Part shown: positions 1 through 48,435 of the stretch, piece after piece
Layout of the letters: every line of letters starts with the position of its first letter
How positions within the stretch are numbered: the first letter of the stretch is position 1
NCBI GenBank assembly: GCA_036503755.1
Contig: DASXWI010000080.1
Coordinates: forward strand, 1 to 48,435
Direction of reading: 5' to 3'
Source: Saprospiraceae bacterium
GTDB lineage: Bacteria > Bacteroidota > Bacteroidia > Chitinophagales > Saprospiraceae
DNA length: 48,435 bases
Made by a program: the position numbers and the translations under genes
The notes under the pieces: generated by a model
Told to the model about the DNA's origin: nothing
What the model saw: the letters and a program-made list of their open reading frames with translations, nothing else
Database searches by the model: none

Positions 1-618
1 GAATCAAAAGTTTTTATTTCCAACTATCTCACTAATGACAGTTCTGGTACTGGCCTCCGTCTTGAGCAATATGATGATCTGAAATTGACCTTTGTCCTTC
101 ATGCGAAGCAATTCAAATATTTGCCTGCAGATAAAAAATGGCGGCTCAATGATTATGATATCCGGAAATGGATCGATGGCAAGGAATATTATTTTTCTGG
201 CAAAGGAATGAAGTTGGATACAGCCATTTCACTCTATCCATCTGATTTCGTGTATTACACCAACGACAAAGAAATGATGACCTCTGCCGAATTGCGTCGC
301 TTCATAAAATACGAGGAAGAACGTGGAATTGGTTTTTCACGGATCATGAAATCAGAATATCACCGCAGGTGGGCAGAACCCTTTACTATTGTTATCCTGT
401 CCATCATCGGTGCTTCCATTTCCTCCCGGAAAATTCGGGGAGGTATGGGTCTTAACCTGGCACTTGGTGTGTTGATCGGTGCATTATTTGTTTTTTTAAG
501 CAAGTTTGCGCTTACCTTTTCTACCAATCTCCATATGAATCCAATGCTGGCCATGTGGCTTCCAAACCTTGTCTTTGGAAGTGTCGCCATATACCTTGTG
601 CGCAAGGCCCAGAAATAA
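1..618 (+). CDS. LptF/LptG-family (YjgP/YjgQ) LPS export permease, C-terminal part; 5' end lies off-window
   Basis: Frame 1 is open from base 1 to the stop at 616-618. The track start at 85 is a TTG, so the gene probably continues upstream. The C-terminus carries hydrophobic helices (IVILSIIGASISS, LALGVLIGALFVFLSKF, LVFGSVAIYLV). The gene sits directly upstream of lpxK. Confidence 0.55.
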   Translation, partial: ESKVFISNYLTNDSSGTGLRLEQYDDLKLTFVLHAKQFKYLPADKKWRLNDYDIRKWIDGKEYYFSGKGMKLDTAISLYPSDFVYYTNDKEMMTSAELRRFIKYEEERGIGFSRIMKSEYHRRWAEPFTIVILSIIGASISSRKIRGGMGLNLALGVLIGALFVFLSKFALTFSTNLHMNPMLAMWLPNLVFGSVAIYLVRKAQK

Positions 619-678
619 GCGTTCCCTCGCTTTGGTTTTCACTGGTTACTTTTACTTCCGCCTCCGGGCCTGTCGTGT

Positions 679-1749
679 ATGGTAAATCAATGGGTGCTTA
701 AGTTGTTATTATTGCCTTTAGCTATATTATATGGTATTGGTATAGCTATTCGTAACGGGCTCTATGCTGTGGGTTTGCTGCGCGGTGTTACTTTCAGTAT
801 CCCGGTGATTAGTATTGGTAACCTTACGGTTGGTGGAACAGGTAAAACACCTCATACTGAATATCTGATCCGGATGCTCCATGAATATTTACCATTGGCC
901 GTGGTGAGCAGAGGATATAAACGTAAGACATCGGGATATCTTGAAGTTGTTCCAAACCATAATGCCACGCAGGCTGGTGACGAACCTCTTCAATACAAAC
1001 GCAAATATCCACACGTGCCTGTTGCGGTTGCTGAAAGCCGCAGTTTTGCTATTCCCCAGGTCATCAGGTCGCACCCATCAACACGATTGGTTCTTTTGGA
1101 TGATGGCTTTCAACACAGGGAGGTGGTACCCGGGCTTAATATTTTACTAACCGAATACAACCGGTTGTATACAAAAGATTGGTTATTGCCTATAGGCCGG
1201 CTGCGCGAGTGGAGAAGCGGGGCTAAACGTGCTGATATTATCGTGGTCACAAAATGTCCTGATCATTTGCCACCCAATGAAATGGAAGAAATACGCTCAG
1301 CTGTAACCTATGAAAAAAACCAACAGGTTTTTTTCAGCAAGTATCGATATGGCCAGCCCTATAAAATGTACGGAAATGGAGAACGTATCGCTCTTCGGCC
1401 CGAGCTTGATGTGTTGCTTGTCGTCGCTATAGCTGGCACGGAATATTTATTGGAATATGTTGATTCATTGTGTGGTGATGTACGTATGTTGGAATACAAT
1501 GATCATCATCCGTTTTCCAATTTTGATGTTGGAGATATTGAACGTCATTTCAAATTGATGCCTGAAGGACGAGAACGCATCATCCTCACCACTGAAAAGG
1601 ACGCTATGCGCCTGGATTTACATCGTGAATTACTTCTGGGGCTTTCCTTACCTATCTATATTCTTCCTGTCGCTGTACAATTTATTGATGCGTCGCAAGA
1701 TGCTTTTGATACAGCTATTAAATCGTGGCTGCTTAACTTTAAGCTGTAA
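679..1749 (+). CDS. lpxK: Tetraacyldisaccharide 4'-kinase (lipid A biosynthesis)
   Basis: N-terminal membrane helix followed by the LpxK P-loop context ISIGNLTVGGTGKTP. Length is 356 aa. The stop overlaps the next start (TAATG at 1747-1751). Confidence 0.9.
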   Translation: MVNQWVLKLLLLPLAILYGIGIAIRNGLYAVGLLRGVTFSIPVISIGNLTVGGTGKTPHTEYLIRMLHEYLPLAVVSRGYKRKTSGYLEVVPNHNATQAGDEPLQYKRKYPHVPVAVAESRSFAIPQVIRSHPSTRLVLLDDGFQHREVVPGLNILLTEYNRLYTKDWLLPIGRLREWRSGAKRADIIVVTKCPDHLPPNEMEEIRSAVTYEKNQQVFFSKYRYGQPYKMYGNGERIALRPELDVLLVVAIAGTEYLLEYVDSLCGDVRMLEYNDHHPFSNFDVGDIERHFKLMPEGRERIILTTEKDAMRLDLHRELLLGLSLPIYILPVAVQFIDASQDAFDTAIKSWLLNFKL

Positions 1750-3530
1750 TGAAAAACCATCTTTCTCATTTCGTCGGCGTGATGCTGGTGTTGATACTTG
1801 CTTTTGCTGGCCCTCTTGGTGCTCAAAATATCCTGACAGATATGGATCCGTTGGCACATCAACGCTACGATAGAATGATCATACTTTCTGGTGGTGGTGA
1901 TTCTTCTTTGCACTCGGCCCTTAAACCTTATTGGCGAAATGACCTTGTCATTCTTGCAGATTCATTTTCCTATCATACTAATAGTCCTATCTCAGGATTT
2001 CAGCTTCAACGTATTTACGATCAGCAAAATGAATTTGTAAATCCTGCCGGAGATCCTTTTTTCCAAATACTTTATCCTCAGGATTCAAGCGGGTTATATC
2101 ATCACACTTCAGATAGTCTCCTTCCGCGTTACAGGCAAAGTAAACATCCGCTTTGGAAAACCTTTTATAAAACACCTGCTCATTTTTACGAGGTAGATGT
2201 CAAAGATTTCTACTTGCGGGTGAATCCTATTTTACATGCTGCTGTCGGGCATGAATCAAATGAAGATGTTACCACCTTTTACAACCAGCGGGGGCTTAGC
2301 TTGCGGGGAGGCATTGGGAAAAATGTTTTTTTCCAGACCAGTTTTTATGATAGCCAGGTCCGATATCCAAATTTCATCAATCAATATACGGACGCTGTTG
2401 GCGTAGTACCCGGTGCCGCATTATATAAAGATTTCAATAGCGCCTTGTTTGATGTGTCTGAAGGGCGCGACTTTTTATTAGCCAACGCCTATGTTGGTGT
2501 AAACTTTGGAAAATATTTCGGCTTTCAACTCGGCCACAACCAGTTCTTTATTGGTGATGGCATACGATCCCTTTTCTTATCCGATTTTTCTACACCCTAC
2601 TTCTCGCTCAAACTGAATACGCGTATATGGAAATTTCATTACCAGAATATTTTTGCGGAAATCTCCGCTGACAATTTTATGTCGGTTTCCGGTTTTTCTG
2701 AAGCCGTACCCAAGAAATACATGGCTGCCCACTACTTAAGTTTTAAACCTAATCGCACCATAAGTCTTGGGTTGTTTGAAACTGTCATCTTTGATCGCCC
2801 TAATGACCAGTTTGAACTTCAATATCTCAATCCCATCATTCTCTATCGCACAGTTGAAGGATGGATAGGCAGTCCTGATAATGTATTGCTCGGACTAAAT
2901 GGAAGAGTAGATATTAAAAAAACCATTTCTCTGTATGGCCAAACGATCCTTGATGATATCTCAATCAGTCAAATTCTGGACGGTCATCTTGATTGGTGGG
3001 GAAATAAATTTGGTTTCCAACTTGGTACTAAATACATAGACGCTTTCGGAATAAAGTTTTTAGACGCCCAGGTGGAATGGAATCGGGTGCGTCCATACAC
3101 CTACTCACATTATGATTCGCAGGCCAATTATTCCAATTACAAACAAACCCTTGCACATCCTTTGGGCGGCAATTTCAATGAATGGATTTTTTCTTTACGC
3201 TACCAGGCCACCAAGCGGTTATTCCTGCAGAGCAATATTCATCTGATATATACGGGTGAGGATCGGGATAGTATTTCATATGGAGCCAATGTTATTAAAC
3301 CAAACACCCAACGTGCGGATGATTATGGCCATTACATTGGACAAGGGGTTCATACCAATATTTTTTACTGGAGTACATTGATCCAATATGAAATTTCTTC
3401 TGGCTTATTCCTTGAAGGTCGGTATATCTATAGGGATAAACAAAGTGAGATTCCTTCTTTAAGCCTCAAAACATCCCAATTTCAGTTAGGTATACGCTAT
3501 AACCTTCCTTTTAGAGAAGATGTATTCTAA
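1749..3530 (+). CDS. Secreted outer-membrane beta-barrel-like protein, possibly Wzi/RemB-like; function unknown
   Basis: Signal peptide MKNHLSHFVGVMLVLILAFAGPLGAQ. Sequence is rich in aromatic/Gly alternating segments and ends in a terminal Phe (REDVF), as in OMP barrels. It is translationally coupled to both neighbours by TAATG overlaps. The family assignment comes from memory only. Confidence 0.4.
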   Translation: MKNHLSHFVGVMLVLILAFAGPLGAQNILTDMDPLAHQRYDRMIILSGGGDSSLHSALKPYWRNDLVILADSFSYHTNSPISGFQLQRIYDQQNEFVNPAGDPFFQILYPQDSSGLYHHTSDSLLPRYRQSKHPLWKTFYKTPAHFYEVDVKDFYLRVNPILHAAVGHESNEDVTTFYNQRGLSLRGGIGKNVFFQTSFYDSQVRYPNFINQYTDAVGVVPGAALYKDFNSALFDVSEGRDFLLANAYVGVNFGKYFGFQLGHNQFFIGDGIRSLFLSDFSTPYFSLKLNTRIWKFHYQNIFAEISADNFMSVSGFSEAVPKKYMAAHYLSFKPNRTISLGLFETVIFDRPNDQFELQYLNPIILYRTVEGWIGSPDNVLLGLNGRVDIKKTISLYGQTILDDISISQILDGHLDWWGNKFGFQLGTKYIDAFGIKFLDAQVEWNRVRPYTYSHYDSQANYSNYKQTLAHPLGGNFNEWIFSLRYQATKRLFLQSNIHLIYTGEDRDSISYGANVIKPNTQRADDYGHYIGQGVHTNIFYWSTLIQYEISSGLFLEGRYIYRDKQSEIPSLSLKTSQFQLGIRYNLPFREDVF

Positions 3531-4975
3531 TGTTCGAGTATTTTGGCGACATGAAAGAACGGTGGATTCTTATTGTTGGTATTCTACTATTCACGCTGCT
3601 GGTCGCTTACCGCGCAGCTGTACTTCCGATCACGCATGATGAGGCAAGTACCTGGTTGAATTTCAGACATCACAATATCTGGGGTTGTATTTCTGATTAC
3701 TATTGCTGGCAGACGGCCAATAATCATTGGCTTAATACTTTATTATTACAATGGACAGCCGGATTGTTTGGGGAAGGAGCATTCGCTATCCGTCTTCCTA
3801 ACGTTCTTGCCGGTGGACTCTATTTTTTAGCCGCTTCTTTGTTTTCATGGCGATATATTAAAACCCCCATGTTGCAGCTTGCCGGTTTCCTCCTTTTGTG
3901 CGGAAATGTATATCTCCTTGACTTCTTTTCATTAGCCCGTGGATATGGGCTTATGGTTAGTGGTGTTATTTGGAGCATCTATTGTTTATTGAGGTACATT
4001 GAGCGTTTTGAATTTCGTTGGCTGCTTTTTTCTGTGGTGGCGATGGTGCTTGCGGTCTTCAGTAATTTTACAGCCCTTTTGGCATTATTATCTATAGGAC
4101 TGGCCTGGCTTGGATGGATGATTGGTCATAAAAAATTCTCCTTGATCGGCCGTCATGGTCTTCTTTGGTTAACTACGGGTATAGTGCTTTTGGGTTTGCT
4201 TTATTACCCCATTCGTACACTTAGCGGTTCTGGTGAATTTGAATGGGGCGCGGCAAGTATTACTGAGACCATCAATGATTTATTGCGAAATCTGTTATAT
4301 GGTGCACAGTATTTTGGTGAAGGGTCACGCGCTATTCTGTTTTGGATCGTTATCGGTGCGTTGGTTTTAGTTTTGCTGGCAACCTTATTATCAAAGCAAT
4401 TCAATGCACGTGCACAATTAATTTGTTTGTTTTCACTTCTGGTATTTAACCTGGTGGGTATTGTTGTACTTGAATATGCAACGGGTTCGCAAGCTCCGAT
4501 TGGGAGAAAATCCATTTATCTTATTCCTTTCATCTTCGCACCCTTGGCACTGGGGTTGAATCTCATTAAGTGGGGAAATTTGACGTTTGTCTTTGGGGTT
4601 GTGTTTTGTGGAAGTATGTTCTATCACACCCTACATACGCTTGATTTAACAAAATGCAGAGAATGGTATTATGATGCGTACTATCCTGAACTCTTTTCAA
4701 CAATCTTTCCGAATGCATCCAATCCTGATAGTGTGCAACTGGGTTCTTCGTGGATTTTCAATCCAGCGCTTACTTACTATCAAAAAACAAAACCGCTTCC
4801 CCTTTCCGGGTTGGTGTATCAGAAAACACTTGTGATCGATACCACTATGCAATATTATTTTGTGGAACAAACCGATACAGTGGGTATGTATCAAGCAGGT
4901 TTTGTTGCCAACAAAAAAATTGGACCCTATGCTTTGTTTAAAAACGAAGCCATATCTACCGCTTCCGTACGGTAA
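3530..4975 (+). CDS. Polytopic membrane protein, GT-C fold (ArnT/PMT family 39-like) glycosyltransferase candidate
   Basis: More than 10 predicted TM helices. An acidic motif follows TM1 (ITHDEASTW), as in the first periplasmic loop of GT-C enzymes. The start overlaps the upstream stop (TAATG at 3528-3532). Confidence 0.45.
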   Translation: MFEYFGDMKERWILIVGILLFTLLVAYRAAVLPITHDEASTWLNFRHHNIWGCISDYYCWQTANNHWLNTLLLQWTAGLFGEGAFAIRLPNVLAGGLYFLAASLFSWRYIKTPMLQLAGFLLLCGNVYLLDFFSLARGYGLMVSGVIWSIYCLLRYIERFEFRWLLFSVVAMVLAVFSNFTALLALLSIGLAWLGWMIGHKKFSLIGRHGLLWLTTGIVLLGLLYYPIRTLSGSGEFEWGAASITETINDLLRNLLYGAQYFGEGSRAILFWIVIGALVLVLLATLLSKQFNARAQLICLFSLLVFNLVGIVVLEYATGSQAPIGRKSIYLIPFIFAPLALGLNLIKWGNLTFVFGVVFCGSMFYHTLHTLDLTKCREWYYDAYYPELFSTIFPNASNPDSVQLGSSWIFNPALTYYQKTKPLPLSGLVYQKTLVIDTTMQYYFVEQTDTVGMYQAGFVANKKIGPYALFKNEAISTASVR

Positions 4976-5069
4976 ACTGAATATCAGATATACTATTGAT
5001 CAAGACTTCATCGTGTTGGGTTGGGTTTGATCATCCTGCGGCAATATCATTTATATATCTTCACACTTC

Positions 5070-5843
5070 ATGAAAGCCAAAAAATCTTTTGGTCAGCACT
5101 TTCTTACCCAGGAGCCCATCGCGGAGCGACTTGCTTCGTCACTTATACTTGATGGCTGTGGGGCAATTGTTGAAGTGGGTCCTGGAAAAGGCATATTGAC
5201 AAAATGCCTGCTTACAAAGGGGCTTCCTGTTATCGCCGTGGAACTTGATCGCGACATGATTCCTATTCTCGAAAAGGAATTTAAAGACACTCCCCTGCAG
5301 ATAATACAGGCAGACATCCTTCGTGTGCGGTTTGATGAAATTATTCCAGAAAATGTTGATTTTGTTTTGACCGGCAACTTCCCTTATAATATCTCCAGCC
5401 AGATTGTTTTCCTTGGAATTCAACACCGGATGCGTGTACCACATATGGCGGGTATGTTTCAAAAAGAAATGGCAGAGCGCATTTGTGCTCCACCTGGTAG
5501 CAAAGCATTTGGGGTTATCTCAGTCTTAACACAGGCATACTATACTGCCACATTGTTATTCACCGTTAAACCCGGTTCGTTTTCACCTCCACCAAAAGTG
5601 CAGAGTGCTGTCATCTCTCTTACACGTTATCGCACAGAGATTGATGGTGTTCCATTCCAGACATTAAGACGGGTTGTTAAAATGGCTTTTAGTCAGCGAA
5701 GAAAAAAACTGCGCAATACATTGATGCCCTTGATTCATGAAGATGTGTTGAGAGCCGAAGGTGTTGTAGATCTTCGACCAGAACAGATTAGTGTGGAACA
5801 ATTTATTAGCCTGGCTAAGTTGGTTGATGTCTCTTCAACTTAA
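5070..5843 (+). CDS. rsmA: 16S rRNA (adenine1518/1519-N6)-dimethyltransferase
   Basis: KKSFGQHFL N-terminus, SAM-binding VEVGPGKGILT, GNFPYNISS motif, 257 aa. Confidence 0.93.
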   Translation: MKAKKSFGQHFLTQEPIAERLASSLILDGCGAIVEVGPGKGILTKCLLTKGLPVIAVELDRDMIPILEKEFKDTPLQIIQADILRVRFDEIIPENVDFVLTGNFPYNISSQIVFLGIQHRMRVPHMAGMFQKEMAERICAPPGSKAFGVISVLTQAYYTATLLFTVKPGSFSPPPKVQSAVISLTRYRTEIDGVPFQTLRRVVKMAFSQRRKKLRNTLMPLIHEDVLRAEGVVDLRPEQISVEQFISLAKLVDVSST

Positions 5844-6237
5844 GCGGGGTGATGAGTTGCTTATGTGCTTTTGAGCCTTCCTTTCCTTTCGATATAATTA
5901 AAATATTTCCTCTTTCTAGATCGCAATAGCCTTGGTCATAACAGAAATAACATGTTTTCCCTAAAGGTGTGTGACTCGTGCTGGTATGAAATTCAAATTC
6001 AAACCCGGCTTCTATAAGTTGCAACTTGGAGATGGTTGTTGTTCCCTGGACATTCAGGTTGAATAAAATCTTACGATTACGCCGTATAATTTTATTGATC
6101 CTGCGGATGAATGTGTATTGATCCTCATATCGATTATTGTGGTTTGTTGCGCGACAATAATCGGAACAAAATTGTTTGTCTTTCCTGCCATGAATTTCTT
6201 CGGCACACTCTTTACAATATTTCTTTTTCATTCCCAT
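5815..6237 (-). CDS. Small zinc-ribbon protein, function unknown
   Basis: ATG start. N-terminal CKEC...x13...CSDYC four-Cys motif followed by a basic stretch. The 3' end overlaps the rsmA 3' end by 29 bp (convergent). Confidence 0.4.
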   Translation of the reverse strand: MGMKKKYCKECAEEIHGRKDKQFCSDYCRATNHNNRYEDQYTFIRRINKIIRRNRKILFNLNVQGTTTISKLQLIEAGFEFEFHTSTSHTPLGKTCYFCYDQGYCDLERGNILIISKGKEGSKAHKQLITPLKLKRHQPT

Positions 6238-6284
6238 CGACCTATAGTTTGCTTTATCTATAGTGTCTTAAGGGAGCTGAAATA

Positions 6285-8249
6285 TTACCAGATTTTTATT
6301 CTTTCTTTTTCTTCCCTGTACCATCTACTGCCTGGGGTGATTCCGAAAGCATTATAAAACTGCTGCAAATTGGAGGGTGCCGCAACAGCCCTGTATTGTC
6401 CAGGGGGATGTGGGTCTGTTTTAACCTGGTTGCGTAGTGCCTCTGGACGAATTTTAGTTCTCCATATTGTCGCCCAGGACATGAAGTATCGTTGATCGGA
6501 TGTAAAACCGTCAATGGGTTCTGGTTTTCCGTGGCGTTTGTAATACAGCTGAAGCGCATCGTAAGCAACACTTAATCCGCCCAGGTCAGCAATATTCTCT
6601 CCTAGTGTAAATGTTCCATTCAGAGCAAGATCATCAAATGGGCGATAAGCATCAAACTGGTTAACTAGTTTGTTGGTAAGCATGGAGAACCGGGTTTTGT
6701 CCTCTGGGGCCCACCACTCATTTAGGTTTCCTTCTTTGTCAAATTTGCTTCCCTGGTCGTCAAAACCATGGGTAATTTCATGCCCGATGACGGCTCCCAT
6801 GCCTCCATAATTTACAGCAGCATCAACCTGCCAATCGAAAAAGGGTGGTTGCAGAATGGCTGCCGGAAAAACGATTTCGTTAAACATTGGATTGTAGTAT
6901 GCATTGACTACTTGTGGAGCCATAAACCATTCTTCGGGGTCAACTTCTTTTCCAATGCGTTGATAATCAATGTGTTGTTTCCATTTTGCAACTGAAATTA
7001 TGTTTTGGAGATAATTTCCACCTTCTTCCTGGCTAACAATTTCAAGTGCAGAAAAATCTTTCCATTGGTCTGGATAGCCAATTTTTACTTTGAAGGTTTC
7101 TAGTTTTTCGAGCGCATATTCACGCGTCTTTTCACTCATCCATGGTAATGAACTAATTCGGGTTCGGAATGCAGAAATGATGTCTCCCGTCATTTCTAAG
7201 GCTATTGCTTTTGCCTCAGGAGGAAAATGCCTTGCTACAAACATTTGACCTAATAATTCTCCAAGGGATTGGTTGACCACTTTTACTAGCCGCTCGTTTC
7301 GTGGTTGCATGACTTCTACCCCATCAAGCGTTTTGCTATACATTTCAAAATGCGCACTCTCTAAAGTATGGTGAGCGTATGGGGCTGATTGATGAATAAT
7401 ATGAAAGGTCAAATAGTCTTTCAGTAAATCTAATGGAGTGGCTTTTATGTGTTCTGTTATAAATGAAATGAAATCGGGCTCTGTAACGATGATTTGCGCA
7501 GGGATCGCAATTTTGAGTTCTTTAAAAAAAACTTCCCAGTCCCAACCAGAAGATTTTAGATTCAAATCGTGGTAACTGTGGGGGTTGTAGAGCTTTTCAA
7601 TCTGCCTTCTTTCTTCCTTTGGCAGCATCCTGGATGCCATTCCGGTTTCAAAGAGAAGAATAGAATGAGAGACGGAGAGTGCTCTTTCGGCAGGAAAATC
7701 AGCTTCGTTTTGCAATATAGTCCTGATATAGGCTACGTATTTGTCCCTGATTTCGATGGACCGATCATCTTGATCAAGGTAATAATCTCTTTCAGGCAGT
7801 CCCAGATTGCCGGGTTCCAGGTATGCAGCATATTTTTTGCTGTCTGCAAGATCTGGATGAACGCTAAAATGGATAATTGAATGAAGTCCGTTTAAGGCTG
7901 TTTTTCCAAGAAAGCCAGGTATAGAATCAACGTGGTCTATTGTCTTTAGGGCTTGAATGAAAGGGTCAATAGCTGATAGTTTTTCCCTTTCAATGGATAA
8001 GGAATCCATCCCTGTTTCAAAAAGCCTGGCCGCTTTATTGGTTGATGCCCCTGGTGTGGTTAATTCATCATCAAGGATATCGAGAACCATACGGTCGGTC
8101 TCCTTTGATAATTCATGGAAACTTCCCCATGAACTTCGATCAGAAGGTATTTCTGTTCGATTGAGCCAACCACCATTCACGAATTGATAAAAATCTTCTG
8201 ATGGATTTGTTGTCCTGTCAAGAAAATCAAGATTTATGCCTTTGTTCAT
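6285..8249 (-). CDS. pepO: M13-family zinc metalloendopeptidase (PepO / neprilysin-like)
   Basis: HEITHGFD (HExxH), NAYY and GENIADLGG motifs, 654 aa. No N-terminal signal or anchor is visible; the ORF cannot extend further upstream. Confidence 0.92.
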   Translation of the reverse strand: MNKGINLDFLDRTTNPSEDFYQFVNGGWLNRTEIPSDRSSWGSFHELSKETDRMVLDILDDELTTPGASTNKAARLFETGMDSLSIEREKLSAIDPFIQALKTIDHVDSIPGFLGKTALNGLHSIIHFSVHPDLADSKKYAAYLEPGNLGLPERDYYLDQDDRSIEIRDKYVAYIRTILQNEADFPAERALSVSHSILLFETGMASRMLPKEERRQIEKLYNPHSYHDLNLKSSGWDWEVFFKELKIAIPAQIIVTEPDFISFITEHIKATPLDLLKDYLTFHIIHQSAPYAHHTLESAHFEMYSKTLDGVEVMQPRNERLVKVVNQSLGELLGQMFVARHFPPEAKAIALEMTGDIISAFRTRISSLPWMSEKTREYALEKLETFKVKIGYPDQWKDFSALEIVSQEEGGNYLQNIISVAKWKQHIDYQRIGKEVDPEEWFMAPQVVNAYYNPMFNEIVFPAAILQPPFFDWQVDAAVNYGGMGAVIGHEITHGFDDQGSKFDKEGNLNEWWAPEDKTRFSMLTNKLVNQFDAYRPFDDLALNGTFTLGENIADLGGLSVAYDALQLYYKRHGKPEPIDGFTSDQRYFMSWATIWRTKIRPEALRNQVKTDPHPPGQYRAVAAPSNLQQFYNAFGITPGSRWYREEKERIKIW

Positions 8250-8329
8250 AGATTATAAGCAGTTGTAACCCCTATTGGGCTTGTTTGTATGAAATACCCG
8301 TTCCGATTAAAGGTTCTTGGTTTTTTGCT

Positions 8330-8347
8330 TTGTTCCACGTAGAACAA
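8330..8347. promoter_or_regulatory. Palindromic box 1, TTGTTCCACGTAGAACAA (CACGT core)
   Basis: Read directly. It is a near-perfect 18-bp palindrome in the 176-bp spacer between the hydrolase stop and the pepO start, and matches box 2 at 16 of 18 positions. Confidence 0.35.
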
Positions 8348-8391
8348 TCAACACTTGGTTTGATCGTGGAGTTACCTTTCTTGGCTAAGGA

Positions 8392-8409
8392 TGGTTCCAC
8401 GTGGAACAA
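8392..8409. promoter_or_regulatory. Palindromic box 2, TGGTTCCACGTGGAACAA (perfect 14-bp palindrome GTTCCACGTGGAAC)
   Basis: Read directly. It lies 62 bp from box 1 and about 145 bp upstream of the pepO ATG on the minus strand. Confidence 0.35.
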
Positions 8410-8425
8410 CGCATCCTGGCTGTTT

Positions 8426-9199
8426 TTATGAAACCTCCCCTGTTTCCTTTAGGAATTCAAATAATAACCTATTAAATTCTTCTGGATGCTCCATCATAGG
8501 TGCGTGGCCACATTTGTCCAGAATAAATAGCTTAGAGTCCGGCAATAGTTCGTGAAACTTCTCACCTACAAAAGCGGGGGTAATGGTATCATCCTTTCCC
8601 CAAACCAGTAAGACGGGTCTTTTGATCTGAATCAGACGATCACTGATGTTATGTCTTAAAGCAGATTTTGCAATCGCAATGACTCTGATCGCTTTATTCC
8701 GGTCGTTGACTATATCATACACCTCATCCACCAGCTCTTTGGTAGCCACAGCTGGATCATAAAAAGTTGCTTCTGTTTTCTTTTGAACGAACTCATAATT
8801 CCCTCTCTTTGGAAAAGTACTTCCAAGTGGAGCTTCAAAAAGCCCAGAACTGCCAGTAAGTGTTATGGATCGTAAAATACCAGGCTGGGCTAAGGCAAAT
8901 AGAATGGCGACATGACCTCCAAGGCTATTTCCGACCAGGTTAAGTTCTTTTAAGCCTTTAAATTTGACAAACTCATCCACATGGTTAACTAAACCCATTA
9001 CAGATAGTTTGCGTAGAGGCATATCAAAGATGGGAAGCATTGGGACAACAACATTCATTCTCCCGGCAAAATGATCAATGATGGTAGCGAAATTGCTTAA
9101 GGCTCCAAATAACCCATGCAATAGCAGAAGGGTCTTCTCCTGTCCAGGATCAGATTCAATATATTTAAATCCATTTTCTTCCAGGATCTTATATTTCAT
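8426..9199 (-). CDS. Alpha/beta-fold hydrolase
   Basis: HGLFG oxyanion region, nucleophile elbow GNSLGG, C-terminal GHAPMMEHPEEF (His of the triad), 257 aa. Confidence 0.75.
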   Translation of the reverse strand: MKYKILEENGFKYIESDPGQEKTLLLLHGLFGALSNFATIIDHFAGRMNVVVPMLPIFDMPLRKLSVMGLVNHVDEFVKFKGLKELNLVGNSLGGHVAILFALAQPGILRSITLTGSSGLFEAPLGSTFPKRGNYEFVQKKTEATFYDPAVATKELVDEVYDIVNDRNKAIRVIAIAKSALRHNISDRLIQIKRPVLLVWGKDDTITPAFVGEKFHELLPDSKLFILDKCGHAPMMEHPEEFNRLLFEFLKETGEVS

Positions 9200-9256
9200 A
9201 AACCGGGGTGTAAAAACCTTTTGTTGTGTAATTTATATATTATCAAAAAATAAAAT

Positions 9257-10309
9257 TTATTTGCTGCTGGTTTTGAGATTTATATACATGATATAGGTTA
9301 AAAACAAAATACCCACACCTTGATGAGCAGCACCAAAAAACAATGGAATAGCACCTTTACTTCCTATTAAAGTCAAAATACCCAACAAAACCTGAACAAC
9401 AATAATGCCAAGCAAACAGTAGGCAACCCAGGTGTGTTTTCTTTCATTCTGATTAATCCATTTAATACTAAATACAATACCTATCAAGGTAATAAGATAT
9501 GCAAGGTTGCGGTGAATAAACTGCACCAGCGCAGGCATAAATCCGGATTGATCATACAACAAGACAGAATCCATATTCCAATGACTGGAATCAAAAAGAA
9601 TAGAAGGAATCCATTCCCCATTCATCTTTGGCCAATTTGGATAATTCAGTGCAGATTTCATGCCTGAAACAAATCCACCAAAAAAAACCTGAATGATCAC
9701 CAAACCAATAAACCAATTCAAACTAATCTTCCATTTTTTGGAAACAGGTATAATGCTAAACCCTTTTTCTTTAATCCAGGTATAGGCAAGAAAGATAAAC
9801 AATGTTATCCCTAAACTTAAATGTATGGTTAATTTATAAGCACTTACCCAAGGTCTGTTAATCAATCCCGAGGCCACCATGATCCATCCAAACAAAGCTG
9901 CCAGACTTGCAAGTAAAATGACAACAACTAATCGCCTGATGGTTTCTTTTTTCAACCATCCCCTATACAGGAAATAGATAAACGGAAAAAGAAAAACAAA
10001 TCCCATTGATCTTGCCCATAACCGATGAATGTATTCCCAGAAAAAGATGAACTTAAACCTGGATAGTTCCATCCCTTCATTGATCTTTTGATACTGAGGA
10101 GTGGCTTTATACAGCGTAAAAGCTTCTTCCCATTGAACCTCATTGAGTGGTGGTAATGTGCCAGTCACAATATCCCACCTGGTGATGCTCAATCCGGATC
10201 CGGTCAGACGGGTAATGCCACCAAGTAAAATCTGAACAAACACCATGATCACCCCAATCAGGAGCCACCATTTCACCCAGGAGTTTGTGTCAGTCGGCTT
10301 TGAATTCAT
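9257..10309 (-). CDS. ctaA: Heme A synthase (COX15/CtaA family)
   Basis: About 8 TM helices with conserved His in helices (EYIHRLWA, TIHLSLG, FIHRNLAY, GAAHQGVG). The track start at 10318 is a TTG, so I prefer the ATG at 10309 (MNSKPTD). Confidence 0.8.
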   Translation of the reverse strand: MNSKPTDTNSWVKWWLLIGVIMVFVQILLGGITRLTGSGLSITRWDIVTGTLPPLNEVQWEEAFTLYKATPQYQKINEGMELSRFKFIFFWEYIHRLWARSMGFVFLFPFIYFLYRGWLKKETIRRLVVVILLASLAALFGWIMVASGLINRPWVSAYKLTIHLSLGITLFIFLAYTWIKEKGFSIIPVSKKWKISLNWFIGLVIIQVFFGGFVSGMKSALNYPNWPKMNGEWIPSILFDSSHWNMDSVLLYDQSGFMPALVQFIHRNLAYLITLIGIVFSIKWINQNERKHTWVAYCLLGIIVVQVLLGILTLIGSKGAIPLFFGAAHQGVGILFLTYIMYINLKTSSK

Positions 10310-10485
10310 CGGGGCCAAAGATACTTGAGAAAGCCATCTCGAATTTCTGCTATGATATTGATGAATTTTAATTTTAATACTTAATTATACCATCATCATT
10401 AGGGGTGTGGATTCGTGGATATTTATCTGTTCAAACATTTCCATATCCAAAACACCCTTTTTATGAACGTCAATTCACAGTATTA

Positions 10486-10515
10486 TTAACATGTTAATTT
10501 ATTGAAAATCAATAA
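10486..10515. promoter_or_regulatory. Two adjacent perfect palindromes, TTAACATGTTAA and TTATTGA-AAA-TCAATAA, in a 488-bp AT-rich divergent intergenic region
   Basis: Read directly: 10486-10497 and 10499-10515. The region lies between the divergent ctaA and dtd genes. Confidence 0.3.
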
Positions 10516-10806
10516 TATATAATGGTTATCACCATTTCATCCCAAAATGTATATAATGCAATATGTTTAATAATAATTTTTTAAATATGTGTATAAAGCA
10601 CCCTCTAACTCTACAGTTGTTAAACAACGCATCCATTTTTAATGCGGAATTCAATCATTACGATCTTTCCAAACAAGTTACCTACACATCTCTTTGATGA
10701 AGTGTTGATAAAATAAAAATAAACAGGGTTGAATGGATAGCCTTTACGTGTTATAATTAGCTTTAATGTTTATAAATATCCTTCAGAAAACGCCCAAAAG
10801 GTCCTC

Positions 10807-11259
10807 ATGAGAGCAGTTATACAAAGAGTAAGCTCAGCAAGTGTAATAAGCAATGGAACACTTACTGGTCAGATCGGAAACGGACTTCTTATCCTGGTTG
10901 GTATTGAAACTCAGGATAACCAACAAGATGCAGAATGGCTTGCTGATAAAATATGGCAATTGAGAATATTCCAGGACCAGGATGATAAAATGAATCTTGC
11001 TTTAAATGAGGCAAATGGAGGATTATTGGTCATCAGCCAGTTTACCTTACATGCCAGTACCAAAAAGGGGAACAGACCTTCTTTTATTAGTGCCGCCAGA
11101 CCCGAACAAGCCATTCCGCTGTATGAGTATTTCAAAAAATATCTTTCCACCCAATCCGGCAGGGATGTCCAATCCGGCATTTTTGGAGCAGACATGAAAG
11201 TAAACCTGGTCAATGACGGACCGGTAACTATAATTATTGACAGCAAAAACAAAGAATAA
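10807..11259 (+). CDS. dtd: D-aminoacyl-tRNA deacylase
   Basis: MRAVIQRV start, SQFTL and NDGPVT motifs, 150 aa. Confidence 0.93.
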   Translation: MRAVIQRVSSASVISNGTLTGQIGNGLLILVGIETQDNQQDAEWLADKIWQLRIFQDQDDKMNLALNEANGGLLVISQFTLHASTKKGNRPSFISAARPEQAIPLYEYFKKYLSTQSGRDVQSGIFGADMKVNLVNDGPVTIIIDSKNKE

Positions 11260-11588
11260 TGACCATCCAGGAAGCACAACAAAAAGTAGACGATTGGATC
11301 CGGCAATATGGTGGTGGATACTTCAGCGAACTAACAAACCTTGGCATCCTTACGGAAGAAGTGGGCGAGATGGCCAGGTGGATGGTCCGTAAATATGGCG
11401 ATCAAACCCTCAAGCCTTCTGAGCAAAGCACAGATATAAAAGCCGCAATTGAAGATGAGATGACAGATATTCTCTGGGTGTTAATGTGTCTTGCCAATCA
11501 AATGCAGATTGATCTTACTTCTTCCCTGGAAAGAAATATCGATAAAAAGACAAACCGTGACCACTCACGACACAGGCCAAACAAGTAA
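11259..11588 (+). CDS. MazG-like nucleotide pyrophosphohydrolase domain protein
   Basis: EEVGEMARW and EDEMTDILWVL acidic helices typical of the all-alpha NTP-PPase fold, 109 aa. TAATG overlap with dtd. Confidence 0.75.
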   Translation: MTIQEAQQKVDDWIRQYGGGYFSELTNLGILTEEVGEMARWMVRKYGDQTLKPSEQSTDIKAAIEDEMTDILWVLMCLANQMQIDLTSSLERNIDKKTNRDHSRHRPNK

Positions 11589-11598
11589 AGATTACTAC

Positions 11599-12339
11599 CT
11601 ATTTGTCTGCGTCGGCACTTTTATAAAATGTAATAAGGTCACAAATCATTTGCGCTGTCTTTTCGTACATACCCATGTGACCTACGTCCTCATAAAGGAG
11701 AAGTGTATTGTTTGAAGGAAGGGATGCCTGGCGATAAATCAATTCGACCGGAACCGCAACGTCTTTCATGCCTGATATCATCAACACAGGAACCTGCAGG
11801 TTGGTGAGTGTTTCTCCATGATCTGCCCGGTCTCTCATTGCTTGCGCACCATAATACCAGGCAGGACCTTCATAGGACATTCCACGTGCTACCAGGGCAT
11901 CAACTAATGGTGTGGATCCTGATGCATCTGCAAAGAAAGACGGAATCATCTTGTGTGCTATTCCAGAATGGCCATTAGCTTTAATGTCTGCAACGGTTGC
12001 TGTCCGCTGTGCTTTCTTTTCAGCACTGTCTTCAAAAACATGACTGTGTAATAGCGAGAGGCTGGCTACTCTGGAAGGCTGTTGAGCAGCCATTTCAATA
12101 CACACATATCCACCCATACTATGTCCTGTGAGATGAACCTTGGGATGTAGCGCTTGGTCGATTTGTTCCCAATATTGTTTTGCCAACGAAGCAATAGTAT
12201 AAGATTCCGATGGTGTTTTTGATCCAAAACCTGGAAGCGAAAACCGAATGGTTTGAAATCCATCAAATGCAATTTCAACAGGATCCCATGTGCGTTGATC
12301 GAAACCATATCCGTGCACAAGAATGATTGTTTTACTCAT
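11599..12339 (-). CDS. Alpha/beta-fold hydrolase
   Basis: VHGYGFD N-terminus, nucleophile elbow GHSMGGY, C-terminal VGHMGMYE, 246 aa. Confidence 0.7.
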   Translation of the reverse strand: MSKTIILVHGYGFDQRTWDPVEIAFDGFQTIRFSLPGFGSKTPSESYTIASLAKQYWEQIDQALHPKVHLTGHSMGGYVCIEMAAQQPSRVASLSLLHSHVFEDSAEKKAQRTATVADIKANGHSGIAHKMIPSFFADASGSTPLVDALVARGMSYEGPAWYYGAQAMRDRADHGETLTNLQVPVLMISGMKDVAVPVELIYRQASLPSNNTLLLYEDVGHMGMYEKTAQMICDLITFYKSADADK

Positions 12340-12499
12340 AGTAAAGTGGCTAAAGTATGTGCTCCTAAGATAGTTGATTTGTCTAGGATTCCGTTATGGT
12401 GGGTGACCAGGGATACATATTTCACCAGACCCCAAACGACCGTTTTTAGGAAAGTAAATATTCATGTTATCTTTCGGGGCTCTAACAAAATATAAAGGC

Positions 12500-13579
12500 A
12501 TGTCATTGACCATTGGTGTCCTGAAAGAAAGTAAAGACAAACGGGTTGCTATAACTCCGGAGAATATTAAGCGTTCCAAGGTTAAGGATGCAACCTGGTG
12601 GATTGAAGGTGGAGCAGGGACCGAAGCAGGATTTAGTGATTCTACCTATTCCGGGTTGGCCATTGTCAAGGACAGGGCGTCCATACTAAAAGGAGCAGAT
12701 ATTATTGTGACCATCTTTCCTCCTTCAGATAATGATTGTACACAAATTCATTCTGGTGCACTACTTATATCACAATTCAGGCCGTACCAGGATGAAACGG
12801 TAAACACAAAGCTTTCGCAATATCCATTTCGTTCTCTGAGTATGGATATGATTCCAAGGACCACCTTAGCCCAGGCTATGGATGTTCTTTCCTCAATGGC
12901 ATCCATTGCGGGGTATAAAGCAGTATTACTTGCCGCACAAAATTTGCCCCGTTATTTTCCAATGATGATTACGTCTGCAGGGAGCATAAAACCATCAAAA
13001 GTATTAGTCATTGGTGCCGGAGTGGCTGGTCTTCAGGCTATCGCTACCTCCAGAAAATTAGGAGCCGTTGTAGAAGCTTTTGATGTGAGATCAGCAGCAA
13101 AGGAAGAGGTCCAAAGTCTTGGGGCCAAATTTGTTGAAGTTGAAGGAGCAAAGGACGATAAAGGAGCCGGCGGTTATGCGGTGCAACAATCCGAAGAGTA
13201 TCTGGCTCGTCAACGTGCAGAAGTACAAGCCAGGGCCTCAAAGGCGGACGTCATCATTTGCACCGCCCAGGTTCGTGGACGTAAAGCGCCAGTATTAATT
13301 GAAGCTGATACCGTCAACAACATGCGTCACGGCTCAGTGATTGTTGATCTTGCGGCGTCTACAGGGGGTAATTGCGCATTAACCCAAAATGATAAGACCA
13401 TCCAGGTAAATGGAGTAACCATTATTGGAAACTCTTCTTTAGAATGTGAAATGCCGGAAGATGCCAGCCAGATGTATGGAAATAATATTCTGAATCTACT
13501 TGCCCACATCACCAAGGATGGGGCACTCAATCTGAATATGGAAGACGAGATTGTGAAAGGATCATTGATAAAACCATAA
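12500..13579 (+). CDS. pntA: NAD(P) transhydrogenase alpha subunit, soluble dI (NAD(H)-binding) component only
   Basis: VLVIGAGVAGLQAIATSRKLGAVVEAFDVR Rossmann motif and GGYA...SEEY segment typical of PntA dI. I prefer the ATG at 12500 (MSLTIGVLKE) over 12464. No TM (dII) region and no pntB follow. Confidence 0.75.
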   Translation: MSLTIGVLKESKDKRVAITPENIKRSKVKDATWWIEGGAGTEAGFSDSTYSGLAIVKDRASILKGADIIVTIFPPSDNDCTQIHSGALLISQFRPYQDETVNTKLSQYPFRSLSMDMIPRTTLAQAMDVLSSMASIAGYKAVLLAAQNLPRYFPMMITSAGSIKPSKVLVIGAGVAGLQAIATSRKLGAVVEAFDVRSAAKEEVQSLGAKFVEVEGAKDDKGAGGYAVQQSEEYLARQRAEVQARASKADVIICTAQVRGRKAPVLIEADTVNNMRHGSVIVDLAASTGGNCALTQNDKTIQVNGVTIIGNSSLECEMPEDASQMYGNNILNLLAHITKDGALNLNMEDEIVKGSLIKP

Positions 13580-13733
13580 TAACAGAGAGCTAAAATTTTA
13601 ATAATTTTCAATCGTTCAAAAGGAAGCTAAAGGGAAGACGATAGCTCCCGTTGTGCCACACCACCAATTTACAGCGCTGATTTTCTGATTTGTCAGCGGA
13701 CAAGTACGATTAACCTATTTGTAAACCAGTGGC

Positions 13734-14603
13734 ATGACTAGTTTAACACATCGCATTTATATAAGTGTCCTTATTGCAATAGGGGTCATCACATTTATCC
13801 TACTGGTCTATTGGGGTTACTCCTACTATAATACAGGTATCGAAGAACGACCTTTTCATGAAGATCATACTGCATTAAAACCCAGCGGTCCGATAGGTCA
13901 CGGACTTGGCATCCTGGGCACCTTACTCATCCTCATAGGGGTATTTTCTTATATCGGAAGAAAGAAGAAAAAATTTCTTCCAAATTTTGGTGCCCTGAAA
14001 TATTGGCTCGAATTCCACATATTCCTGTGTTCGGTTGGTCCCTTGTTAATACTGTTTCATACAGCTTTTAAGTTCGGTGGTATAGTTTCTATAAGTTTCT
14101 GGAGCATGGTGGCGGTAGTTTTAAGTGGAATTATTGGCCGTTTCATCTATATACAAATTCCGAGGACAATCCAGGGACGGGAATTAAGCCTGGCAGAGAT
14201 CAAGGAGATGAAAGATGTCATGAACCGGGAATTGACCGAGAAGTATGGTTTGGATGAATCCATCTATTTCAGGTTGATCCATTCCACACAACTTGAATTT
14301 GAATATGCAGACAAAGACTTCTTGACAAGATCGATCAAAAGAATCGCACATCATCGACAGGTAAAACAGGAGGTGAATAAAATTCTGCAGCAAACCAAGT
14401 TAGCCCATCGGGAAAAACGGGGAGTAATGAAATTAGTAAATAACGAAATGACGATCAACAACAAGATCAGGCGATTACATACAATGCAAATGCTTTTTAA
14501 ATACTGGCATGTAGCCCATCTTCCGTTTGCGTTGATCATGCTTATCATCATGGTGATTCATGTAGCGATTACGATTGCCTTTGGGTATAAATGGATTTTT
14601 TAA
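13734..14603 (+). CDS. Five-TM membrane protein with a long cytoplasmic helical loop; candidate di-heme b transmembrane electron carrier
   Basis: TM helices at about aa 7-28, 57-75, 91-112, 117-140 and 258-284. TM3 carries His95 and His109; TM5 carries His262 and His276 (both H-x13-H), plus His259. RKKKK follows TM2 and the aa 141-257 loop is basic, which places those regions in the cytoplasm. The heme-b role is inference. Confidence 0.6.
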   Translation: MTSLTHRIYISVLIAIGVITFILLVYWGYSYYNTGIEERPFHEDHTALKPSGPIGHGLGILGTLLILIGVFSYIGRKKKKFLPNFGALKYWLEFHIFLCSVGPLLILFHTAFKFGGIVSISFWSMVAVVLSGIIGRFIYIQIPRTIQGRELSLAEIKEMKDVMNRELTEKYGLDESIYFRLIHSTQLEFEYADKDFLTRSIKRIAHHRQVKQEVNKILQQTKLAHREKRGVMKLVNNEMTINNKIRRLHTMQMLFKYWHVAHLPFALIMLIIMVIHVAITIAFGYKWIF

Positions 14604-14604
14604 A

Positions 14605-15945
14605 ATGGAAGTGTTCCTCGAGAAGACAATTATTTATTCCATTGTAGCAGGGCTCATTATGCTGACCCTGTATATTTATGTAAGAAAACTTCAAAGTACA
14701 ACCAGAAAAACAGAAGCCAAGATCCATAAAGCGAAAGAGGAGGGATTACATGAGCCCGTCTCGCTTCATCCGGAAATAGATGTGAATACCTGCATTCAAA
14801 GCGGAGCTTGTATAGAGGCTTGTCCGGAAAAAGAAATCATTGGCATCCGGAATGGGAAAGCAACACTGATCAATGCATCACGATGTGTGGGGCATGGGGC
14901 TTGTTTCCATGCATGTCCGGTTGAAGCTATTTCCCTTGTCATTGGAACAGAAAAAAGAGGAGTAGATCTCCCGCATATTAAGCAAGATTTTGAAACCAAC
15001 GTTAAAGGCATTTATATAGCCGGCGAACTTGGCGGGATGGGGTTGATTAAGAATAGTGTTGAACAAGGCAAGCAAGCCGTGAACAATATCGCCCGTGCGG
15101 TTTCGAAAGCAAAAGAAACAGAATATGACCTGGTGATTGTTGGTGCAGGACCCGCAGGAATTTCTGCCTCCCTCGAAGCTAAAAAGCAAGGATTAAAATG
15201 TATTACACTTGAGCAGGATACACTTGGAGGTACGGTCTTTTCTTTTCCAAGATCCAAGATTGTGATGACCTCCCCGATGGATCTCCCTTTGTTCGGAAAA
15301 GTAAAACTGACAGAAACTAAAAAATCTGAACTACTTGATCTGTGGAACAAAGTATTAGGGAACAATCAAATAGTGATAAAGGAAAACACCAAGGTTGAAT
15401 CCATTTCAAAAGCCGGCGAACATTTTAGAATAGTGGTAAATGAGGGAGAAGAATATATCACCAAATCGGTTCTGCTAGCCATTGGAAGAAGAGGTTCACC
15501 CAGAAAACTAAATGTGGCAGGGGAACATCTGGAAAAGGTAGCCTATCGTCTGTTAGAACCGGAATTGATTGAAGGGAAAAATATCGTCGTTGCCGGAGGC
15601 GGTGATTCAGCAATTGAGGCGGCACTCTCCTTGGCGGATCATAACAAAGTAGTACTTACCTACCGGGGGGAAGCGTTTCAACGAATTAAACCAAAGAACA
15701 GTGAGAAAATAAACCAGGCGATCGCAGATCAGAAAATAGACGTCATCTTCAATTCAACTATAGCCTTAATAGAGAAAGAGAATGTAACCCTGACACTTCC
15801 AAATAACGATAAGGTTAAGATACCTAATGACCTGGTTTATATTTTTGCAGGAGGAGAATTGCCAACACAGTTTTTACAAAAAGCAGGAATTGAAATTACG
15901 ACCCGATTTGGACATGCGCTGTTGAAACATGGGAAAAACAGGTAA
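14605..15945 (+). CDS. Membrane-anchored ferredoxin-like domain fused to a thioredoxin-reductase-type FAD/NAD(P)H oxidoreductase with no redox CxxC
   Basis: I prefer the ATG at 14605, 1 nt after the upstream stop. One N-terminal TM helix is followed by a basic stretch. There are two Fe-S-like motifs, CIQSGACIEACP and CVGHGACFHACP. FAD motif DLVIVGAGPAGISAS; NAD(P)H motif KNIVVAGGGDSAIEAA. Confidence 0.75.
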   Translation: MEVFLEKTIIYSIVAGLIMLTLYIYVRKLQSTTRKTEAKIHKAKEEGLHEPVSLHPEIDVNTCIQSGACIEACPEKEIIGIRNGKATLINASRCVGHGACFHACPVEAISLVIGTEKRGVDLPHIKQDFETNVKGIYIAGELGGMGLIKNSVEQGKQAVNNIARAVSKAKETEYDLVIVGAGPAGISASLEAKKQGLKCITLEQDTLGGTVFSFPRSKIVMTSPMDLPLFGKVKLTETKKSELLDLWNKVLGNNQIVIKENTKVESISKAGEHFRIVVNEGEEYITKSVLLAIGRRGSPRKLNVAGEHLEKVAYRLLEPELIEGKNIVVAGGGDSAIEAALSLADHNKVVLTYRGEAFQRIKPKNSEKINQAIADQKIDVIFNSTIALIEKENVTLTLPNNDKVKIPNDLVYIFAGGELPTQFLQKAGIEITTRFGHALLKHGKNR

Positions 15946-15946
15946 T

Positions 15947-17794
15947 ATGCTCAGAACGAAAACATATTTCTTTTTTTGGTGCTTCCTTCTTTCAGGGCTA
16001 ATCGTCGTTTTATATAGTGGAAATGCATGTGGTCAGATATCACCGGGAGATCTTTCCAATCCTCATGCCCATCTTGAGGGAATACTCAACTGCACCAAGT
16101 GCCATGTATTGGGTGAAAAAGTAACCAACGAAAAATGTCTTGATTGCCACAAAGAAATCAAATCGCGTGTTGATCAGAAAAAGGGATACCATGCTTCGGC
16201 AGAGGTAACCGGAAAGGATTGTTTTTCCTGTCATAGCGATCATCATGGAAGGCAGTTTGAAATCATACGTTTTGACACAGAAAAATTCAATCACCAGCTT
16301 ACAGGATATAAACTAACCGGTGCCCATGCTAAGGTAGATTGTAAAGCTTGTCACAAGGATGAAAGAATAGAATCTGCTGAGCTTCGAAAGAAAGAGGAGA
16401 CCTATCTTGGTTTAAAAAACGAATGTGTAGCCTGTCATAAAGATGTCCACAGAAACACACTTTCTACGGATTGCAAATCTTGTCACAACACAGATGCTTT
16501 CGCGCCTGCTACGCTGTTTGACCATGCTAAAACAGACTTTCCGCTCAAAGGCAAACACAAAGAAGCGGATTGTAACCGTTGCCATGAAGTAACCTTCGAA
16601 AACAGTGCACTCTATCAGCGGTTTTCAGGTGTCCCGTTTAATAGTTGTGTAGTCTGCCATGATGATGTACATCATGGCCGCCTTGGAACAGATTGTAAAG
16701 AATGTCATACCGAAACATCCTTTACTGTCTTTGCGGGCAAGAGTACTTTCAACCATAGCGAAACCGATTTTCCATTACTAGGCAAACATAGAATACTCGA
16801 TTGCGCAGCATGTCATAAAACAGGAGCGGAGACCACTGCAGATAGGGTTTTCAAGGATTATTCAGCAAAGGATTTCAACGCCTGTATAACATGCCATGAT
16901 GATGTTCATGAATCAAGACTTGGTACAGATTGCAGGAGGTGTCATACCGAAGAGTCCTTTCAAAAACAAAGGAATGCCGAAAACTTTGATCACACCCTGA
17001 CAGGATATGTGCTTGAAGGGAAACACAAGAAGGTGGATTGTAAATCCTGCCATACATCCAAAATGACAGATCCGCTTCTTCACAATCGTTGTGCAGACTG
17101 TCATGAGGATTTTCATAAAGGTCAGTTCATCAACGAAACCAAAAATCCAGACTGCAGGATTTGTCACAATACAGAAGGATTTTCAGGTTCTGTGTATACC
17201 ATTGAAATGCACAATGAAGGTTCTTTTCCTTTAACGGGTGCACACCTGGCGACACCATGCAATGCGTGTCACCAAAAAAATGATGAATGGACATTTAGAA
17301 ATATAGGTACTCAATGTGTCGATTGTCACACGGATTTACACGAAGGTTTTCTGTCGGAGAAATACTATCCCAAGAAATCATGTAACCAATGTCATATACC
17401 TGATGCCTGGACAGAAGTAGATTTTGAACACCAACAAACCGGATTCAAACTTGAAGGAAAGCATTTGCAAACCTCCTGCACAACGTGCCACAAGTCAGAT
17501 CCTGTTGAAAAAAGTAAAATTCCTTTTACAGGCCTCAATACTGAATGTACAAGCTGTCATGATAACGCCCATGATCGCCAATTTGAGATTGACGGCGTTA
17601 CAGATTGTAGACGTTGCCATTTATTTGAAACATGGAAGCCAAGCCAGTTTGATCATAACACCGCAAGGTTTGTATTGGATGGAAAACACAAACAGGTTGA
17701 TTGCCGTGAATGCCATCGATCTGAAACAATTGATGGAAGGGAAATCATCCAATACAAACTTGATGATTTCACTTGCGCGGCGTGTCACCTTTAA
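15947..17794 (+). CDS. Multiheme cytochrome c with 23 CXXCH motifs, built from cytochrome c7/c3-like repeats
   Basis: I counted 23 CXXCH in about 615 aa. The recurring unit is CxxCHxDVHxxxLGxDCxxCH...FxHxxTxFxLxGKHxxxxCxxCH. Signal peptide MLRTKTYFFFWCFLLSGLIVVLYSGNAC (possible lipobox). The ATG at 15947 lies 1 nt after the upstream stop; the track start at 15929 would overlap. Confidence 0.9.
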   Translation: MLRTKTYFFFWCFLLSGLIVVLYSGNACGQISPGDLSNPHAHLEGILNCTKCHVLGEKVTNEKCLDCHKEIKSRVDQKKGYHASAEVTGKDCFSCHSDHHGRQFEIIRFDTEKFNHQLTGYKLTGAHAKVDCKACHKDERIESAELRKKEETYLGLKNECVACHKDVHRNTLSTDCKSCHNTDAFAPATLFDHAKTDFPLKGKHKEADCNRCHEVTFENSALYQRFSGVPFNSCVVCHDDVHHGRLGTDCKECHTETSFTVFAGKSTFNHSETDFPLLGKHRILDCAACHKTGAETTADRVFKDYSAKDFNACITCHDDVHESRLGTDCRRCHTEESFQKQRNAENFDHTLTGYVLEGKHKKVDCKSCHTSKMTDPLLHNRCADCHEDFHKGQFINETKNPDCRICHNTEGFSGSVYTIEMHNEGSFPLTGAHLATPCNACHQKNDEWTFRNIGTQCVDCHTDLHEGFLSEKYYPKKSCNQCHIPDAWTEVDFEHQQTGFKLEGKHLQTSCTTCHKSDPVEKSKIPFTGLNTECTSCHDNAHDRQFEIDGVTDCRRCHLFETWKPSQFDHNTARFVLDGKHKQVDCRECHRSETIDGREIIQYKLDDFTCAACHL

Positions 17795-17878
17795 CTGAAT
17801 AATTCGTAGTAAACCAGGCTCATACATATAGTACCCCCTTCTTTGAGCGGCAAGATGGGTAAACCAATCAAAGATTTA

Positions 17879-17909
17879 TTGAAAAATACAGACTGAATAT
17901 TTACATTTG
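17879..17909 (+). promoter_or_regulatory. Candidate Bacteroidota sigma-A promoter: TTG (17879-17881), 20-bp spacer, TACATTTG (17902-17909)
   Basis: Matches the published -33 TTTG / -7 TAnnTTTG pattern. It lies about 120 bp upstream of the 61-heme gene in a 234-bp intergenic gap. Confidence 0.25.
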
Positions 17910-18028
17910 TAATCCACACCACAGGAAGTATTCAAAAAATACGTCCAAAAGCCTTACCCATATTCAATTTCTATCCTCGTCGGAGTTCCGGCAGGGCAGG
18001 ATTTGTTTATGGGTTATATCTAAATGGG

Positions 18029-21000
18029 ATGAACCGGATAAAAGGTGTTGTGAGTGGAATCTTGATGTTGTGCGCCTATACGTACATAGGCGGGCAATCT
18101 CCGCATGGTCAGGAACTCCGGATCAGTTGTGATGCCTGCCATACTTCTGAAGGTTGGAATATTAACAAAGACTCCATAGCGTTCCTCCACAACACAACTA
18201 CATTTCCACTAGAAGGCCAACACGAAGTAATTGACTGTAGACAATGTCATACCTCACTTGAATTTAAAAAAGCTGAATCCAATTGTGCGTCATGCCACCT
18301 TGATATTCATCAGAATACTGTAGGAGATGAATGCGCCAGGTGCCATGATTCCAACACCTGGCTTGTTAACAATATAGCGGAGATCCATCGGCAGATTTCT
18401 TTCCCACTTCAAGGTGCGCATGCTGTTGCCAACTGTGTAGAGTGTCATACTTCAGATTCAGAATTAAGATTTGACCCGATCGCGTCAGATTGCTATAGTT
18501 GTCACCAGGATGATTATGGAGCTACCACAAACCCCGAACATCAGAAAGCTGGATTTTCAACGGACTGCATTACCTGCCACCAGGTAGATGCTTTTGCCTG
18601 GGATGCTGAAGGGATTAACCACGATTTCTTTCCGCTAACTGCGGGTCACCAAATTGATGAATGTGCGAAGTGTCACACCGGAGCGGATTACACTAAAATT
18701 TCACCCGAGTGCATTACTTGTCATGAACAGGATTATCTGGCAACTACCAATCCAAATCATCAGGTTGCAGGGATAAGCACTAATTGTGTGGAATGCCATA
18801 CAACACAACCGGATTGGAAACCAGCCGACTTCCGGGAACACGACAATCTTTATTTTCCAATATATAGTGGAGCACACAAAGGAACCTGGGACCAATGTTT
18901 AGCGTGCCATACGGATCCAAATAATTATACCAGTTTTACCTGTATATCCTGTCATGCTAATCCGGATACTGATAACGAACATAGCGGAGTGTTTGGATAT
19001 TCATACAACAGCACAGCATGCCTGGCATGTCACCCAAATGGGGAGAAGGAGGGCTCGTTTAATCATGACAACACCAACTTTGCTTTGACAGGTGCACACA
19101 CGATGGTGGAATGCCTTCAATGCCACAGCAATGGATTTACAGGGACGCCAACAGCTTGTTTTGCCTGCCATGAACCGGACTTTAATCAATCTACCAACCC
19201 AAACCACTCAAGTCTAGGACTTTCGACAGATTGTGTTTCATGTCACACCACGGATCCTGAATGGAACCCGGCTTCATTTGACAATCATAATGAATTTTAT
19301 GTGTTGAATGGTGCTCATGCCATCATAGCCAATCAGTGTGCATCGTGTCATAACGGAGATTATAATAACACGCCATCCACATGCGTGGGTTGTCACCAGG
19401 AGGATTATAATCAGACCACAACTCCATCGCATACCGCGCTATCCTTTTCAACAGAGTGCAGCATGTGTCACAATGAAAATGCGTGGGTGCCATCCTCCTT
19501 TGATCATGACGGCCAGTATTTTCCGATTTATAGCGGATCACACCAGGGAGAATGGGCTGATTGTATTGATTGTCATACCACACCAGGAAATTTTGCACTA
19601 TTTACTTGTGTGACTTGCCATGCCAATCCGGAAACCACGGAAGAACATACCGGAGTCGCCGGTTATCTCTACAACAGCAATGCCTGTCTTGCGTGTCATC
19701 CAAATGGAGAAGCAGATGGTGCCTTTGATCATAGTACCACCAATTTTCCACTGACGGGTGCGCATCAAACAGTTGATTGTTTCCTGTGCCATGTTAGTGG
19801 CTTTGAAGGAACGCCAACAGATTGTCAAAGCTGTCACACTCCTGATTTTAACCAGGCCTCAAACCCTAATCATAACGCCCTTGGTTTTTCTATTGATTGT
19901 GCCACATGCCACACTACAGCGCCTGGGTGGAATCCTGCGTCTCTCGACAATCACAATGATTATTATGTACTATCCGGAGCACATGCTGTAGTAGCCAATC
20001 AATGTGCATCCTGCCACAATGGTGATTATCTCACCACACCTAATACTTGCTCAGGTTGTCATCAGGAAGATTTCAATCAAACGGTAAACCCGCCGCACCT
20101 GGCTCTTCAGTTTTCAACAGATTGCGCAAGTTGCCATAGTGAATCTGCCTGGACACCTTCAACATTTGAACACGATGTGCAATATTTCCCGATTTATTCA
20201 GGAGCGCATCAGGGAGCCTGGACACAATGCAATGAATGCCACACCACACCAGGAAATTATTCACTTTATACATGCACAACCTGCCATACTAGTCCTGAAA
20301 CAGATGAAGAACATGCTGGTGTGAACGGCTTTATTTTTAACAGCACAGCTTGTCTTGCCTGTCATCCAACCGGGGAAAGTGATGTTAATTTTGATCACAA
20401 CACCACCTCCTTTCCATTGACAGGTGGACACAATGGACCCACATGCCTGGAGTGCCACGCTACAGGATTTGAAGGAACCCCGACAGAATGTAGCGCATGC
20501 CATCTTGATGATTTCAACCAGGCCATCAATCCAAACCATTTGACGCTGGGCATATCAAATGATTGCGCATCGTGTCATACCACTGAACCGGGATGGTCAC
20601 CAGCATCGTTTGCTGTACACAATGATTATTATCCATTTAATGGTGCACATATCCCAATAGCAAATCAATGTGCTACCTGTCATAACGGAGACTACAATAC
20701 TACACCAAACACTTGTGCAGGTTGCCACCAGGAAGATTATAATCAAACAACGGATCCATCGCACCTGGCACTTCAGTTTTCACAAGATTGCGCAAGTTGT
20801 CATTCGGAAAACGCATGGGAACCATCAACCTACGATCATGATGCACAGCACTTCCCGATTTACAGCGGATCCCATCAGGGAGTCTGGACACAATGCAATG
20901 AATGCCACACCACACCAGGAAATTATACTTTGTTTACCTGTGTCACTTGCCATACCAATCCTGAAACCAATGATGAACATGCCGGGGTGAATGGCTATTC

Positions 21001-22606
21001 ATACAACAGCAATGCATGCCTGGCTTGTCATCCTAATGGAGAGGGTGAGTTTGGTTTTGATCACAACAACACCAGCTTTCCACTTACGGGTGCCCATACC
21101 ACTATAAACTGCCTGGATTGTCATGCCAATGGATATGAAGGAACACCAACTGATTGTGCGGCATGCCATACAACACATTACAACGAAAGTACCAATCCAA
21201 ACCATAGTGCACTTGGCATTCCAACAGACTGCGTTTCTTGTCACACGACAGCTCCTGAATGGAATCCGGCTGCCTTTCCGCTCCATAACAATTATTACAC
21301 ACTAGCAGGAGCACATTCCTTAATTGCAGATCAATGTGTCACTTGTCATCAGGGCGATTATAACAACACTCCTAATACTTGCGTCGGTTGTCATCAAGCG
21401 GATTACAATCAAACAACCAACCCCAACCATTTAACCTTACAAATCTCCACGGATTGTGCTAGTTGTCATTCAGAAAGCAACTGGATACCTGCAAGTATGT
21501 CCAATCATAATGATTATTATGTTCTCCAAGGTGCGCATGCTCCTATTTCAAATGAATGTGCGCAATGTCATAATGGAAATTATAACAACACTCCAAATAC
21601 CTGTTATGGCTGTCATCAGGAAGATTATGAGCAAGCTAATAATCCTTCACATCTATCACTTGGATTTGGAACCGACTGTACGACTTGTCACACAGAGACA
21701 GCGTGGTCACCGGCAGAATACACCGATCACGATGACCAATATTTCCCCATATACAGTGGTGGGCACGAGGGAGCATGGGATCAGTGTAATGACTGCCACA
21801 CCAATCCAAACAACTACTCCATATATACCTGTGTGACTTGTCACACCAGCGGTGAAACTGGCCAGCAACATGTCGGAGTCAACGGCTATTTTTATGAGAG
21901 TGGTGCATGTCTCGCATGTCATCCCGATGGAGATACACAAGGATCATTCAATCACAATGATTCTGATTTTCCACTGACAGGGGCACATAATACGGTAGCC
22001 TGTATAGAATGTCACAGCAATGGCTATCAGAACACCCCCACGGCATGTAGTGCCTGTCATACGCCAGATTTCAACGGGTCAACCAATCCAAACCATAATT
22101 CCCTGGGATTATCAATGGAGTGTGTGACGTGTCACACTACAGCTCCTGAGTGGAACCCGGCTTTATTTCCAGATCATAATGATTATTATCCGCTGGTAGG
22201 GGCGCATGCCGCGATATCAGATCAATGCGTCACGTGTCACAATGGAAACTATAATAACACACCAAACACGTGTGTTGGCTGCCACCAATCTGAATACAAT
22301 AACACGAACGATCCTGATCACCAGGCAGCGCAATTCCCAACCAGTTGTGAAACCTGTCATAATCAAAATGCCTGGGTTCCATCCACCTGGGATCATGATG
22401 ATCTCTATTTCCCGATTTACAGCGGGAAACATGAAGATGAATGGAATCAATGTAATGACTGTCACACCAATCCAAATAATTATTCTGTGTTTACCTGTAT
22501 CACGTGTCATCAGCAAAATGAAACCGATGAGGATCATGATGAAGTAGGTGGATATCAATACAACAGTAGCGCTTGCCTGGCGTGTCACCCGGATGGCGAA
22601 GACTAA
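18029..22606 (+). CDS. Giant multiheme cytochrome c with 61 CXXCH motifs in 1525 aa
   Basis: ATG start with signal peptide MNRIKGVVSGILMLCAYTYIGGQ. By hand count, the motifs fall in six regions:
- N-terminal region, aa 1-342: 13
- module 343-564: 9
- module 565-785: 9
- module 786-1007: 9
- module 1008-1304: 12
- module 1305-1525: 9
As far as I can see, every Cys outside the signal peptide lies in a CXXCH. No T9SS C-terminal domain is present. Confidence 0.92.
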   Translation: MNRIKGVVSGILMLCAYTYIGGQSPHGQELRISCDACHTSEGWNINKDSIAFLHNTTTFPLEGQHEVIDCRQCHTSLEFKKAESNCASCHLDIHQNTVGDECARCHDSNTWLVNNIAEIHRQISFPLQGAHAVANCVECHTSDSELRFDPIASDCYSCHQDDYGATTNPEHQKAGFSTDCITCHQVDAFAWDAEGINHDFFPLTAGHQIDECAKCHTGADYTKISPECITCHEQDYLATTNPNHQVAGISTNCVECHTTQPDWKPADFREHDNLYFPIYSGAHKGTWDQCLACHTDPNNYTSFTCISCHANPDTDNEHSGVFGYSYNSTACLACHPNGEKEGSFNHDNTNFALTGAHTMVECLQCHSNGFTGTPTACFACHEPDFNQSTNPNHSSLGLSTDCVSCHTTDPEWNPASFDNHNEFYVLNGAHAIIANQCASCHNGDYNNTPSTCVGCHQEDYNQTTTPSHTALSFSTECSMCHNENAWVPSSFDHDGQYFPIYSGSHQGEWADCIDCHTTPGNFALFTCVTCHANPETTEEHTGVAGYLYNSNACLACHPNGEADGAFDHSTTNFPLTGAHQTVDCFLCHVSGFEGTPTDCQSCHTPDFNQASNPNHNALGFSIDCATCHTTAPGWNPASLDNHNDYYVLSGAHAVVANQCASCHNGDYLTTPNTCSGCHQEDFNQTVNPPHLALQFSTDCASCHSESAWTPSTFEHDVQYFPIYSGAHQGAWTQCNECHTTPGNYSLYTCTTCHTSPETDEEHAGVNGFIFNSTACLACHPTGESDVNFDHNTTSFPLTGGHNGPTCLECHATGFEGTPTECSACHLDDFNQAINPNHLTLGISNDCASCHTTEPGWSPASFAVHNDYYPFNGAHIPIANQCATCHNGDYNTTPNTCAGCHQEDYNQTTDPSHLALQFSQDCASCHSENAWEPSTYDHDAQHFPIYSGSHQGVWTQCNECHTTPGNYTLFTCVTCHTNPETNDEHAGVNGYSYNSNACLACHPNGEGEFGFDHNNTSFPLTGAHTTINCLDCHANGYEGTPTDCAACHTTHYNESTNPNHSALGIPTDCVSCHTTAPEWNPAAFPLHNNYYTLAGAHSLIADQCVTCHQGDYNNTPNTCVGCHQADYNQTTNPNHLTLQISTDCASCHSESNWIPASMSNHNDYYVLQGAHAPISNECAQCHNGNYNNTPNTCYGCHQEDYEQANNPSHLSLGFGTDCTTCHTETAWSPAEYTDHDDQYFPIYSGGHEGAWDQCNDCHTNPNNYSIYTCVTCHTSGETGQQHVGVNGYFYESGACLACHPDGDTQGSFNHNDSDFPLTGAHNTVACIECHSNGYQNTPTACSACHTPDFNGSTNPNHNSLGLSMECVTCHTTAPEWNPALFPDHNDYYPLVGAHAAISDQCVTCHNGNYNNTPNTCVGCHQSEYNNTNDPDHQAAQFPTSCETCHNQNAWVPSTWDHDDLYFPIYSGKHEDEWNQCNDCHTNPNNYSVFTCITCHQQNETDEDHDEVGGYQYNSSACLACHPDGED
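19055..22603 (+). repeat. Five tandem coding repeats (about 666 bp / 222 aa, nine hemes each) inside the 61-heme gene; the fourth carries an extra internal copy of about 222 bp
   Basis: The module consensus recurs in the protein: NFPLTGAH..C..CH..GF.GTPT.C..CH.PDFNQ..NPNH, then YFPIYSG.H.G.W..C..CHT, then ACLACHP.GE. An identical 43-nt run occurs at 20218-20260 and 20884-20926, exactly 666 bp apart. Confidence 0.9.
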
Positions 22607-22625
22607 TGAAAGCAGGAAGAAAGGA

Positions 22626-24254
22626 ATGAGATATTTTATTGCGCTTATTTGGATGATGATGACCTCTTTCGCATTACATGCACAGGAGAAAACCGACACG
22701 CTTGGAGGTGCAGTTACCTATCTTACTTCTCTGAGTGTTTATGTTAAGTTTCCGTCCACTACCTCCGTTTCAATAGGTGATACACTATTTGGGTTGGTCG
22801 ATGGAAAACTGCAACCATTTCTCACAGTCAAACATTTGTCATCTACTTCCTGTGTAGGAACACCCCTTACAACCATACCCATTCAAAAGGGTTCGCGGAT
22901 GTATGCAAGAATACGTAAAGAAGGGCCTTCCAAAAAAGATAGTATTGAAACCGACTCAATGTTTATCATACCAGAGGTTGTTATTTCGGATATCCAAAAG
23001 GAGGATGTAGCATCCATCAACAAACCGGTTGAATCCCACCCGATTGAAAAATCATCTTTTAAAGGAAGACTCTCGGCAGCAGCCTATATCAATTTTGCTG
23101 ATCACCCACAAAGCAATCAGCAAAGGATGCGTTATGTTTTAAATATGAATGCCCGACGTATCAATCACTCCGGTCTTTCTGCGGAGGTATATATGTCCTT
23201 CAGGCACACGCTAAATGAATGGGTAGAAGTCCAACAAGAGTTTCTCAGAGCCTTTAAAGTGTATAATCTGGCCCTGGAATATGATTTTAATCATGGAACA
23301 AAAATCTGGGCCGGACGAAAGATTAATTTCAACATTTCAAACATTGGTGCCATAGATGGTGTACAAGCCGAAAAGAAGTGGAAGAAATTCCTGGCAGGAG
23401 CTTTTGGAGGATCACGGCCGGATCATATGGACTATGGATTCAATCCGAACCTGGTGCAGTATGGTGGTTATTTCGGAAATAACATTGAACTCAAAAACGG
23501 GATAATCCAGAATACGTTGGCGCTGGTTGAGCAACGCAATAGTGGGATGACAGACCGGCGTTTTATGTATTTCCAACACATCAACTCATCGATACGAAGG
23601 GTATATCTTTTTACATCTTTCGAATTTGACTTATACACCCTGGATAACGAAAAACCTAAAAACACTTTTGATATCACCAGCTTGTATATTTCTGCTCGTT
23701 ATCGTGTTTCAGACAAGCTTTCTTTCTTTGCTTCTTTTGATTCAAGAAATAATGTTATTTATTATGAAACGTATAAACATTTTATCGACCAACTCCTGGA
23801 AGAAGAAACCCGGCAAGGATTCAGGCTTAGTTTTAATTACCGGCCCATCAAAAAAATGACAATTGGAGCTAATGCGGGATACAGATATCAGCAGGATACA
23901 CCGGGTAATTCAAAAAACCTGAATACATATATCACCTATTCAAGAATACCGGGATTAAATGTTTCAGCTACTGCAAACCTGACCCTGATTCATTCCCCAT
24001 ATCTCGATGGCATTGTTTATGGGGTAAGATTTTCCAGGGACATTGTAGAGGGTAAACTTTTTGGCGAATTTCAGTACCGGATTGCTGAATATGGATATAC
24101 GAATGTTGAAATCCCTATTCAACAAACCATCATGGGATTGAACCTCTCGTGGAGGATAACCAGGATGTTGTCTTTTTCCGCGAACTATGAAACAGAGATT
24201 CAGCATCAAAGGTGGAACAACCGGATTTACACTAATCTTATCCAACGCTTCTAA
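22626..24254 (+). CDS. Outer-membrane beta-barrel (porin-like) protein
   Basis: I prefer the ATG at 22626, which gives signal peptide MRYFIALIWMMMTSFALHAQ. The track start at 22548 is a GTG inside the cytochrome gene, and an alternative ATG lies at 22593. The second half has alternating hydrophobic/aromatic strands, and the C-terminal residue is Phe (NLIQRF). Confidence 0.6.
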   Translation: MRYFIALIWMMMTSFALHAQEKTDTLGGAVTYLTSLSVYVKFPSTTSVSIGDTLFGLVDGKLQPFLTVKHLSSTSCVGTPLTTIPIQKGSRMYARIRKEGPSKKDSIETDSMFIIPEVVISDIQKEDVASINKPVESHPIEKSSFKGRLSAAAYINFADHPQSNQQRMRYVLNMNARRINHSGLSAEVYMSFRHTLNEWVEVQQEFLRAFKVYNLALEYDFNHGTKIWAGRKINFNISNIGAIDGVQAEKKWKKFLAGAFGGSRPDHMDYGFNPNLVQYGGYFGNNIELKNGIIQNTLALVEQRNSGMTDRRFMYFQHINSSIRRVYLFTSFEFDLYTLDNEKPKNTFDITSLYISARYRVSDKLSFFASFDSRNNVIYYETYKHFIDQLLEEETRQGFRLSFNYRPIKKMTIGANAGYRYQQDTPGNSKNLNTYITYSRIPGLNVSATANLTLIHSPYLDGIVYGVRFSRDIVEGKLFGEFQYRIAEYGYTNVEIPIQQTIMGLNLSWRITRMLSFSANYETEIQHQRWNNRIYTNLIQRF

Positions 24255-24325
24255 CGATGATTCCTTTGGTTATGCAGGCGATGCGCAGTATCTTAAAGGT
24301 TTATTTATTAAATAATCTACCACAC

Positions 24326-25063
24326 ATGAAAACGTTTATATACCTCTTGTTATTAAGTGCCCTGGTTTGGTCATGTGATTCAAAACCAAAAGTCATTGAA
24401 TCGGTTGATGCCACTGAAGAAACACAACAAGATGCTTCTGATCCAAATGCATCAAAATTGCATAAGGTCGTAGTAGAAGAAGTCCTGCAGACATCAAAAT
24501 ATACATATCTGAACGTAACGGAAGATGGAGCGAAAATCTGGATTGCTGTGCCCAAAAAGGATGTTAAAGTCGGGGGTACGTATTATTACCGAGGTGGTTT
24601 GAAAAAGAACAATTTCAAGAGTGTGGAATTTGATCGTGTATTTGAAACATTATATCTCGTTTCCGATGTAAGTGAAGATCCGGGATTGGGCGGGATGACA
24701 GGCAGCAGCCCACATGGTGGAAAAGCAGAGGAACCTCAACTTGATCAAACCACTAAATTAGATCCACCACCAGGAGGCATTTCAATTGCCGAATTATTTA
24801 AGAACCGTCAGAAATATGAGGGACAAACCGTCAAGATCAAAGGAAGGTGTGTTAAACTCAACACGAACATCATGAACCGCAACTGGATTCATCTTCAGGA
24901 TGGATCTATGACCGATGAGCAAATTGATCTTACTGTGACGACTACAGACAAAGTAGCATTAGGTGAAATAGTAACCTTTGAAGGAAAGATTACCCTGAAT
25001 AAAGATTTTGGTGCAGGGTATAAATATGAAATCATCATGGAAGAAGCCCATCTCTTACCATAA
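24326..25063 (+). CDS. Lipoprotein with two OB-fold-like halves, function unknown
   Basis: The ATG at 24326 gives MKTFIYLLLLSALVWSCDSK (lipobox Cys). Two halves have similar beta-rich patterns (TYLNVTEDGAKIWIAVP... and TVKIKGRCVKLNTNIMNRNWIHLQDGS...). The OB-fold call is pattern-based only. Confidence 0.45.
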   Translation: MKTFIYLLLLSALVWSCDSKPKVIESVDATEETQQDASDPNASKLHKVVVEEVLQTSKYTYLNVTEDGAKIWIAVPKKDVKVGGTYYYRGGLKKNNFKSVEFDRVFETLYLVSDVSEDPGLGGMTGSSPHGGKAEEPQLDQTTKLDPPPGGISIAELFKNRQKYEGQTVKIKGRCVKLNTNIMNRNWIHLQDGSMTDEQIDLTVTTTDKVALGEIVTFEGKITLNKDFGAGYKYEIIMEEAHLLP

Positions 25064-25129
25064 CAATTCATCCCCAGGCCAGGGCTATTACCCAACCTGG
25101 TGCGGATGTACTCAGTCTAATTAAAAAAC

Positions 25130-28100
25130 ATGAAACGTTTATTTAATTCTTTTTTCTCTACCAGCGCAGCAGGCCTTTATATGATCCTGTTTGCCCTGGC
25201 CATCGGTGTGGCTACGTTTGTGGAAAACGATTTTGGTACCAGTGCAGCCCAAAAGGTCATCTTTAAGGCCAGATGGTTTGAACTCCTCCTGGTTCTTTTT
25301 GGTATCTCTATAGCAGCCAATATTGTTCGATATAAAATGGTCCGTCAGAAAAAATGGGCCATCCTTACATTCCACGCTTCTATCTTAATCATATTACTGG
25401 GAGCAGGTATCACCCGATATTTCAGTTACGAGGGGATGATGCATATTCGTGAAGACAGCACATCAAACACATTTATTTCGGCAGATACCTATCTCAACTT
25501 TGAAGCTAAACAACATGGCAAGAAATTCCTTTTTAATGAACCTGTCCTTTTTGCATCCCTTGGTAAAAACAAATTCAAGGAAACCTACCAGATCGGAAAT
25601 GATATCATAGACGTCGAATTAGATGCCTTTATACCCAATCCGGAAAATACACTGGAGGCGATACCCGATGGTAACGCGGTTTTAAAACTAGTGATTGCCG
25701 GAATGAATGGACGCGAAGAATATTATCTCGAAGAAGGAGATTTCGTCAACCTGAATGGAACCTGGTTTAATTTCGGCAACCCGGAGCAACCCCAGGCAAT
25801 CAATATGTATTACCGGAATGACTCCCTGGTGATGAAATCACCTGAAGTCCTTGCGCATATGGTAATGGCTACACAAGCGAAAGACACTATTTACCCCGGA
25901 GCGTATGTACCCTTAGTGATCCGGTCACTGTATTCCAATGCCAACATCAATTTTGTGATTGGTGATTTTAATCCAAGCGCGAAGCTGATGATGAAATCGG
26001 CTGGACCCAAAATGAAAAGTGAAAGCATCGCGGCACTCAAATTGAAAATCAGCATCAACGGGACCCCTTCAGATATCTATGTATACGGAAACAAAGGGAT
26101 AGAAGGAAAACCGGAAAAAGCAAGGGCCGGTGATACAGAGCTTTCCATTTCTTATGGTGCCAAACAGATCAGCCTCCCATTCTCTCTGAAGTTGCGTGAT
26201 TTTATTCTTGAGCGGTATCCAGGAACGAACAGTGCTTCCTCCTACGCTAGCGAAGTGACACTGATCGATCCAGCAAAAGGGATCAATAAGGAGCAACGCA
26301 TCTATATGAACAACATCCTGGATTATGGAGGATATAGGTTTTTCCAATCTTCCTTTGACCAGGATGAATTGGGGACCGTTCTTAGTGTAAATCATGATTT
26401 CTGGGGTACATGGATTTCGTATATCGGCTATGCCTTACTGACGATAGGGCTGATTCTCACCTTATTCAGTAAAAAGAGCAGGTTCAGTGAAATTTCAAGG
26501 AAACTGGATGAAATCCGCCAGGTAGAAAAGAAAGGTGCCATGTCGGGAATCACTATAATGATGTTGTTCCTTTCTACCGGGTCACTTTTTGGCAACAGCA
26601 TCAACGAATCACCACGACATAGTGTGTCCAAAGCACATGCTGCCTTGTTTGGCCGCCTTGTGGTCCAGGATGATAATGGAAGGATGAAACCAATGAATAC
26701 CCTTTCCAGTGAAGTGATGCGTAAAGTGGCAAGGAAAGAAAGTTTGTTTGGACTTACGGCGGATCAAATCTTCCTCGGCATGACGTTGTATCCGGAAGAG
26801 TGGACGCAGATGCCGATGATTAAAATCGGATCAAACGAAGAGATCAGAAAACTCATTCCTGCCAAAGGAGAATTAGCTTCTTTCAATGATTTTTTTACAT
26901 CCAGTGGTCAATATGTTTTACGGGAACAAGTCCGCAGGGCGTATAGCTTGCAGCCAATTGACAGAACATTGATGGATAAGGAAATCATGAAGATCGATGA
27001 GCGTGTCAATATCTGTAACATGATCTTTAGTGGAGCAATGGCGCGGATATATCCTATAGAAAACCATCCAGGGGATCATTGGATTTCTCCAGCAGATGTA
27101 TTTAAACAAACTGCCGATATCAGTCCGGATCCATTTGTCAGGGGGTTTTTTCCAACATACGTTACTGCTGTACAGGAAGCCATGGCAGATGGAAACTGGA
27201 GTAAGGCGGATCAACAGGTCGAAGCACTTCAACAATTTCAGCATGCTAAAGGTGGAGACATTGTGGTTTCGCAGCGAAGGATTGATATGGAAATCCTGCT
27301 CAACAAGATGAATGTCTTTTCAAGACTGAGTAAGGGCTATGGATTAATTGGGCTCGTCTTTTTGATATTGTTTTTCACGCAGGTTTTTAAACCCGGCCTG
27401 AATCTAAAGACACCAACGCGAATCACCTTTTTTATTCTGGCTGCTTTCTTTCTCCTGCACACGGCAGGGCTGGGGATCAGGTGGTATGTTTCCGGTCGTG
27501 CGCCATGGAGCAATGGGTATGAGTCCATGATTTATATAGGGTTCACCACGGTATTGGCCGGATTGATTTTTGCAAGAAATTCATTAGGCGGATTAACAGC
27601 TACAAGCATATTGGCATCTACCATTCTCATGGTGGCAGGGTTGAGCTGGCTTGATCCCGAAATCACCCCATTAGTTCCAGTCCTTAAATCGTATTGGTTA
27701 ACTATTCATGTATCCATGGAAGCTGGTAGTTATGGTTTTTTAATGTTGGGAGCGATCATTGGGTTGTTGAATCTTATTCTCATGATCTTTCTCAACAAGT
27801 CAAATGAGACACGCTTATTCCGGACGATTAAGGAGATGACCTATGTTAGTGAGATGACCCTGATCGGCGGATTGATCATGGTCAGTATTGGGACTTACCT
27901 GGGTGGAGTATGGGCCAATGAATCGTGGGGAAGATACTGGGGATGGGATGCCAAAGAAACGTGGGCATTGGTGACTATACTTGTGTATGCGTTTATTCTT
28001 CACATGAGATTTATACCAGGATTAAGAGGATTGTATGCATTCAATGTAGCGTCCTTGTTTGGATTTGCATCCGTCATGATGACATATTTTGGAGTGAACT

Positions 28101-28246
28101 ACTATCTATCTGGTCTTCACTCGTATGCTGCAGGAGATCCGGTACCTTTGCCCCCTTCTGTTTATTATACAGCTGCAGTGTTTCTTGCTTCCAGTTTATT
28201 AGGATATTGGAAATACAGGAGACATCATCCCCCGATGCATGTTTAA
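25130..28246 (+). CDS. ccsBA: System II cytochrome c biogenesis protein, fused CcsB(ResB)-CcsA heme lyase
   Basis: 1038 aa. The N-terminal part is ResB-like, with TM helices and a large periplasmic domain. The C-terminal part is polytopic and carries the WWD motif WGRYWGWDAKETWALV, with conserved His in flanking helices. Confidence 0.9.
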   Translation: MKRLFNSFFSTSAAGLYMILFALAIGVATFVENDFGTSAAQKVIFKARWFELLLVLFGISIAANIVRYKMVRQKKWAILTFHASILIILLGAGITRYFSYEGMMHIREDSTSNTFISADTYLNFEAKQHGKKFLFNEPVLFASLGKNKFKETYQIGNDIIDVELDAFIPNPENTLEAIPDGNAVLKLVIAGMNGREEYYLEEGDFVNLNGTWFNFGNPEQPQAINMYYRNDSLVMKSPEVLAHMVMATQAKDTIYPGAYVPLVIRSLYSNANINFVIGDFNPSAKLMMKSAGPKMKSESIAALKLKISINGTPSDIYVYGNKGIEGKPEKARAGDTELSISYGAKQISLPFSLKLRDFILERYPGTNSASSYASEVTLIDPAKGINKEQRIYMNNILDYGGYRFFQSSFDQDELGTVLSVNHDFWGTWISYIGYALLTIGLILTLFSKKSRFSEISRKLDEIRQVEKKGAMSGITIMMLFLSTGSLFGNSINESPRHSVSKAHAALFGRLVVQDDNGRMKPMNTLSSEVMRKVARKESLFGLTADQIFLGMTLYPEEWTQMPMIKIGSNEEIRKLIPAKGELASFNDFFTSSGQYVLREQVRRAYSLQPIDRTLMDKEIMKIDERVNICNMIFSGAMARIYPIENHPGDHWISPADVFKQTADISPDPFVRGFFPTYVTAVQEAMADGNWSKADQQVEALQQFQHAKGGDIVVSQRRIDMEILLNKMNVFSRLSKGYGLIGLVFLILFFTQVFKPGLNLKTPTRITFFILAAFFLLHTAGLGIRWYVSGRAPWSNGYESMIYIGFTTVLAGLIFARNSLGGLTATSILASTILMVAGLSWLDPEITPLVPVLKSYWLTIHVSMEAGSYGFLMLGAIIGLLNLILMIFLNKSNETRLFRTIKEMTYVSEMTLIGGLIMVSIGTYLGGVWANESWGRYWGWDAKETWALVTILVYAFILHMRFIPGLRGLYAFNVASLFGFASVMMTYFGVNYYLSGLHSYAAGDPVPLPPSVYYTAAVFLASSLLGYWKYRRHHPPMHV

Positions 28247-28273
28247 TCATTAATACAGATACCTATATCTAAA

Positions 28274-29338
28274 TCAGGTAGCAAGATTTTTTTCTAACAT
28301 ACTGACAACTATTTTAGGTTTGCCGTAGTGGTGAATTGTTTTATGATTAACCCAGGCATATTGTTCTTCTTTTTTTTGCGGAGCATACAAAAGATTCACA
28401 TCATGGAAACGGCCAACAATAGTTTGATGCGAAAGTAATTGTTGTTGGGGTGGAGAAACACTAACGACCTCATACACGTTGTGTCCGGTGATAGTAGTGA
28501 TCAACTGATCCACTTGGGAGCGGGTTAGGTTGTTTTTATTCTTGCGTTCAATCACAGGAGGTGCGTAAAGTCCTTGCCAGATATCTTTTTGTTGCCTGCG
28601 CACCAATAGGAATTTCCCTTTCCAGCGGAGTATAATAAAATGAAAATAGCGAAGGTTATTTGATTTCTTTTTTGAACGAACCGGAATCGCATCGACTAAA
28701 TTCTCTTTTCGGGCGATGCAATTTTTATTAAAAACGCAAGTAGGACAGTCAGGATTTTTGGGTTTGCATACGAGCGCACCAAAATTCATAATGGCCTGGT
28801 TAAAATCACCGGGAGAAACCCCTTTCATATATTTTCCGGCAAGTTCACGAATCGCCTCATGAGTTGCCGTGTCATCTATAGAGGTTGTGATCCCCGCATA
28901 ACGGGCTACTACTCGTTTAACATTTCCATCTACAACGGGATAGGGTAAACCATAAGCAAACGAAGCAATGGCGGCAGCGGAGTATGGACCAACTCCAGGT
29001 AATTGCAGGAGCGCTTCATAGGAGTCAGGAAATTGACCCTGATGATGTTCGATGATATACTGAGCGGCTTTGTGGAGGTTTCTGGCGCGGGTGTAATATC
29101 CAAGCCCTTGCCAGTATTTCAAGACTTCATCTAAATGAGCATTTCCTAAAGAATGAACATTCGGGAAACGATGTATAAATTTCAGATAATAAGAAGTACC
29201 CTGCGCAATTCGGGTTTGTTGCATGATGATTTCAGAGATCCAGATGTGATATGGATCTCGCGGACCATTGTCCCAGGGAAGTGGACGTGGGTTGTTGGTG
29301 TGCCAATGCAATAATTGCTTTGCGAATAAGGAAGGCAT
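28274..29338 (-). CDS. mutY: A/G-specific adenine DNA glycosylase
   Basis: HhH-GPD region LPGVGPYSAAAIASFA, 4Fe-4S loop CKPKNPDCPTCVFNKNC and a C-terminal NUDIX-like domain. I prefer the ATG at 29338 over the GTG at 29353. Confidence 0.9.
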   Translation of the reverse strand: MPSLFAKQLLHWHTNNPRPLPWDNGPRDPYHIWISEIIMQQTRIAQGTSYYLKFIHRFPNVHSLGNAHLDEVLKYWQGLGYYTRARNLHKAAQYIIEHHQGQFPDSYEALLQLPGVGPYSAAAIASFAYGLPYPVVDGNVKRVVARYAGITTSIDDTATHEAIRELAGKYMKGVSPGDFNQAIMNFGALVCKPKNPDCPTCVFNKNCIARKENLVDAIPVRSKKKSNNLRYFHFIILRWKGKFLLVRRQQKDIWQGLYAPPVIERKNKNNLTRSQVDQLITTITGHNVYEVVSVSPPQQQLLSHQTIVGRFHDVNLLYAPQKKEEQYAWVNHKTIHHYGKPKIVVSMLEKNLAT

Positions 29339-29441
29339 GGGGCAAAGGTACACCGACGTTCAGAAAGCAACCAATGAAGTTATACGCTGATGCAGAATAT
29401 TATAAGAATCAAACAAGTAATCAATATACTTGAGTAGATTT

Positions 29442-32381
29442 TTATTTATTCCATTCGGCAAGCTTTGCAAGGAGCTCATCATAACTAAGCTCAAGGGACT
29501 CCATACCATTTTCATGGATATGCTCTACATGATACCGGTTTCCATTCTGACTAATCTGAGTACCCTGGCTTCCATTTTGCGAGGAAACATAAGTAGCCAA
29601 TAGCTTACCGGTTTCAAGGTCATAAAACTTTTCAGTTTTTTCATTTGCAGATAAAAGGTTATAGACCGAGCTGGCGTTAAAAACGAATGGCCAGTGTATT
29701 ATCGTTGATTCAGGAAGAATGATTTCTTTTGAAATCCGTTTTTCATCTCCCGGTTCCATTAATAAAGAGACAGAGACAGAGTCCTTGCAAAGACGGATAT
29801 GTTTGGTGCCATCCATGAACCTTCCTGTAGGAATTATTTCATTCAAGCAACCTGATTGCAGTATTCCATTTTCGAAGCGTATAGTCTTTACCGGATGACC
29901 ACTACTATAATACTGAGTCACCCCGCTTGAATAGGGTTTGGAATAGATTGACTTTGCAATGATATTTTTTTGCTCATCAAATGTAGTACTGGAATCTCCA
30001 TGGTAAACAATGGACCAAAAAGTATCAACACCAAAATAACAATTAGAGGTTTTCACCAAAAACCCATTTTTGTATTCATCCACTATGGAATATTCGGGGT
30101 CACGTCTTTTGAAACCTTCATAAGGAAGCCCACCTTTTTTATATAACCATTCCAGTTCATTGTTGGTGATAAGTGAATCACCGGAAAGTGTTCCGTTCTT
30201 GTAAATGGCTAATTTTGGAACCGAACCGAAAGCAAAATCTTCCTTGGCAGGCAAGACGCCATCCATAATCTGACCGTTTACAAATCGAGAGCGTAAAGGT
30301 TTGCCTTTGATATAATAGACAGCTTCACCATGTAATATTCCCTTGTCAAACTGTTCTTCTGCAATCAGACCTTGCTGACCCCGATCAGATGAAAACCTGA
30401 AAGAGCAACCATGTAATATACCTTCGACGTATTGGTTGAGGTTATGTGATTCAGTAAATGTTCCTTGAAAGGGTTTACCATCCACGTAAAATCCACTAAA
30501 CTTCAGGGTGTCTTTTGCGTCAGGCATCAGGCATCGCACCAGTGTTGAGTCAGAACTATTGCGCACTATTTTTTTCCAGCAATCAACATCTCCGGTCTTT
30601 TCTCCATCAATGTAGTTGTAATGGCATGTGAAAGGACCTTCTTTTTTTATAACCACACCCTGAATCAAACCTCGCTCATACGTGACAGGAGTGGCTTTGT
30701 CCTTTTCAAGGAAAGTTCCGGAGTATGGTTTACCATTTCTATATTCACCTGAAGCTTCAATGGTGCCGGCATTTTTATAAACAGTATATGGGCCATGTAA
30801 TGTATCGTTCCGGTACATTTCGGATTTGATCAATTCATTGGATCTGTTAAAATATCTTTTCTCGCCATTTAATCGTCCGTACTGATAGGTTGATTCTTCA
30901 TTGTCCCGGATAAAGACGCCATCAAAAGGCTTGTTATTTTTACGAACACCCTTAAACCGTATTTCACCATTTACATCATAATACAGTATAGTTTGGTCTT
31001 CAAAATTGTCGTAAGAAAACAGCACCAAAGAGTCACGGGTATATGCTTTCGTTTGGGTTTGTTTTCCTTCCTCATATTTGGTTACAGCGATAGTCTGTCC
31101 GTCCGGATTTGCAAATTCTCCGCTGAAAGGTTTTCCGGATTTATTCCATCCCTCAATTGGTCCTAATTTGGGGTATGTAAATGAAACCGTTTTTCCTTCT
31201 GCTGTATTATTGATATAATTTGTAATAGATACGAGATTGCCTTTTGTATCAAATTTTCGGCAATTTCCATTTTTCATTGCGTTGGTGTAATAACAAAGTT
31301 CATTGCGATGGTAGATAAAACCTGTATCAGGATAATCATTAATATAATTACCTATAAAAACGGAGTCAGTTAATGGATGACGGTATGTGGTAAGGCCATT
31401 CTTCATGCCATTGTGTACCGTGTAAGTATAAAATTTATGCTGAAAGTCTGCCGACCACTCCACTACCTCACCCTCAATTTGACCATCTCGAAATGGTTCA
31501 AGGACTCTCTCACGGAGTAAACTTCCGTCAAGGGGAGCATCATATTTATATGTGCATGATCCCAGGTATACACCTTGAGGAGATAGGGATATTCTTTCTT
31601 TGAGTGTAGTATCTACATAGGATTCAATATACTTGATAGCGGCTGGTTTGAAAGAGAAGAATGTTTTATCATAATATTCTACATGCGTACCATGAACAGG
31701 AACCTTATTGTTGTAAGTGCATTTGCCCAAAACTTTACCCTCCTGTGTAAAATATTTGGCAGAAGTTAGGCCGTATTCAGTAGAATCGAGTTCTGCCACC
31801 ATCGCTTTCCGTCCTGAAGCATAATACTTTATTAGCCCAGTTTTCTTTCCTTTTTGATATACTCCAAAAGTATAGGGATTTCGGAGACTCAAAGCAAAAG
31901 CATCCGGCATTTTGCCTTTGTATTGATTGTCGTTTTTAAACCACCCTTTAGCTATTTGATTTCCCTTCTCATCATAAAAGTAGGCAACGCCATTTTTTTT
32001 ACCACGGACACACCATAGCGATGAAGCTTTTATAAAATTTTTATCATAGAACGTAATCCAGCCATCCTTATAGGTTTTGTGCTCGCATATGCTTGAGATT
32101 GATCCATCGGAATTATAACGGATCACCGTACCAGTCAGGTGATCGGCATCCGGTTGATCTGAATATCCGGCCATTTGAATATTACCTGATTTGTAATAAT
32201 CACGAATCCTGTATTGACCCGTTGGCATTTTATCAATCAGCCGGAAATAGAAATGTTTTCCTTTTTCCATAGGCTTAAATTTGCCATCCAGAAAAATGGT
32301 ATCGCCCTGAGCGATCGACGAAAAAACACTACCCAAAACCATCACAAGTATAAAAGCAATGTGAAATATCAACTCTTTCAT
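29442..32381 (-). CDS. Large secreted repeat protein (MORN-variant/YwqK-like repeats?), function unknown
   Basis: Signal peptide MKELIFHIAFILVMVLGSVFSSIAQG. 979 aa with many loosely repeated G/Y/K-rich beta-hairpin-like units (NGKPFSGEF, NGKPYSGTF, DGKPFQGTF). The family call is tentative. Confidence 0.4.
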   Translation of the reverse strand: MKELIFHIAFILVMVLGSVFSSIAQGDTIFLDGKFKPMEKGKHFYFRLIDKMPTGQYRIRDYYKSGNIQMAGYSDQPDADHLTGTVIRYNSDGSISSICEHKTYKDGWITFYDKNFIKASSLWCVRGKKNGVAYFYDEKGNQIAKGWFKNDNQYKGKMPDAFALSLRNPYTFGVYQKGKKTGLIKYYASGRKAMVAELDSTEYGLTSAKYFTQEGKVLGKCTYNNKVPVHGTHVEYYDKTFFSFKPAAIKYIESYVDTTLKERISLSPQGVYLGSCTYKYDAPLDGSLLRERVLEPFRDGQIEGEVVEWSADFQHKFYTYTVHNGMKNGLTTYRHPLTDSVFIGNYINDYPDTGFIYHRNELCYYTNAMKNGNCRKFDTKGNLVSITNYINNTAEGKTVSFTYPKLGPIEGWNKSGKPFSGEFANPDGQTIAVTKYEEGKQTQTKAYTRDSLVLFSYDNFEDQTILYYDVNGEIRFKGVRKNNKPFDGVFIRDNEESTYQYGRLNGEKRYFNRSNELIKSEMYRNDTLHGPYTVYKNAGTIEASGEYRNGKPYSGTFLEKDKATPVTYERGLIQGVVIKKEGPFTCHYNYIDGEKTGDVDCWKKIVRNSSDSTLVRCLMPDAKDTLKFSGFYVDGKPFQGTFTESHNLNQYVEGILHGCSFRFSSDRGQQGLIAEEQFDKGILHGEAVYYIKGKPLRSRFVNGQIMDGVLPAKEDFAFGSVPKLAIYKNGTLSGDSLITNNELEWLYKKGGLPYEGFKRRDPEYSIVDEYKNGFLVKTSNCYFGVDTFWSIVYHGDSSTTFDEQKNIIAKSIYSKPYSSGVTQYYSSGHPVKTIRFENGILQSGCLNEIIPTGRFMDGTKHIRLCKDSVSVSLLMEPGDEKRISKEIILPESTIIHWPFVFNASSVYNLLSANEKTEKFYDLETGKLLATYVSSQNGSQGTQISQNGNRYHVEHIHENGMESLELSYDELLAKLAEWNK

Positions 32382-32498
32382 GATTGGTGACTTGAAAGAT
32401 GAAGATATAAAACCTGCAATTAACCAGATGACATAAGTGAGGTTAGTTTATCACTTAATAATACCAGGTTATAATTTAATACGGGACTGAGAATGGAG

Positions 32499-33017
32499 TT
32501 ATGGCCGGATCGAATGATACCTTTTCTCAATCATTTCTTTAAGCTCCTTACGGGCAAAGAAGATCCTGCTTTTTACAGTTCCCAATGGGAGATTGAGGGT
32601 GTCCGCAATCTCCTGGTATTTATGGCCGAGGTAATGCATTTCAAACGGAACACGTAAAGATTCATCAAGATTATCTACCATCGTATTCAGCTCATTCATC
32701 ATGATGTTTGATTCTGCGCTGTTGCTGATGCTGGCTGCTCCACTATTGATATAATAGAGATTCTCGGTAGAATCGATGATGGTGCGTGTCTTTATATTCT
32801 TCCTATAGTTGTTGATGAAGATGTTTTTCATGATCGTCAACAACCAGGCTTTTAGGTTTGTACCTGGAATAAACTTATCGACATTGCTGATTGCCCTGAA
32901 TGCAGTTTCCTGGTAAAGGTCTTTCGCCTCTTCACTGTTCTTGGTCAATTTGTATGCGAATGTATGGAGGGGTCCGCTAAGACTTGACAATTGGTTATTG
33001 AAATCGGTGGCTGACAT
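32499..33017 (-). CDS. ECF (sigma-70 family group 4) RNA polymerase sigma factor
   Basis: Region 2 (AKDLYQETAFRA...) and region 4 HTH (YQEIADTLNLPLGTVKSRIFFARKELK). I prefer the ATG at 33017; the track start at 33083 is a TTG. Confidence 0.85.
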   Translation of the reverse strand: MSATDFNNQLSSLSGPLHTFAYKLTKNSEEAKDLYQETAFRAISNVDKFIPGTNLKAWLLTIMKNIFINNYRKNIKTRTIIDSTENLYYINSGAASISNSAESNIMMNELNTMVDNLDESLRVPFEMHYLGHKYQEIADTLNLPLGTVKSRIFFARKELKEMIEKRYHSIRP

Positions 33018-33150
33018 AGTGTTTGTTTTTGTCCAACCAAAATTACGGCAACCTTCAACAGTAATGCAAGAAAAGTTAGACAAACTAACGTGATTTAACG
33101 ATAAATTAACGGTTGAACGGGCGAGTTGCTATATAAAACCCATAATATCA

Positions 33151-33195
33151 ATCAATTATACAAAATAATTGATTTCATTATTTATTGAAATCAAT
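33151..33195. promoter_or_regulatory. Nested perfect inverted repeats in the divergent sigma/ddl promoter region
   Basis: Read directly. ATCAATTAT (33151-33159) and ATAATTGAT (33165-33173) are separated by ACAAA. ATTGATTTCA (33168-33177) and TGAAATCAAT (33186-33195) are separated by an 8-nt spacer. Confidence 0.3.
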
Positions 33196-33340
33196 GAAAG
33201 GCAATAAAGATCTACAGGAAGGATCATCCTGATTTTCTTATATAACGGCTTTAGAACAGCTTGGAATACATCAATCGTGTATTAATACTGATTTATCAAC
33301 ACTTTATGTTTTCCATGAATGCCTTTATCTTGCTGATCCA

Positions 33341-34315
33341 ATGATCAATGTAGCCATAATAGCCGGCGGCCCTTCTGCCGAAAGAGGTGTTTCCCTGAAA
33401 AGCGCCCAAACCATAGCCAAACACCTGCCCACTGATAAGTATCGCAGTACAACCATTGATATCACCCCTGATGGATGGAGAGATATGCTCACAGGAGCTG
33501 TTATTGACCTCAATTCATTTACCATGAAAGATGCAAATGGCCAACAAAAGGTATCATTTGACTTTGCTTTTATTATTATTCATGGTACTCCTGCAGAGGA
33601 TGGAAAATTGCAGGGATACCTTGAAATGATGGGTATTCCGCATAGTGCATGTGGTGTGTTGACCAGCGCGTTGACGTTCAACAAACAAATGTGCAAGGAC
33701 CATCTCAAGTTATACCAGGTACCCATGGCTGAGAGTATGATTGTAAATGCAGTTACGACCAGGGAATCTGTTGAAACAAATCAAATTACCCTTCCATTAT
33801 TTGTTAAGCCAAACAACAATGGTTCGAGCTATGGTGTTACCAAAGTGAAGGCCTGGGATCAACTTGAAGGTGCAATCAAACTTGCACTTCAGTTTGATCA
33901 TGAAGTGATGATTGAGCGCGCTATTCAAGGTTCAGAATATTCCTGCGGTGTAGTAAGAGATGGTTCAACATATCATATTCTTCCGATCACAGAAATTATA
34001 CCCAAGGGAGAGTTTTTTGATTTTGCCGCTAAGTATGAAGGAGAAAGCCAGGAGATCACGCCCGCCAGGCTGGATGATAATCTGGCAAAACAATGCCAGG
34101 AAAGATCAGGTTTGCTTTACAAACTATTAGGTTGTAGAGGCATGGTTCGATTTGATTACATCCTTGAACAAGGCACGTTCTATTTACTTGAAGCCAACAC
34201 TACGCCAGGAATGTCAGAAGCCTCAATTATACCGCAACAAGCAAGGGCTTATGGATGGTCCATTTCCCAATTACTGGATGTCGTAGTAAGTGATTGTCTT
34301 GCGAACCGATATTAA
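33341..34315 (+). CDS. ddl: D-alanine--D-alanine ligase
   Basis: N-terminal GGPSAERGVSLKSA, ATP-grasp motifs and LEANTTPGM near the C-terminus, 324 aa. Confidence 0.92.
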   Translation: MINVAIIAGGPSAERGVSLKSAQTIAKHLPTDKYRSTTIDITPDGWRDMLTGAVIDLNSFTMKDANGQQKVSFDFAFIIIHGTPAEDGKLQGYLEMMGIPHSACGVLTSALTFNKQMCKDHLKLYQVPMAESMIVNAVTTRESVETNQITLPLFVKPNNNGSSYGVTKVKAWDQLEGAIKLALQFDHEVMIERAIQGSEYSCGVVRDGSTYHILPITEIIPKGEFFDFAAKYEGESQEITPARLDDNLAKQCQERSGLLYKLLGCRGMVRFDYILEQGTFYLLEANTTPGMSEASIIPQQARAYGWSISQLLDVVVSDCLANRY

Positions 34316-34382
34316 AGTATAGTCCACCCATGAAATGAAATAGGAATAAAAAAGTAGATTTTTCATTTTAAAACCTATTAAT

Positions 34383-34718
34383 ATGGGAAAGTTCTCAATT
34401 TCAAAAAGGACAAATGGTGAATTTCAATTCAATCTTTTGGCCGACAACAATCAAACCATTTTAACCAGCCAGGGTTATTCCGTGAAAGCAAATTGCCTCA
34501 ATGGTATTGAATCTGTAAGGACCAATGCTTCATCAGACGCAAGCTACGAATCCAAAGATGCTGCTAATGGGAAAAAGTATTTTGTCCTGAAATCATCTAA
34601 TGGACAAGTCATTGGAACAAGCCAGATGTATGCAGATTCATCCGGATGTAATGCGGGTATAGCTTCTGTAAAGCGTAATGCGCCGGATGCATCCGTTGAA
34701 GACTTAAGTGCTGAATAA
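34383..34718 (+). CDS. YegP-family (DUF1508/UPF0339) protein with two repeats
   Basis: Two copies of the pattern GEFQFNLLADNNQTILTSQGYSVKANCLNGIESVRTNA / KKYFVLKSSNGQVIGTSQMYADSSGCNAGIASVKRNA. Confidence 0.8.
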   Translation: MGKFSISKRTNGEFQFNLLADNNQTILTSQGYSVKANCLNGIESVRTNASSDASYESKDAANGKKYFVLKSSNGQVIGTSQMYADSSGCNAGIASVKRNAPDASVEDLSAE

Positions 34719-34765
34719 AATCCGGCACATCAGATATTTTGGTTTGATGAAAAGGCCTGTAATCT

Positions 34766-35842
34766 TTAACCAAGGATATCCCGGTAGATTTTTCTTCCAA
34801 CCACCAATACACTTCCTATAATTCCTCCGATCAAAATACCGAGAATCAATTTTCGAAGCAGGGAAATTTGTGTTGGTTGAATAGGAGAAAGTGGTGAATC
34901 GATCACCTGGATAAAAGGCATTTTGTTTTTTAAACTGAAATCCGCAACCTCAGTGTTTTTCAACACTTCAGCATACATCGCTGATAGTGCCGTAATCTCT
35001 CTTTGCAGACGCAGCTCATTGATTTGGTCAGTACGCATCAGCAAACCTCTGTGAGAATCTTTAAAGTTGGCTAATTGATATTCAGTGCCTTTAAGCACAG
35101 CAAGTACTGAATCTTTTTTAGCGCTGACTACCGTATAGGTTTTGAGTTGTTTTTCAATGGCCTTATTGACGTAATAATCACTCAATGATTCGAACATGCG
35201 CTGGGCAAGTGCGATGGACAAAGCCTCATTGGTGGTGGAAACACTTAGAGACATAATATTCGTGTCTTCATTATAATCTGCAGAAATCAATGCTTCTTTT
35301 GGATTCTCTGGCGGACCAATGATGAAGTTGTACAACATGATCAGCATTTCATTTTCAATCCGACTGAAGATAGGAAGGCTGTCGTGTGTAAATTGAAAAG
35401 TATTTCCAGGCTCCCCTTTTTTCACACCTGGAGCTTTCAGCTCATAAATATTGATCATGTGGTTCGCCAGAAAATCTTCGTTTCCATCTAACTCCAGTTT
35501 AGAAAACAGGGTGTGTTCGATGACGCGTCTTGATTTACTTAACGCCAGAATTTTATCAAGGTTATAACGGGAAGGTCGGACAGATCCTATACCAAACTGC
35601 CCAAGAATACCGGTTAATCCCTGAGCACTTCCACCTTCATCTTCATCAACGCTGAACGTAATTTTCGCTGGATAGACAGGCTCAAAAGAAAAATATTGAT
35701 ATACTTGGAAGGCACAGGCAAGGACTATACACAAAGCAGGAATTTGCCAATAACGCCAGACTTCAGCAACGAAAGATTTTAGCTTGAAAATCAGATCACG
35801 TAAAGAAATCTCGTCATTGTATTGATTGTGTTTTTCGTCCAT
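34766..35842 (-). CDS. Wzz-like polysaccharide chain-length determinant protein
   Basis: N-terminal Wzz-type segment (DEISLRDLIFKL... then a TM helix), a long helical periplasmic region and a C-terminal TM helix LILGILIGGIIGSVLVVG. It is adjacent to rfbA. Confidence 0.6.
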   Translation of the reverse strand: MDEKHNQYNDEISLRDLIFKLKSFVAEVWRYWQIPALCIVLACAFQVYQYFSFEPVYPAKITFSVDEDEGGSAQGLTGILGQFGIGSVRPSRYNLDKILALSKSRRVIEHTLFSKLELDGNEDFLANHMINIYELKAPGVKKGEPGNTFQFTHDSLPIFSRIENEMLIMLYNFIIGPPENPKEALISADYNEDTNIMSLSVSTTNEALSIALAQRMFESLSDYYVNKAIEKQLKTYTVVSAKKDSVLAVLKGTEYQLANFKDSHRGLLMRTDQINELRLQREITALSAMYAEVLKNTEVADFSLKNKMPFIQVIDSPLSPIQPTQISLLRKLILGILIGGIIGSVLVVGRKIYRDILG

Positions 35843-35845
35843 AGG

Positions 35846-36730
35846 TTAGCCGGCAATGAGTTTCATAAGATACTGGCCATACCCGCTCTTTAACAAAGGT
35901 TGTGCCTGAATTGCTAACTGGTCTTTGGTGATGTAGCCCATTCGGTAGGCAACTTCCTCAATACACCCGATTTTTAGTCCTTGTCGTTTTTCAATAATAC
36001 GGACGAATTCAGTAGCATCGTGAAGACTGTCGAAGGTGCCGGTGTCAAGCCAGGCTGAACCCCTTCCAAAGGTTTTTACCCTCAACCGCCCTTGTTCCAG
36101 GTAAGCTTTATTGACATCTGTTATTTCATATTCTCCTCTTGGTGAAGGGCTGAGATTTTTAGCGATATCTACTACAGAATTGTCATAAAAATAGAGGCCG
36201 GGGACTGCATAGTTGGACTTGGGATTAGTTGGTTTTTCAACAATTTCCAAAGCCTTCATATTTTCATCAAAGGATACAACTCCATATCGTTCAGGATCAG
36301 AAACAGGATAAGCAAAAATGACTGCGCCATCAGGATTCTTACAATCGGCGAGGAAATCCGGCATCTGTGTCCTGTAGAAAATGTTATCCCCAAGTATCAG
36401 ACAAGCGGAATCATTACCTATAAATTCAGCACCTATCACAAAAGCCTGGGCGAGACCATTAGGTACGGATTGAATAGCATACTGAAAATTACAACCCAAT
36501 GCGCTACCGTCCTCAAGCAACCTTACAAATCCGGCGTGATCTTCTGGGGTAGTAATGATCAGAATGTCCCTGATGCCAGCTAGCAACAGCACAGACAACG
36601 GATAATAGATCATAGGCTTGTCATAAACCGGGATCAATTGCTTAGACACCGCACGAGTTATGGGATAAAGGCGAGTGCCGGAGCCGCCTGCTAGTATAAT
36701 ACCTTTCACAAGGGTAAAGATAGTGAGCAT
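35846..36730 (-). CDS. rfbA: Glucose-1-phosphate thymidylyltransferase
   Basis: [24 protein letters not shown] signature and strong family-like sequence throughout. The track start at 36847 is a TTG and adds a non-homologous extension. The real start is the ATG at 36730 or, more canonically, the GTG at 36709 (giving MKGIILAGG, 287 aa). Confidence 0.9.
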
Positions 36731-36945
36731 AGGGCATAGGGCATAGGGCGACGAAGCATATCGAAGCGCAGTGGAGATTCCGCTATGTAACGAAGCCATA
36801 AAGCGGGAGGGCATAGAGCATGGGGTATAGGTTAGGAAGCAGATCAAAGAGCATTGGAGATTGCATAATGATGCAAAACCATTAAGCGGGAGAAAAAGTA
36901 AATTCGTGAAAATTCGCGTGAATTCGCGGCGGAGAAGGCAGGAGA
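36731..36945. repeat. Low-complexity intergenic island with short tandem and dispersed repeats
   Basis: Read directly: GCATAGG x2 (36727-36745 region), GCATAGAGCATGGGG, and ATTCGTGAAAATTCGCGTGAATTCGCGG. Two GGAGATT...AAGCGGGAG units start at 36773 and 36856 and match at about 26 of 37 positions. Confidence 0.5.
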
Positions 36946-37986
36946 TCAGGAGATTTTTACAGGACCGGGTCCGACACCATCAAGAATATATTTTCCATCC
37001 ACACAGTGTTGGGAAAGTTCACTTTTTATCCAAATCAGGATACTGGATGCATAGTCTGAAGGATAAAGCAAATGGACATTTGGGCCTGCATCCAATGTAA
37101 AACAAACAGGGATACCGGATTCTTTTCTGAACCGCCACACCTCTTTGATAATAGACATTGTTCCAGGTTCCATTAGTATGAAAGGATTTTTCCCGCTCAT
37201 CATCAGGGCGTGTAATTGCAAAGCTTCTGATTCGACAATAGAAATAAACTGATCGAGTTCATTATCGACTTGCATACTCTTGCATAATGATTCAATATTC
37301 TTAAAAGCTTCATTATACCTTGTTTCAGCGTATGGCAAGCTGTCCATGAGTTTGTGACCTGCAGAACTGGATACTGCTTTTTCTTCACTACTGACAATTA
37401 ATATCGCATCTCTATAATCTTTATAAACTGCAGCCAGTTGATTTTCCCAGGGAATGGCATAGAGATCACTACTTTCTTTAGCCAAAGGGGTTTTCCCCCA
37501 GATGGAAATAACAGGAAATACAGAACGGCATGCACTACCCGATCCCATACGCGCTATCTCGGAGACATTCTGCCACCACAACTCATCATGATCAGCAATG
37601 TTTGCAGTCATCTGATCATGGATATCCATCAGGCACAGAGCTAAAGCACTCATGGCACTGGCAGAGGAGGCAATTCCTGCACCATGTGGAAAAGAATTGT
37701 GAGAATCAATTTCAACTGCAGCATCAGCCAGCCAGGGAAACCGATCTTTCAACATGGTAAGAAACGTGTTGATTTTTGGTTCGAAAGATGGTTTTGGTTG
37801 GCCATCGTACTTCACCATTAGGCCGGGAACAACAGCATTTGGTGTAACGGCAAGTGTCATGGTAGTATGACATTCTGATAAAGTAAAACTCACTGAAGGA
37901 TTGCGAGGTAACTGGAGGCTGTATTTGCCCCAGTATTTAATCAATGCGATATTGGATGGAGAACGCCAGGAAGCAGTATAAGTCAT
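36946..37986 (-). CDS. mvaD: Diphosphomevalonate (mevalonate diphosphate) decarboxylase
   Basis: [12 protein letters not shown] and [14 protein letters not shown]-kinase-fold motifs, 346 aa. Confidence 0.88.
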
Positions 37987-38037
37987 GTGACCATGATATT
38001 CCCGGGTAAAAGTAATATTCCTGCGCTGTAAAGTGCC

Positions 38038-38652
38038 TTACTCTAATGTAATCTCGAAGTCATTGAGGATCATATCCAGAATACGGTCTTCTCCTGGTTT
38101 GTATCCTTCTTTGAGGTCATACCCATAAAGTTTACCAACGGTTTGCCATTTCACAGCATTAAAACTACCTCGGACATCTTTGAGAATTTCATAGGTATTC
38201 GTATTAAGATGCCGCTCGATCATTTTCACCAGGATTTTGCCCTCGGTCCGGGACAAATCTTTCAATTTATCCGTAAACTCATCTTTGGCATCCTGCTGAA
38301 TGGATTTAGCATATTTCCGGGCCTTTCCACTTTTCATGTCTTTAGTTTCCTCCTCATACTTCCTGTACATACGGATACTCTCTATGGCATAAGGCAAAAC
38401 TTTCATGGCATACCGGCGATAGCGCATGTATTGTCTGTATTCTTCATCATTGGAGAAGACCGGAGGAGCTTTGATGACCACTTCGGGGAAAGTGCCTACA
38501 ATGAGGGTATCTGTGCCTGTAATCCGGATACGCATGACTCTCCCGTCCTGATGGACGATGGTGGTATCATAAGAAGCCCCATTCTGGCCATAAGCCAAGC
38601 TACCTGAAAGGATCAGGCATAAAAAGGCAATAAATGAAACCAGTCGATTCAT
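38038..38652 (-). CDS. Secreted hypothetical protein (DUF4294-like?)
   Basis: Signal peptide MNRLVSFIAFLCLILSGSLAYGQ, followed by a lysine/glutamate-rich helical body, 204 aa. The plus-strand ORF 38143-38607 looks like an antisense shadow. Confidence 0.4.
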   Translation of the reverse strand: MNRLVSFIAFLCLILSGSLAYGQNGASYDTTIVHQDGRVMRIRITGTDTLIVGTFPEVVIKAPPVFSNDEEYRQYMRYRRYAMKVLPYAIESIRMYRKYEEETKDMKSGKARKYAKSIQQDAKDEFTDKLKDLSRTEGKILVKMIERHLNTNTYEILKDVRGSFNAVKWQTVGKLYGYDLKEGYKPGEDRILDMILNDFEITLE

Positions 38653-38723
38653 CCGGGAGTATAACGACGAAGATACTATGGTAGTTTACACTGCTGCCAA
38701 CCGGGCAAATAAATGGGAAATTA

Positions 38724-41700
38724 TTAACGAAGCAGGGTTAAATCACTATGTGCCGAGTCCGTTCGTAATACACCATCATCATTATATTCCCAACTCAAAA
38801 CCAACACATACACACCCGGCATGGCGTCTTTCGAATTGAACAAACCATCCCAGGAGAAAGGATTGGCATCAGAGCTAAAAACAAGATTACCCCACCGATC
38901 AAAAATCGAACCATGCATCGATTGTACATCAAGATCTGACCCCATGCCGATGACAAACAAATCATTGACCCCGTCACCATTAGGAGAAAATACATTTGGA
39001 ATATAGAGCTCCTTATGTAGCTCTGGAGTATAACAATCCATTCCCGGTATTACACTAACCTCGTCTGAAACCAGGCTGCATGCTGTGCTTACCTCCACAC
39101 TATAGACACCAGGTGTAGAGATTTCAATGGAAGGAGAGATAGAACCGTTATTCCAATTATAACTTGTGACGAAAGGTTGAGTTGCATCAAGCGTAATAAT
39201 ATCACCCTCACACCATTCAAGCTCAGGACCAAGATCGAGAACAGGAACTTGTGTATCATAGGAGAGAACAAGTTCATCGGAAACAGATCCGCAATCATTA
39301 CTCAGTTGTAATGTATAAGTTATTGGTTGATCCGCGATGATAGTTTCAAGGATACTTCCATCCTGCCATTGTATGTTAAAAGTTGATGATGGAGCAGTAA
39401 GTGTAATAAATTCACCCGGACATAATGTTGTATCAGGGCCAAGTGTAAATGGATCCGGAGCTTCTAAATAAGAAACGACTATAGTATCAGATGCATCACC
39501 ACATCTGTTTGATTCAACAAGAGAGAAAATACCTGGAGATGTAACAGAGAAAGATGATGAAGATGAACCATTCTGCCATTGAATGGAAGTGATGGCATCT
39601 GCATCTGACACTAAGAGGAGGCTATTTCCTTCACAGAGAGTTGTGTCCGGACCCAAAACAACTGTCGGGGGAATTCCGGAGATATCAACATTGATCGTAT
39701 CTCTATCTGCTCCGCAATTATTGCTCACTTCGAGAATAAACACACCAGATTGTGTTGTTGTAAAATCTGGATCAGTCGATCCATCCTGCCAGAGATAATT
39801 CACGCCTGAAACCCCTGAAGGAATGGTAACCATTGCACCCTCGCATTCCTGGATGTCCAGGCCAAGATTTACAATGGGTCCTTGTGTGCTTTCAAAAATT
39901 TCAAGCGTGTCTGATGATGTGCCACATTCATTGGAAATAATCAGTATGATGGATTCCTCTTGAGTGGATTGATAAGAATTGTTTATAGATCCATCCTGCC
40001 ACTCGTAATTCACATTTGAAATACCTGGAGAGACATTGATGATTTCACCCGGGCAAAGAGACTGGTCTGGACCTAGATCTAGTGTTGGCACATCAGGTAG
40101 AGCATTTACAACGAGCGTATCGTTAGAAGTTCCACATCCATTTGAAATCGATGCAGCCACTTCACCGGGACCGGAAACGGTATAATTAAGATCTGTTGAA
40201 CCGTCAGCCCAAAGCACAGAAACGCCAGGAGTCTGGATAGTAAGTGTGAAGGATTGCCATGAGCATAAAGAAGTATCCGGGCCAAGATCAAGAGGTGGTG
40301 TTGAGGGCAAAAAATCCACAAGAAGGGTGTCGAAAGAAGTACCACAAGTATTACTTACGGATACAGTAATCAATCCGGCGGTTGAAACATCAAACGAAGA
40401 CATTTCAGAACCGTCGTGCCATAACCACGAATCGACATTAGAATAGGTAGGGACGATCCATTCGTGACTTCCAGGACAAATCTGGATATCGTTTCCGAGA
40501 TCCACCAAAGGAGCAGGTCCTCCATCGACAATGATCACAGTATCGCGATCCGAACCACATGCATTACTTACTGTAAGACTATAGGCACCAGGTGACGACA
40601 CATGAATTTGTTGGTTTTGAGAATTATCATTCCACAAATAATTGACACCACCAATCCCTGCATCAAGCGTGATGGATTGTCCCTGGCATAACGTTAACTG
40701 TGAAGGTAAATCAACGGATGGAGGGCTATTATTTACAGAGACATTAATCGTATCAGTGACATTACTGCAAGCATTGGATAATCCAACAAAATAAGTACCT
40801 GCACCAGTGACATGAAAAGTATCAGCTGTACTTCCATCTTGCCAGAGATAAGCTGCATCCTGATGATTGGCGTGTAGCACTAATTCTTCTCCAGGACAAA
40901 GGTTGACATCAGGACCAAAATCAAAAGGAGATAACAAGCCAGTATAGTCTATTACAATATCATCCCATACTTCTCCACAAAAATTGGTGATTGTCAATGC
41001 ATAAACACCCGATGATGTGACAACCAGGGTATCATTATTAGAATTGTCCTGCCATTCGTAAGTTCCATTTACTGCTGCCGTAGTCAATGTTACCATTTCA
41101 TTTCCACAGACAATTATATCCGGGCCAAGATCTACCGTCGGTGGGTCAATGACAGTGACTACAACCTGGTCGATACCGGTTCCGCATTCATTGGATACGT
41201 AAAGGGTATACAAGCCTCCAGAGGTAATTTCATAATTAGCATCACTACTTCCATCTTGCCATAATATATCTCCAAGTTGCGGGTCAATTTCAAATTCAAG
41301 GATATCTCCATTGCACATGTTTTGTTCATCAGGACCAAGTTCCGGTTCAGGTACCTCCAGGTCTGTGATCACAACTTCATCACTTACTTCTCCGCACATG
41401 TTACTTACGGTAACGGCATAGGTTCCACCTCCACTTACAATGTATGACGGTAAGGTAGAGTTGTCGTGCCAAGTGAAATCACCAAGGGATGAATCAAATA
41501 AATAATCAATCTCATCACCGAAACAAAGAATCATGTCTTCCCCAAGTGAAATGGGATCCGGAGGATATAGAATGTTAATTTCAATTTCATCGACAGATTG
41601 AGCACAACCATCATCGAGCGTAACGGAATATATTCCAGGAGTAGACATTGAATATTCGGAATCATGAGAACCGTCTTGCCACGTATATTCTGAAAGTTCC

Positions 41701-42671
41701 GGATCAAAGGCAACTTCATATACATCTCCGATACAGAGGGTAACTTCTTCCGGACCAAGATCAATGGGATCAAAGTTCCCGTTAATAATCACTTCGATGG
41801 AATCCAATCCATAATTGCACCCATCCGTAATGGTAAGACTATATACGCCGGATTCTGTAACGGTCATGGTTGGACCATGACTTCCGTCTTCCCAGATGAG
41901 GTTATATCCGGATACATCAGGATCAATTTCGTAAGAAAAACATTCATAGACAGGACCGTCAAGTTCAAGAGGGATATTAGCAGGAGCATCTCCTTCTACC
42001 ACCGAAATATCTTCAAAGAAGTAGTAAGCAAGATCACTACCACAATCCGGATCTACCGGTGTATCTGAATCATCATGAAAATTTCCGATGGTGATATAAG
42101 CTTCACCACCAACGGCGAAGAAACATCCGGAAATCAATGTCCAGTTGTCATAATCATTTATAAAACCACTATTGGATTCAATCTGCGGAGTGACGTTTAA
42201 TGCTTCTGTTCCGTTGCTCGAAGGTGGAGTTGAAGATAAATAAGCACCTATATTTTTAACAGGACAACCGTATTCTCCAGGGCTAACAAAAAAACTAACA
42301 TAGTACCACCGTCCGGCAACAAGCGGAGAGAGCAGCGGGGCTTGTATATATTCCCTGTATTCATAGGTCGGCAGTTTACAGTACCCACCCGCGTAACCAT
42401 CACCGGTAATAGCATCCTGTTCACCAAAAAAATTATCAGGAACATCAGTGATATTGGTATTGGAGCAGGCATTAAAAACATCCGGCGACCCCATGGTTGG
42501 CCCAGTCCAGGGAGGAGCGACGGTAGGACCATTGGCCCCAAAAGTCAAAGGACAGGTATTGTAGGTTTCAAAACTGTAGTTTGGAACAAGGTTCTGGCCG
42601 GTCAATATAGCCAGGCTTCCTGTTGAAAACAGGACATAGAGGAGCAAGCGCTTGTGAAAACGGAACGACAT
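38724..42671 (-). CDS. Large cell-surface repeat protein with a T9SS type-B (gliding motility-associated) C-terminal sorting domain
   Basis: Signal peptide. The C-terminal hallmark is YIPNVFSPNGDGVNDLF...FDRWGNLVF...WDG...PGVYV (aa 1221-1315). There are 14 repeats of about 70 aa, each with C.G...L.....Y.WQDGS...Y.V...G.Y...VSN.CG..D. Confidence 0.85.
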   Translation of the reverse strand: MSFRFHKRLLLYVLFSTGSLAILTGQNLVPNYSFETYNTCPLTFGANGPTVAPPWTGPTMGSPDVFNACSNTNITDVPDNFFGEQDAITGDGYAGGYCKLPTYEYREYIQAPLLSPLVAGRWYYVSFFVSPGEYGCPVKNIGAYLSSTPPSSNGTEALNVTPQIESNSGFINDYDNWTLISGCFFAVGGEAYITIGNFHDDSDTPVDPDCGSDLAYYFFEDISVVEGDAPANIPLELDGPVYECFSYEIDPDVSGYNLIWEDGSHGPTMTVTESGVYSLTITDGCNYGLDSIEVIINGNFDPIDLGPEEVTLCIGDVYEVAFDPELSEYTWQDGSHDSEYSMSTPGIYSVTLDDGCAQSVDEIEINILYPPDPISLGEDMILCFGDEIDYLFDSSLGDFTWHDNSTLPSYIVSGGGTYAVTVSNMCGEVSDEVVITDLEVPEPELGPDEQNMCNGDILEFEIDPQLGDILWQDGSSDANYEITSGGLYTLYVSNECGTGIDQVVVTVIDPPTVDLGPDIIVCGNEMVTLTTAAVNGTYEWQDNSNNDTLVVTSSGVYALTITNFCGEVWDDIVIDYTGLLSPFDFGPDVNLCPGEELVLHANHQDAAYLWQDGSTADTFHVTGAGTYFVGLSNACSNVTDTINVSVNNSPPSVDLPSQLTLCQGQSITLDAGIGGVNYLWNDNSQNQQIHVSSPGAYSLTVSNACGSDRDTVIIVDGGPAPLVDLGNDIQICPGSHEWIVPTYSNVDSWLWHDGSEMSSFDVSTAGLITVSVSNTCGTSFDTLLVDFLPSTPPLDLGPDTSLCSWQSFTLTIQTPGVSVLWADGSTDLNYTVSGPGEVAASISNGCGTSNDTLVVNALPDVPTLDLGPDQSLCPGEIINVSPGISNVNYEWQDGSINNSYQSTQEESIILIISNECGTSSDTLEIFESTQGPIVNLGLDIQECEGAMVTIPSGVSGVNYLWQDGSTDPDFTTTQSGVFILEVSNNCGADRDTINVDISGIPPTVVLGPDTTLCEGNSLLLVSDADAITSIQWQNGSSSSSFSVTSPGIFSLVESNRCGDASDTIVVSYLEAPDPFTLGPDTTLCPGEFITLTAPSSTFNIQWQDGSILETIIADQPITYTLQLSNDCGSVSDELVLSYDTQVPVLDLGPELEWCEGDIITLDATQPFVTSYNWNNGSISPSIEISTPGVYSVEVSTACSLVSDEVSVIPGMDCYTPELHKELYIPNVFSPNGDGVNDLFVIGMGSDLDVQSMHGSIFDRWGNLVFSSDANPFSWDGLFNSKDAMPGVYVLVLSWEYNDDGVLRTDSAHSDLTLLR
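39042..41969 (-). repeat. 14 tandem coding repeats of about 210 bp (70-aa Ig-like modules with a W-Q/E/H-D-G-S core)
   Basis: The conserved Trp lies at aa 260, 331, 401, 471, 540, 610, 680, 751, 821, 891, 961, 1032, 1102 and 1173 of the 1315-aa protein. Confidence 0.8.
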
Positions 42672-42793
42672 TCTAATTGGGTATTAGCAATATTGATCAT
42701 ATGTAGTATTTAGACAGGAGACGTCGGCTAAACTACAGGGAAGAAAGATAACCAATACAGCAGAATAGCTGCCTATGAATGCTTTCCCTTTGG

Positions 42794-43213
42794 TTATTTT
42801 TTTGGCATTTTATCCCAACTCACCTTAGTCTCATCATCGATGTTAAACAAAAGATAAATGTTGGATATCTTTTGATCAAAGGTATGTTTGCCTTCCCAGA
42901 GGCAGTCAATGCTATAAAGGTTTTGAAGCGTGTGTTCTTCCCAACGCCCTTCATACTTTACAAGGTTTATGATCCGTATTCTATGCGTACCAAAAGGTAC
43001 TTCGACGGTCAGCAAGCCACCGTCAGATTGATTTGCTTCGACGGATTCACCTGCGAGAGTTCCATTTACCCAGACTTGCGTTTTGCAGAGATGATCTTTT
43101 CCCTTGTCAATACCGATAAACTTGAACGTAGTGGTGAAAAAAGAGGTCTGACCAAAAACGAAAGAAGAGAACAATAGCAAGAATAACAATGGAAGTGATT
43201 TCATTGTAATCAT
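42794..43213 (-). CDS. Small secreted hypothetical protein
   Basis: Signal peptide MITMKSLPLLFLLLFSSFVFGQ, beta-rich, 139 aa. I prefer it over the overlapping plus-strand ORF 42779-43177, which has no convincing features. Confidence 0.4.
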   Translation of the reverse strand: MITMKSLPLLFLLLFSSFVFGQTSFFTTTFKFIGIDKGKDHLCKTQVWVNGTLAGESVEANQSDGGLLTVEVPFGTHRIRIINLVKYEGRWEEHTLQNLYSIDCLWEGKHTFDQKISNIYLLFNIDDETKVSWDKMPKK

Positions 43214-43256
43214 TTTATGGGGTTAGCTAAGGTTGATAAAGATACGCGGTATAGGC

Positions 43257-44183
43257 TTACCTTAACTTTTCCAGCAGCTTTTTCGTAGCCGCGATACCAT
43301 CATCCTCACTAAGACGGGATCCCTCGTATTCAATGCCCAGGTATCCTTTGTATCCTGATTTTTTTACCAATTTGATCATACGTGCAAAGTCGATTGTGGT
43401 TTCATTTCCCTTTGCGTCGAAATCGTAGGATTTGGCACTTACCGCTTTTGCAAAAGGCAAAAGCTCTTCAACTCCTTGGTACCGGTCATATTCTTCTATA
43501 CATCCCTTATCATTGCTTTTTATACAGAAGTTACCAAAATCAGGGAGCGTGCCGCAATTAGGCAAATTGATTTCTTTCATTACTCCGGATAACCACTTTC
43601 CATTGGAGCTTAACCCACCATGATTTTCTACAATGACATTTATCCCTATCGGTTTTGCATAAGTAGCAAGTTGACCAAGTCCGTCTACTGCCGCTGCATG
43701 AAGTACAAGGGCGTTGCCGGAAGAACCATGGGCATTGACACGAATGGAATGACAGCCAAGGGTCTTTGCAGCATCGACCCATTTGTAATGATTTTCAACA
43801 GCCTTTTTGCGGATCTTATCTTCAGGTTCTGCAAGTCCACCTTCTTCATCAATCATGATCAGCAATTGCTCAACTCCAGCATCACTTGCCCGTTTATTCA
43901 TCTCAGCCAGGTAGGAAGCATCAGTTGCTTTGTCTTTAAAAAACTGGTTAACATATTCGATAGCGTGAATGCCAAATGTGTTCGCAGCTTTTGAAGCGAA
44001 GTCTAGATGATCCATTCTCTTTTGCTGCAAAGCATGATGAAGGCTCCATTGCGCAAGGGAAATTTTAAAAGGACTTTTAGCATTGTCTTCATCTTCTTTT
44101 AAAAATGAATGTATATAAGGGAACAGGGTCATAGCTGCAGTGCTTAATACGCTTGTTTTAATAAAATTCCTTCTTCTCCACAT
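43257..44183 (-). CDS. Xylose-isomerase-like TIM-barrel protein (sugar phosphate isomerase/epimerase family) with a Tat signal
   Basis: Twin-arginine leader MWRRRNFIKTSVLSTAAMTLF. The body has the typical ...VENHGG... and ...GYLGIEYEG... segments of the AP endonuclease 2/xylose isomerase-like fold. Confidence 0.75.
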   Translation of the reverse strand: MWRRRNFIKTSVLSTAAMTLFPYIHSFLKEDEDNAKSPFKISLAQWSLHHALQQKRMDHLDFASKAANTFGIHAIEYVNQFFKDKATDASYLAEMNKRASDAGVEQLLIMIDEEGGLAEPEDKIRKKAVENHYKWVDAAKTLGCHSIRVNAHGSSGNALVLHAAAVDGLGQLATYAKPIGINVIVENHGGLSSNGKWLSGVMKEINLPNCGTLPDFGNFCIKSNDKGCIEEYDRYQGVEELLPFAKAVSAKSYDFDAKGNETTIDFARMIKLVKKSGYKGYLGIEYEGSRLSEDDGIAATKKLLEKLR

Positions 44184-44457
44184 GGGCTTTATGTTTTTAA
44201 AAGCGGCTTACCTATGATTTGTACTCTATCCACGCATAGTATTTAACCAATACGTTACACAGCTAAAATAGCCATCTATCGGTTATTTGTCAGATATTAT
44301 CAAAGTGGGGGTATGTGAATGAACAAAAAGCGGGATTTTTCATTTTTATCGAATGCCTTTCCCCAATGGACAGCACAAACACTCCTTACGTGCTAATAAC
44401 AAGGATGGAAGAAGAGGTTTGGGGTGTATTTTTAGTGTTTAAAGCCAATTCAGAAAC

Positions 44458-45516
44458 GTGTATCCATATTTTAAGATCCTGAGGGTTGTCCTAATCCTAT
44501 CCATGCCCGGACTACTCTTTTGTACCAGTAAAGACAAGGCGTCCCCTACCGGAGGCCCACCCCAGGGAGCCCAACAGTTGCTTGCTGTTCAGACCCTCAT
44601 AGCCAATCCACAACCGCTGAGCTCAAATATTGAGGTTCCAGGCACTATTCTGCCGAATGAATCCACAGAAATTCATCCGGAGATTTCCGGAAGGCTGGTT
44701 GCGCTGAATATTAAAGATGGAGACCGGGTAAGTAAGGGTGCATTGCTGGCCAGGTTGTATGATGGAGATCTTCAAGCCCAGCTACGCAAACTTGAGGTCC
44801 AATTGCAGATCGCCGAGCAGACAGAGAAGCGCCAGGCAGAGCTATTGAAAATACAGGGTATCAGCCAGCAGGAATATGATATCAGCTTATTGCAGGTATT
44901 AAGCCTGAAAGCGGATATGGAAATTGTCAAAGAAGCCATAAACAAAACAGTGATCAGGGCTCCGTTTTCGGGAAAGCTTGGATTGAAGAATGTGAGTCCA
45001 GGAGCGTATGTCACACCGGCTACAGTACTCACCACCATCAGCCAGGTGGATGCATTGAAAATCCAATTTAATATCCCTGAACGATACGGATCGTTGCTAC
45101 GTGCAGGAATGCCCATTTCATTTACGGTGGATGGCTCCGGAAAATCATTTACAGCAAATGTGATTGCCTCAGAAATCAGCATTGATGAAAATACAAGAAG
45201 CCTTGCGATAAGAGCGAAAGTTGCACAACGAGATCCTGTGCTGATCCCGGGTGGATTTGCGAAGGTCAAGATTGTATTCGGTAAACAAGAAGAAGCGTTG
45301 ATGGTGCCAAGTAATTCCATCATTCCGATTGGCCGGAAAAAACAACTCTACGTATATGAATCAGGAAAGGCCATGGTGCGTGAAGTGACCACAGGTGTCA
45401 GGGATAGTACCAATATCCAGATTCTGACAGGGATAAAGACAGGAGATACAGTGATTACGTCGGCGATTTTGTTTTTGAGGCCGGGACTCGAAGTTTCAAT
45501 TGCTAAGAGCAATTGA
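44458..45516 (+). CDS. Efflux RND transporter periplasmic adaptor subunit (MFP), probable lipoprotein
   Basis: GTG start. Lipobox-like LLFCTS, lipoyl-like hairpin GRLVALNIKDGDRVSKGALLARL, a coiled-coil and a beta-barrel domain, 352 aa. Confidence 0.88.
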   Translation: MYPYFKILRVVLILSMPGLLFCTSKDKASPTGGPPQGAQQLLAVQTLIANPQPLSSNIEVPGTILPNESTEIHPEISGRLVALNIKDGDRVSKGALLARLYDGDLQAQLRKLEVQLQIAEQTEKRQAELLKIQGISQQEYDISLLQVLSLKADMEIVKEAINKTVIRAPFSGKLGLKNVSPGAYVTPATVLTTISQVDALKIQFNIPERYGSLLRAGMPISFTVDGSGKSFTANVIASEISIDENTRSLAIRAKVAQRDPVLIPGGFAKVKIVFGKQEEALMVPSNSIIPIGRKKQLYVYESGKAMVREVTTGVRDSTNIQILTGIKTGDTVITSAILFLRPGLEVSIAKSN

Positions 45517-45521
45517 ATTCA

Positions 45522-45553
45522 CGTCAGTCGTGAGTCGTCAGTCGTGAGGTGAG
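45522..45553. repeat. Left flank of the four-helix-bundle cassette: CGTCAGTCGTGAG twice in tandem plus extra GTGAG units
   Basis: Read directly: 13-mers at 45522-45534 and 45536-45548, and GTGAG again at 45549-45553. Confidence 0.85.
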
Positions 45554-45686
45554 AATCTTAGTGCTGGAGCAGAGTAGAGATTTTAGTTGAGTTTGAAAAA
45601 AAATGGAATTTGATAGTAACAAATAGGATTGCTTAATACACTTAAGAGTGACAAAATCTTCTTTTTCACTTTTAAAAAGCAATAAC

Positions 45687-46052
45687 ATGTTCCTACCATT
45701 GGCACACACAAAACTGGATGTCTACAAATGTTCGAAAGAATTTGTTCTTTCTTGTTATAAGTTAACGAAGGAGCTTCCGGACAGTGAGCGATTTATTTTA
45801 ACACAACAAATTCGAAGAGCAGCATTATCTGTTCATTTGAATCTCGCAGAAGGAAGTTCAAGAAAATCAAATACAGAACGAAAACGATATTATGAAATCG
45901 CAAGGGGATCAATTATTGAAATTGATGCAGCATTTGATATTTGTTTTGGATTGGACTATCTAACAATTGAAATAATGCAACCAACCGGAGATTTAATGGT
46001 TCGAACGTTTCGAATGTTAAGCAAAATGATTGAAAAATATGATCTTGAATAA
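45687..46052 (+). CDS. Four-helix-bundle protein (23S rRNA intervening-sequence protein family)
   Basis: The ATG at 45687 gives 121 aa. The pattern KLDVYK...F....YKLTKELP..ERF.L..QIRRAA.SV..NLAEG..R.S..E...Y..IA.GS..E fits this family. The track start at 45648 is a GTG. Confidence 0.8.
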   Translation: MFLPLAHTKLDVYKCSKEFVLSCYKLTKELPDSERFILTQQIRRAALSVHLNLAEGSSRKSNTERKRYYEIARGSIIEIDAAFDICFGLDYLTIEIMQPTGDLMVRTFRMLSKMIEKYDLE

Positions 46053-46120
46053 CATCAATATCGAGAGTTTATATATGAATCACAGCTCTTTGAGTAAAAG
46101 CACAATTACTATTCTATTCT

Positions 46121-46174
46121 CTCACGTCTCACGACTGACGCCTCACGATTTCAAACTCACAACTCACAACTCAC
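46121..46174. repeat. Right flank of the cassette: CTCAC-rich tract containing the exact reverse complement of the left 13-mer, plus (AACTCAC)x3
   Basis: Read directly: CTCACGACTGACG at 46128-46140 is the reverse complement of CGTCAGTCGTGAG. Three AACTCAC units lie at 46154-46174, ending 3 nt before the pump start codon. Confidence 0.85.
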
Positions 46175-46177
46175 AAA

Positions 46178-48435
46178 GTGAATCTATCTGAACTCAGCCT
46201 CCGCCGTCCCGTTCTAGCGATGGTTTGTTCCATCCTGATCATCATATTCGGGGTGATCGGGTATTCATTCCTGGGAGTAAGGGAGTATCCGGCGATCGAT
46301 CCGGCGGTAATTAATGTCAGCACTTCGTACGTCGGAGCTAATCCGGATATCATAGAGCAACAAATCACTGAGCCCCTTGAGAAGGTGATCAATGGCGTAC
46401 AAGGCGTAGTCAACATCACCAGTACCAGCACGCAAGGAAGAAGTAATATCACGGTTGAATTTGAGCTAGGGGTAGATCTCGAAAGGGCAGCTAATGATGT
46501 AAGGGATAAAGTGTCACTTGCTGCGGGCAATTTGCCGCAGGATATTGATGCACCTCCAACCGTGAGTAAATCAGATTCAGATTCTGATCCGATTGTCTTT
46601 TTGCAGATCCAAAGTCAGACAAAAAACCTGATGGAACTGACAGACTATGCAGAGAATGTGGTGCAGGAACAGTTACAAACCATCTCCGGCGTAAGTTCGG
46701 TCAATGTATTTGGGAAGCGACGTGCAATGCGACTTTGGATTGATCCTTCCAGGTTGGTTGCACACCGGATGACGATAGGCGATATCAGAGATGCGTTAGA
46801 AAGGGAAAACATCGAGCTACCAGGAGGTAAGATTCGAGGAGACCAGACGCAGCTAATTATCAAAACCTTTGGTAAGCTCACCACAGAAAATGAATTCAAC
46901 AACCTGATCATACGAGAGGATAATAACGGAGTAATTCGTTTGAAGGATATTGGTTCTGCAGAACTGGGACCCGAAGCTGAAGAATCCTCTTCGCGAAAGA
47001 ATAATGTACCATGCGTGAGCATGGGGATTGTTGCTCAACCAGGAAGCAATCAAATCGAAATCGTGGATGAAATTTATCGACGACTTGAATCGATAAAAAA
47101 AGATATGCCTGCGGATATCATCCTTGAAGTAGGATATGACCGCACAACCTTTGTGCGCAAAGCCATCCTCGAGGTGAAAGAGACCCTGCTCATTGCCATC
47201 TCCCTTGTAGTAATCATTATCTTTTTATTTTTCAGGGAATGGACAATTGCACTTCGTCCATTGATTGATATTCCTGTTTCATTGCTGGGGGCGTTTTTCA
47301 TTATGTACATTATGGGTTTTTCCATCAATGTATTGACGTTGCTGGCGATTGTTTTGGCGACAGGTCTTGTGGTAGATGATGGTATCGTAGTGACGGAGAA
47401 TATTTTCAAGCGGATGGAAGCGGGGATGAATAAATACAAGGCTGCACTTGAGGGTTCGAAAGAAATTTATTTTGCAGTCATTGCTACTTCGCTGACACTA
47501 GCTATTGTATTCCTTCCTATTATATTTCTTGAAGGATTCGTAGGAAAATTATTCAGGGAGTTTGGTATCGTGCTGGCAGGAGCCGTATTGATATCGGCAT
47601 TCGTATCGTTGACACTTACACCGGTATTGAATATTTACCTGACACGTAAAGGAGTACATAAACATTCAAAGTTTTATCTCTGGACCGAACCGTTTTTCGT
47701 GGGTCTTGAGCGTTTTTACAAAAGCAGCCTTCAAGGTTTTATGCGTGCCCGGTGGTTAGCCCTGGTCATGGTAGGCGCGTGTATGGCTATTATTTATTTT
47801 CTCGGCAGAAAACTTCCATCAGAATTAGCACCTATGGAAGATCGGAATCGTGTACGCGCTAGCGTAACAGGGCCGGAGGGAACTGATTTTGATTTTACGG
47901 ATGCTGTTACATATCAGATCACGCAGCAATTAATGGACTCCATACCTGAGCGATCTTTAGTACTTGCATTTGCTCCAGCATTTTCAGGCAACCAGGGTAG
48001 CAATGCATCTTTCATCAGCATGGGTTTGATAGATCCGGAATACAGGGAGCGGTCGCAAAATGAAATCGCTCAACAGATGAGCCGGATGTTTAAAGAGTAT
48101 ACAAGCGTCAAAGCCTTTGCGATCCAGGAGCAAACGATTTCAGTGGGTATTGGCGGAAGGGGATCCTTTCCGGTACAATATGTATTGCAACACCTGAGTT
48201 TTGATAAACTTAAGGAAAAGGTGCCTCTGTTTATGGAGGAAGTCAGAAAGAGCCAGGTCTTCCAGGGATTTGATGTCAACCTGAAATTTAACCAACCAGA
48301 ATTGCAAATCACCATTGATCGGTTGCGCGCAAATGAACTTGGGGTATCCGTGTTGGATGTAAATAATACATTACAACTCGCATTGAGCGGAAGACGATTT
48401 GGATATTTCATCATGAATGGTAAACAATACCAGGT
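46178..48435 (+). CDS. RND efflux pump permease (AcrB/HAE1-like), 3' end off-window
   Basis: It is absent from the ORF track because no stop occurs in the window. My own translation from the GTG at 46178 gives (M)NLSELSLRRPVLAMVCSILIIIFGVIGYSFLGVREYPAIDPAVINVSTSYVGANPDIIEQQITEPLE..., a classic RND N-terminus. The frame stays open to 48435, and the minus-strand ORFs here are antisense shadows. Confidence 0.9.
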   Translation, partial: MNLSELSLRRPVLAMVCSILIIIFGVIGYSFLGVREYPAIDPAVINVSTSYVGANPDIIEQQITEPLEKVINGVQGVVNITSTSTQGRSNITVEFELGVDLERAANDVRDKVSLAAGNLPQDIDAPPTVSKSDSDSDPIVFLQIQSQTKNLMELTDYAENVVQEQLQTISGVSSVNVFGKRRAMRLWIDPSRLVAHRMTIGDIRDALERENIELPGGKIRGDQTQLIIKTFGKLTTENEFNNLIIREDNNGVIRLKDIGSAELGPEAEESSSRKNNVPCVSMGIVAQPGSNQIEIVDEIYRRLESIKKDMPADIILEVGYDRTTFVRKAILEVKETLLIAISLVVIIIFLFFREWTIALRPLIDIPVSLLGAFFIMYIMGFSINVLTLLAIVLATGLVVDDGIVVTENIFKRMEAGMNKYKAALEGSKEIYFAVIATSLTLAIVFLPIIFLEGFVGKLFREFGIVLAGAVLISAFVSLTLTPVLNIYLTRKGVHKHSKFYLWTEPFFVGLERFYKSSLQGFMRARWLALVMVGACMAIIYFLGRKLPSELAPMEDRNRVRASVTGPEGTDFDFTDAVTYQITQQLMDSIPERSLVLAFAPAFSGNQGSNASFISMGLIDPEYRERSQNEIAQQMSRMFKEYTSVKAFAIQEQTISVGIGGRGSFPVQYVLQHLSFDKLKEKVPLFMEEVRKSQVFQGFDVNLKFNQPELQITIDRLRANELGVSVLDVNNTLQLALSGRRFGYFIMNGKQYQ

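Follow-up and report, generated by a model that had tools for sequence, protein, structure and literature searches.

A PCC3-type multiheme cytochrome cluster widespread in Bacteroidota, with a conserved Fe-S flavoprotein as a candidate NAD(P)H input module

Organization of the Gene Cluster

The window examined here is a 48,435-nucleotide stretch of DNA from a Saprospiraceae bacterium (contig DASXWI010000080.1), in which seven genes lie co-directionally on the + strand. [quoted passage not shown] A check of open reading frames and translations across the window reproduces the coordinates, strands, and spacings of the original prediction, with successive intergenic gaps of 1, 1, 234, 19, 71, and 66 nt. 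The sole sizeable gap is the 234-bp spacer between g3 and g4 (17795–18028, + strand), in which neither a terminator-like site on the + strand nor an Rfam family match was found. The sequence TAcaTTTG at 17903–17910 in this spacer is a candidate that resembles the Bacteroidota -7 promoter element.

The flanking genes are Bacteroidota-type (CHU_C T9SS domain, DUF4294), and a ctaA gene (COX15-CtaA) is located at 9257–10318 on the - strand. The host is a Saprospiraceae-like member of the Bacteroidota with aerobic capacity, in line with the aerobic Bacteroidota host that had been proposed. Searches of Pfam, NCBIfam, and Foldseek indicate that the cluster resembles none of the Mtr, Cbc, NapC, or NrfD systems, consistent with the earlier remark that the usual parts are missing. 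Furthermore, none of the seven proteins (0/7) reaches the curated cut-off of any matched NCBIfam cytochrome family; the best scores in the cluster against the DmsE-family decaheme are 46.9 and 78.8 bits versus a cut-off of 192.2.

Conservation and Synteny

A search of the species-genome collection with the g5 barrel gave at least 538 hits. Of these, 80 loci were retrieved, each of Bacteroidota type, and a match to the g4-type cytochrome is present in 78. The genes g1-g2-g3-g4-g5 keep this collinear order in all informative loci (43/43), defined as those with enough flank upstream of a complete g3 to show both g1 and g2. The Bacteroidota carriers are found among the Saprospiraceae, Marinilabiliales, Prolixibacteraceae, Lentimicrobiaceae, and Emticicia, and they include hosts from activated sludge and other fluctuating habitats. 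Cultured carriers include Mariniphaga sediminis SY21, in which unrelated housekeeping genes lie on both sides of the set, and Emticicia oligotrophica DSM 17448, in which all seven genes are found together on plasmid pEMTOL02 and g7 adjoins g1 on its upstream side.

Relatives of the cluster are also present in Krumholzibacteriota and Calditrichota. A second set of 80 loci, retrieved with divergent g1 and ranging in GC content from 0.30 to 0.74, contains g1 followed by a 17-, 20-, or 23-heme g3-type cytochrome, a variable cytochrome, and the barrel. In these loci g2 follows either g1 or the barrel, and it is present wherever the locus spans the whole set. Other phyla keep the set with g2 relocated behind the barrel, ~8–10 kb from g1, with the cytochrome and barrel genes in between. 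The envelope-spanning cytochrome cluster is coherent, and its core survives gene-order rearrangement across phyla.

Relation to PCC3

While the original reading of the cluster as a coherent, trans-envelope set of genes is borne out, its description as undescribed is not. The architecture is that of PCC3, a layout predicted in Proteobacteria by He et al. in 2017 (PMC5566968), and cytochromes with ‘61 and 20’ hemes in a Lentimicrobium MAG received a passing mention in 2026 (PMC13013709). PCC3 combines a ~300-aa inner-membrane protein (IMP) with two W-x3-H-x13-H motifs and an SGxxG motif, a porin, and two cytochromes, one periplasmic with ~21 hemes and the other giant and variable (PMC5566968), and this four-part architecture is common to both systems. 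Follow-up work on PCC3 has been carried out in Gallionellaceae (PMC10734462, PMC8788666), and the system has been called ‘functionally unverified’ (10.1101/2025.02.27.639646). In contrast to PCC3, which was earlier reported only from Proteobacteria, the cluster is widespread in Bacteroidota. The g2-type flavoprotein is a feature of the Bacteroidota cluster, whereas published PCC3 descriptions give four genes without a flavoprotein (PMC5566968, PMC10734462, 10.1101/2025.02.27.639646, PMC8788666). What is new is the widespread distribution in Bacteroidota, the constant g2, the collinear core, the pairing of a fixed g3 with a variable g4, and the cultured carriers.

The Inner-Membrane Protein and the Fe-S Flavoprotein

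The g1 protein possesses five TM helices and a variable cytoplasmic helical insert of ~110 aa (residues 141–250). The two H-x13-H pairs noted originally are H95/H109 and H262/H276, each within a predicted TM helix and each part of a conserved motif: W91-x3-H95-x13-H109 in TM3 (14004–14060, + strand) and W258-x3-H262-x13-H276 in TM5 (14505–14561, + strand). Together with the SGxxG motif in TM4 (S131-G-I-I-G135; 14124–14138, + strand), these features fit the definition of the PCC3 IMP, including its size (PMC5566968). Seven His are invariant in the syntenic orthologues (n = 44); in relatives at 27–49% identity the invariant His are H95, H109, H262, and H276 only. In distant relatives G132 and G135 of the SGxxG motif are invariant and S131 is nearly so. 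Invariant throughout the family are Gly, Pro, Trp, and Tyr residues in addition to the four heme-type His, and none of these indicates a quinone site. Judging from the K+R densities of the loops, the N-terminus and the insert are cytoplasmic, and in this topology each pair has one His near each membrane face. No Pfam or NCBIfam family is matched by g1 at E ≤ 0.01; weak sub-threshold matches are consistent, to DUF4405 in 27/28 members and to Ni_hydr_CYTB in 22/28. The AlphaFold2 model is all-helical with moderate confidence (pLDDT 65.7), and Foldseek found no PDB match to it. The four invariant His, the weak DUF4405/cytochrome b561 matches, the topology, and the PCC3 IMP motifs suggest that g1 is a putative di-heme cytochrome b.

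The g2 protein contains an N-terminal TM anchor helix, a two-cluster ferredoxin-type domain, and an FAD-NAD(P) domain, in agreement with its initial assignment as a membrane-anchored ferredoxin-like/FAD-NAD(P)H oxidoreductase. Pfam matches are to Pyr_redox_3 (148 bits), Pyr_redox_2, and Fer4 families, while the best PDB relatives are YpdA/Bdr (7a7b; 2e-27) and a TrxR-type ferredoxin-NADP reductase (3ab1; 1e-16); the FAD-NAD(P) domain is TrxR-type FNR/YpdA-like. A CxxC redox disulfide was not found in g2, and six Cys are invariant. The catalytic domain is predicted to face the cytoplasm because K+R is enriched after the TM helix (mean of 0.48 before versus 7.5 after; 48 orthologues). The Fe-S motifs are non-canonical, C63-x2-S66-x2-C69-x3-C73-P and C94-x2-H97-x2-C100-x3-C104-P (14791–14919, + strand), with Ser/Thr at position 66 in 47/48 orthologues and an invariant H97. 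The g2 proteins of distant lineages retain the second motif as CxxHxxCxxxCP in 29/31, and the variable position of the first motif is Cys in 14 and Ser/Thr in 16.

The start of g2 lies 1 nt past the g1 stop, and no complete locus lacks g2, whichever the gene order. Remote proteobacterial g1 relatives (Qipengyuania, Alteromonas plasmids) are flanked by a small multiheme cytochrome and a FAD_binding_6 + NAD_binding_1 + Fer2 reductase; this FNR-type NAD(P)H/2Fe-2S reductase is non-homologous to g2 and of the same functional type. Since g2 is constant in the Bacteroidota clusters, these comparisons suggest NAD(P)H rather than quinones as the direct source of electrons, lending support to the pyridine-nucleotide input put forward originally. 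The alternative is that g1, as a di-heme cytochrome b, links the menaquinone pool to the heme wire, with g2 auxiliary or regulatory and not the main donor. H-x13-H di-heme bundles (hydrogenase cytochrome b/b561, DUF4405) are typically quinone-reactive, and it is these families that g1 weakly resembles. A quinone-active cytochrome b was proposed for PCC3 by He et al. (PMC5566968), the published four-gene descriptions lack a flavoprotein, and the ~8–10 kb separating g2 from g1 in one arrangement is also in keeping with a quinone link. However, the presence of g2 in all complete loci, its position directly behind g1 in the window, the unrelated NAD(P)H-flavin-FeS reductase at the equivalent place beside remote g1 relatives, and invariant residues that suggest no quinone site make this alternative unlikely.

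The Multiheme Cytochromes

The predicted 84 heme-c sites are all present, as 23 CXXCH motifs in g3 and 61 in g4. When each protein was shuffled 2000 times, the chance expectation was below one motif per protein (mean 0.27, maximum 4 for g3; mean 0.77, maximum 5 for g4). CX3CH, CX4CH, and CXXCK motifs were not found in either protein. Outside the motifs there are 27 His in g3 and 63 in g4, sufficient for bis-His ligation, and the heme density is 26.7 and 25 aa per heme, respectively.

The g3 protein has Pfam matches to Cytochrome_C7, c3, and MtrC/MtrF II-IV, and its gene has an alternative ATG at 15929 that overlaps g2. In the g3 orthologues a cleavable signal peptide precedes the mature N-terminus Q(I/L)SPG(D/E)L, and no lipobox was found in them. 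They fall into classes of 17, 20, and 23 hemes with almost identical spacing, whereas the heme number of g4 orthologues varies between 13 and 85, with several giant cytochromes in tandem in some Saprospiraceae; g3 is the fixed-length component and g4 the variable-length one. The g4 repeat array (18353–22573, + strand) is built of triheme modules with CXXCH spacings of ~35/15/25, which form six to seven super-repeats (222 aa, 9 hemes), one with an extra triheme module. The identity among super-repeats U1–U6 is 52–72% in protein and 59–70% in DNA, while U0, at the N-terminal end, has diverged further (35–45% and 56–59%). The super-repeats are old, diverged duplications and not assembly artefacts. 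The g4 orthologues have a signal peptide, a mature N-terminus of (Q)SPHG, and an end directly past the last CxxCHPxG. No lipobox, T9SS C-terminal domain, or other export signal was found in them; consequently, surface exposure of g4 is unsupported beyond the adjacency of the barrel gene, which g4 immediately precedes in all lineages (by 19 nt in the window).

The Barrel, the Lipoprotein, and the Heme Lyase

The g5 protein is an outer-membrane beta-barrel, as expected. It consists of a signal peptide, a small N-terminal beta domain (aa 25–95), a disordered linker (aa 99–138), and a 22-stranded barrel (aa 144–541; AlphaFold2 mean pLDDT 81), modeled without a plug-like insert and ending in ...QRF with a C-terminal Phe. 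The 50 Foldseek matches listed are all large barrels of a generic kind (FimD/PapC, Occ porins; TM ≤ 0.51), and MtrB is not among them. No sequence match was found in Pfam, NCBIfam, or the PDB, and the 1922 homologues are unannotated.

The missing export signal of g4 has to be weighed together with this barrel. It would fit a role of g3 and g4 as a periplasmic heme ‘capacitor’ during transient shortage of oxygen or another acceptor, with the barrel anchoring the complex or admitting small acceptors or shuttles, an idea raised for PCC3 (PMC10734462). The free variation in heme number (13–85, tandem giants) suits capacity rather than a fixed distance, and many hosts are aerobic and live in fluctuating habitats. 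Against such a buffer, the barrel is conserved as much as the cytochromes and invariably follows the g4 gene, and 22 strands without a plug-like insert exceed the size needs of a solute porin, so that we regard it as quite unlikely.

The g6 lipoprotein, recognized as such from the outset, has a lipobox (...VWSC) with a predicted lipidated Cys17 and two conserved beta-rich halves. Its orthologues mostly have a lipobox, replaced in some Bacteroidales by an N-terminal anchor helix. Weak matches are to a GW domain (17/17 members) and an OB-fold (tRNA_anti-like; 9/17), and RefSeq labels the Emticicia copy ‘GW dipeptide domain-containing protein’. It is the next gene after the barrel in 36/69 loci and is an accessory of about half of them. 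The g7 protein is indeed a CcsBA heme lyase, a fusion of ResB (Pfam, 80.5 bits) and Cytochrom_C_asm (132 bits) with a WWD-type stretch (WGRYWGWD) and a score of 177.7 bits against TIGR03144, slightly below the cut-off of 187.6. It adjoins the cluster in 19/80 loci, all of Saprospiraceae/Chitinophagales types, and is a lineage-specific companion.

Proposed Mechanism

The best reading, to which we give moderate credence, is that the cluster is an FCB-superphylum version of a PCC3-type porin-cytochrome conduit with an extra NAD(P)H input module, operating outward and independently of quinones. First, NAD(P)H would be oxidized at the FAD of g2, and electrons would continue via two Fe-S clusters, one of them His-ligated. 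Next, g1 would take electrons from g2 across the membrane through two putative b-type hemes, with H95/H262 on the cytoplasmic side and H109/H276 on the periplasmic side, bypassing the quinone pool. The soluble 23-heme g3, with its fixed length, would span the periplasm, and g4 may dock in or thread through the g5 barrel and then either store electrons or hand them to an acceptor that is external or insoluble. The g6 protein would be an accessory lipoprotein, while g7 would serve the heavy heme load as a dedicated heme lyase. If this is true, the cluster would on balance regenerate NAD(P)+ through an electron outlet that conserves no energy. Several points weigh against this proposal: g1 lies below every curated family threshold and its moderate-confidence model has no structural match, a quinone site in g1, which would suit the quinone-active cytochrome b of He et al., is compatible with the data, g5 shows no specific similarity to MtrB among the Foldseek matches listed, and an NAD(P)H-wasting outlet has no obvious use in many hosts that are aerobic, with ctaA nearby.

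Flow in the opposite direction, with the conduit oxidizing Fe(II), Mn(II), minerals, or a cathode, was first proposed for PCC3, which was discovered in genomes of Fe(II) oxidizers and is carried by an Erythrobacter Mn(II) oxidizer. To our knowledge, no lithotroph is known among the named Bacteroidota hosts. With g2 as partner, reduction of NAD(P)+ (-320 mV) by Fe(II), at about 0 mV or above, would be strongly uphill and against the membrane potential. Multiheme conduits can work in either direction (PMC10734462), but in Sideroxydans ES-1 PCC3 is downregulated on Fe(II) (PMC8788666), which argues against iron oxidation in that organism and says nothing positive on function. Electron uptake is thus improbable.

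NADPH oxidases (NOX/FRD) pass electrons from NAD(P)H and flavin through two stacked b-hemes to the exterior, and the arrangement of the cluster fits this logic. Exported electrons could then make extracellular superoxide, with possible uses such as Mn(II) oxidation, polymer attack, or antagonism; many carriers are aerobic, PCC3 is present in the Mn(II)-oxidizing Erythrobacter, and NOX/FRD was also cited by He et al. (PMC5566968). However, superoxide production would require neither an 84-heme chain nor an outer-membrane barrel, and no Pfam Ferric_reduct match was found in the cluster. Many carriers also belong to lineages known as anaerobic fermenters, such as Lentimicrobiaceae and other Bacteroidales, and we consider this role highly improbable. 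Circumstantial support for the outward conduit comes from the sole Lentimicrobium MAG reported with such a cluster, which was recovered from conductive-carbon incubations only (PMC13013709).

Organization of the Cluster

The seven co-directional ORFs at 13734–28246 on the + strand form a real, conserved, envelope-spanning cytochrome system whose architecture is that of PCC3, the porin-cytochrome cluster type already proposed by He et al. 2017 (PMC5566968), and for which a pyridine-nucleotide input is plausible. [quoted passage not shown] The intergenic gaps are, in order from g1 to g7, 1, 1, 234, 19, 71, and 66 nt. Coordinates and spacing are exactly those of the original prediction, and its CXXCH counts hold as well: shuffling each protein 2000 times gave means of 0.27 (g3) and 0.77 (g4) motifs and maxima of 4 and 5, respectively. 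The variant motifs CX3CH, CX4CH, and CXXCK are absent from both cytochromes. Family scans place g1, g5, and g6 in no curated family. The cluster is flanked by housekeeping genes (AlaDH/PNT upstream, MutY downstream), and the window also contains ctaA (9257–10318) and Bacteroidota markers such as the CHU_C T9SS domain and DUF4294.

Distribution and Gene Order

The distribution of the cluster was examined using a barrel-profile scan of one genome per GTDB species, which returned at least 538 matching stretches. The best 80 of these are all Bacteroidota-type, with the addition of one MAG labelled Chlorobiota, and their carriers are Saprospiraceae, Chitinophagales, Bacteroidales, Marinilabiliales, Prolixibacteraceae, Lentimicrobiaceae, Draconibacterium, and Mariniphaga sediminis SY21. 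Abundant wastewater, sediment, and freshwater lineages are included. The closest genomes among the best 80 belong to Saprospiraceae, one of which has the cluster in the same chromosomal neighborhood. Synteny across Bacteroidota, which the original prediction had named as a check, is maintained in the core, as g1 and g2 are present and collinear in 43/43 loci that have a complete g3-type gene and at least 2.4 kb of upstream sequence. In M. sediminis the unit consists of g1–g6 and is bounded by M23 peptidase and citrate synthase genes. Literature searches on the physiology of the carrier genera yielded circumstantial community data only.

A metagenome search with four divergent g1 sequences retrieved 80 loci with GC contents of 0.30–0.74. 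In these loci g1 is followed by a g3-type cytochrome with 17, 20, or 23 hemes, a variable cytochrome (16–73 hemes), and the barrel. Every locus that covers the whole set also contains g2, located downstream of either g1 or the barrel. The order g1-g2-g3-g4-g5 in Bacteroidota contrasts with g1-g3-g4-g5-g2 in Krumholzibacteriota-type loci. The named relatives of the divergent loci are Krumholzibacteriota and Calditrichota, and the high-GC relatives, considered as a link to proteobacterial PCC3, are from these phyla or from unclassified MAGs.

In an annotated plasmid collection, plasmid pEMTOL02 of Emticicia oligotrophica DSM 17448 carries ccsA-g1-g2-g3-g4-g5-g6, the whole set together with its own heme lyase, with g1 and g5 labelled 'hypothetical protein' in RefSeq. 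Searches of this collection with g1, g3, and g5 returned Emticicia and remote three-gene modules and nothing else. The cultured carriers M. sediminis SY21 and E. oligotrophica DSM 17448 make the function of PCC3 testable. A second possible redox/envelope module is found on pEMTOL02 (L162, NC_018749.1, 4112–10527, −), divergent from the ccsA-g1...g6 unit, and comprises an ECF sigma factor, an outer-membrane beta-barrel, a Rieske 2Fe-2S protein, a DUF5777 barrel, YceI, a c-type cytochrome domain protein, and a PAS sensor.

The Multiheme Cytochromes

Family scans indicate heme packing of the c7, c3, and MtrC-domain types in both cytochromes. The g3 protein has 26.7 aa per heme, and its triheme pattern recurs every ~75 aa. 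The g4 protein, with one heme per 25 residues, consists of triheme modules in six to seven super-repeats, each of 222 aa and nine hemes, and ends directly after the last heme motif. It contains 63 non-motif His for its 61 hemes, a number that fits putative bis-His ligation. The super-repeats U1–U6 share 52–72% protein identity and 59–70% DNA identity, and the N-terminal unit is more diverged. An assembly or repeat artefact as the source of the 61-heme ORF is ruled out by this modest DNA identity and is also countered by orthologues of similar design in hundreds of genomes.

Both cytochromes are predicted to be soluble Sec substrates. Their mature N-termini are conserved (QISPGDL... in g3, QSPHG... 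in g4), and the orthologues have plain signal peptides and no lipobox Cys, anchor, or T9SS C-terminal domain. Export through the T9SS or as lipoproteins is ruled out, as both the C-terminal domain and the lipobox are absent.

The two proteins follow a structural rule under which the length of one cytochrome is fixed, apart from steps of three hemes, and that of the other varies freely. Orthologues of g3 have 20 hemes (41 loci), 23 hemes (6), or 18 hemes (1), with the window g3 exceeding the 20-heme protein of M. sediminis by precisely one triheme module, and the heme spacing series is near-identical in other phyla. The barrel-adjacent cytochrome ranges from 13 to 85 hemes across loci. This rule fits a periplasm-spanning ruler and an extensible wire or store. 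The MtrA structure is said to measure ~8 nm for 10 hemes and that of GSU1996 reportedly ~12 nm for 12 hemes; by analogy, we estimate that 23 hemes would span roughly 18–23 nm, approximately the width of the periplasm, and 61 hemes roughly 50–60 nm if linear. A rival reading is a periplasmic capacitor, in which g3 and g4 would both stay in the periplasm as a heme store; the variable length of g4 is compatible with such a role, and a point against it is that the g4 gene is followed by that of the barrel in essentially all loci. In some Saprospiraceae and Chitinophagales loci (L001, L005, L006, L009/L081), two to five tandem giant cytochrome ORFs lie between g3 and the barrel, those of L001 having at least 59 and 70 hemes; some of the small fragments in L009, a long-read assembly, may be frameshift artefacts.

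The Barrel, Lipoprotein, and Heme Lyase

In the AlphaFold2 model of g5 (pLDDT 81), a disordered linker joins a small N-terminal beta domain to a barrel of 22 strands. Foldseek matches this model to FimD/PapC ushers, Occ porins, AlgE, MOMP, and other generic barrels (TM ≤ 0.51), and MtrB is absent among the 50 matches listed. PDB profile searches with g5 and g6 gave no meaningful matches. The possibility that g5 is an ordinary nutrient porin is ruled out by the position of its gene after the giant cytochrome in essentially all loci and is also countered by its membership in no porin family.

The g6 protein is a lipoprotein, in some Bacteroidales with an N-terminal anchor helix instead of the lipobox, that shows weak GW-like and OB-like signals and directly follows the barrel in 36/69 loci. 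The g7 protein is a fusion of ResB (80.5 bits) and CcsA (Cytochrom_C_asm, 132.1 bits), both above threshold, and scores 177.7 bits against TIGR03144 (cut-off 187.6). These two domains, together with a WWD-type stretch (WGRYWGWD), bear out the earlier assignment of g7 as a CcsBA system II cytochrome c synthase. The gene is adjacent in 19/80 loci (best 80 of at least 538), which are of Saprospiraceae/Chitinophagales types only.

Comparison with MtrCAB and Other Conduits

The window cluster and MtrCAB/MtoAB (Shewanella, Sideroxydans) share the same multiheme-cytochrome-in-barrel logic, and the Pfam pentaheme fold of MtrC/MtrF domains II/IV is recognized in g3 (44.6 bits) and g4 (89.4 bits, cut-off 30). 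In contrast to MtrCAB, there is no MtrA/DmsE decaheme here (TIGR03508: 46.9 bits for g3 and 78.8 for g4, cut-off 192.2), and the MtrB-type barrel has 26 strands rather than the 22 modelled for g5. The surface decaheme of MtrCAB (MtrC/OmcA) is a lipoprotein, whereas g3 and g4 have no lipobox and carry 23 and 61 hemes. The window cluster contains no CymA/NapC-type quinol dehydrogenase. Membership in the Mtr, NapC/CymA, NrfD, Cbc, and Ext systems is ruled out, as there is no above-threshold match to these families and no MtrB-like fold among the 50 Foldseek matches listed; the family scans agree with the first reading of the DNA, in which NapC/NirT/CymA, NrfD, Cbc-type, and MtrAB-like parts were absent.

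Comparison with PCC3

PCC3 and the window cluster share four parts and the order in which these occur (inner-membrane protein, periplasmic multiheme cytochrome, extracellular multiheme cytochrome, porin), the window genes being organized as g1-(g2)-g3-g4-g5. Clusters of the PCC3 type contain some of the largest multiheme cytochromes known. This four-part type was defined from Fe(II)-oxidizer genomes, was found only in Alpha-, Beta-, and Gammaproteobacteria, and was proposed to contain a quinone-active cytochrome b and to take up electrons (He et al. 2017, PMC5566968). Its inner-membrane protein has ~300 aa, five helices, SGxxG on TM4, and W-x3-H-x13-H on TM3 and TM5, and its 'periplasmic' cytochrome has a median of 21 hemes and its 'extracellular' cytochrome a median of 34 and a maximum of 85, with aa-per-heme ratios of 22–39 (PMC5566968). 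In Gallionellaceae the two cytochromes have 21/24/27 and 10–35 hemes (PMC10734462), and the PCC3 porin of L. cholodnii has 22 predicted strands (He et al. 2017, PMC5566968, supplement).

These features recur in the window. The g1 protein has the size, the five helices, the SGxxG, and both W-x3-H-x13-H motifs; g3 falls with the periplasmic cytochromes (about 21, or 21–27, hemes; ~26 aa per heme; repeats); g4 has a heme number within the 10–85 range, a low aa/heme ratio, and repeats; and g5 is an outer-membrane barrel with 22 strands in its model, as predicted for the L. cholodnii porin. About 25–27 aa per heme and a triheme step in the fixed cytochrome are common to both systems. By heme number and repeats, g4 is the counterpart of the PCC3 'extracellular' cytochrome, with a putative extracellular location. 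We therefore place the window cluster in the PCC3 type by its defining features, as distinct from demonstrated homology to references such as Slit_0867-0870 or L. cholodnii SP-6. Of the original interpretation, the conserved envelope-spanning cytochrome system stands and pyridine-nucleotide input is plausible, and the architecture called undescribed is one already proposed as PCC3, all of whose defining features are present.

Several differences set the two groups apart. The reported hosts of PCC3 are Proteobacteria, whereas the window type occurs in Bacteroidota and has relatives in Krumholzibacteriota and Calditrichota. Here the fixed cytochrome carries 17/20/23 CXXCH motifs compared to 21/24/27 hemes in Gallionellaceae PCC3, and this offset, read from motif counts, shows the window type to be at least a separate lineage. 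The g2 flavoprotein is constant here and receives no mention in the PCC3 literature compared (PMC5566968, PMC10734462, PMC8788666), and g6 and a dedicated CcsBA are extra relative to PCC3. What is new with respect to the known PCC3 is the phylum-level distribution, the constant NAD(P)H-type flavoprotein, g6 and CcsBA, the plasmid copy, and the cultured carriers. Predicted in 2017, PCC3 has stayed an orphan and is still termed functionally unverified (10.1101/2025.02.27.639646); with at least 538 barrel matches, its architecture reaches beyond Proteobacteria to Bacteroidota and other FCB phyla.

A 'giant PCC cluster' with adjacent 61- and 20-heme cytochromes and a porin has been described in a Lentimicrobium MAG of the Bacteroidales (Nat Commun 2026, PMC13013709). 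As described, its pattern of 20 hemes plus a variable cytochrome is that of the Lentimicrobiaceae loci L012 and L038 and of most Bacteroidales loci here. The Lentimicrobium paper gives no inner-membrane module, PCC3 link, or distribution.

The Inner-Membrane Protein g1

The g1 protein (289 aa) has five hydrophobic helices, the motifs W91-x3-H95-x13-H109, S131-G-x-x-G135, and W258-x3-H262-x13-H276, and a helical, charged, variable insert of ~110 aa between TM4 and TM5. Seven His are invariant in 44 syntenic orthologues. Because the invariant set shrinks to G59, Y73, H95, H109, G132, G135, P143, W258, H262, and H276 in relatives that are 27–49% identical, the paired H-x13-H histidines of TM3 and TM5 form the family core. 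Judged by Lys/Arg density, the N-terminus, TM2-TM3 loop, and insert all face the cytoplasm, and this topology predicts one putative heme near each membrane face, with H95/H262 inside and H109/H276 outside. The remaining three His, H6 (13749–13751), H56 (13899–13901), and H259 (14508–14510), are invariant in 44/44 Bacteroidota orthologues and not in distant relatives, and may form a clade-specific cofactor or contact site.

Weak matches of the g1 family to the di-heme cytochrome b families DUF4405 (27/28 members, best E 0.004) and Ni_hydr_CYTB, the prokaryotic cytochrome b561 (22/28 members, best E 0.005), are all below the gathering score, and none of the 28 members matches Ferric_reduct (PF01794) even at E ≤ 10. 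The AlphaFold2 model of g1, of moderate confidence (pLDDT 65.7), has no PDB fold match by Foldseek, and a PDB profile search returned noise only. An exhaustive profile search (E ≤ 1e-3) yielded 3012 g1-family clusters at 50% identity, whose members are nearly all stand-alone proteins of ~290 aa. Two proteins from the profile search, P0390 (886 aa) and P0317 (418 aa), join a g1 N-terminal half to a multiheme cytochrome or to the C-terminal portion of a g2-type flavin domain. These fusions were dropped as evidence for g1 coupling, as each has half a g1 and they resemble collapsed or mis-called operons.

The g2 Flavoprotein

Family scans identify a ferredoxin-type Fe-S domain and a Pyr_redox_3 flavin domain in g2. 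Since the K+R count is 0.5 before and 7.5 after the N-terminal helix, the catalytic part would be cytoplasmic. The Fe-S motifs, CxxS/TxxCxxxCP and CxxHxxCxxxCP, are conserved though non-canonical, and the His form is kept in 29/31 distant relatives. The nearest proteins to the flavin domain are YpdA/Bdr and TrxR-type ferredoxin-NADP reductases; the domain has no conserved Cys pair and no redox disulfide. Identity with the bacillithiol-disulfide reductase YpdA/Bdr (TIGR04018, 168 bits, cut-off 340) or with thioredoxin reductase (TIGR01292, 84 bits, cut-off 343; no conserved CxxC pair) is rejected, and the likeness to YpdA/TrxR is one of fold class only (Pyr_redox_3). Two FAD-motif-like stretches, GIYIAGELGG at 15019–15054 (residues 139–150), before the GxGxxG dinucleotide fold, and YIFAGGEL at 15841–15864 (residues 413–420), near the C-terminus, suggest that the flavin domain was partly duplicated or permuted.

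Comparison with NOX and Three-Gene Modules

In NOX/FRE and MsrQ-type enzymes, electrons pass from a cytoplasmic NAD(P)H-flavin to two b-hemes, stacked across the membrane and held by His pairs in two helices, and on to an outside acceptor. The arrangement proposed for g1 and g2 would follow the same functional logic, a comparison with NOX/ferric reductase also drawn by He et al. for PCC3 (PMC5566968). Membership in the NOX/ferric reductase family is ruled out, as Ferric_reduct is not matched and g2 is TrxR-type, not FNR-type. Of the five helices of g1, TM3 and TM5 carry the His pairs, both with H-x13-H spacing. In contrast to NOX, the dehydrogenase is a protein of its own here, a TrxR-type flavoprotein anchored in the membrane, and two Fe-S clusters are interposed. 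NOX-like superoxide production is a rival that this shared logic would allow; the acceptor here differs from that of NOX in being a multiheme cytochrome c.

A remote g1 relative also occurs in a three-gene module of Proteobacteria (reductase, H-x13-H membrane protein, small multiheme cytochrome). Plasmids of Qipengyuania and Alteromonas carry this relative (21–25% identity, tblastn E 1e-6 to 3e-4) between a flavo-Fe-S reductase of NAD(P)H type, which is cytoplasmic, and a multiheme cytochrome of the periplasm. The reductase (644–659 aa) is of the FNR type (FAD_binding_6, NAD_binding_1, and 2Fe-2S) and unrelated to g2, the membrane protein is shorter (about 240–250 aa), the cytochrome is small (264 aa in Alteromonas), and there is no barrel. 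The small cytochrome has 7–10 hemes in most examples (He et al. 2017, Supplementary Table 6), and for such porin-less clusters 'another redox protein' is mentioned with no identity in the table (He et al. 2017, PMC5566968). On A. macleodii pAlt83_a (L164, 9911–24599), the module and a 407-aa hypothetical protein lie immediately upstream of a [NiFe]-hydrogenase/hyp maturation cluster, a layout that recurs on seven A. macleodii plasmids.

Proposed Route of Electron Transfer

The reading with the best support is that the conduit begins with NAD(P)H in the cytoplasm. Electrons would enter from NAD(P)H at g2 (FAD, two Fe-S clusters), cross the inner membrane on the two putative b-hemes of g1, and pass to g3 as a fixed-length periplasmic wire and then to g4, a variable wire or store docked in g5, to reach an external acceptor; g7 would attach heme to the cytochromes. 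Heme b in g1, the g1-g2 contact, and surface exposure of g4 are putative.

The entry and the direction of flow each have a rival in the PCC3 model of He et al., which combines a quinone link with Fe(II) oxidation. The case for NAD(P)H over a quinone link is built on comparison: g2 is retained with the set across a change in gene order, a gap of 1 nt separates it from g1 in the window, its predicted catalytic domain faces the cytoplasm, and an unrelated NAD(P)H-flavin-FeS reductase fills the equivalent place next to remote g1 relatives. To our knowledge, the well-studied conduits (Mtr, Pcc/Omc, Cbc/ImcH) all begin at quinol dehydrogenases, and entry at NAD(P)H instead of the quinone pool, to which the constant g2 partner points, would be a different design. 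Electron uptake is the rival to outward flow, and here the basis is thermodynamic. We infer outward flow because, at about -320 mV, NAD(P)H would donate downhill to typical bis-His c-hemes and to environmental acceptors, and inward flow is disfavored because transfer from Fe(II) to NAD(P)+ is uphill and against the membrane potential. In Sideroxydans ES-1, PCC3 is downregulated on Fe(II) (PMC8788666).

A broader proposal is that g1 and g2 constitute a split, NOX-like, quinone-independent NAD(P)H:cytochrome c transmembrane oxidoreductase, an unrecognised exporter class that feeds PCC3-type wires and gives hundreds of FCB species an NAD(P)H-to-exterior route; we advance it tentatively, judging its chances to be somewhat short of even. 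The species concerned would be Bacteroidota and members of other FCB phyla, among them common aerobes and fermenters that are not counted as electroactive. Should the proposed mechanism prove right, extracellular electron transfer and redox buffering by Bacteroidota would belong in models of sediment, sludge, and bioelectrochemical communities.

Other Features of the Window

A scan of the cluster for sigma-70 promoters and terminators gave results at or below chance, the sigma-70 model being unsuited to Bacteroidota promoters, and an Rfam search matched no family. The 234-bp g3-g4 spacer contains TAcaTTTG (17903–17910), which is like the Bacteroidota -7 element and is a candidate internal promoter for g4–g7; the chance probability of one such match in a gap of this size is ~0.06. 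A 979-aa protein (29442–32381, −) and a 481-aa protein (3530–4975, +) match no Pfam family above threshold and show faint MORN_2 and PMT_2 matches only. A 1315-aa protein (38724–42671, −) carries a CHU_C type IX secretion signal domain, indicating that the host has a T9SS; neither g3 nor g4 carries this domain. Finally, a gene of the 23S rRNA intervening-sequence protein family (45648–46052, +; PF05635, 100 bits) is located near a gene for an HlyD-type membrane-fusion protein.

Follow-up and report, generated by a model that had tools for sequence, protein, structure and literature searches.

A candidate NAD(P)H-linked inner-membrane entry module beside giant multiheme cytochrome genes in a Saprospiraceae bacterium

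Organization of the gene cluster

The window considered here is the whole stretch of 48,435 nucleotides that was analyzed, corresponding to positions 1 to 48,435 of contig DASXWI010000080.1 (assembly GCA_036503755.1) from a Saprospiraceae bacterium. Two consecutive genes on its forward strand, spanning positions 13734-15945, are the subject of this study. The first (13734..14603) is an open reading frame (ORF) for an inner-membrane protein of 289 amino acids with five transmembrane (TM) helices, a putative di-heme b carrier that was modeled with AlphaFold2 and that belongs to a large unannotated family. The second (14605..15945) encodes a membrane-anchored Fe-S flavoprotein of 446 amino acids, identified as such from its Pfam matches (Pyr_redox_3 and Fer4), its PDB neighbors and its conservation. 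The start of the flavoprotein is assigned to the ATG at 14605, one nucleotide past the TAA stop of the membrane protein gene, which fits the conserved N-terminus of its homologues; the mechanically defined ORF begins at a TTG at 14575. The original prediction, which read the two genes as a split module resembling NADPH oxidases (NOX) and ferric reductases (FRE), placed the ORF, the four histidine codons discussed below and the order of the genes at the correct coordinates.

The genes that follow, all on the forward strand, encode candidate parts of an Mtr/Pcc-type conduit, in which a periplasmic multiheme cytochrome, an outer-membrane beta-barrel and an outer cytochrome are encoded together. 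A periplasmic multiheme cytochrome c of 621 amino acids with 23 CxxCH motifs (15929..17794) is the proposed direct electron acceptor; its orthologues have 20 such motifs and, in other phyla, directly adjoin the membrane protein gene. Next is a second multiheme cytochrome c of 1525 amino acids with 61 CxxCH motifs, built from 222-residue repeats (18029..22606), and then a putative outer-membrane barrel of approximately 540 amino acids that begins with a signal peptide and ends in Phe (22626..24254, the start being at either 22593 or 22626). The barrel has no match in Pfam, NCBIfam or the PDB, and it co-occurs in the cluster across phyla. An accessory protein of 268 amino acids with a lipoprotein-like signal (24257..25063) is found only in some related clusters. 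Lastly, a ResB-CcsA fusion of 1038 amino acids (25130..28246) belongs to system II cytochrome c biogenesis by its Pfam ResB and Cytochrom_C_asm domains, scoring 177.7 bits against the TIGR03144 CcsB model, slightly under the cut-off of 187.6.

The cluster encodes no other inner-membrane redox protein of the NapC/CymA, NrfD or CbcL type, and family models for cytochromes related to the quinol dehydrogenases of extracellular electron transfer (EET) match only the c-type cytochromes of the cluster, below cut-off. A PntA-like gene upstream was considered as a further part of the module and rejected, as its synteny is limited to close relatives. Scans for sigma-70 promoters and terminators returned the same counts as shuffled controls.

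A membrane protein with two conserved histidine pairs

Hydropathy and the AlphaFold2 model agree on five TM helices at approximately residues 3-32, 53-78, 88-109, 116-140 and 258-282. The model was built from 88 diverse sequences and reached a pLDDT of 93.1 and a pTM of 0.84; an earlier model from 20 close homologues (pLDDT 65) was set aside. Helix 5 is the extension of a cytoplasmic helix that begins at residue 225, and the C-terminus lies seven residues past it. Charge counts over the 88-sequence alignment give 5.8 K/R against 0.1 D/E for the loop at 76-89 and 20.5 K/R for the insert at 141-257, while the loop at 111-116 and the C-terminus are almost devoid of charge. By the positive-inside rule, this distribution indicates an N-in topology in which the cytoplasmic face is close to His95 and His262 and the periplasmic face close to His109 and His276.

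The two pairs of histidines were the core of the original prediction, and both codons and helices agree with the geometry it described. His95 (codon 14016..14018) is on the cytoplasmic side of helix 3 and His109 (14058..14060) at the periplasmic end of the same helix; on helix 5, His262 (14517..14519), part of the motif W258-H259-x-x-H262-x-P, is on the cytoplasmic side and His276 (14559..14561) on the periplasmic side. The spacing is 14 positions in each helix (H95-x13-H109 and H262-x13-H276), and the model together with the positive-inside rule assigns one pair to each leaflet, on two helices of like orientation. Conservation was assessed with 103 full-length sequences, each representing a cluster at 50% identity; their identity to the query ranges from 27% to 60%, with a median of 34%. 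His95 is retained in 99% of them, His109 in 100%, His262 in 93% and His276 in 96%; other histidines do not exceed 67% with the exception of His259 (87%). The four residues are invariant in a further alignment, which consists of 25 distant members. From their position and conservation, His95 and His262 are proposed as ligands of an inner heme b, and His109 and His276 as ligands of an outer heme b.

The insert between helices 4 and 5 (residues 141-257, about 115 amino acids) is cytoplasmic, helical in the model and basic, with a pI of 9.9. An earlier suggestion that it could dock the reductase is without support: within the membrane protein, conservation is lowest in the insert, whereas the flavoprotein shows higher conservation than the membrane protein.

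The family comprises 2980 representatives at 50%-identity clustering, and a scan with one genome per species yielded at least 569 matches. Those members that were listed are all annotated as "hypothetical protein". Recurrent likeness of members to Pfam is confined to three heme-b families, in consistent register and mostly below threshold, with the window protein itself scoring 12.5-15 bits. The most common is DUF4405 (PF14358), matched weakly by 61 of 88 members. One member (P0330) exceeds its gathering threshold at 28.1 against 26.7 bits and another (P0375) is narrowly under it at 26.1, while the window protein scores 12.5 bits over some 25 residues of helix 5 only. Ferric_reduct (PF01794) is matched by 33 of 88 members, usually with helices 2-3 aligned to profile positions 1-60; the best E-value is 2.6e-4, and all scores seen are at or below 20.6 bits against a cut-off of 28. 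The third, Ni_hydr_CYTB or prokaryotic cytochrome b561 (PF01292), is matched by 25 of 88 members, with 15 bits for the window protein and 22.4 for the best member. Membership in PF01292, a family marked by a four-helix di-heme core, was rejected, all scores being under the gathering threshold of 30.1 bits. Helix 5 is usually aligned to the last histidine-bearing helix of DUF4405 and Ni_hydr_CYTB, although in a few relatives the DUF4405 match is on helices 2-3 instead.

Searches for more remote relatives returned no significant match. With hhalign, an alignment of 11 MsrQ sequences assembled from plasmid records aligned locally with helix 5 only, pairing W-x3-H151...H164 of MsrQ with W258...H262...H276 (E 0.086, not significant); neither E. 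coli MsrQ alone nor E. coli CybB (E 0.12) gave more than a non-significant local match to the same helix. When the PDB was searched with the confident model in Foldseek, no neighbor was significant (best E 0.44). The list of matches is headed by F-BAR and other long-helix proteins, the helical insert dominating the match, with cytochrome b561 and Dcytb at E 1.2-2.9 and neither NOX nor STEAP among the best 50 matches. Sequence searches of the PDB, with the protein itself and with the 88-sequence profile, produced coiled-coil noise on the insert and nothing else. The hhalign and Foldseek results and the sub-threshold Ferric_reduct scores thus do not demonstrate the homology to the ferric-reductase domain of NOX, FRE and MsrQ implied by the original prediction.

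That neither structure nor profile searches matched any solved heme-b protein significantly is the point in favor of a reading in which the four histidines bind another metal or serve structure or transport, the neighborhood reflecting some other shared function. We consider this very unlikely: two H-x13-H pairs at matching depths of parallel helices are the classical bis-heme arrangement, the weak matches that recur in consistent register are to heme-b families only, and redox partners are present on both sides of the membrane.

A membrane-anchored Fe-S flavoprotein

The flavoprotein begins with a TM anchor predicted by hydropathy (residues 8-26; 14626..14682) that is followed by a K/R-rich segment, which therefore orients the catalytic domains to the cytoplasm. 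Six homologues from other phyla share this layout, and no twin-arginine motif is found in the N-terminus. Thereafter, a ferredoxin-like domain (residues 56-112; 14770..14940) contains the motifs C63-x2-S-x2-C69-x3-C73-P and C94-x2-H97-x2-C100-x3-C104-P, in both of which the canonical second Cys is absent so that the cluster ligands are non-canonical. The six cysteines and His97 are invariant across 77 sequences, and the C-x2-H motif is kept in five of six distant homologues. The remainder is a module that binds two dinucleotides, FAD and NAD(P)H (residues 174-438; 15124..15918), with GAGPAG as the FAD motif and GGGDSA...TYR-x5-R as the NAD(P)H motif; the basic residues in the latter suggest NADPH as the cofactor.

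The scores are well above the Pfam cut-offs for Pyr_redox_3 (148 bits, cut-off 30) and Fer4_10 (38.7 bits, cut-off 25.5), with Pyr_redox_2 at 100 bits, and the Pyr_redox_2/3 and Fer4 dicluster models together describe a thioredoxin reductase (TrxR)-type flavoprotein with a ferredoxin domain of the 2x[4Fe-4S] type. Its nearest neighbors in the PDB are the YpdA/Bdr structure 7a7b (E 2e-27) and the TrxR-type ferredoxin-NAD(P)+ reductase (FNR) 3ab1. Beyond the ferredoxin domain, CxxC is absent from the window flavoprotein and from 76 and six further homologues. Domain scores, anchor and K/R stretch thus concur with the earlier description of a membrane-tethered, cytoplasm-facing flavoprotein of the TrxR type that lacks CxxC. 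As to its further label of FNR-like, the fold is that of TrxR/YpdA rather than FNR.

Two closer identities were rejected. Thioredoxin reductase is at odds with the missing CxxC and with a TIGR01292 score of 84 bits against a cut-off of 343. The bacillithiol disulfide reductase YpdA/Bdr is distinguished by a conserved Cys in a GxGPCG motif; the corresponding motif here is GAGPAG, the TIGR04018 score is 168 bits against 340, and the TM anchor and ferredoxin domain are additional.

Conservation of the gene neighborhood

The original prediction also tied the gene pair to multiheme cytochromes, and this link was upheld by comparison of genomes. The membrane protein and flavoprotein genes are adjacent in 80 of 80 Bacteroidota species genomes, with multiheme cytochromes next after the pair in 75. 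Outside the Bacteroidota, the pair is linked to the 20-heme cytochrome, a second multiheme cytochrome and a porin-like protein. At seven of seven distant loci (from Zixibacteria, Schekmanbacteria and others), the membrane protein, the 20-heme cytochrome, the second cytochrome and the flavoprotein occur together in varying gene order, with the 20-heme cytochrome in fragments at the Schekmanbacteria locus L084 and a porin-like gene detected at six of the seven. Among distant metagenome loci whose downstream sequence extends for 7 kb or more, cytochromes are present at 15 of 15 and the flavoprotein at 14 of 15.

At two Bacteroidota loci, L022 and L034, the pair has no cytochrome gene within 6-8 kb and it may for this reason serve other acceptors too. 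Together with the ResB-CcsA gene in the cluster here and in several relatives, such loci would speak for a role in maturation or maintenance, in which the pair would supply periplasmic reductant for the assembly or upkeep of the 84 c-type hemes (acting on heme iron or apocytochrome), or would reduce iron for uptake as eukaryotic FRE does, with no part in respiration or as an electron sink. This appears quite improbable. System II normally relies on thiol reductants (CcdA/ResA) instead of one-electron heme carriers, and the tightest partner of the membrane protein gene in other phyla is the 20-heme cytochrome, not CcsBA.

Comparison with known electron carriers

NOX enzymes are defined by two His-X12/14-His motifs in the third and fifth TM helices (PMC5676040). 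The membrane protein conforms to this definition, with His-x13-His in helices 3 and 5 of like direction as in NOX, FRE and SpNOX, and it shares the N-in topology for helices 1-5. The logic is similar as well: electrons of NAD(P)H in the cytoplasm would reach an acceptor outside by way of flavin, the inner heme b and then the outer heme b. However, the membrane protein has five helices and NOX six, it has neither a fused C-terminal dehydrogenase of FNR fold nor the HPF[TS] FAD/NADPH region, and its helices 4 and 5 are set apart by the 115-residue insert. The reductase is a protein of its own, of TrxR fold and with two Fe-S clusters between flavin and heme, and the proposed acceptor is a multiheme cytochrome rather than O2 or Fe(III) chelates, direct reduction of cytochrome c being possible for SpNOX (PMC5676040). 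Because of the number of helices, the fold of the reductase and the absence of a match above threshold to the ferric-reductase domain, the pair is best read as an analogue of NOX rather than a split NOX in the evolutionary sense; it would be split-NOX-like in its working without belonging to the NOX family.

MsrQ (YedZ) with its flavin reductase Fre offers a second parallel, in which the work is divided between two polypeptides, a heme-b protein in the membrane and an NAD(P)H oxidoreductase in the cytosol, and electrons are passed on to a redox protein of the periplasm. The invariant histidines of MsrQ number three instead of four, and the protein is reported to contain one heme, FMN and a bound ubiquinone (PMC12525009). 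Its partner Fre is soluble and without Fe-S clusters, and its acceptor is the molybdoenzyme MsrP, for which no neighboring gene was found at the window locus or in the Bacteroidota contexts examined. Membership in MsrQ/YedZ, as marked by His91/His151/His164, the FMN-binding R77/R78 and an adjacent msrP, was rejected, with helix 5 alone aligning and msrP missing.

The membrane protein resembles DUF4405/FezC in its four central conserved histidines, and a DUF4405 protein has been purified and demonstrated to bind heme b (PMC11334425). Proteins of that family are described with six TM helices and ApbE/flavinylated extracytosolic partners (PMC11334425), in contrast to the five helices, Fe-S flavoprotein and c-type cytochromes found here. 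No ApbE or FMN-binding genes are present in the gene contexts examined.

The layout of the module is also like that of the Tmc and Hmc complexes, although no homology was seen. In these complexes of sulfate reducers, a membrane cytochrome b joins a cytoplasmic Fe-S protein to a periplasmic multiheme cytochrome c, and electron exchange may bypass or parallel the quinone pool. Their cytochrome b is NarI/HdrE-like and their Fe-S proteins are HdrD-like CCG proteins; they lack an NAD(P)H flavin module, and the flow is thought to be inward to sulfate reduction.

CymA, ImcH, CbcL and CbcBA occupy the same position in their pathways, that of inner-membrane entry to periplasmic multiheme cytochromes and a porin-cytochrome conduit; unlike the proposed module, they take their electrons from menaquinol and lack a partner that binds NAD(P)H. 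To our knowledge, the characterized EET pathways of Gram-negative bacteria all start at such a quinol dehydrogenase. By this precedent, the membrane protein could be a menaquinol:cytochrome c oxidoreductase like CymA, CbcL and ImcH, or a quinone reductase, with the flavoprotein feeding the pool or acting apart. The weak likeness to Ni_hydr_CYTB, a quinone-reactive family, and the ubiquinone of MsrQ point the same way. Nevertheless, we regard a quinone-coupled function as unlikely, as the anchored cytoplasmic NAD(P)H flavoprotein is co-inherited in every sufficiently long genome context examined and would be superfluous to a pure quinol oxidase, and no quinone-site motif was identified.

A possible quinone-independent route to the cell surface

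The histidine geometry, the type of flavoprotein and the linkage to cytochromes make transfer from NAD(P)H through FAD, Fe-S clusters and two b hemes to cytochrome c the most economical reading of the gene pair. On these sequence features, we put the probability that the pair is the inner-membrane entry module of a porin-multiheme-cytochrome conduit at roughly 0.55. Electrons of cytoplasmic NAD(P)H would then probably cross the inner membrane through the two proteins, perhaps as a physical complex, without the use of quinones. In the proposed path, the N-terminal helix would keep the flavoprotein at the cytoplasmic face. There, its TrxR-type FAD site would oxidize NAD(P)H, probably in the form of NADPH, and electrons would be released singly through its two Fe-S clusters to the inner heme b (His95 and His262) and then the outer heme b (His109 and His276). 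They would exit to the periplasmic cytochrome of 20-23 hemes and continue over the second giant cytochrome and the barrel of the outer membrane, with no quinone required along the way. Since the cell is negative inside and negative charge would move outward, the membrane potential would favor export, and the proton-motive force would be spent rather than made. The module may thus act as a sink for the regeneration of NAD(P)+ or for charging a store of hemes, and not as a coupling site.

The same parts could in principle run inward, with extracellular donors such as Fe(II), a cathode or partner cells reducing cytoplasmic NAD(P)+ by way of the cytochromes and the heme-b protein; FNRs of the TrxR type are reversible and porin-cytochrome conduits bidirectional. 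Uptake is nonetheless highly improbable here, as it would be redox-uphill for most donors, would move negative charge against the membrane potential with no apparent coupling device present, and would have organotrophic Bacteroidota as its hosts.

Returning to outward transfer, a more far-reaching version deserves mention, though we hold it to be somewhat short of an even chance. The module could be the start of a hard-wired, quinone-independent wire that links NAD(P)H in the cytoplasm with the cell surface. It would occur in hundreds of species, spread over the Bacteroidota, Zixibacteria, Calditrichota, Acidobacteriota and other groups, and be driven by the membrane potential. The order of the wire would be FAD, two Fe-S clusters, two b hemes, the conserved 20-heme cytochrome, whose length may suffice to span the periplasm, the porin and the giant cytochrome. 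If true, an NAD(P)H start with a crossing over two b hemes would represent a different entry point to EET with different energetics, in which membrane potential is spent and NAD(P)+ is regenerated directly. Organotrophs, including nominal aerobes such as Saprospiraceae of activated sludge, would then have a way to discard or store reducing equivalents that is separate from their respiratory chain.

For the giant multiheme cytochromes reported from Saprospiraceae, no electron source was known (PMC11495043), and a "61 + 20 heme" cluster of Lentimicrobium has been described without synteny to known conduits (PMC13013709). If the proposal is true, the module would be the electron source for such giant cytochromes. 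No description of the inner-membrane module was found in literature searches, and the EET clusters reported from peat (bioRxiv 2026.05.27.727921) are different systems.

Membrane protein

The 289-aa membrane protein (13734-14603, + strand) carries His95, His109, His262 and His276, with codons at 14016, 14058, 14517 and 14559; these positions, like the protein length, match the original prediction of a split NOX/ferric-reductase-like module leading from NAD(P)H to the periplasm. The family is large and nameless, with more than 7000 matches in a database clustered at 90% identity, all unnamed or "hypothetical protein", and 2980 representatives of 50%-identity clusters matching at E ≤ 1e-3. Among 103 full-length representatives (27-60% identical to the query, median 34%), His95 is conserved in 99%, His109 in 100%, His262 in 93% and His276 in 96%. 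His259 is kept in 87% of the same set and the other nine histidines in 2-67%. The four residues are also invariant or at least 90% conserved in an alignment of 88 sequences and invariant among 25 distant members. The prediction thus withstands the first check set for it, that the four histidines be conserved among homologues.

Hydropathy places hydrophobic segments at about residues 10-23, 61-67, 99-113, 120-134 and 263-280. An AlphaFold2 model built with the 88 sequences (27-81% identity) reached a pLDDT of 93.1 and a pTM of 0.84, while just 20 close homologues gave a poor model (pLDDT 65). Its helices span residues 3-32, 53-78, 88-109, 116-140 and 225-282, with a further helical region at 153-219. 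The protein is thus modelled with five transmembrane helices, with His95 and His109 in helix 3 and His262 and His276 in helix 5. In the 88-sequence alignment, loop 76-89 holds 5.8 K/R and 0.1 D/E, the insert at 141-257 holds 20.5 K/R (pI 9.9 in the window protein), and loop 111-116 and the C-terminus are nearly without charge. This distribution argues for an N-in topology, in which helices 3 and 5 would both run from cytoplasm to periplasm. Since they share a direction, the first histidine of either pair would be on the inner side of the membrane and the second on the outer side; the predicted placement of one histidine per leaflet in both helices agrees with the loop charges and the five-helix model. 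A further suggestion, that the basic insert docks the reductase, is unsupported: the insert is the least conserved region of the membrane protein, whereas the flavoprotein is more conserved than the membrane protein (60-84% versus 50-74% identity across Bacteroidota).

No curated family in Pfam or NCBIfam claims the membrane protein. The window protein reaches 15 bits for Ni_hydr_CYTB and 12.5 bits for DUF4405, both well under the cut-off, and has no NCBIfam match. When all 88 aligned members were scanned individually against Pfam, 61 matched DUF4405 (best E 5.7e-6), 33 Ferric_reduct (best E 2.6e-4) and 25 Ni_hydr_CYTB (best E 1.1e-4), every other Pfam family being matched by three members or fewer. 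The matches are mostly register-consistent, with helices 2-3 on Ferric_reduct positions 1-60 and helix 5 on positions 41-66 of DUF4405 and 131-168 of Ni_hydr_CYTB. One distant member, P0330, exceeds the DUF4405 gathering score (28.1 versus 26.7 bits). A purified DUF4405 protein was shown to bind heme b and is described with four central conserved histidines, as in MsrQ and PepSY/FoxB (PMC11334425). We conclude that the membrane protein falls in a family not yet described, which probably lies at the edge of the DUF4405/di-heme cytochrome b group.

Stronger tests did not demonstrate membership of the ferric-reductase domain family. Sequence searches of the PDB found nothing, and Foldseek with the model gave E 0.44 as its best PDB value; among the first membrane proteins listed were cytochrome b561 (4o6y) and Dcytb (5zle), at E 1.2-2.9. 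Profile-profile comparison with MsrQ, using 11 sequences assembled from plasmid records, matched helix 5 alone (E 0.086), with W258, H262 and H276 on W147, H151 and H164. NOX is defined by six helices, bis-histidyl motifs in helices 3 and 5 and a fused FAD/NADPH dehydrogenase (PMC5676040); of these three features, the membrane protein shares the histidine motif only. The NOX/ferric-reductase label is therefore apt as an analogy, through that motif, and is not demonstrable as family membership. MsrQ has three invariant histidines and is now reported with one heme plus FMN (PMC12525009), which makes it a looser analogue than NOX in cofactor count but a closer one in its two-polypeptide layout.

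Flavoprotein

The gene for the 446-aa flavoprotein (14605-15945, + strand) starts at ATG 14605, one base past the TAA of the membrane gene. A mechanical ORF call begins at TTG 14575, and the N-terminus from ATG 14605 (MEVFLEK...) agrees with homologues of several phyla. Pfam returns Pyr_redox_3 (148 bits), Pyr_redox_2 (100 bits) and several Fer4 dicluster models, and the nearest solved structures are YpdA/Bdr (7a7b, E 2e-27) and a TrxR-type ferredoxin-NADP reductase (3ab1, E 1e-16). The protein itself is not a TrxR, nor is it a YpdA. For TrxR the NCBIfam score is 84 against a cut-off of 343 and no CxxC lies outside the ferredoxin domain; for YpdA the score is 168 against 340, and the YpdA motif GxGPCG is GAGPAG here. 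The same CxxC is absent from 77 Bacteroidota and 6 distant sequences, upholding the predicted TrxR-type module that lacks its redox CxxC. After the NAD(P)H motif GGGDSA comes (S/T)YR-x5-R(I)K. Such basic residues at this position typically go with NADPH binding, and from them we infer a preference for NADPH. Ahead of the first GxGxxG, residues 124-172 (window 14974-15120; segment TNVKGIYIAGELGG...) align weakly with YpdA residues 275-324, its C-terminal FAD-binding segment (domain E about 110), a hint that the TrxR-like module may be circularly permuted relative to YpdA/TrxR.

Within the ferredoxin domain (residues 56-112; 14770-14940, + strand), six cysteines and His97 are invariant in 77 sequences. 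Motif 1 in the window genome reads C-x2-S-x2-C-x3-CP, without the canonical second cysteine; position 66 is variable in Bacteroidota and Cys elsewhere, giving a normal CxxCxxCxxxCP outside that phylum. Motif 2, C-x2-H-x2-C-x3-CP, also lacks the second cysteine, and 5 of the 6 distant homologues outside Bacteroidota keep it. An absent second cysteine is a classical sign of [3Fe-4S] or non-Cys-ligated [4Fe-4S] clusters, and both succinate dehydrogenase and nitrate reductase have such a cluster beside heme b. The motifs suggest a [3Fe-4S] and/or His-ligated [4Fe-4S] cluster, which by analogy would fit, without proving, a role as the exit cluster.

The N-terminal hydrophobic helix and the K/R-rich stretch behind it are conserved across phyla, and the N-terminus has no twin-arginine motif. 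Together these features point to catalytic domains facing the cytoplasm, as predicted for a membrane-tethered protein, and this orientation would match the need to use NAD(P)H. Some Lewinellaceae and Saprospiraceae genomes encode another flavoprotein paralogue (58-59% identical), located a few kb further downstream on the other strand (L006, 14401-15840, - strand; also L010 and L049), with no second membrane-protein gene alongside.

Conservation of the gene cluster

In the window, the pair adjoins a cytochrome with 23 CxxCH motifs (15929-17794, + strand), followed by a 1525-aa cytochrome with 61 (18029-22606, + strand). The latter consists of repeats of 222 aa, about 9 hemes in each (self-identity 44% at lag 222), and since its orthologues elsewhere hold 10 to 52 hemes, the gene appears to grow and shrink by repeat number. 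A 1038-aa ResB-CcsA fusion for system II cytochrome c biogenesis (25130-28246, + strand) closes the cluster.

A one-genome-per-species scan with the membrane protein found at least 569 relatives. Context was examined for the best 80, every one from Bacteroidota (Saprospiraceae, Lewinellaceae, Bacteroidales, Prolixibacteraceae, Marinilabiliales, Rikenellaceae, Cyclobacteriaceae and Flavobacteriales). In 80/80 the membrane gene has the flavoprotein gene immediately behind it, and in 75 the cytochrome genes come next; three loci are truncated by contig ends. Most often the membrane protein comes first and the flavoprotein second, ahead of a cytochrome of about 20-23 hemes and another whose size varies; a 540-aa porin-like protein follows, then sometimes a 268-aa lipoprotein, and ResB-CcsA. 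At L022 and L034 the pair is present with no CxxCH-containing ORF within 6-8 kb, so it may also serve other acceptors or cytochromes encoded elsewhere.

Outside Bacteroidota, seven loci, including a complete Zixibacteria genome (CP070813.1) and Schekmanbacteria, each encode the membrane protein together with multiheme cytochromes and the Fe-S flavoprotein. Six have an intact 20-heme cytochrome, which in Schekmanbacteria (L084) is broken up; a porin-like gene is found in six; and the gene of the flavoprotein often comes at the end of the cluster or lies on the other strand. Metagenome contigs were scanned with a distant sub-alignment. A cytochrome adjoins the membrane gene in 45/47 loci whose flank reaches 2 kb or more, and the gene directly after it almost always encodes a cytochrome with a CxxCH count of exactly 20. 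Where 7 kb or more lie downstream, cytochromes are present in 15/15 loci, the flavoprotein in 14/15 and the porin-like gene in 11/15. This count of exactly 20 holds in nearly all complete copies outside Bacteroidota (L083, L085-L089, L100-L179), and so constant a length might correspond to a set distance to be bridged, e.g., across the periplasm. Retention of gene content while order shuffles is strong evidence that membrane protein, flavoprotein, cytochromes and porin-like protein form one functional unit. The oxidoreductase gene accompanies the membrane gene in 80/80, 7/7 and 14/15 loci, and the loci examined encode no other inner-membrane redox protein. In two database entries, P0269 (886 aa) and P0191 (418 aa), a garbled stretch connects the membrane protein with cytochrome or flavoprotein sequence; both resemble chimeric or frameshifted gene predictions across this operon and not true fusions.

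Giant multiheme cytochromes of uncultured Saprospiraceae have been described, but no mechanism was given (PMC11495043). In Lentimicrobium, a cluster reported to lack synteny to known conduits encodes a porin and neighbouring cytochromes of 61 and 20 hemes (PMC13013709); these heme counts match the present cluster type. Among open-access papers and bioRxiv, no description of the inner-membrane pair was found.

Proposed electron path

The most economical reading, to which we give a probability of roughly 0.55, is a path from NAD(P)H to the cytochromes through FAD, Fe-S clusters and two b hemes. At the cytoplasmic face, the flavoprotein would pass electrons from NAD(P)H to FAD and two Fe-S clusters, and from there to an inner heme b ligated by His95 and His262. 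An outer heme b, ligated by His109 and His276, would then deliver them to the 20-23-heme periplasmic cytochrome and on to the second cytochrome and the outer-membrane barrel. Heme binding and complex formation are inferred for this module, as are its independence of quinones and its donor specificity. With conservation, topology and co-inheritance all in agreement, the function originally proposed is plausible, NOX serving as its analogy and not its family.

Outward flow would be favoured because it is downhill from NAD(P)H and moves negative charge out of a negative-inside cell; inward flow would run uphill to NAD(P)H and against the membrane charge. Since charge would move outward, the module would spend, not make, proton-motive force. 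It could act as a sink regenerating NAD(P)+ or as a means of charging the 84-heme store.

Neighboring genes

A gene for the heme A synthase CtaA (9257-10318, - strand), located 3.4 kb upstream of the module, makes it probable that the organism respires oxygen as well. A stand-alone 371-aa gene (12464-13579, + strand), 155 nt upstream of the module, corresponds to the soluble NAD(H)-binding dI part of the transhydrogenase PntA only (NF006942, 375 bits versus a cut-off of 383). Neither pntAB nor pntB lies near it, and it is syntenic in close (Opimibacter-like) relatives only. ORFs of 481 aa (3530-4975, + strand), 568 aa (22548-24254, + strand) and 979 aa (29442-32381, - strand) have no Pfam match, and a 1315-aa ORF (38724-42671, - strand) carries a CHU_C type IX secretion signal.

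What the first reader, a model, noticed from the sequence alone, without database searches (positions are those of the whole stretch)
18029..22606. A 1525-aa cytochrome c with 61 CXXCH motifs, about one heme site per 25 residues
By hand count the protein has 61 canonical CXXCH motifs. Apparently every Cys outside the signal peptide lies in such a motif, and there is almost no hydrophobic core sequence, which is the signature of a heme-packed wire.

The architecture has two parts:
- The first ~140 aa (about 5 hemes) are c7/c3-like, for example FLHNTTTFPLEGQHEVIDCRQCH and CASCHLDIHQNTVGDECARCH. This matches the repeat style of the upstream 23-heme protein.
- The rest is a different nine-heme module type, rich in NPNH, DYNQT and YFPIYSGxHxGxW motifs.

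Many additional His residues could supply bis-His ligation. The protein ends exactly at a module boundary (ACLACHPDGED) and has no T9SS C-terminal domain, although a T9SS cargo with that domain is encoded in this window at 38724-42671. Any surface exposure would therefore need another route, such as the adjacent barrel. To my knowledge, cytochromes with more than 50 heme motifs are rare.
Basis: seen in the sequence. Interest (0 to 1): 0.88.

Follow-up and report, generated by a model that had tools for sequence, protein, structure and literature searches.

The report
61-heme cytochrome wire, PCC3-like cluster
The gene is real and encodes a protein built almost entirely of 61 heme-binding sites, probably a long single-chain electron wire. 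It belongs to a large, uncharacterised Bacteroidota family and sits in a conserved gene cluster that looks designed to move electrons from cytoplasmic NAD(P)H across both membranes.

Summary
**Observation: confirmed.** ORF 18029-22606(+) is intact and has 61 CXXCH. Its only other Cys is in the signal peptide. It has 63 further His, about 25 aa per heme, and no assembly artefact.

**Architecture.**
- It is 1 heme plus 20 triheme units. A 13-heme N-terminal head is followed by ABC, ABC, ABC, ABBC, ABC.
- Each unit keeps three invariant non-motif His, so all hemes can be bis-His and no catalytic site is apparent.
- In 92 of 94 complete relatives the heme count is 1+3n, ranging from 19 to 109.
- The window protein is at the short end for Saprospiraceae.

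**Not a rarity.** There are hundreds of relatives across Bacteroidota, including cultured strains and one plasmid. A 2024 paper already noted Saprospiraceae cytochromes with more than 100 heme motifs.

**Context.** A conserved seven-gene cassette runs in this order:
1. a 5-TM inner-membrane protein carrying the exact PCC3/PCC4 signature (2x WX3HX13H plus SGXXG);
2. a membrane-anchored FeS + FAD/NAD(P)H protein;
3. a 23-heme cytochrome;
4. the 61-heme cytochrome;
5. a roughly 22-strand outer-membrane barrel;
6. a lipoprotein;
7. CcsBA.

**Best reading (about 0.55).** This is a PCC3-like trans-envelope conduit in which the 61-heme protein is the variable-length distal wire. Its location and the direction of electron flow are inferred, not shown. 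The main rival is a periplasmic electron capacitor.

The parts
13734..14603 (+). 289-aa inner-membrane protein (IMP) with about 5 TM helices, a putative di-heme b transmembrane electron carrier.
   Evidence: It has W91-x3-H95-x13-H109 on TM3, S131GIIG135 on TM4 and W258-x3-H262-x13-H276 on TM5. This is exactly the PCC3/PCC4 IMP signature of PMC5566968. All 120 of 120 homologs keep it. Pfam gives only sub-threshold hits, to DUF4405 (5/5 members) and Ni_hydr_CYTB. The gene is syntenic in nearly all related loci.
14605..15945 (+). 446-aa protein with an N-terminal TM anchor, a ferredoxin-like FeS domain and an FAD/NAD(P)H oxidoreductase domain. It is predicted to face the cytoplasm.
   Evidence: Pfam finds Fer4 families plus Pyr_redox_3/Pyr_redox_2. 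The best NCBIfam hit is YpdA/TrxR-like but far below cut-off. Invariant features are two C-x5-C-x3-CP motifs, GAGPAG and GGGDSA, with no CxxC disulfide. The ATG lies 1 nt after the IMP stop.
15929..17794 (+). 23-heme cytochrome c of fixed size class (20 or 23 hemes in relatives). It has a signal peptidase I signal and is predicted to be periplasmic.
   Evidence: It has 23 CXXCH and 50 His and matches Pfam Cytochrome_C7 and c3. The conserved mature N-terminus is Q[LI]SPG[DE]L..H..LEG with no conserved Cys, so it is not a lipoprotein. The likely start is ATG 15947.
18029..22606 (+). The 61-heme cytochrome c (1525 aa) named in the finding.
   Evidence: The signal peptide is residues 1-22, and the mature N-terminus QSPHG fits the Bacteroidetes +1 Gln pattern.
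18098..19033 (+). Conserved N-terminal 13-heme head (residues 24-335).
   Evidence: The heme spacing 36/59, 16, 16, 34, 19, 25, 32, 16, 25, 37, 15, 26 is nearly invariant in 101 relatives. Invariant residues are listed in A4. The head is about 30% identical to the triheme repeats of the 23-heme protein.
19034..22588 (+). Variable repeat region of 48 hemes in triheme units. ABC runs 19034-19699, ABC 19700-20365, ABC 20366-21031, ABBC 21032-21922 and ABC 21923-22588. A PDGED tail follows.
   Evidence: Unit alignment and identity matrix: same-type units are 53-76% identical and cross-type units about 30%. There are three invariant non-motif His per unit across 53 sequences. The DNA period is 666 nt at 63-76% identity.
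22593..24254 (+). Outer-membrane beta-barrel protein with a small N-terminal beta domain, a disordered linker and a barrel of about 22 strands. It ends ...QRF.
   Evidence: AF2 gives mean pLDDT 84.2, with barrel strands over residues 152-549 of the 550-aa query. Foldseek matches only generic outer-membrane barrels; the best TM-scores, 0.44-0.51, are to the FimD/PapC usher pore, and MtrB is not in the top 50. There is no Pfam, NCBIfam or PDB sequence hit. The start is ATG 22593 (14-nt overlap with the cytochrome) or ATG 22626 (19-nt gap).
24326..25063 (+). 245-aa lipoprotein with two beta-rich domains, no heme motif and unknown role.
   Evidence: The lipobox Cys followed by pKVIE is conserved across 50 orthologs. 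Pfam gives only a faint GW hit. RefSeq names the Emticicia ortholog a GW dipeptide domain-containing protein. The gene is syntenic.
25130..28246 (+). Fused ResB-CcsA (CcsBA), the System II cytochrome c synthase.
   Evidence: Pfam finds ResB and Cytochrom_C_asm. NCBIfam CcsB scores 177.7 bits against a cut-off of 187.6. The gene is adjacent to the cassette, on either strand, in many loci.

Best explanation
The 61-heme protein is the long, variable-length multiheme cytochrome of a PCC3-like porin-cytochrome gene cluster found across Bacteroidota.

**Proposed electron path**
1. Cytoplasmic NAD(P)H reduces the FAD of the membrane-anchored flavo-FeS protein.
2. Electrons pass through its FeS centres to two b hemes held by the 5-TM inner-membrane protein, and so across the inner membrane.
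3. They enter the fixed-length 23-heme periplasmic cytochrome, which would be about 20 nm long if extended.
4. They then enter the 61-heme cytochrome, whose conserved 13-heme head docks with the 23-heme protein and/or the roughly 22-strand outer-membrane barrel.
5. The 48-heme repeat region carries them onward, about 50-60 nm if extended, to an acceptor beyond the outer membrane such as metal oxides, humics, other cells or distant O2.

The protein itself is a pure all-bis-His electron relay with no catalytic site. Its length is set by gain and loss of triheme units.

**Shown**
- The motif architecture.
- The conservation and synteny of the seven genes.
- The barrel fold prediction.
- The IMP signature.

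**Inferred**
- Heme loading and b-heme binding.
- NAD(P)H as the donor.
- Outward direction of flow.
- Any exposure of the 61-heme protein outside the outer membrane.
For: - **Architecture.** The protein has 61 CXXCH at 25 aa per heme, with three invariant distal His per triheme. It exceeds the Pfam Cytochrome_C7, c3 and MtrC-II/IV gathering scores.
- **Synteny.** The same seven genes flank relatives that are only 43-57% identical, while the outer flanks differ. This holds across 77 genome loci from Saprospiraceae, Lewinellaceae, Prolixibacteraceae, Draconibacterium, Mariniphaga and Flavobacteriaceae, and on the Emticicia plasmid pEMTOL02.
- **Match to PCC3.** The IMP carries the defining PCC3/PCC4 signature in 120 of 120 homologs. 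PCC3 is defined as a porin, a periplasmic MHC of about 21 hemes, a large repeat-rich MHC with 22-39 aa per heme, and an IMP of about 300 aa.
- **Fixed versus variable length.** The first cytochrome has 20 or 23 hemes everywhere. The second ranges from 19 to 109, always 1+3n (92 of 94 complete proteins). That fits one partner spanning a fixed gap and the other not.
- **Barrel.** It is predicted with confidence (pLDDT 84, about 22 strands, Calpha radius about 20 A) and lies within 20 nt of the cytochrome's stop.
- **NAD(P)H link.** Distant IMP homologs on Qipengyuania and Alteromonas plasmids sit between a non-homologous FAD_binding_6 + NAD_binding_1 + Fer2 protein and a 7-heme cytochrome. The flavo-FeS / IMP / periplasmic cytochrome triad therefore recurs with unrelated flavoproteins.
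- **Heme attachment.** A dedicated CcsBA lies next to the cassette.
Against: - No experiment exists for this cassette or for PCC3 itself; its function is still hypothetical in the literature.
- The cytochrome has only a signal peptidase I signal, with no T9SS C-terminal domain and no lipobox. No known Bacteroidota route to the surface therefore applies, and threading a folded heme rod through a 22-strand barrel is unproven.
- PCC3 porins were predicted to be larger, with up to 42 TM regions.
- The barrel shows no specific similarity to MtrB.
- Sequence homology to proteobacterial PCC3 components could not be tested.
- The IMP's Pfam hits to b-type cytochrome families are sub-threshold, and it could be a quinol oxidase rather than a partner of the flavoprotein.
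- The AF2 model of a 12-heme piece was poor, so rod-like geometry is not shown.
- The host encodes heme A synthase and so appears aerobic, which makes the need for external acceptors unclear.
Confidence: 0.55

Rival explanations
1. Periplasmic electron capacitor. The 61-heme protein stays in the periplasm and stores electrons, about 84 per pair of cytochromes. This would buffer NAD(P)H/NAD(P)+ balance when O2 or other acceptors fluctuate, for example in activated-sludge flocs. The barrel and lipoprotein would serve only as a low-capacity outlet or an anchor.
For: - The protein has only a Sec / signal peptidase I signal, with no T9SS domain or lipobox.
- The closest solved design, Geobacter GSU1996, and its 27-heme relative GSU2210 are periplasmic polymers of triheme domains. 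They are interpreted as capacitors.
- Both Wasmund et al. and Hoover et al. raise capacitor roles.
- Tandem duplication of giant genes in Ca. Opimibacter would raise capacity.
Against: - A store does not need a dedicated, strictly syntenic 22-strand outer-membrane barrel and outer-membrane lipoprotein.
- The 13-heme head is strictly conserved while only the distal repeats vary. That suggests a docking end plus a reach-determining end.
- Nothing shows that a 60-100 nm rod fits usefully in a periplasm of about 25 nm.
Confidence: 0.22
2. The same conduit runs inward. It would take up electrons from Fe(II), minerals, cathodes or partner cells, as originally proposed for PCC3. The IMP would deliver them to the quinone pool or, by reverse flow, to NAD(P)+.
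For: - PCC3 was discovered in Fe(II) oxidisers and modelled as an uptake route to quinones.
- The IMP resembles quinone-reactive cytochrome b families at sub-threshold level.
- The host has an aerobic respiratory marker, CtaA, so O2 could be the terminal acceptor.
Against: - The conserved partner is an NAD(P)H-type flavo-FeS protein, not a quinone module.
- Reducing NAD(P)+ from bis-His c hemes against the membrane potential is energetically unfavourable (inference from standard potentials).
- The carriers are heterotrophic Bacteroidota, many of them fermentative, and none is a known lithotroph.
Confidence: 0.12
3. The cassette reduces extracellular O2 or metals for a non-respiratory purpose, such as making superoxide for predation or algicidal activity, or reducing Fe(III) for uptake. 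It would work as a split bacterial analogue of NOX/FRE enzymes, with the long cytochrome delivering electrons away from the cell.
For: - The two HX13H pairs on TM3 and TM5, together with an NAD(P)H flavoprotein, reproduce the NOX/FRE logic.
- NAD_binding_6, the ferric reductase type, hits the proteobacterial partner weakly.
- Many carriers are aerobic Saprospiraceae.
Against: - The IMP has no hit to Pfam Ferric_reduct.
- 84 hemes is an extravagant way to deliver single electrons.
- No phenotype data exist.
- This is a variant of the best explanation that differs only in the acceptor and the purpose.
Confidence: 0.08
4. The ORF is an assembly artefact or an untranslated relic.
For: It is highly repetitive and was called from a metagenome-type contig.
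Against: - The repeats are only 63-76% identical at the DNA level.
- An independent contig has the same length, no indels and only 5 aa changes.
- Hundreds of intact orthologs keep every Cys and His.
Confidence: 0.01

Closest known systems
PCC3 porin-cytochrome c gene cluster (He et al. 2017, PMC5566968; Hoover et al. 2023, PMC9900912)
   Same: - Same parts list: an outer-membrane barrel, a periplasmic MHC of about 21-27 hemes (23 here), and a larger repeat-rich MHC rich in T/S/A/G with 22-39 aa per heme and a variable heme count (10-85 reported; 61 here).
- Both have an IMP of about 300 aa with 5 TM helices, SGXXG on TM4 and WX3HX13H on TM3 and TM5, met exactly here.
- In both cases the function is only hypothesised.
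   Different: - PCC3 has been described only in Alpha-, Beta- and Gammaproteobacteria; this cluster is in Bacteroidota.
- This cluster adds a membrane-anchored FeS + FAD/NAD(P)H protein, a lipoprotein and usually CcsBA.
- The barrel here has about 22 strands, whereas PCC3 barrels were predicted with up to 42 TM regions.
- Sequence homology to PCC3 proteins was not testable here.
- Heme counts reach 109, or 172 if a frameshift in L003 is a sequencing error.
Saprospiraceae cytochromes with more than 100 heme motifs, noted by Wasmund et al. 2024 (PMC11495043)
   Same: Very probably the same protein family, since relatives are named Saprospiraceae or Ca. Opimibacter from Danish wastewater MAGs. 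That paper also speculates on extracellular electron transfer or a capacitor role.
   Different: The paper reports only motif counts and predicted secretion. It does not describe the triheme architecture, the 1+3n rule, the cassette, the PCC3 link or the spread beyond Saprospiraceae.
Geobacter 'nanowire' cytochromes GSU1996 and GSU0592 (12 hemes) and GSU2210 (27 hemes)
   Same: Each is a single polypeptide made of tandem triheme units with about 25 aa per heme. GSU1996 is an extended 12-nm rod. Pfam Cytochrome_C7 is matched.
   Different: - The NCBIfam nanowire_3heme model does not hit the 61-heme protein.
- The intra-unit spacing order differs: 31-35, 15, 25 here against about 24 and 14 in c7 (the latter from my own recollection).
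- All hemes here can be bis-His, whereas GSU1996 has one His-Met heme per domain.
- There are three alternating unit types here.
- This protein has 2 to 9 times more hemes and is linked to an outer-membrane barrel.
MtrCAB / MtoAB and Geobacter OmaB-OmbB-OmcB porin-cytochrome conduits
   Same: The logic is the same: a cytochrome chain passes through an outer-membrane barrel to link the periplasm and the exterior.
   Different: - There is no MtrB/PioB Pfam hit, and MtrB is absent from the top fold matches.
- The DmsE/MtrA model scores 78.8 bits against a cut-off of 192.
- There is no lipoprotein cytochrome.
- Input appears to come from an NAD(P)H-type flavoprotein rather than from a quinol dehydrogenase such as CymA.
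Hmc/Tmc transmembrane redox complexes of sulfate reducers, and NOX/FRE ferric-reductase-domain enzymes
   Same: In both, a periplasmic multiheme cytochrome is coupled through a membrane cytochrome b to a cytoplasmic FeS or flavin module. The two HX13H pairs match those of NOX/FRE.
   Different: - The HmcA model scores 59.7 bits against a cut-off of 400.
- There is no Ferric_reduct Pfam hit.
- The flavin/NAD(P)H domain is a separate TrxR/YpdA-like polypeptide.
- This comparison rests partly on general knowledge of those systems.

Membership tests
Multiheme cytochrome c (Pfam Cytochrome_C7 PF14522, Cytochrom_CIII PF02085, Cytochrom_c3_2 PF14537) | Multiple CXXCH motifs with a second axial His available for each heme. 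| tested here: met
   61 CXXCH and 63 further His. Three invariant non-motif His per triheme.
Multiheme cytochrome c (Pfam Cytochrome_C7 PF14522, Cytochrom_CIII PF02085, Cytochrom_c3_2 PF14537) | Profile score above the curated gathering threshold. | tested here: met
   169.1, 154.1 and 138.2 bits against cut-offs of 24.8, 22.9 and 25.
Multiheme cytochrome c (Pfam Cytochrome_C7 PF14522, Cytochrom_CIII PF02085, Cytochrom_c3_2 PF14537) | Export signal and a cytochrome c maturation system. | tested here: met
   N-terminal signal with a conserved AQ|SPHG-type junction. CcsBA lies at 25130-28246.
Multiheme cytochrome c (Pfam Cytochrome_C7 PF14522, Cytochrom_CIII PF02085, Cytochrom_c3_2 PF14537) | Covalent heme actually attached at the motifs. 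| not testable with these tools
   Needs heme staining, pyridine hemochrome assay or mass spectrometry.
PCC3 porin-cytochrome cluster (PMC5566968) | IMP of about 300 aa with 5 TM helices, SGXXG on TM4 and WX3HX13H on TM3 and TM5. | tested here: met
   289 aa. WLEFH-x13-H, SGIIG and WHVAH-x13-H in the right order. 120 of 120 homologs keep them.
PCC3 porin-cytochrome cluster (PMC5566968) | An outer-membrane beta-barrel gene in the cluster. | tested here: met
   AF2 pLDDT 84 with about 22 strands. Foldseek probability is 1.00 to outer-membrane barrels. This is smaller than most PCC3 porins, which have up to 42 predicted TM regions.
PCC3 porin-cytochrome cluster (PMC5566968) | A periplasmic MHC of about 21 (21/24/27) hemes, plus a second repeat-rich MHC with a low aa-per-heme ratio and variable heme number. 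| tested here: met
   23 hemes (20 in other orders) and 61 hemes at 25 aa per heme. Relatives range from 19 to 109.
PCC3 porin-cytochrome cluster (PMC5566968) | Sequence homology to the proteobacterial PCC3 components. | tested here: inconclusive
   No PCC3 reference sequences were available. The only hits are 21-25% identity IMP matches (E 1e-4 to 1e-7) to proteobacterial plasmid genes that lie in porin-less clusters.
PCC3 porin-cytochrome cluster (PMC5566968) | Extracellular location of the large MHC. | not testable with these tools
   It has only a signal peptidase I signal. Location needs experiment.
MtrCAB / MtoAB | MtrB/PioB-family barrel and a DmsE/MtrA-family decaheme cytochrome. | tested here: not met
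   The barrel has no Pfam hit and MtrB is not among the top 50 fold matches. TIGR03508 scores 78.8 and 47.3 bits against a cut-off of 192.2.
Geobacter c7-polymer cytochromes (NCBIfam TIGR04257 nanowire_3heme; GSU1996) | Triheme domain matching the nanowire_3heme model, with one His-Met heme per domain. | tested here: not met
   The 61-heme protein has no TIGR04257 hit at E <= 0.1, and the 23-heme protein scores 31.3 bits against a cut-off of 40. There is no conserved Met and there are three conserved His per unit.
T9SS cargo | C-terminal sorting domain (CHU_C or Por_Secre_tail). | tested here: not met
   Only cytochrome families hit, and the protein ends 5 residues after the last heme motif. 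The positive control at 38724-42671 hits CHU_C.
NOX/FRE ferric-reductase transmembrane domain (PF01794), tested on the IMP | Two HX13H (or HX12H) pairs on TM3 and TM5, and a match to the PF01794 profile. | tested here: inconclusive
   The His pairs are present and invariant. PF01794 gives no hit. Only sub-threshold hits to DUF4405 and Ni_hydr_CYTB appear.

The most novel reading that the evidence does not exclude
The cassette is a self-contained, quinone-independent machine for exporting electrons from NAD(P)H to the cell exterior. It would be a split NOX-like inner-membrane module coupled to a PCC3-like outer module. Its distal element would be a single-polypeptide nanowire whose reach is set digitally by gain and loss of triheme units: 19 to 109 hemes, possibly 172, or roughly 20 to over 100 nm. 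That length may be matched to envelope, sheath or floc geometry. Because the cassette also occurs on a plasmid, it would be a transferable electroactivity module for heterotrophic and fermentative Bacteroidota.
Probability: 0.3. Interest if true: 0.85.

Novelty: new variant of a known kind. Interest (0 to 1): 0.62.

Why it matters
- **Ecology.** If the model holds, many abundant heterotrophic Bacteroidota from wastewater flocs, marine particles and sediments have a dedicated route for discharging reducing power outside the cell. These organisms are not currently counted as electroactive. That would change how redox budgets in such systems are read.
- **Protein design.** Single chains with 61 to over 100 covalently wired hemes, built from a simple three-unit repeat, would be the longest known monomeric protein wires. 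The largest solved multiheme cytochrome has 16 hemes. They would be natural templates for bioelectronic materials.
- **Testability.** The PCC3 family has been known since 2017 but is functionally untested. This analysis identifies cultured carriers, including a plasmid-borne copy in a type strain (Emticicia oligotrophica DSM 17448) and Phaeodactylibacter xiamenensis KD52 with 82 hemes. It also gives a specific candidate for the electron input, the flavo-FeS protein.

Tried and rejected
- **Structure of a 12-heme ABCA segment.** AF2 with a 53-sequence alignment gave pLDDT 58.7, with unit C below 50. Foldseek against the PDB returned no match, so heme-chain geometry could not be assessed.
- **PDB sequence searches.** The whole protein, the ABCA profile, the barrel and the IMP gave nothing significant.
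- **Repeat and signal scans.** Tandem Repeats Finder found nothing because the repeats are too diverged. The sigma-70 promoter and terminator scan was at chance level and does not suit Bacteroidota.
- **Taxonomy of distant relatives.** The listing of cluster members on distant representatives returned one informative name, a Thermoanaerobaculia cytochrome c3 family protein.
- **Rejected: assembly artefact**.
- **Rejected: T9SS cargo or lipoprotein cytochrome**.
- **Rejected: membership of MtrCAB, HmcA or nanowire_3heme**.
- **Rejected: a heme-related role for the SPHG motif in the lipoprotein.** It is not conserved.
- **Self-correction.** I first read a TAATG stop/start overlap between the cytochrome and the barrel. 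That ATG is out of frame. The in-frame starts are 22593 and 22626.
- **Literature.** Searches for this cassette in Prolixibacteraceae, Draconibacterium and Phaeodactylibacter found nothing. A deep-sea chitin/EET paper was irrelevant, and a large-scale MHC survey does not mention Bacteroidota.

Full report
**1.

ORF 18029-22606(+) is uninterrupted and encodes 1525 aa.
- It has 61 CXXCH and 123 Cys. The only Cys outside a motif is C15, in the signal peptide.
- It has 124 His (61 in motifs, 63 others) and 6 Met. It has no variant heme motifs.
- Shuffling the same residues yields 0.86 motifs on average and 6 at most.
- Hydrophobic residues (ILVMFW) make up 15.7% of the protein. The protein is very acidic: D+E 174 against K+R 18, pI about 4.8.

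It is not an assembly artefact.
- The DNA repeats have a 666-nt period but are only 63-76% identical, and TRF reports nothing.
- An independent JGI contig (L082) is 99.57% identical over 10.2 kb with no indels. It carries the same-length ORF with 5 aa changes.

**2. Anatomy**

Heme spacing and self-alignment show that the unit is a triheme with spacings x, 15, 25-26.

There are three unit types:

| Type | Length | Hallmark |
|---|---|---|
| A | 71 aa | FPLTGAH |
| B | 75 aa | WNPASF..HNDYY.L.GAH |
| C | 76-78 aa | YFPIYSGxHxGxW |

- Same-type units are 53-76% identical. Different types are about 30% identical.
- The layout is: signal peptide; heme 1; three diverged units plus one C unit, which together with heme 1 form the 13-heme head (residues 24-335); then ABC, ABC, ABC, ABBC, ABC; then a PDGED tail.
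- Across 53 aligned 12-heme segments, every motif residue and exactly three further His per unit are invariant. No Met is conserved. All hemes can therefore be bis-His, and nothing suggests a catalytic penta-coordinate heme.
- The head is about 30% identical (E = 4e-27) to the triheme repeats of the upstream 23-heme protein.
- Pfam Cytochrome_C7, Cytochrom_CIII, c3_2 and MtrC/MtrF II-IV are all exceeded.
- The NCBIfam models for DmsE/MtrA, HmcA and QrcA are far below cut-off, and nanowire_3heme does not hit.

**3. The family**

- A search of 5.8 billion proteins gave 1895 hits at E <= 1e-10. The top 120 are 1450-2650 aa, are named only 'hypothetical protein', and come from Saprospiraceae, Lewinellaceae and Saprospirales MAGs.
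- Their motif counts are quantised: 58, 61, 64 ... 103, with 106/109 seen in L001. Of 94 complete proteins, 92 have a count of 1 mod 3.
- The head spacing is nearly invariant in 101 relatives.
- Searching 1.84 billion 50%-identity representatives with the head gave 898 clusters at E <= 1e-30 and 2436 at E <= 1e-10.
The closest are Chitinophagales and Ca. Opimibacter MAGs at about 70% identity.
- The same scan picked up cultured strains. Their heme counts come from my ORF analysis of the fetched loci:
  - Phaeodactylibacter xiamenensis KD52, 82 hemes
  - Draconibacterium aestuarii Z1-6, 28
  - Mariniphaga sediminis SY21, 22
  - Luteirhabdus pelagi, 19
  - Thermobacterium salinum, 19
- Outside Saprospiria the protein has 19-43 hemes. 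Inside, it has 49-109.
- The window protein is therefore an ordinary, rather short member of its clade.

**4. The neighbourhood is a conserved cassette**

Relatives only 43-57% identical have the same genes in the same order, with unrelated outer flanks. My ORF/BLAST table over 81 loci shows the same pattern across orders. The seven genes are:

- **(i) A 289-aa membrane protein.** It has no Pfam hit.
- **(ii) A TM-anchored FeS + FAD/NAD(P)H protein.** Pfam finds Fer4 families plus Pyr_redox_3. It has two C-x5-C-x3-CP motifs, GAGPAG and GGGDSA, and no CxxC. It lacks a Tat motif and has positive residues after the anchor, so it should face the cytoplasm (inference).
- **(iii) A cytochrome with 20 or 23 hemes.** It has a signal peptidase I signal and a conserved mature N-terminus, Q[LI]SPG..., with no conserved Cys.
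- **(iv) The variable cytochrome**, the subject of this finding.
- **(v) A protein of about 545 aa ending ...QRF.** AF2 (pLDDT 84.2) models a small N-terminal beta domain, a disordered linker and a barrel of about 22 strands. Foldseek matches only generic outer-membrane barrels, with the best TM-scores to the FimD/PapC pore, and MtrB is not among the top 50. The Murzin formula gives a Calpha radius of about 20 A, against 23.5 A for 26 strands.
- **(vi) A lipoprotein** with two beta domains and no heme motif.
- **(vii) Usually CcsBA**.

In the window the genes are tightly packed.
- Gaps or overlaps are 20 nt or less at three junctions.
- A 234-nt gap lies before the 61-heme gene. It contains a Bacteroidetes-type TAnnTTTG motif at 17902.

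**5. The link to PCC3**

He et al. 2017 (PMC5566968) defined 'PCC3' in Proteobacteria by four parts:
- a porin;
- a periplasmic MHC with a median of 21 hemes;
- a larger, repeat-rich 'extracellular' MHC rich in T/S/A/G. Its median is 34 hemes, with 63 in Amphritea and 85 in Agromonas, at 22-39 aa per heme;
- an IMP of about 300 aa with five TM helices, SGXXG on TM4 and WX3HX13H on TM3 and TM5, proposed to bind two b hemes.

The window's 289-aa protein has WLEFH95-x13-H109, S131GIIG and WHVAH262-x13-H276 in that order. All 120 homologs examined keep these features. Its Pfam hits to DUF4405 and prokaryotic cytochrome b561 are sub-threshold but consistent.

Hoover et al. 2023 report PCC3 periplasmic MHCs with 21, 24 or 27 hemes and extracellular ones with 10-35. 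They still treat the function, wire or capacitor, as hypothetical.

The window cassette therefore fits the PCC3 definition feature by feature, in a phylum where it has not been described. I could not test sequence homology to PCC3 proteins because no reference sequences were available.

**6. Evidence for the electron input**

A tblastn of the IMP against plasmids gave two kinds of result.
- **A full cassette on a plasmid.** Emticicia oligotrophica DSM 17448 plasmid pEMTOL02 carries ccsA, IMP, an 'NAD(P)-binding domain-containing protein', a 23-heme and a 40-heme 'cytochrome c3 family protein', the barrel and a 'GW dipeptide domain-containing protein'.
- **Distant IMP homologs in Proteobacteria.** On Qipengyuania citrea and Alteromonas macleodii plasmids, homologs at 21-25% identity keep the HX13H, SGFVG and WX3HX13H features. 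They sit between a 650-aa FAD_binding_6 + NAD_binding_1 + Fer2 protein and a 7-heme cytochrome.

So the triad of NAD(P)H-type flavo-FeS protein, 5-TM IMP and periplasmic multiheme cytochrome recurs with non-homologous flavoproteins. That argues the IMP works with a cytoplasmic NAD(P)H-linked partner. It resembles a NOX/FRE enzyme split into separate polypeptides.

**7. Mechanism proposed**

Electrons would pass from NAD(P)H to FAD, to FeS, to two b hemes across the inner membrane, to the 23-heme protein, to the head of the 61-heme protein, along the 48-heme repeat region, and finally to an external acceptor.

The supporting logic is as follows.
- The 20/23-heme partner has a fixed size. At about 1 nm per heme it would be 20-23 nm long. 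The scale comes from GSU1996, 12 hemes in 12 nm, and MtrA, 10 hemes in about 10 nm. That length is comparable to a periplasm, whose width I take from general knowledge.
- The second cytochrome varies fivefold in unit number while keeping its head. That is expected if one end docks and the other extends into unconstrained space.
- The outward direction is inferred from redox potentials and from the sign of the membrane potential.
- For fermentative or O2-limited heterotrophs, the pay-off would be regeneration of NAD(P)+.

The weak points are these.
- The only export signal is for signal peptidase I, so no known secretion route to the surface applies.
- Passage of a heme rod through a 22-strand barrel is unproven.
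- The host looks aerobic, since CtaA lies at 9257-10318.
- No experimental data exist.

I put this reading at about 0.55. The alternatives are a periplasmic capacitor (about 0.22), inward electron uptake (about 0.12), non-respiratory reductase or ROS use (about 0.08) and artefact (about 0.01).

**8. Novelty and interest**

- Giant multiheme cytochromes are already in print: 85 hemes in PCC3 (2017), and more than 100 in Methanoperedens, Saprospiraceae and Paludibaculum. The claim of rarity therefore fails, and this protein is not an outlier.
- Four things are not in the literature I could search:
  - the triheme A/B/C grammar and the 1+3n rule;
  - the Bacteroidota-wide seven-gene cassette;
  - its identification as PCC3-like with an added NAD(P)H flavo-FeS input;
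  - its presence in cultured strains and on a plasmid.
- I rate it a new variant of a known kind, with interest of about 0.6.

Noticed in passing
L003:5116-17947 (JGI 3300056999 contig Ga0558716_01906): Two adjacent cytochrome ORFs of 1638 aa (64 CXXCH) and 2648 aa (108 CXXCH) are separated only by a 1-nt frameshift inside an FPL-GAH motif. If that is a sequencing error, this is one ORF of about 4290 aa with 172 hemes, well above any count I found reported.
   Followed up: partly
L083 (NC_018749.1, Emticicia oligotrophica DSM 17448 plasmid pEMTOL02, record 78197-90781): The whole cassette (ccsA, IMP, flavo-FeS, 23-heme, 40-heme, barrel, GW lipoprotein) sits on a 100-kb plasmid of a cultured type strain, next to ParA and replication genes. 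It may therefore be horizontally mobile, and it is experimentally accessible.
   Followed up: partly
L005, L006, L007, L012 (Chitinophagales and Ca. Opimibacter MAGs, the closest relatives): These loci carry two or three giant cytochrome genes in tandem between the 23-heme gene and the barrel, for example 106 + 34 + 58 hemes. The window has only one.
   Followed up: no
window 20884-20917: Of the 21 nucleotide differences between the window and the independent contig L082 inside the cytochrome gene, 16 cluster in 34 nt. This looks like a gene-conversion tract between repeat units.
   Followed up: no
window 14605-15945 (residues about 63-104 of the flavo-FeS protein): Both ferredoxin-like motifs are C-x5-C-x3-CP rather than CxxCxxCxxxCP, so there are only six conserved Cys. 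This suggests two 3-Cys clusters or non-Cys ligands; S66 and H97 are invariant.
   Followed up: no
L085 (Alteromonas macleodii plasmid pAlt83_a, locus 9911-13394) and L084 (Qipengyuania citrea plasmid): A small module of FNR-type flavo-[2Fe-2S] protein, 5-TM IMP homolog and 7-heme cytochrome has no porin. In Alteromonas it lies directly upstream of a [NiFe] hydrogenase operon, and in Qipengyuania it lies near copper-resistance genes.
   Followed up: partly
window 17795-18028: A 234-nt intergenic gap precedes the 61-heme gene, inside an otherwise tightly packed operon. It contains a Bacteroidetes-type -7 promoter motif (TACATTTG at 17902). The background rate of this motif is 0.33 per kb on this strand, so the gap may hold an internal promoter.
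   Followed up: partly
window 18095 and 16034 region; family-wide: Both cytochromes have a predicted signal-peptide cleavage just before a Gln (…G|QSPHG, …G|QISPG; AQ|SPHG and AQ|LSPG in relatives). This fits the Bacteroidetes 'Q-rule' of N-terminal pyroglutamate, which I recall from general knowledge.
   Followed up: no
window 29442-32381 (-) and 3530-4975 (+): A 979-aa ORF with a signal peptide and a 481-aa membrane-like ORF have no Pfam match at E <= 1e-5. The 979-aa ORF lies next to an ECF-type sigma factor at 32499-33083.
   Followed up: no
window 9257-10318 (-) and 38724-42671 (-): The window encodes heme A synthase (COX15/CtaA), which marks an aerobic respiratory chain.
   Followed up: yes

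Follow-up and report, generated by a model that had tools for sequence, protein, structure and literature searches.

A hairpin-armed gene cassette of the 23S rRNA intervening sequence (IVS) type is a long-term resident of the junction between the adaptor and pump genes of an RND efflux operon, and represents a real IVS-type cassette in an mRNA context. The cassette lies in the window (the whole stretch of DNA that was analyzed; 48,435 nt), which is contig C80 of a 3.56-Mb, 688-contig Saprospiraceae MAG whose closest named relative is Candidatus Opimibacter skivensis (75% adaptor identity). It is composed of five parts: a G-rich GTGAGNN array, a promoter-like motif with a leader hairpin, a PF05635 gene encoding a four-helix-bundle (4HB) protein, a complementary C-rich array, and an unpaired C/A-rich tail. 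The locus joins two puzzles, the role of the 23S rRNA IVS protein (since 1993) and the origin of tandem heptamer repeats (since 1990).

A preliminary description of this DNA had reported a 661-bp insert at 45517-46177, between the stop codon of the RND adaptor gene and the GTG of the pump gene. Reading the sequence directly (45300-46400) confirmed the insert and all of the coordinates in that description. Its status as an insert was borne out by relatives L018, L019, L023, L064, and L088-90, in which the gap between adaptor and pump is only 3-7 nt. The features of the junction are as follows.

44458-45516, plus strand: RND membrane-fusion (adaptor) gene, 352 aa; PF16576 HlyD_D23, E 1.5e-24; orthologues in 80 relatives
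45522-45553, plus strand: left arm, G-rich; four CGTCAGT/CGTGAGT heptamers in tandem, then GTGAG
45616-45643, plus strand: bipartite promoter-like motif GTAACA-N16-ACACTT, of putative function
45642-45675, plus strand: leader hairpin of ~13 bp, predicted in both the MFE and centroid folds, followed by TTTAAAA..ATG
45687-46052, plus strand: 4HB gene, 121 aa, of the 23S-rRNA-IVS protein family
46121-46148, plus strand: paired part of the right arm, C-rich; CTCAC/CTGAC heptamers, holding the exact reverse complement of the left 13-mer
46149-46177, plus strand: unpaired continuation of the right arm with (AACTCAC)x3.3, directly in front of the pump cistron as its 5' leader
46178-48433, plus strand: RND pump gene (AcrB family) with a GTG start; PF00873, E 2.5e-199; continues beyond the window end

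The left arm begins 5 nt past the adaptor stop codon (TGA, 45514-45516). It contains the 13-mer CGTCAGTCGTGAG twice, at 45522-45534 and 45536-45548, with GTGAG next to it at 45549-45553, and the exact reverse complement of this 13-mer, CTCACGACTGACG, is found at 46128-46140. Six CTCAC units (46121, 46128, 46142, 46156, 46163, and 46170) and one CTGAC make up the right side, where (AACTCAC)x3.3 spans 46154-46176 and the final CTCAC stops 3 nt short of the pump GTG. Period-7 repeats were detected by TRF at 45522-45545 and at 46154-46176. Alignment places the pump GTG at 46178 opposite the ATG with which the pump of relatives begins (MNLSEL...). Scanning 45300-46400 against Rfam returned only a chance snoRNA match (E 0.96), and no sigma-70 promoter or intrinsic terminator was detected within the cassette by a scan that is ill-suited to Bacteroidota.

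Stable long-range pairing of the flanks, which the preliminary description had proposed, is predicted by folding as a ~28-bp stem between the left (GTGAGNN) and right (NNCTCAC) heptamer arrays. The repeat finder delimited arms of 21 nt that are 95% complementary (45528-45548 and 46128-46148). In the MFE fold of 45510-46185, positions 45526-45554 pair with 46121-46148 (z = -5.6) as helices of 9, 13, and 6 bp, with one mismatch and one 2-nt bulge between them. The arm-arm duplex had a predicted energy of -47.0 kcal/mol vs. -17.4 +/- 3.5 kcal/mol when the right arm was shuffled. As expected of an IVS, the terminal inverted repeats would therefore enclose the element as a long stem (~28 bp, -47 kcal/mol), which is not flush with the pump start and leaves 29 nt unpaired. 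A gene for RNase III is encoded in the genome (contig C684). Most of the mismatches in such stems are transversions between unit variants, and G-U wobbles counted over 26 stems gave no RNA-strand signal (12 sense vs. 13 antisense, with 42 transversions). Because the mismatches have no G-U bias on the coding strand, arm pairing seems to be preserved as the arrays evolve in concert, possibly purely at the DNA level. Such concerted change would not need selection on RNA.

The small gene between the arms had been assigned to the 23S rRNA IVS protein family from its translation, and family searches agree with that assignment (PF05635, E 8e-29, 100.4 bits vs. a curated cut-off of 33.8; TIGR02436, E 9e-26, 90.3 bits vs. 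24). The protein also matched PDB 2GSC (XCC0516, pentameric) in sequence with an E of 1.6e-18, a match that bears on the toroidal homopentamer of four-helix bundles typical of the family. The family motif GxxRxxxSxxxNxxE is credited to Lin 2006 and Zhang 2013 (PMC3936711); its RxxxSxxxNxxE core is present in the window protein (QQIRRAALSVHLNLAE; context QQIRRAALSVHLNLAEG), with Q replacing the leading G. Where intact, the 4HB protein is under strong purifying selection, with dN/dS of 0.01-0.14 among intact copies (six pairs with estimable dS, including window/L017, 0.05; window/L015, 0.13; L020/L022, 0.14; L057/L070, 0.13; L014/L016, 0.01), and yet the gene has been deleted many times among relatives. 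The promoter-like motif has the family consensus GGTmACA-N16-GACACTA and, by a count made by eye, precedes roughly 25 of 93 4HB genes from this genome and its relatives. A strict pattern of the leader motif had just 4 matches in the whole genome, and this demonstrates no regulon. The stem of the leader hairpin is kept in orthologues with differing sequences (GGTGA/TCACC, GGATGA/TCATCC, and AAGGGA/TCCTTT). We read the conserved motif, hairpin, and TTTAAAA..ATG upstream of the 4HB gene as a putative internal promoter followed by a 5' stem-loop.

To reconstruct the history of the site, 80 orthologous loci were retrieved with the adaptor protein. Junctions filled with a 4HB match were found in 12 of them (L014-17, L020, L022, L055, L031, L035, L045, L057, and L070), with gaps of 454-725 nt; the gap was intermediate in many other loci. 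The preliminary description had named unrelated flanks around the same insert in relatives as an observation that would speak against its reading, and the flanks turned out to be related: in all of the filled sites the left arm is of the GTGAGNN type, and the right arm, of the NNCTCAC/NNCTGAC type, reaches the pump ATG. The genes of L031, L035, and L045 are pseudogenes. In pairwise alignments of close relatives, internal deletions in L029 and L030 spare the right arm, the 3' gene end, and one GTGAG; both arms are found with a truncated gene in L048 and without any recognisable trace of the gene in L069, and only the right arm is left, at the pump ATG, in L049, L033, and L044. CTCAC/CTGAC heptamers remain directly upstream of the pump ATG after gene loss (L049, L033, L030, L029, and L044). 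In the adaptor tree, the filled sites all belong to one 39-row clade (support 95), where they are interspersed with remnants and short gaps, a pattern most simply read as an old acquisition and many later, independent losses. Outside of this clade, L069 is a likely remnant and L061 a less clear one.

The phylogenies of the 4HB protein and the adaptor disagree, which indicates that a cassette was exchanged at the RND site at least once. Specifically, the 4HB protein of L015 groups with that of the window (84% identity) while its adaptor is sister (support 99) to those of L014/L016, and the 4HB proteins of L014/L016 are 54-55% identical to that of the window and 72-75% identical to those of L020 and L022. 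Arm type tracks the protein clade (GTGAG followed by TC/GC vs. GTGAG followed by TT/TG). When compared with the empty site in L019, no target-site duplication was found at the boundaries (TGAATTCA followed by CGTCAG on the left, CTCACAAA followed by GTG on the right), and the cassette contains no enzyme gene for movement. With neither duplication nor enzyme gene, and with arms that differ between copies, the element does not have the character of a transposon or MITE. The junction provides a natural allelic series (from the intact cassette through a pseudogene, paired arms lacking the gene, and a lone right arm to a closed junction), which makes it well suited for studying a widespread gene-plus-hairpin unit. 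Together with a selected protein, a fixed polarity, and a conserved leader, this series makes direct tests feasible.

The association of gene and arms extends beyond this operon. PF05635 was matched 13 times in the genome, and nearly all of these genes are enclosed by inverted tandem arrays whose unit differs per copy. The units around other 4HB copies were CTACCAG, AGCTTAT, TAGACGA, AATTACG, GCAAGGA, GCAGTTA, GTGATGN, and a TTCGATA-type. The preliminary description had listed flanks that differ in other copies as a result that would count against it; taken literally this is the case, as the other 12 genomic copies have different heptamers, but every copy is flanked by a complementary pair of its own, and this speaks more strongly for the design than one shared sequence would. 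The arms were scored as the best ungapped complementary segment between the 250-nt flanks of a gene, with a threshold of >=16. RNAduplex energy of 200-nt flanks was dropped as a control statistic, since its median was -64 kcal/mol for any gene and it did not discriminate. Scores of >=16 were obtained for 9 of 11 testable 4HB genes but for only 11 of 2011 other ORFs in this genome, and two GxxExxY (TIGR04256) genes and one DUF559 gene are among the handful of non-4HB genes with arms. The sample of relatives comprised 30 genomes (28 with 4HB matches; 80 loci fetched), in which about two thirds of the testable 4HB genes (51/78) scored >=16 and 60/78 scored >=14, with arm units of period 7 and at times 8-10.

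Gene and arms descend together, are found at several unrelated loci, and decay by internal deletion. The mean sharing of arm 6-mers fell with protein identity, from 0.60 (>=80% identity) to 0.26 (65-80%), 0.125 (50-65%), and 0.01-0.02 (<50%). The MFLxLAHT subfamily, with GTGAG/CTCAC arms, occupies the RND junction in 9 fetched relatives. It also adjoins the 3' end of an amidohydrolase-like gene, antisense in L136 and L141 and sense in L162, and lies between peptidase-like and transporter-like genes in L156 (flanking genes at these four loci were named from reading translations, with no family scan). Both orientations beside one host gene imply either inversion between the arms or independent insertion. 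A link to rRNA operons through the 4HB copy on contig C243 was considered and rejected, since its surroundings hold three tRNA genes only and no rRNA.

Heptamer arrays are abundant across the genome. We identified 743 merged period-7/14 arrays (TRF, whole genome), of which 93% were intergenic, and the period-7 arrays comprised 75 canonical unit types. With only 13 4HB genes for 743 arrays, the arrays lead an independent life in this genome. Those in co-directional spacers typically start <=15 nt past the upstream stop and are G-rich on the sense strand there (71:23); the few that stop just short of a start codon are C-rich (15:5). Of the 743 arrays, 166 have an inverted partner no more than 3 kb away, and some of these pairs enclose ordinary genes, including an HxlR-like regulator and an FMN-reductase-like protein (both named by eye). 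The 13-mer CGTCAGTCGTGAG occurs 43 times in the genome, and as 40 of these occurrences are outside this cassette, the arm sequence is not private to it.

The hairpins have a fixed polarity. G exceeded C in the 5' arm of 52 out of 56 armed cassettes (p = 1e-11), and because a sequence of the form X...rc(X) reads identically on both strands, having the G-rich arm first is a property of the hairpin and not of gene orientation. Tight hairpins without a gene (loop <60 nt) were also G-first (15:0). For array pairs around ordinary genes, the G-first to C-first ratio was 4:12 at inner distances of 300-800 nt and 16:29 at 60-300 nt. The 4HB gene is thus enclosed by a G-first hairpin, with the arms turned towards the genes on either side. 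Among 24 co-directional cases, the paired left segment began a median of 10 nt past the upstream stop, and the paired right segment ended ~32 nt (median) ahead of the next start. By a rough method based on edge ORFs, the 4HB gene had the same orientation as both neighbours in 22 cases and was antisense in 7, with 8 cases in convergent and 12 in divergent spacers. Since 7 of 29 operon-like contexts are antisense, and divergent and convergent placements also occur, read-through from the host gene is not obligatory.

By analogy with 23S rRNA, we see an even chance that the cassette behaves as an IVS at the RNA level, with the arms pairing in the operon transcript and the stem acting as an RNase III substrate. 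In such a model, the operon would be transcribed through the cassette, which possibly contributes its own promoter. The arms would pair in RNA as a ~28-bp stem that loops out the cassette and brings the adaptor stop near the pump start, and this stem may be cut by RNase III, as in 23S rRNA intervening sequences. Cleavage would free a 4HB mRNA that stays closed by what remains of the stem, and would split the adaptor from the pump message, with the pump keeping an unstructured C/A-rich leader. Shine-Dalgarno pairing is largely lacking in Bacteroidota, which is why we take the C/A-rich tail as a probable leader of the pump. In DNA, the inverted arrays could keep their mutual complementarity by slippage and conversion, and they could promote the deletions found in relatives. 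If the stem is processed, this would be an rRNA-type intervening sequence working inside an mRNA, and it would offer a general route for a gene to inhabit operons without breaking them.

Several other explanations were weighed against the RNA model. It is possible, though on the improbable side, that the element acts in DNA, where the arms (as hairpin, cruciform, or slipped strands) would allow host replication or recombination to insert, invert, exchange, and delete the cassette, with any RNA stem as a by-product. The missing G-U asymmetry between strands is in line with this, and so are a G-first polarity shared by both strands, the cassette exchange at the RND site, the two orientations beside the same amidohydrolase-like gene, the deletions that end within or adjoining the arms, and arms that stay complementary while units are gained or lost (e.g., L014 vs. 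L016, with proteins 99% identical). Such mobility is harder to reconcile with a site that has been stably occupied over deep divergence, which indicates little movement, or with the lack of a visible target-site duplication and of an associated transposase, recombinase, or reverse transcriptase (the genome has no PF00078 match). The preference for co-orientation with the flanking genes (22:7) also argues against a DNA-level element, as do arms placed near the host stop and some tens of nt ahead of the next start, an arrangement that points to transcript-level constraints. Quite unlikely, in our estimation, is a capture scenario in which G-first heptamer hairpins are native intergenic elements of the host (e.g., 3'-end or junction structures) and 4HB genes land or persist in their loops. 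The excess of arrays over 4HB genes (743 vs. 13), their largely intergenic placement (93%) right after stops, where they are G-rich (71:23), the 40 places outside the cassette that have the window 13-mer, and the equally G-first gene-less hairpins (15:0) would all suit capture. Against it speak the arm similarity, which follows protein relatedness, across different loci too, and the gene-less hairpins at the RND site, which are deletion remnants with pieces of the gene (L048, L029) or with two arms only (L069). Some tight hairpins, at least, are thus products of cassettes and not their forerunners.

Coincidence, i.e., an inverted pair that surrounds a small gene by chance in a repeat-rich genome, has a negligible probability. 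The 166 of 743 arrays with an inverted partner within 3 kb, some of them around ordinary genes, illustrate how such a pair could arise; against this stand the proportions of armed genes (9/11 4HB genes vs. 11/2011 control ORFs, and 51/78 in relatives), a polarity opposite to that of array-bracketed ordinary genes, and the conservation of the entire unit at the orthologous site. Similarly improbable is that the gene encodes the Avd-like accessory factor of a diversity-generating retroelement. Avd is a homologue of the PF05635 family. The family is also cited in a review on these retroelements (PMC10053308, excerpt). This candidate was rejected, as no match to the PF00078 reverse transcriptase was obtained anywhere in the 83%-complete genome, and no template/variable repeat pair was seen at the locus. 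With no reverse transcriptase found, neither the Avd reading nor repeats made by reverse transcription are supported. A broader and unlikely proposition treats 4HB proteins and G-first heptamer hairpins as parts of a single self-contained genetic system, in which every lineage of the protein would be specific for the unit of its own arms, in RNA or ssDNA. A pentamer bound to ~4-5 arm repeats would in this way control the processing, maintenance, or spread of the cassette; 23S rRNA IVSs would then be copies that landed in rRNA, and some intergenic arrays of Bacteroidota and Cyanobacteria would be footprints.

Full-text searches turned up no account of a gene-plus-inverted-heptamer unit outside rRNA. 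ORF-bearing 23S rRNA intervening sequences were reportedly described by Ralph and McClelland in 1993. They are documented in Coxiella burnetii, Leptospira, Brucella, and Xanthomonas (Warrier et al. 2016, PMC4990558). The Coxiella 23S IVS has a 28-bp stem with one mismatch and one bulge, as well as tandem heptamers, and RNase III cuts were mapped to the middle of the stem (PMC4990558). Our cassette resembles these IVSs in its protein family (S23p/PF05635), in its size class (428-444 nt there vs. 661 nt here), in terminal inverted repeats that would form a ~28-bp stem with a mismatch and a bulge, in tandem heptamers in the 5' part of the element, and in a sporadic presence with an ORF that decays in some lineages. 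It differs in its host, which is helix 9, 25, or 45 of 23S rRNA there and an mRNA operon junction here, and in both arms being made wholly of heptamer arrays. The ORF is strongly selected and has a conserved leader here, whereas the Coxiella ORF is probably untranslated and decaying; excision by RNase III was shown there and is predicted here. Because it lies between two protein-coding genes and outside of 23S rRNA helices, the cassette is a variant of the 23S IVS and not a member of it.

Other known systems share only some of these features. Genes annotated as 23S_rRNA_IVP are wedged between cmr3 and cmr2 in cas operons (Zhang et al. 2013, PMC3936711). These are likewise members of the same family between two adjacent operon genes with almost no spacer, but the paper considers them for possible cas-associated roles and mentions neither inverted repeats at their flanks nor insertion (PMC3936711). 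MITEs, REP/BIME elements, and other palindromic repeats of intergenic regions are also short and intergenic, with inverted termini, possible mRNA hairpins, and presence/absence between relatives. Unlike them, the cassette encodes a conserved protein and ends in tandem arrays whose unit varies, with no family-wide consensus, and there is no target-site duplication and no partner transposase or RAYT. Intergenic tandem heptamers are known as STRR/LSSR, such as the TAACTGA repeats of Beggiatoaceae, Cyanobacteria, and Bacteroidetes (MacGregor 2015, PMC4679880) and the G-rich heptamers of Xanthomonas and Nostoc (PMC4692102, excerpt). Repeats of this type were published as direct repeats without a named gene family (PMC4679880 and, within the excerpt, PMC4692102), whereas here inverted pairs with a fixed G-first polarity surround a specific gene. 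They agree with our arrays in being period-7 and intergenic, often right upstream of start codons, in having many unit types, and in that draft assemblies break at the repeats. The AACTGAC unit that occurs at this site in relatives is one letter and a change of register away from TAACTGA.

Because two GxxExxY genes and a DUF559 gene are also armed, hairpin-armed small-gene cassettes in the Saprospiraceae genome that holds the window (G000) extend beyond the four-helix-bundle (4HB) family of 23S rRNA intervening sequences. Specifically, long inverted repeats flank two GxxExxY genes (PD-(D/E)XK-like) and one DUF559 endonuclease-like gene in this genome, and their arms differ from simple heptamers. 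These loci and two others in this genome are as follows.

C688:1523-1918, C523:1942-2346 and C360:1030-1425 (loci L176, L177 and L178): two GxxExxY genes (TIGR04256) and one DUF559 gene, armed with inverted repeats
C243:3239-3584 (locus L174): 4HB gene, interrupted by the contig end
Window 36727-36749: (GCATAGG)x3.3 array

The arms of one GxxExxY cassette consist of an imperfect repeat, TTCGCACGGAG..GGAG..CACGGAG, and its complement. This repeat is dispersed in the genome, where it adjoins several genes (flanks in contigs C688, C532 and C164).

Arrays of period 7 or 14 numbered 743 in the 3.56-Mb genome, with 75 unit types among the period-7 arrays alone, and 93% of the period-7/14 arrays were intergenic. 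Typically these begin no more than 15 nt from a stop codon and are G-rich in that position (71:23); those directly 5' of a start codon are C-rich (15:5). Arrays were rare in divergent spacers (54) when compared with convergent (174) and co-directional (233) ones.

With regard to the 4HB genes, a bipartite motif (GGTmACA-N16-GACACTA) is conserved 5' of many copies among the relatives (loci L094-L173) and in the window, followed downstream in both by a small covarying hairpin and then by TTTAAAA..ATG. In the window, motif and hairpin together span 45616-45675. The motif and hairpin may represent a dedicated promoter and 5' stem-loop for the family. In contig C315, GGCAGAA arrays directly follow the bipartite motif and the gene is absent, an arrangement that looks like a remnant.

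The 4HB subfamily present in the window also occurs next to an amidohydrolase-like gene (named from reading translations), at its 3' end, in three loci (L136, L141 and L162), with opposite orientation between species; the L162 copy contains an in-frame stop. Pairs of 4HB genes less than 2 kb apart were found in the 3.2-kb contig C590 (L175, own genome), where the two are oppositely oriented, and in another genome (G028 C1:4046544-4048276; L137 and L140), where they stand in tandem amid AATTACG-type arrays. On contig C243, CTCAC-type arrays come after the 4HB gene that the contig end interrupts, and beyond them lie three tRNA genes on the same strand; rRNA was absent from the whole contig.

Among the RND adaptor orthologues, the records L066 and L067 encode sequence-identical adaptor proteins under different MAG labels (Ignavibacteria and Chitinophagaceae), which probably reflects a binning error in one of them.
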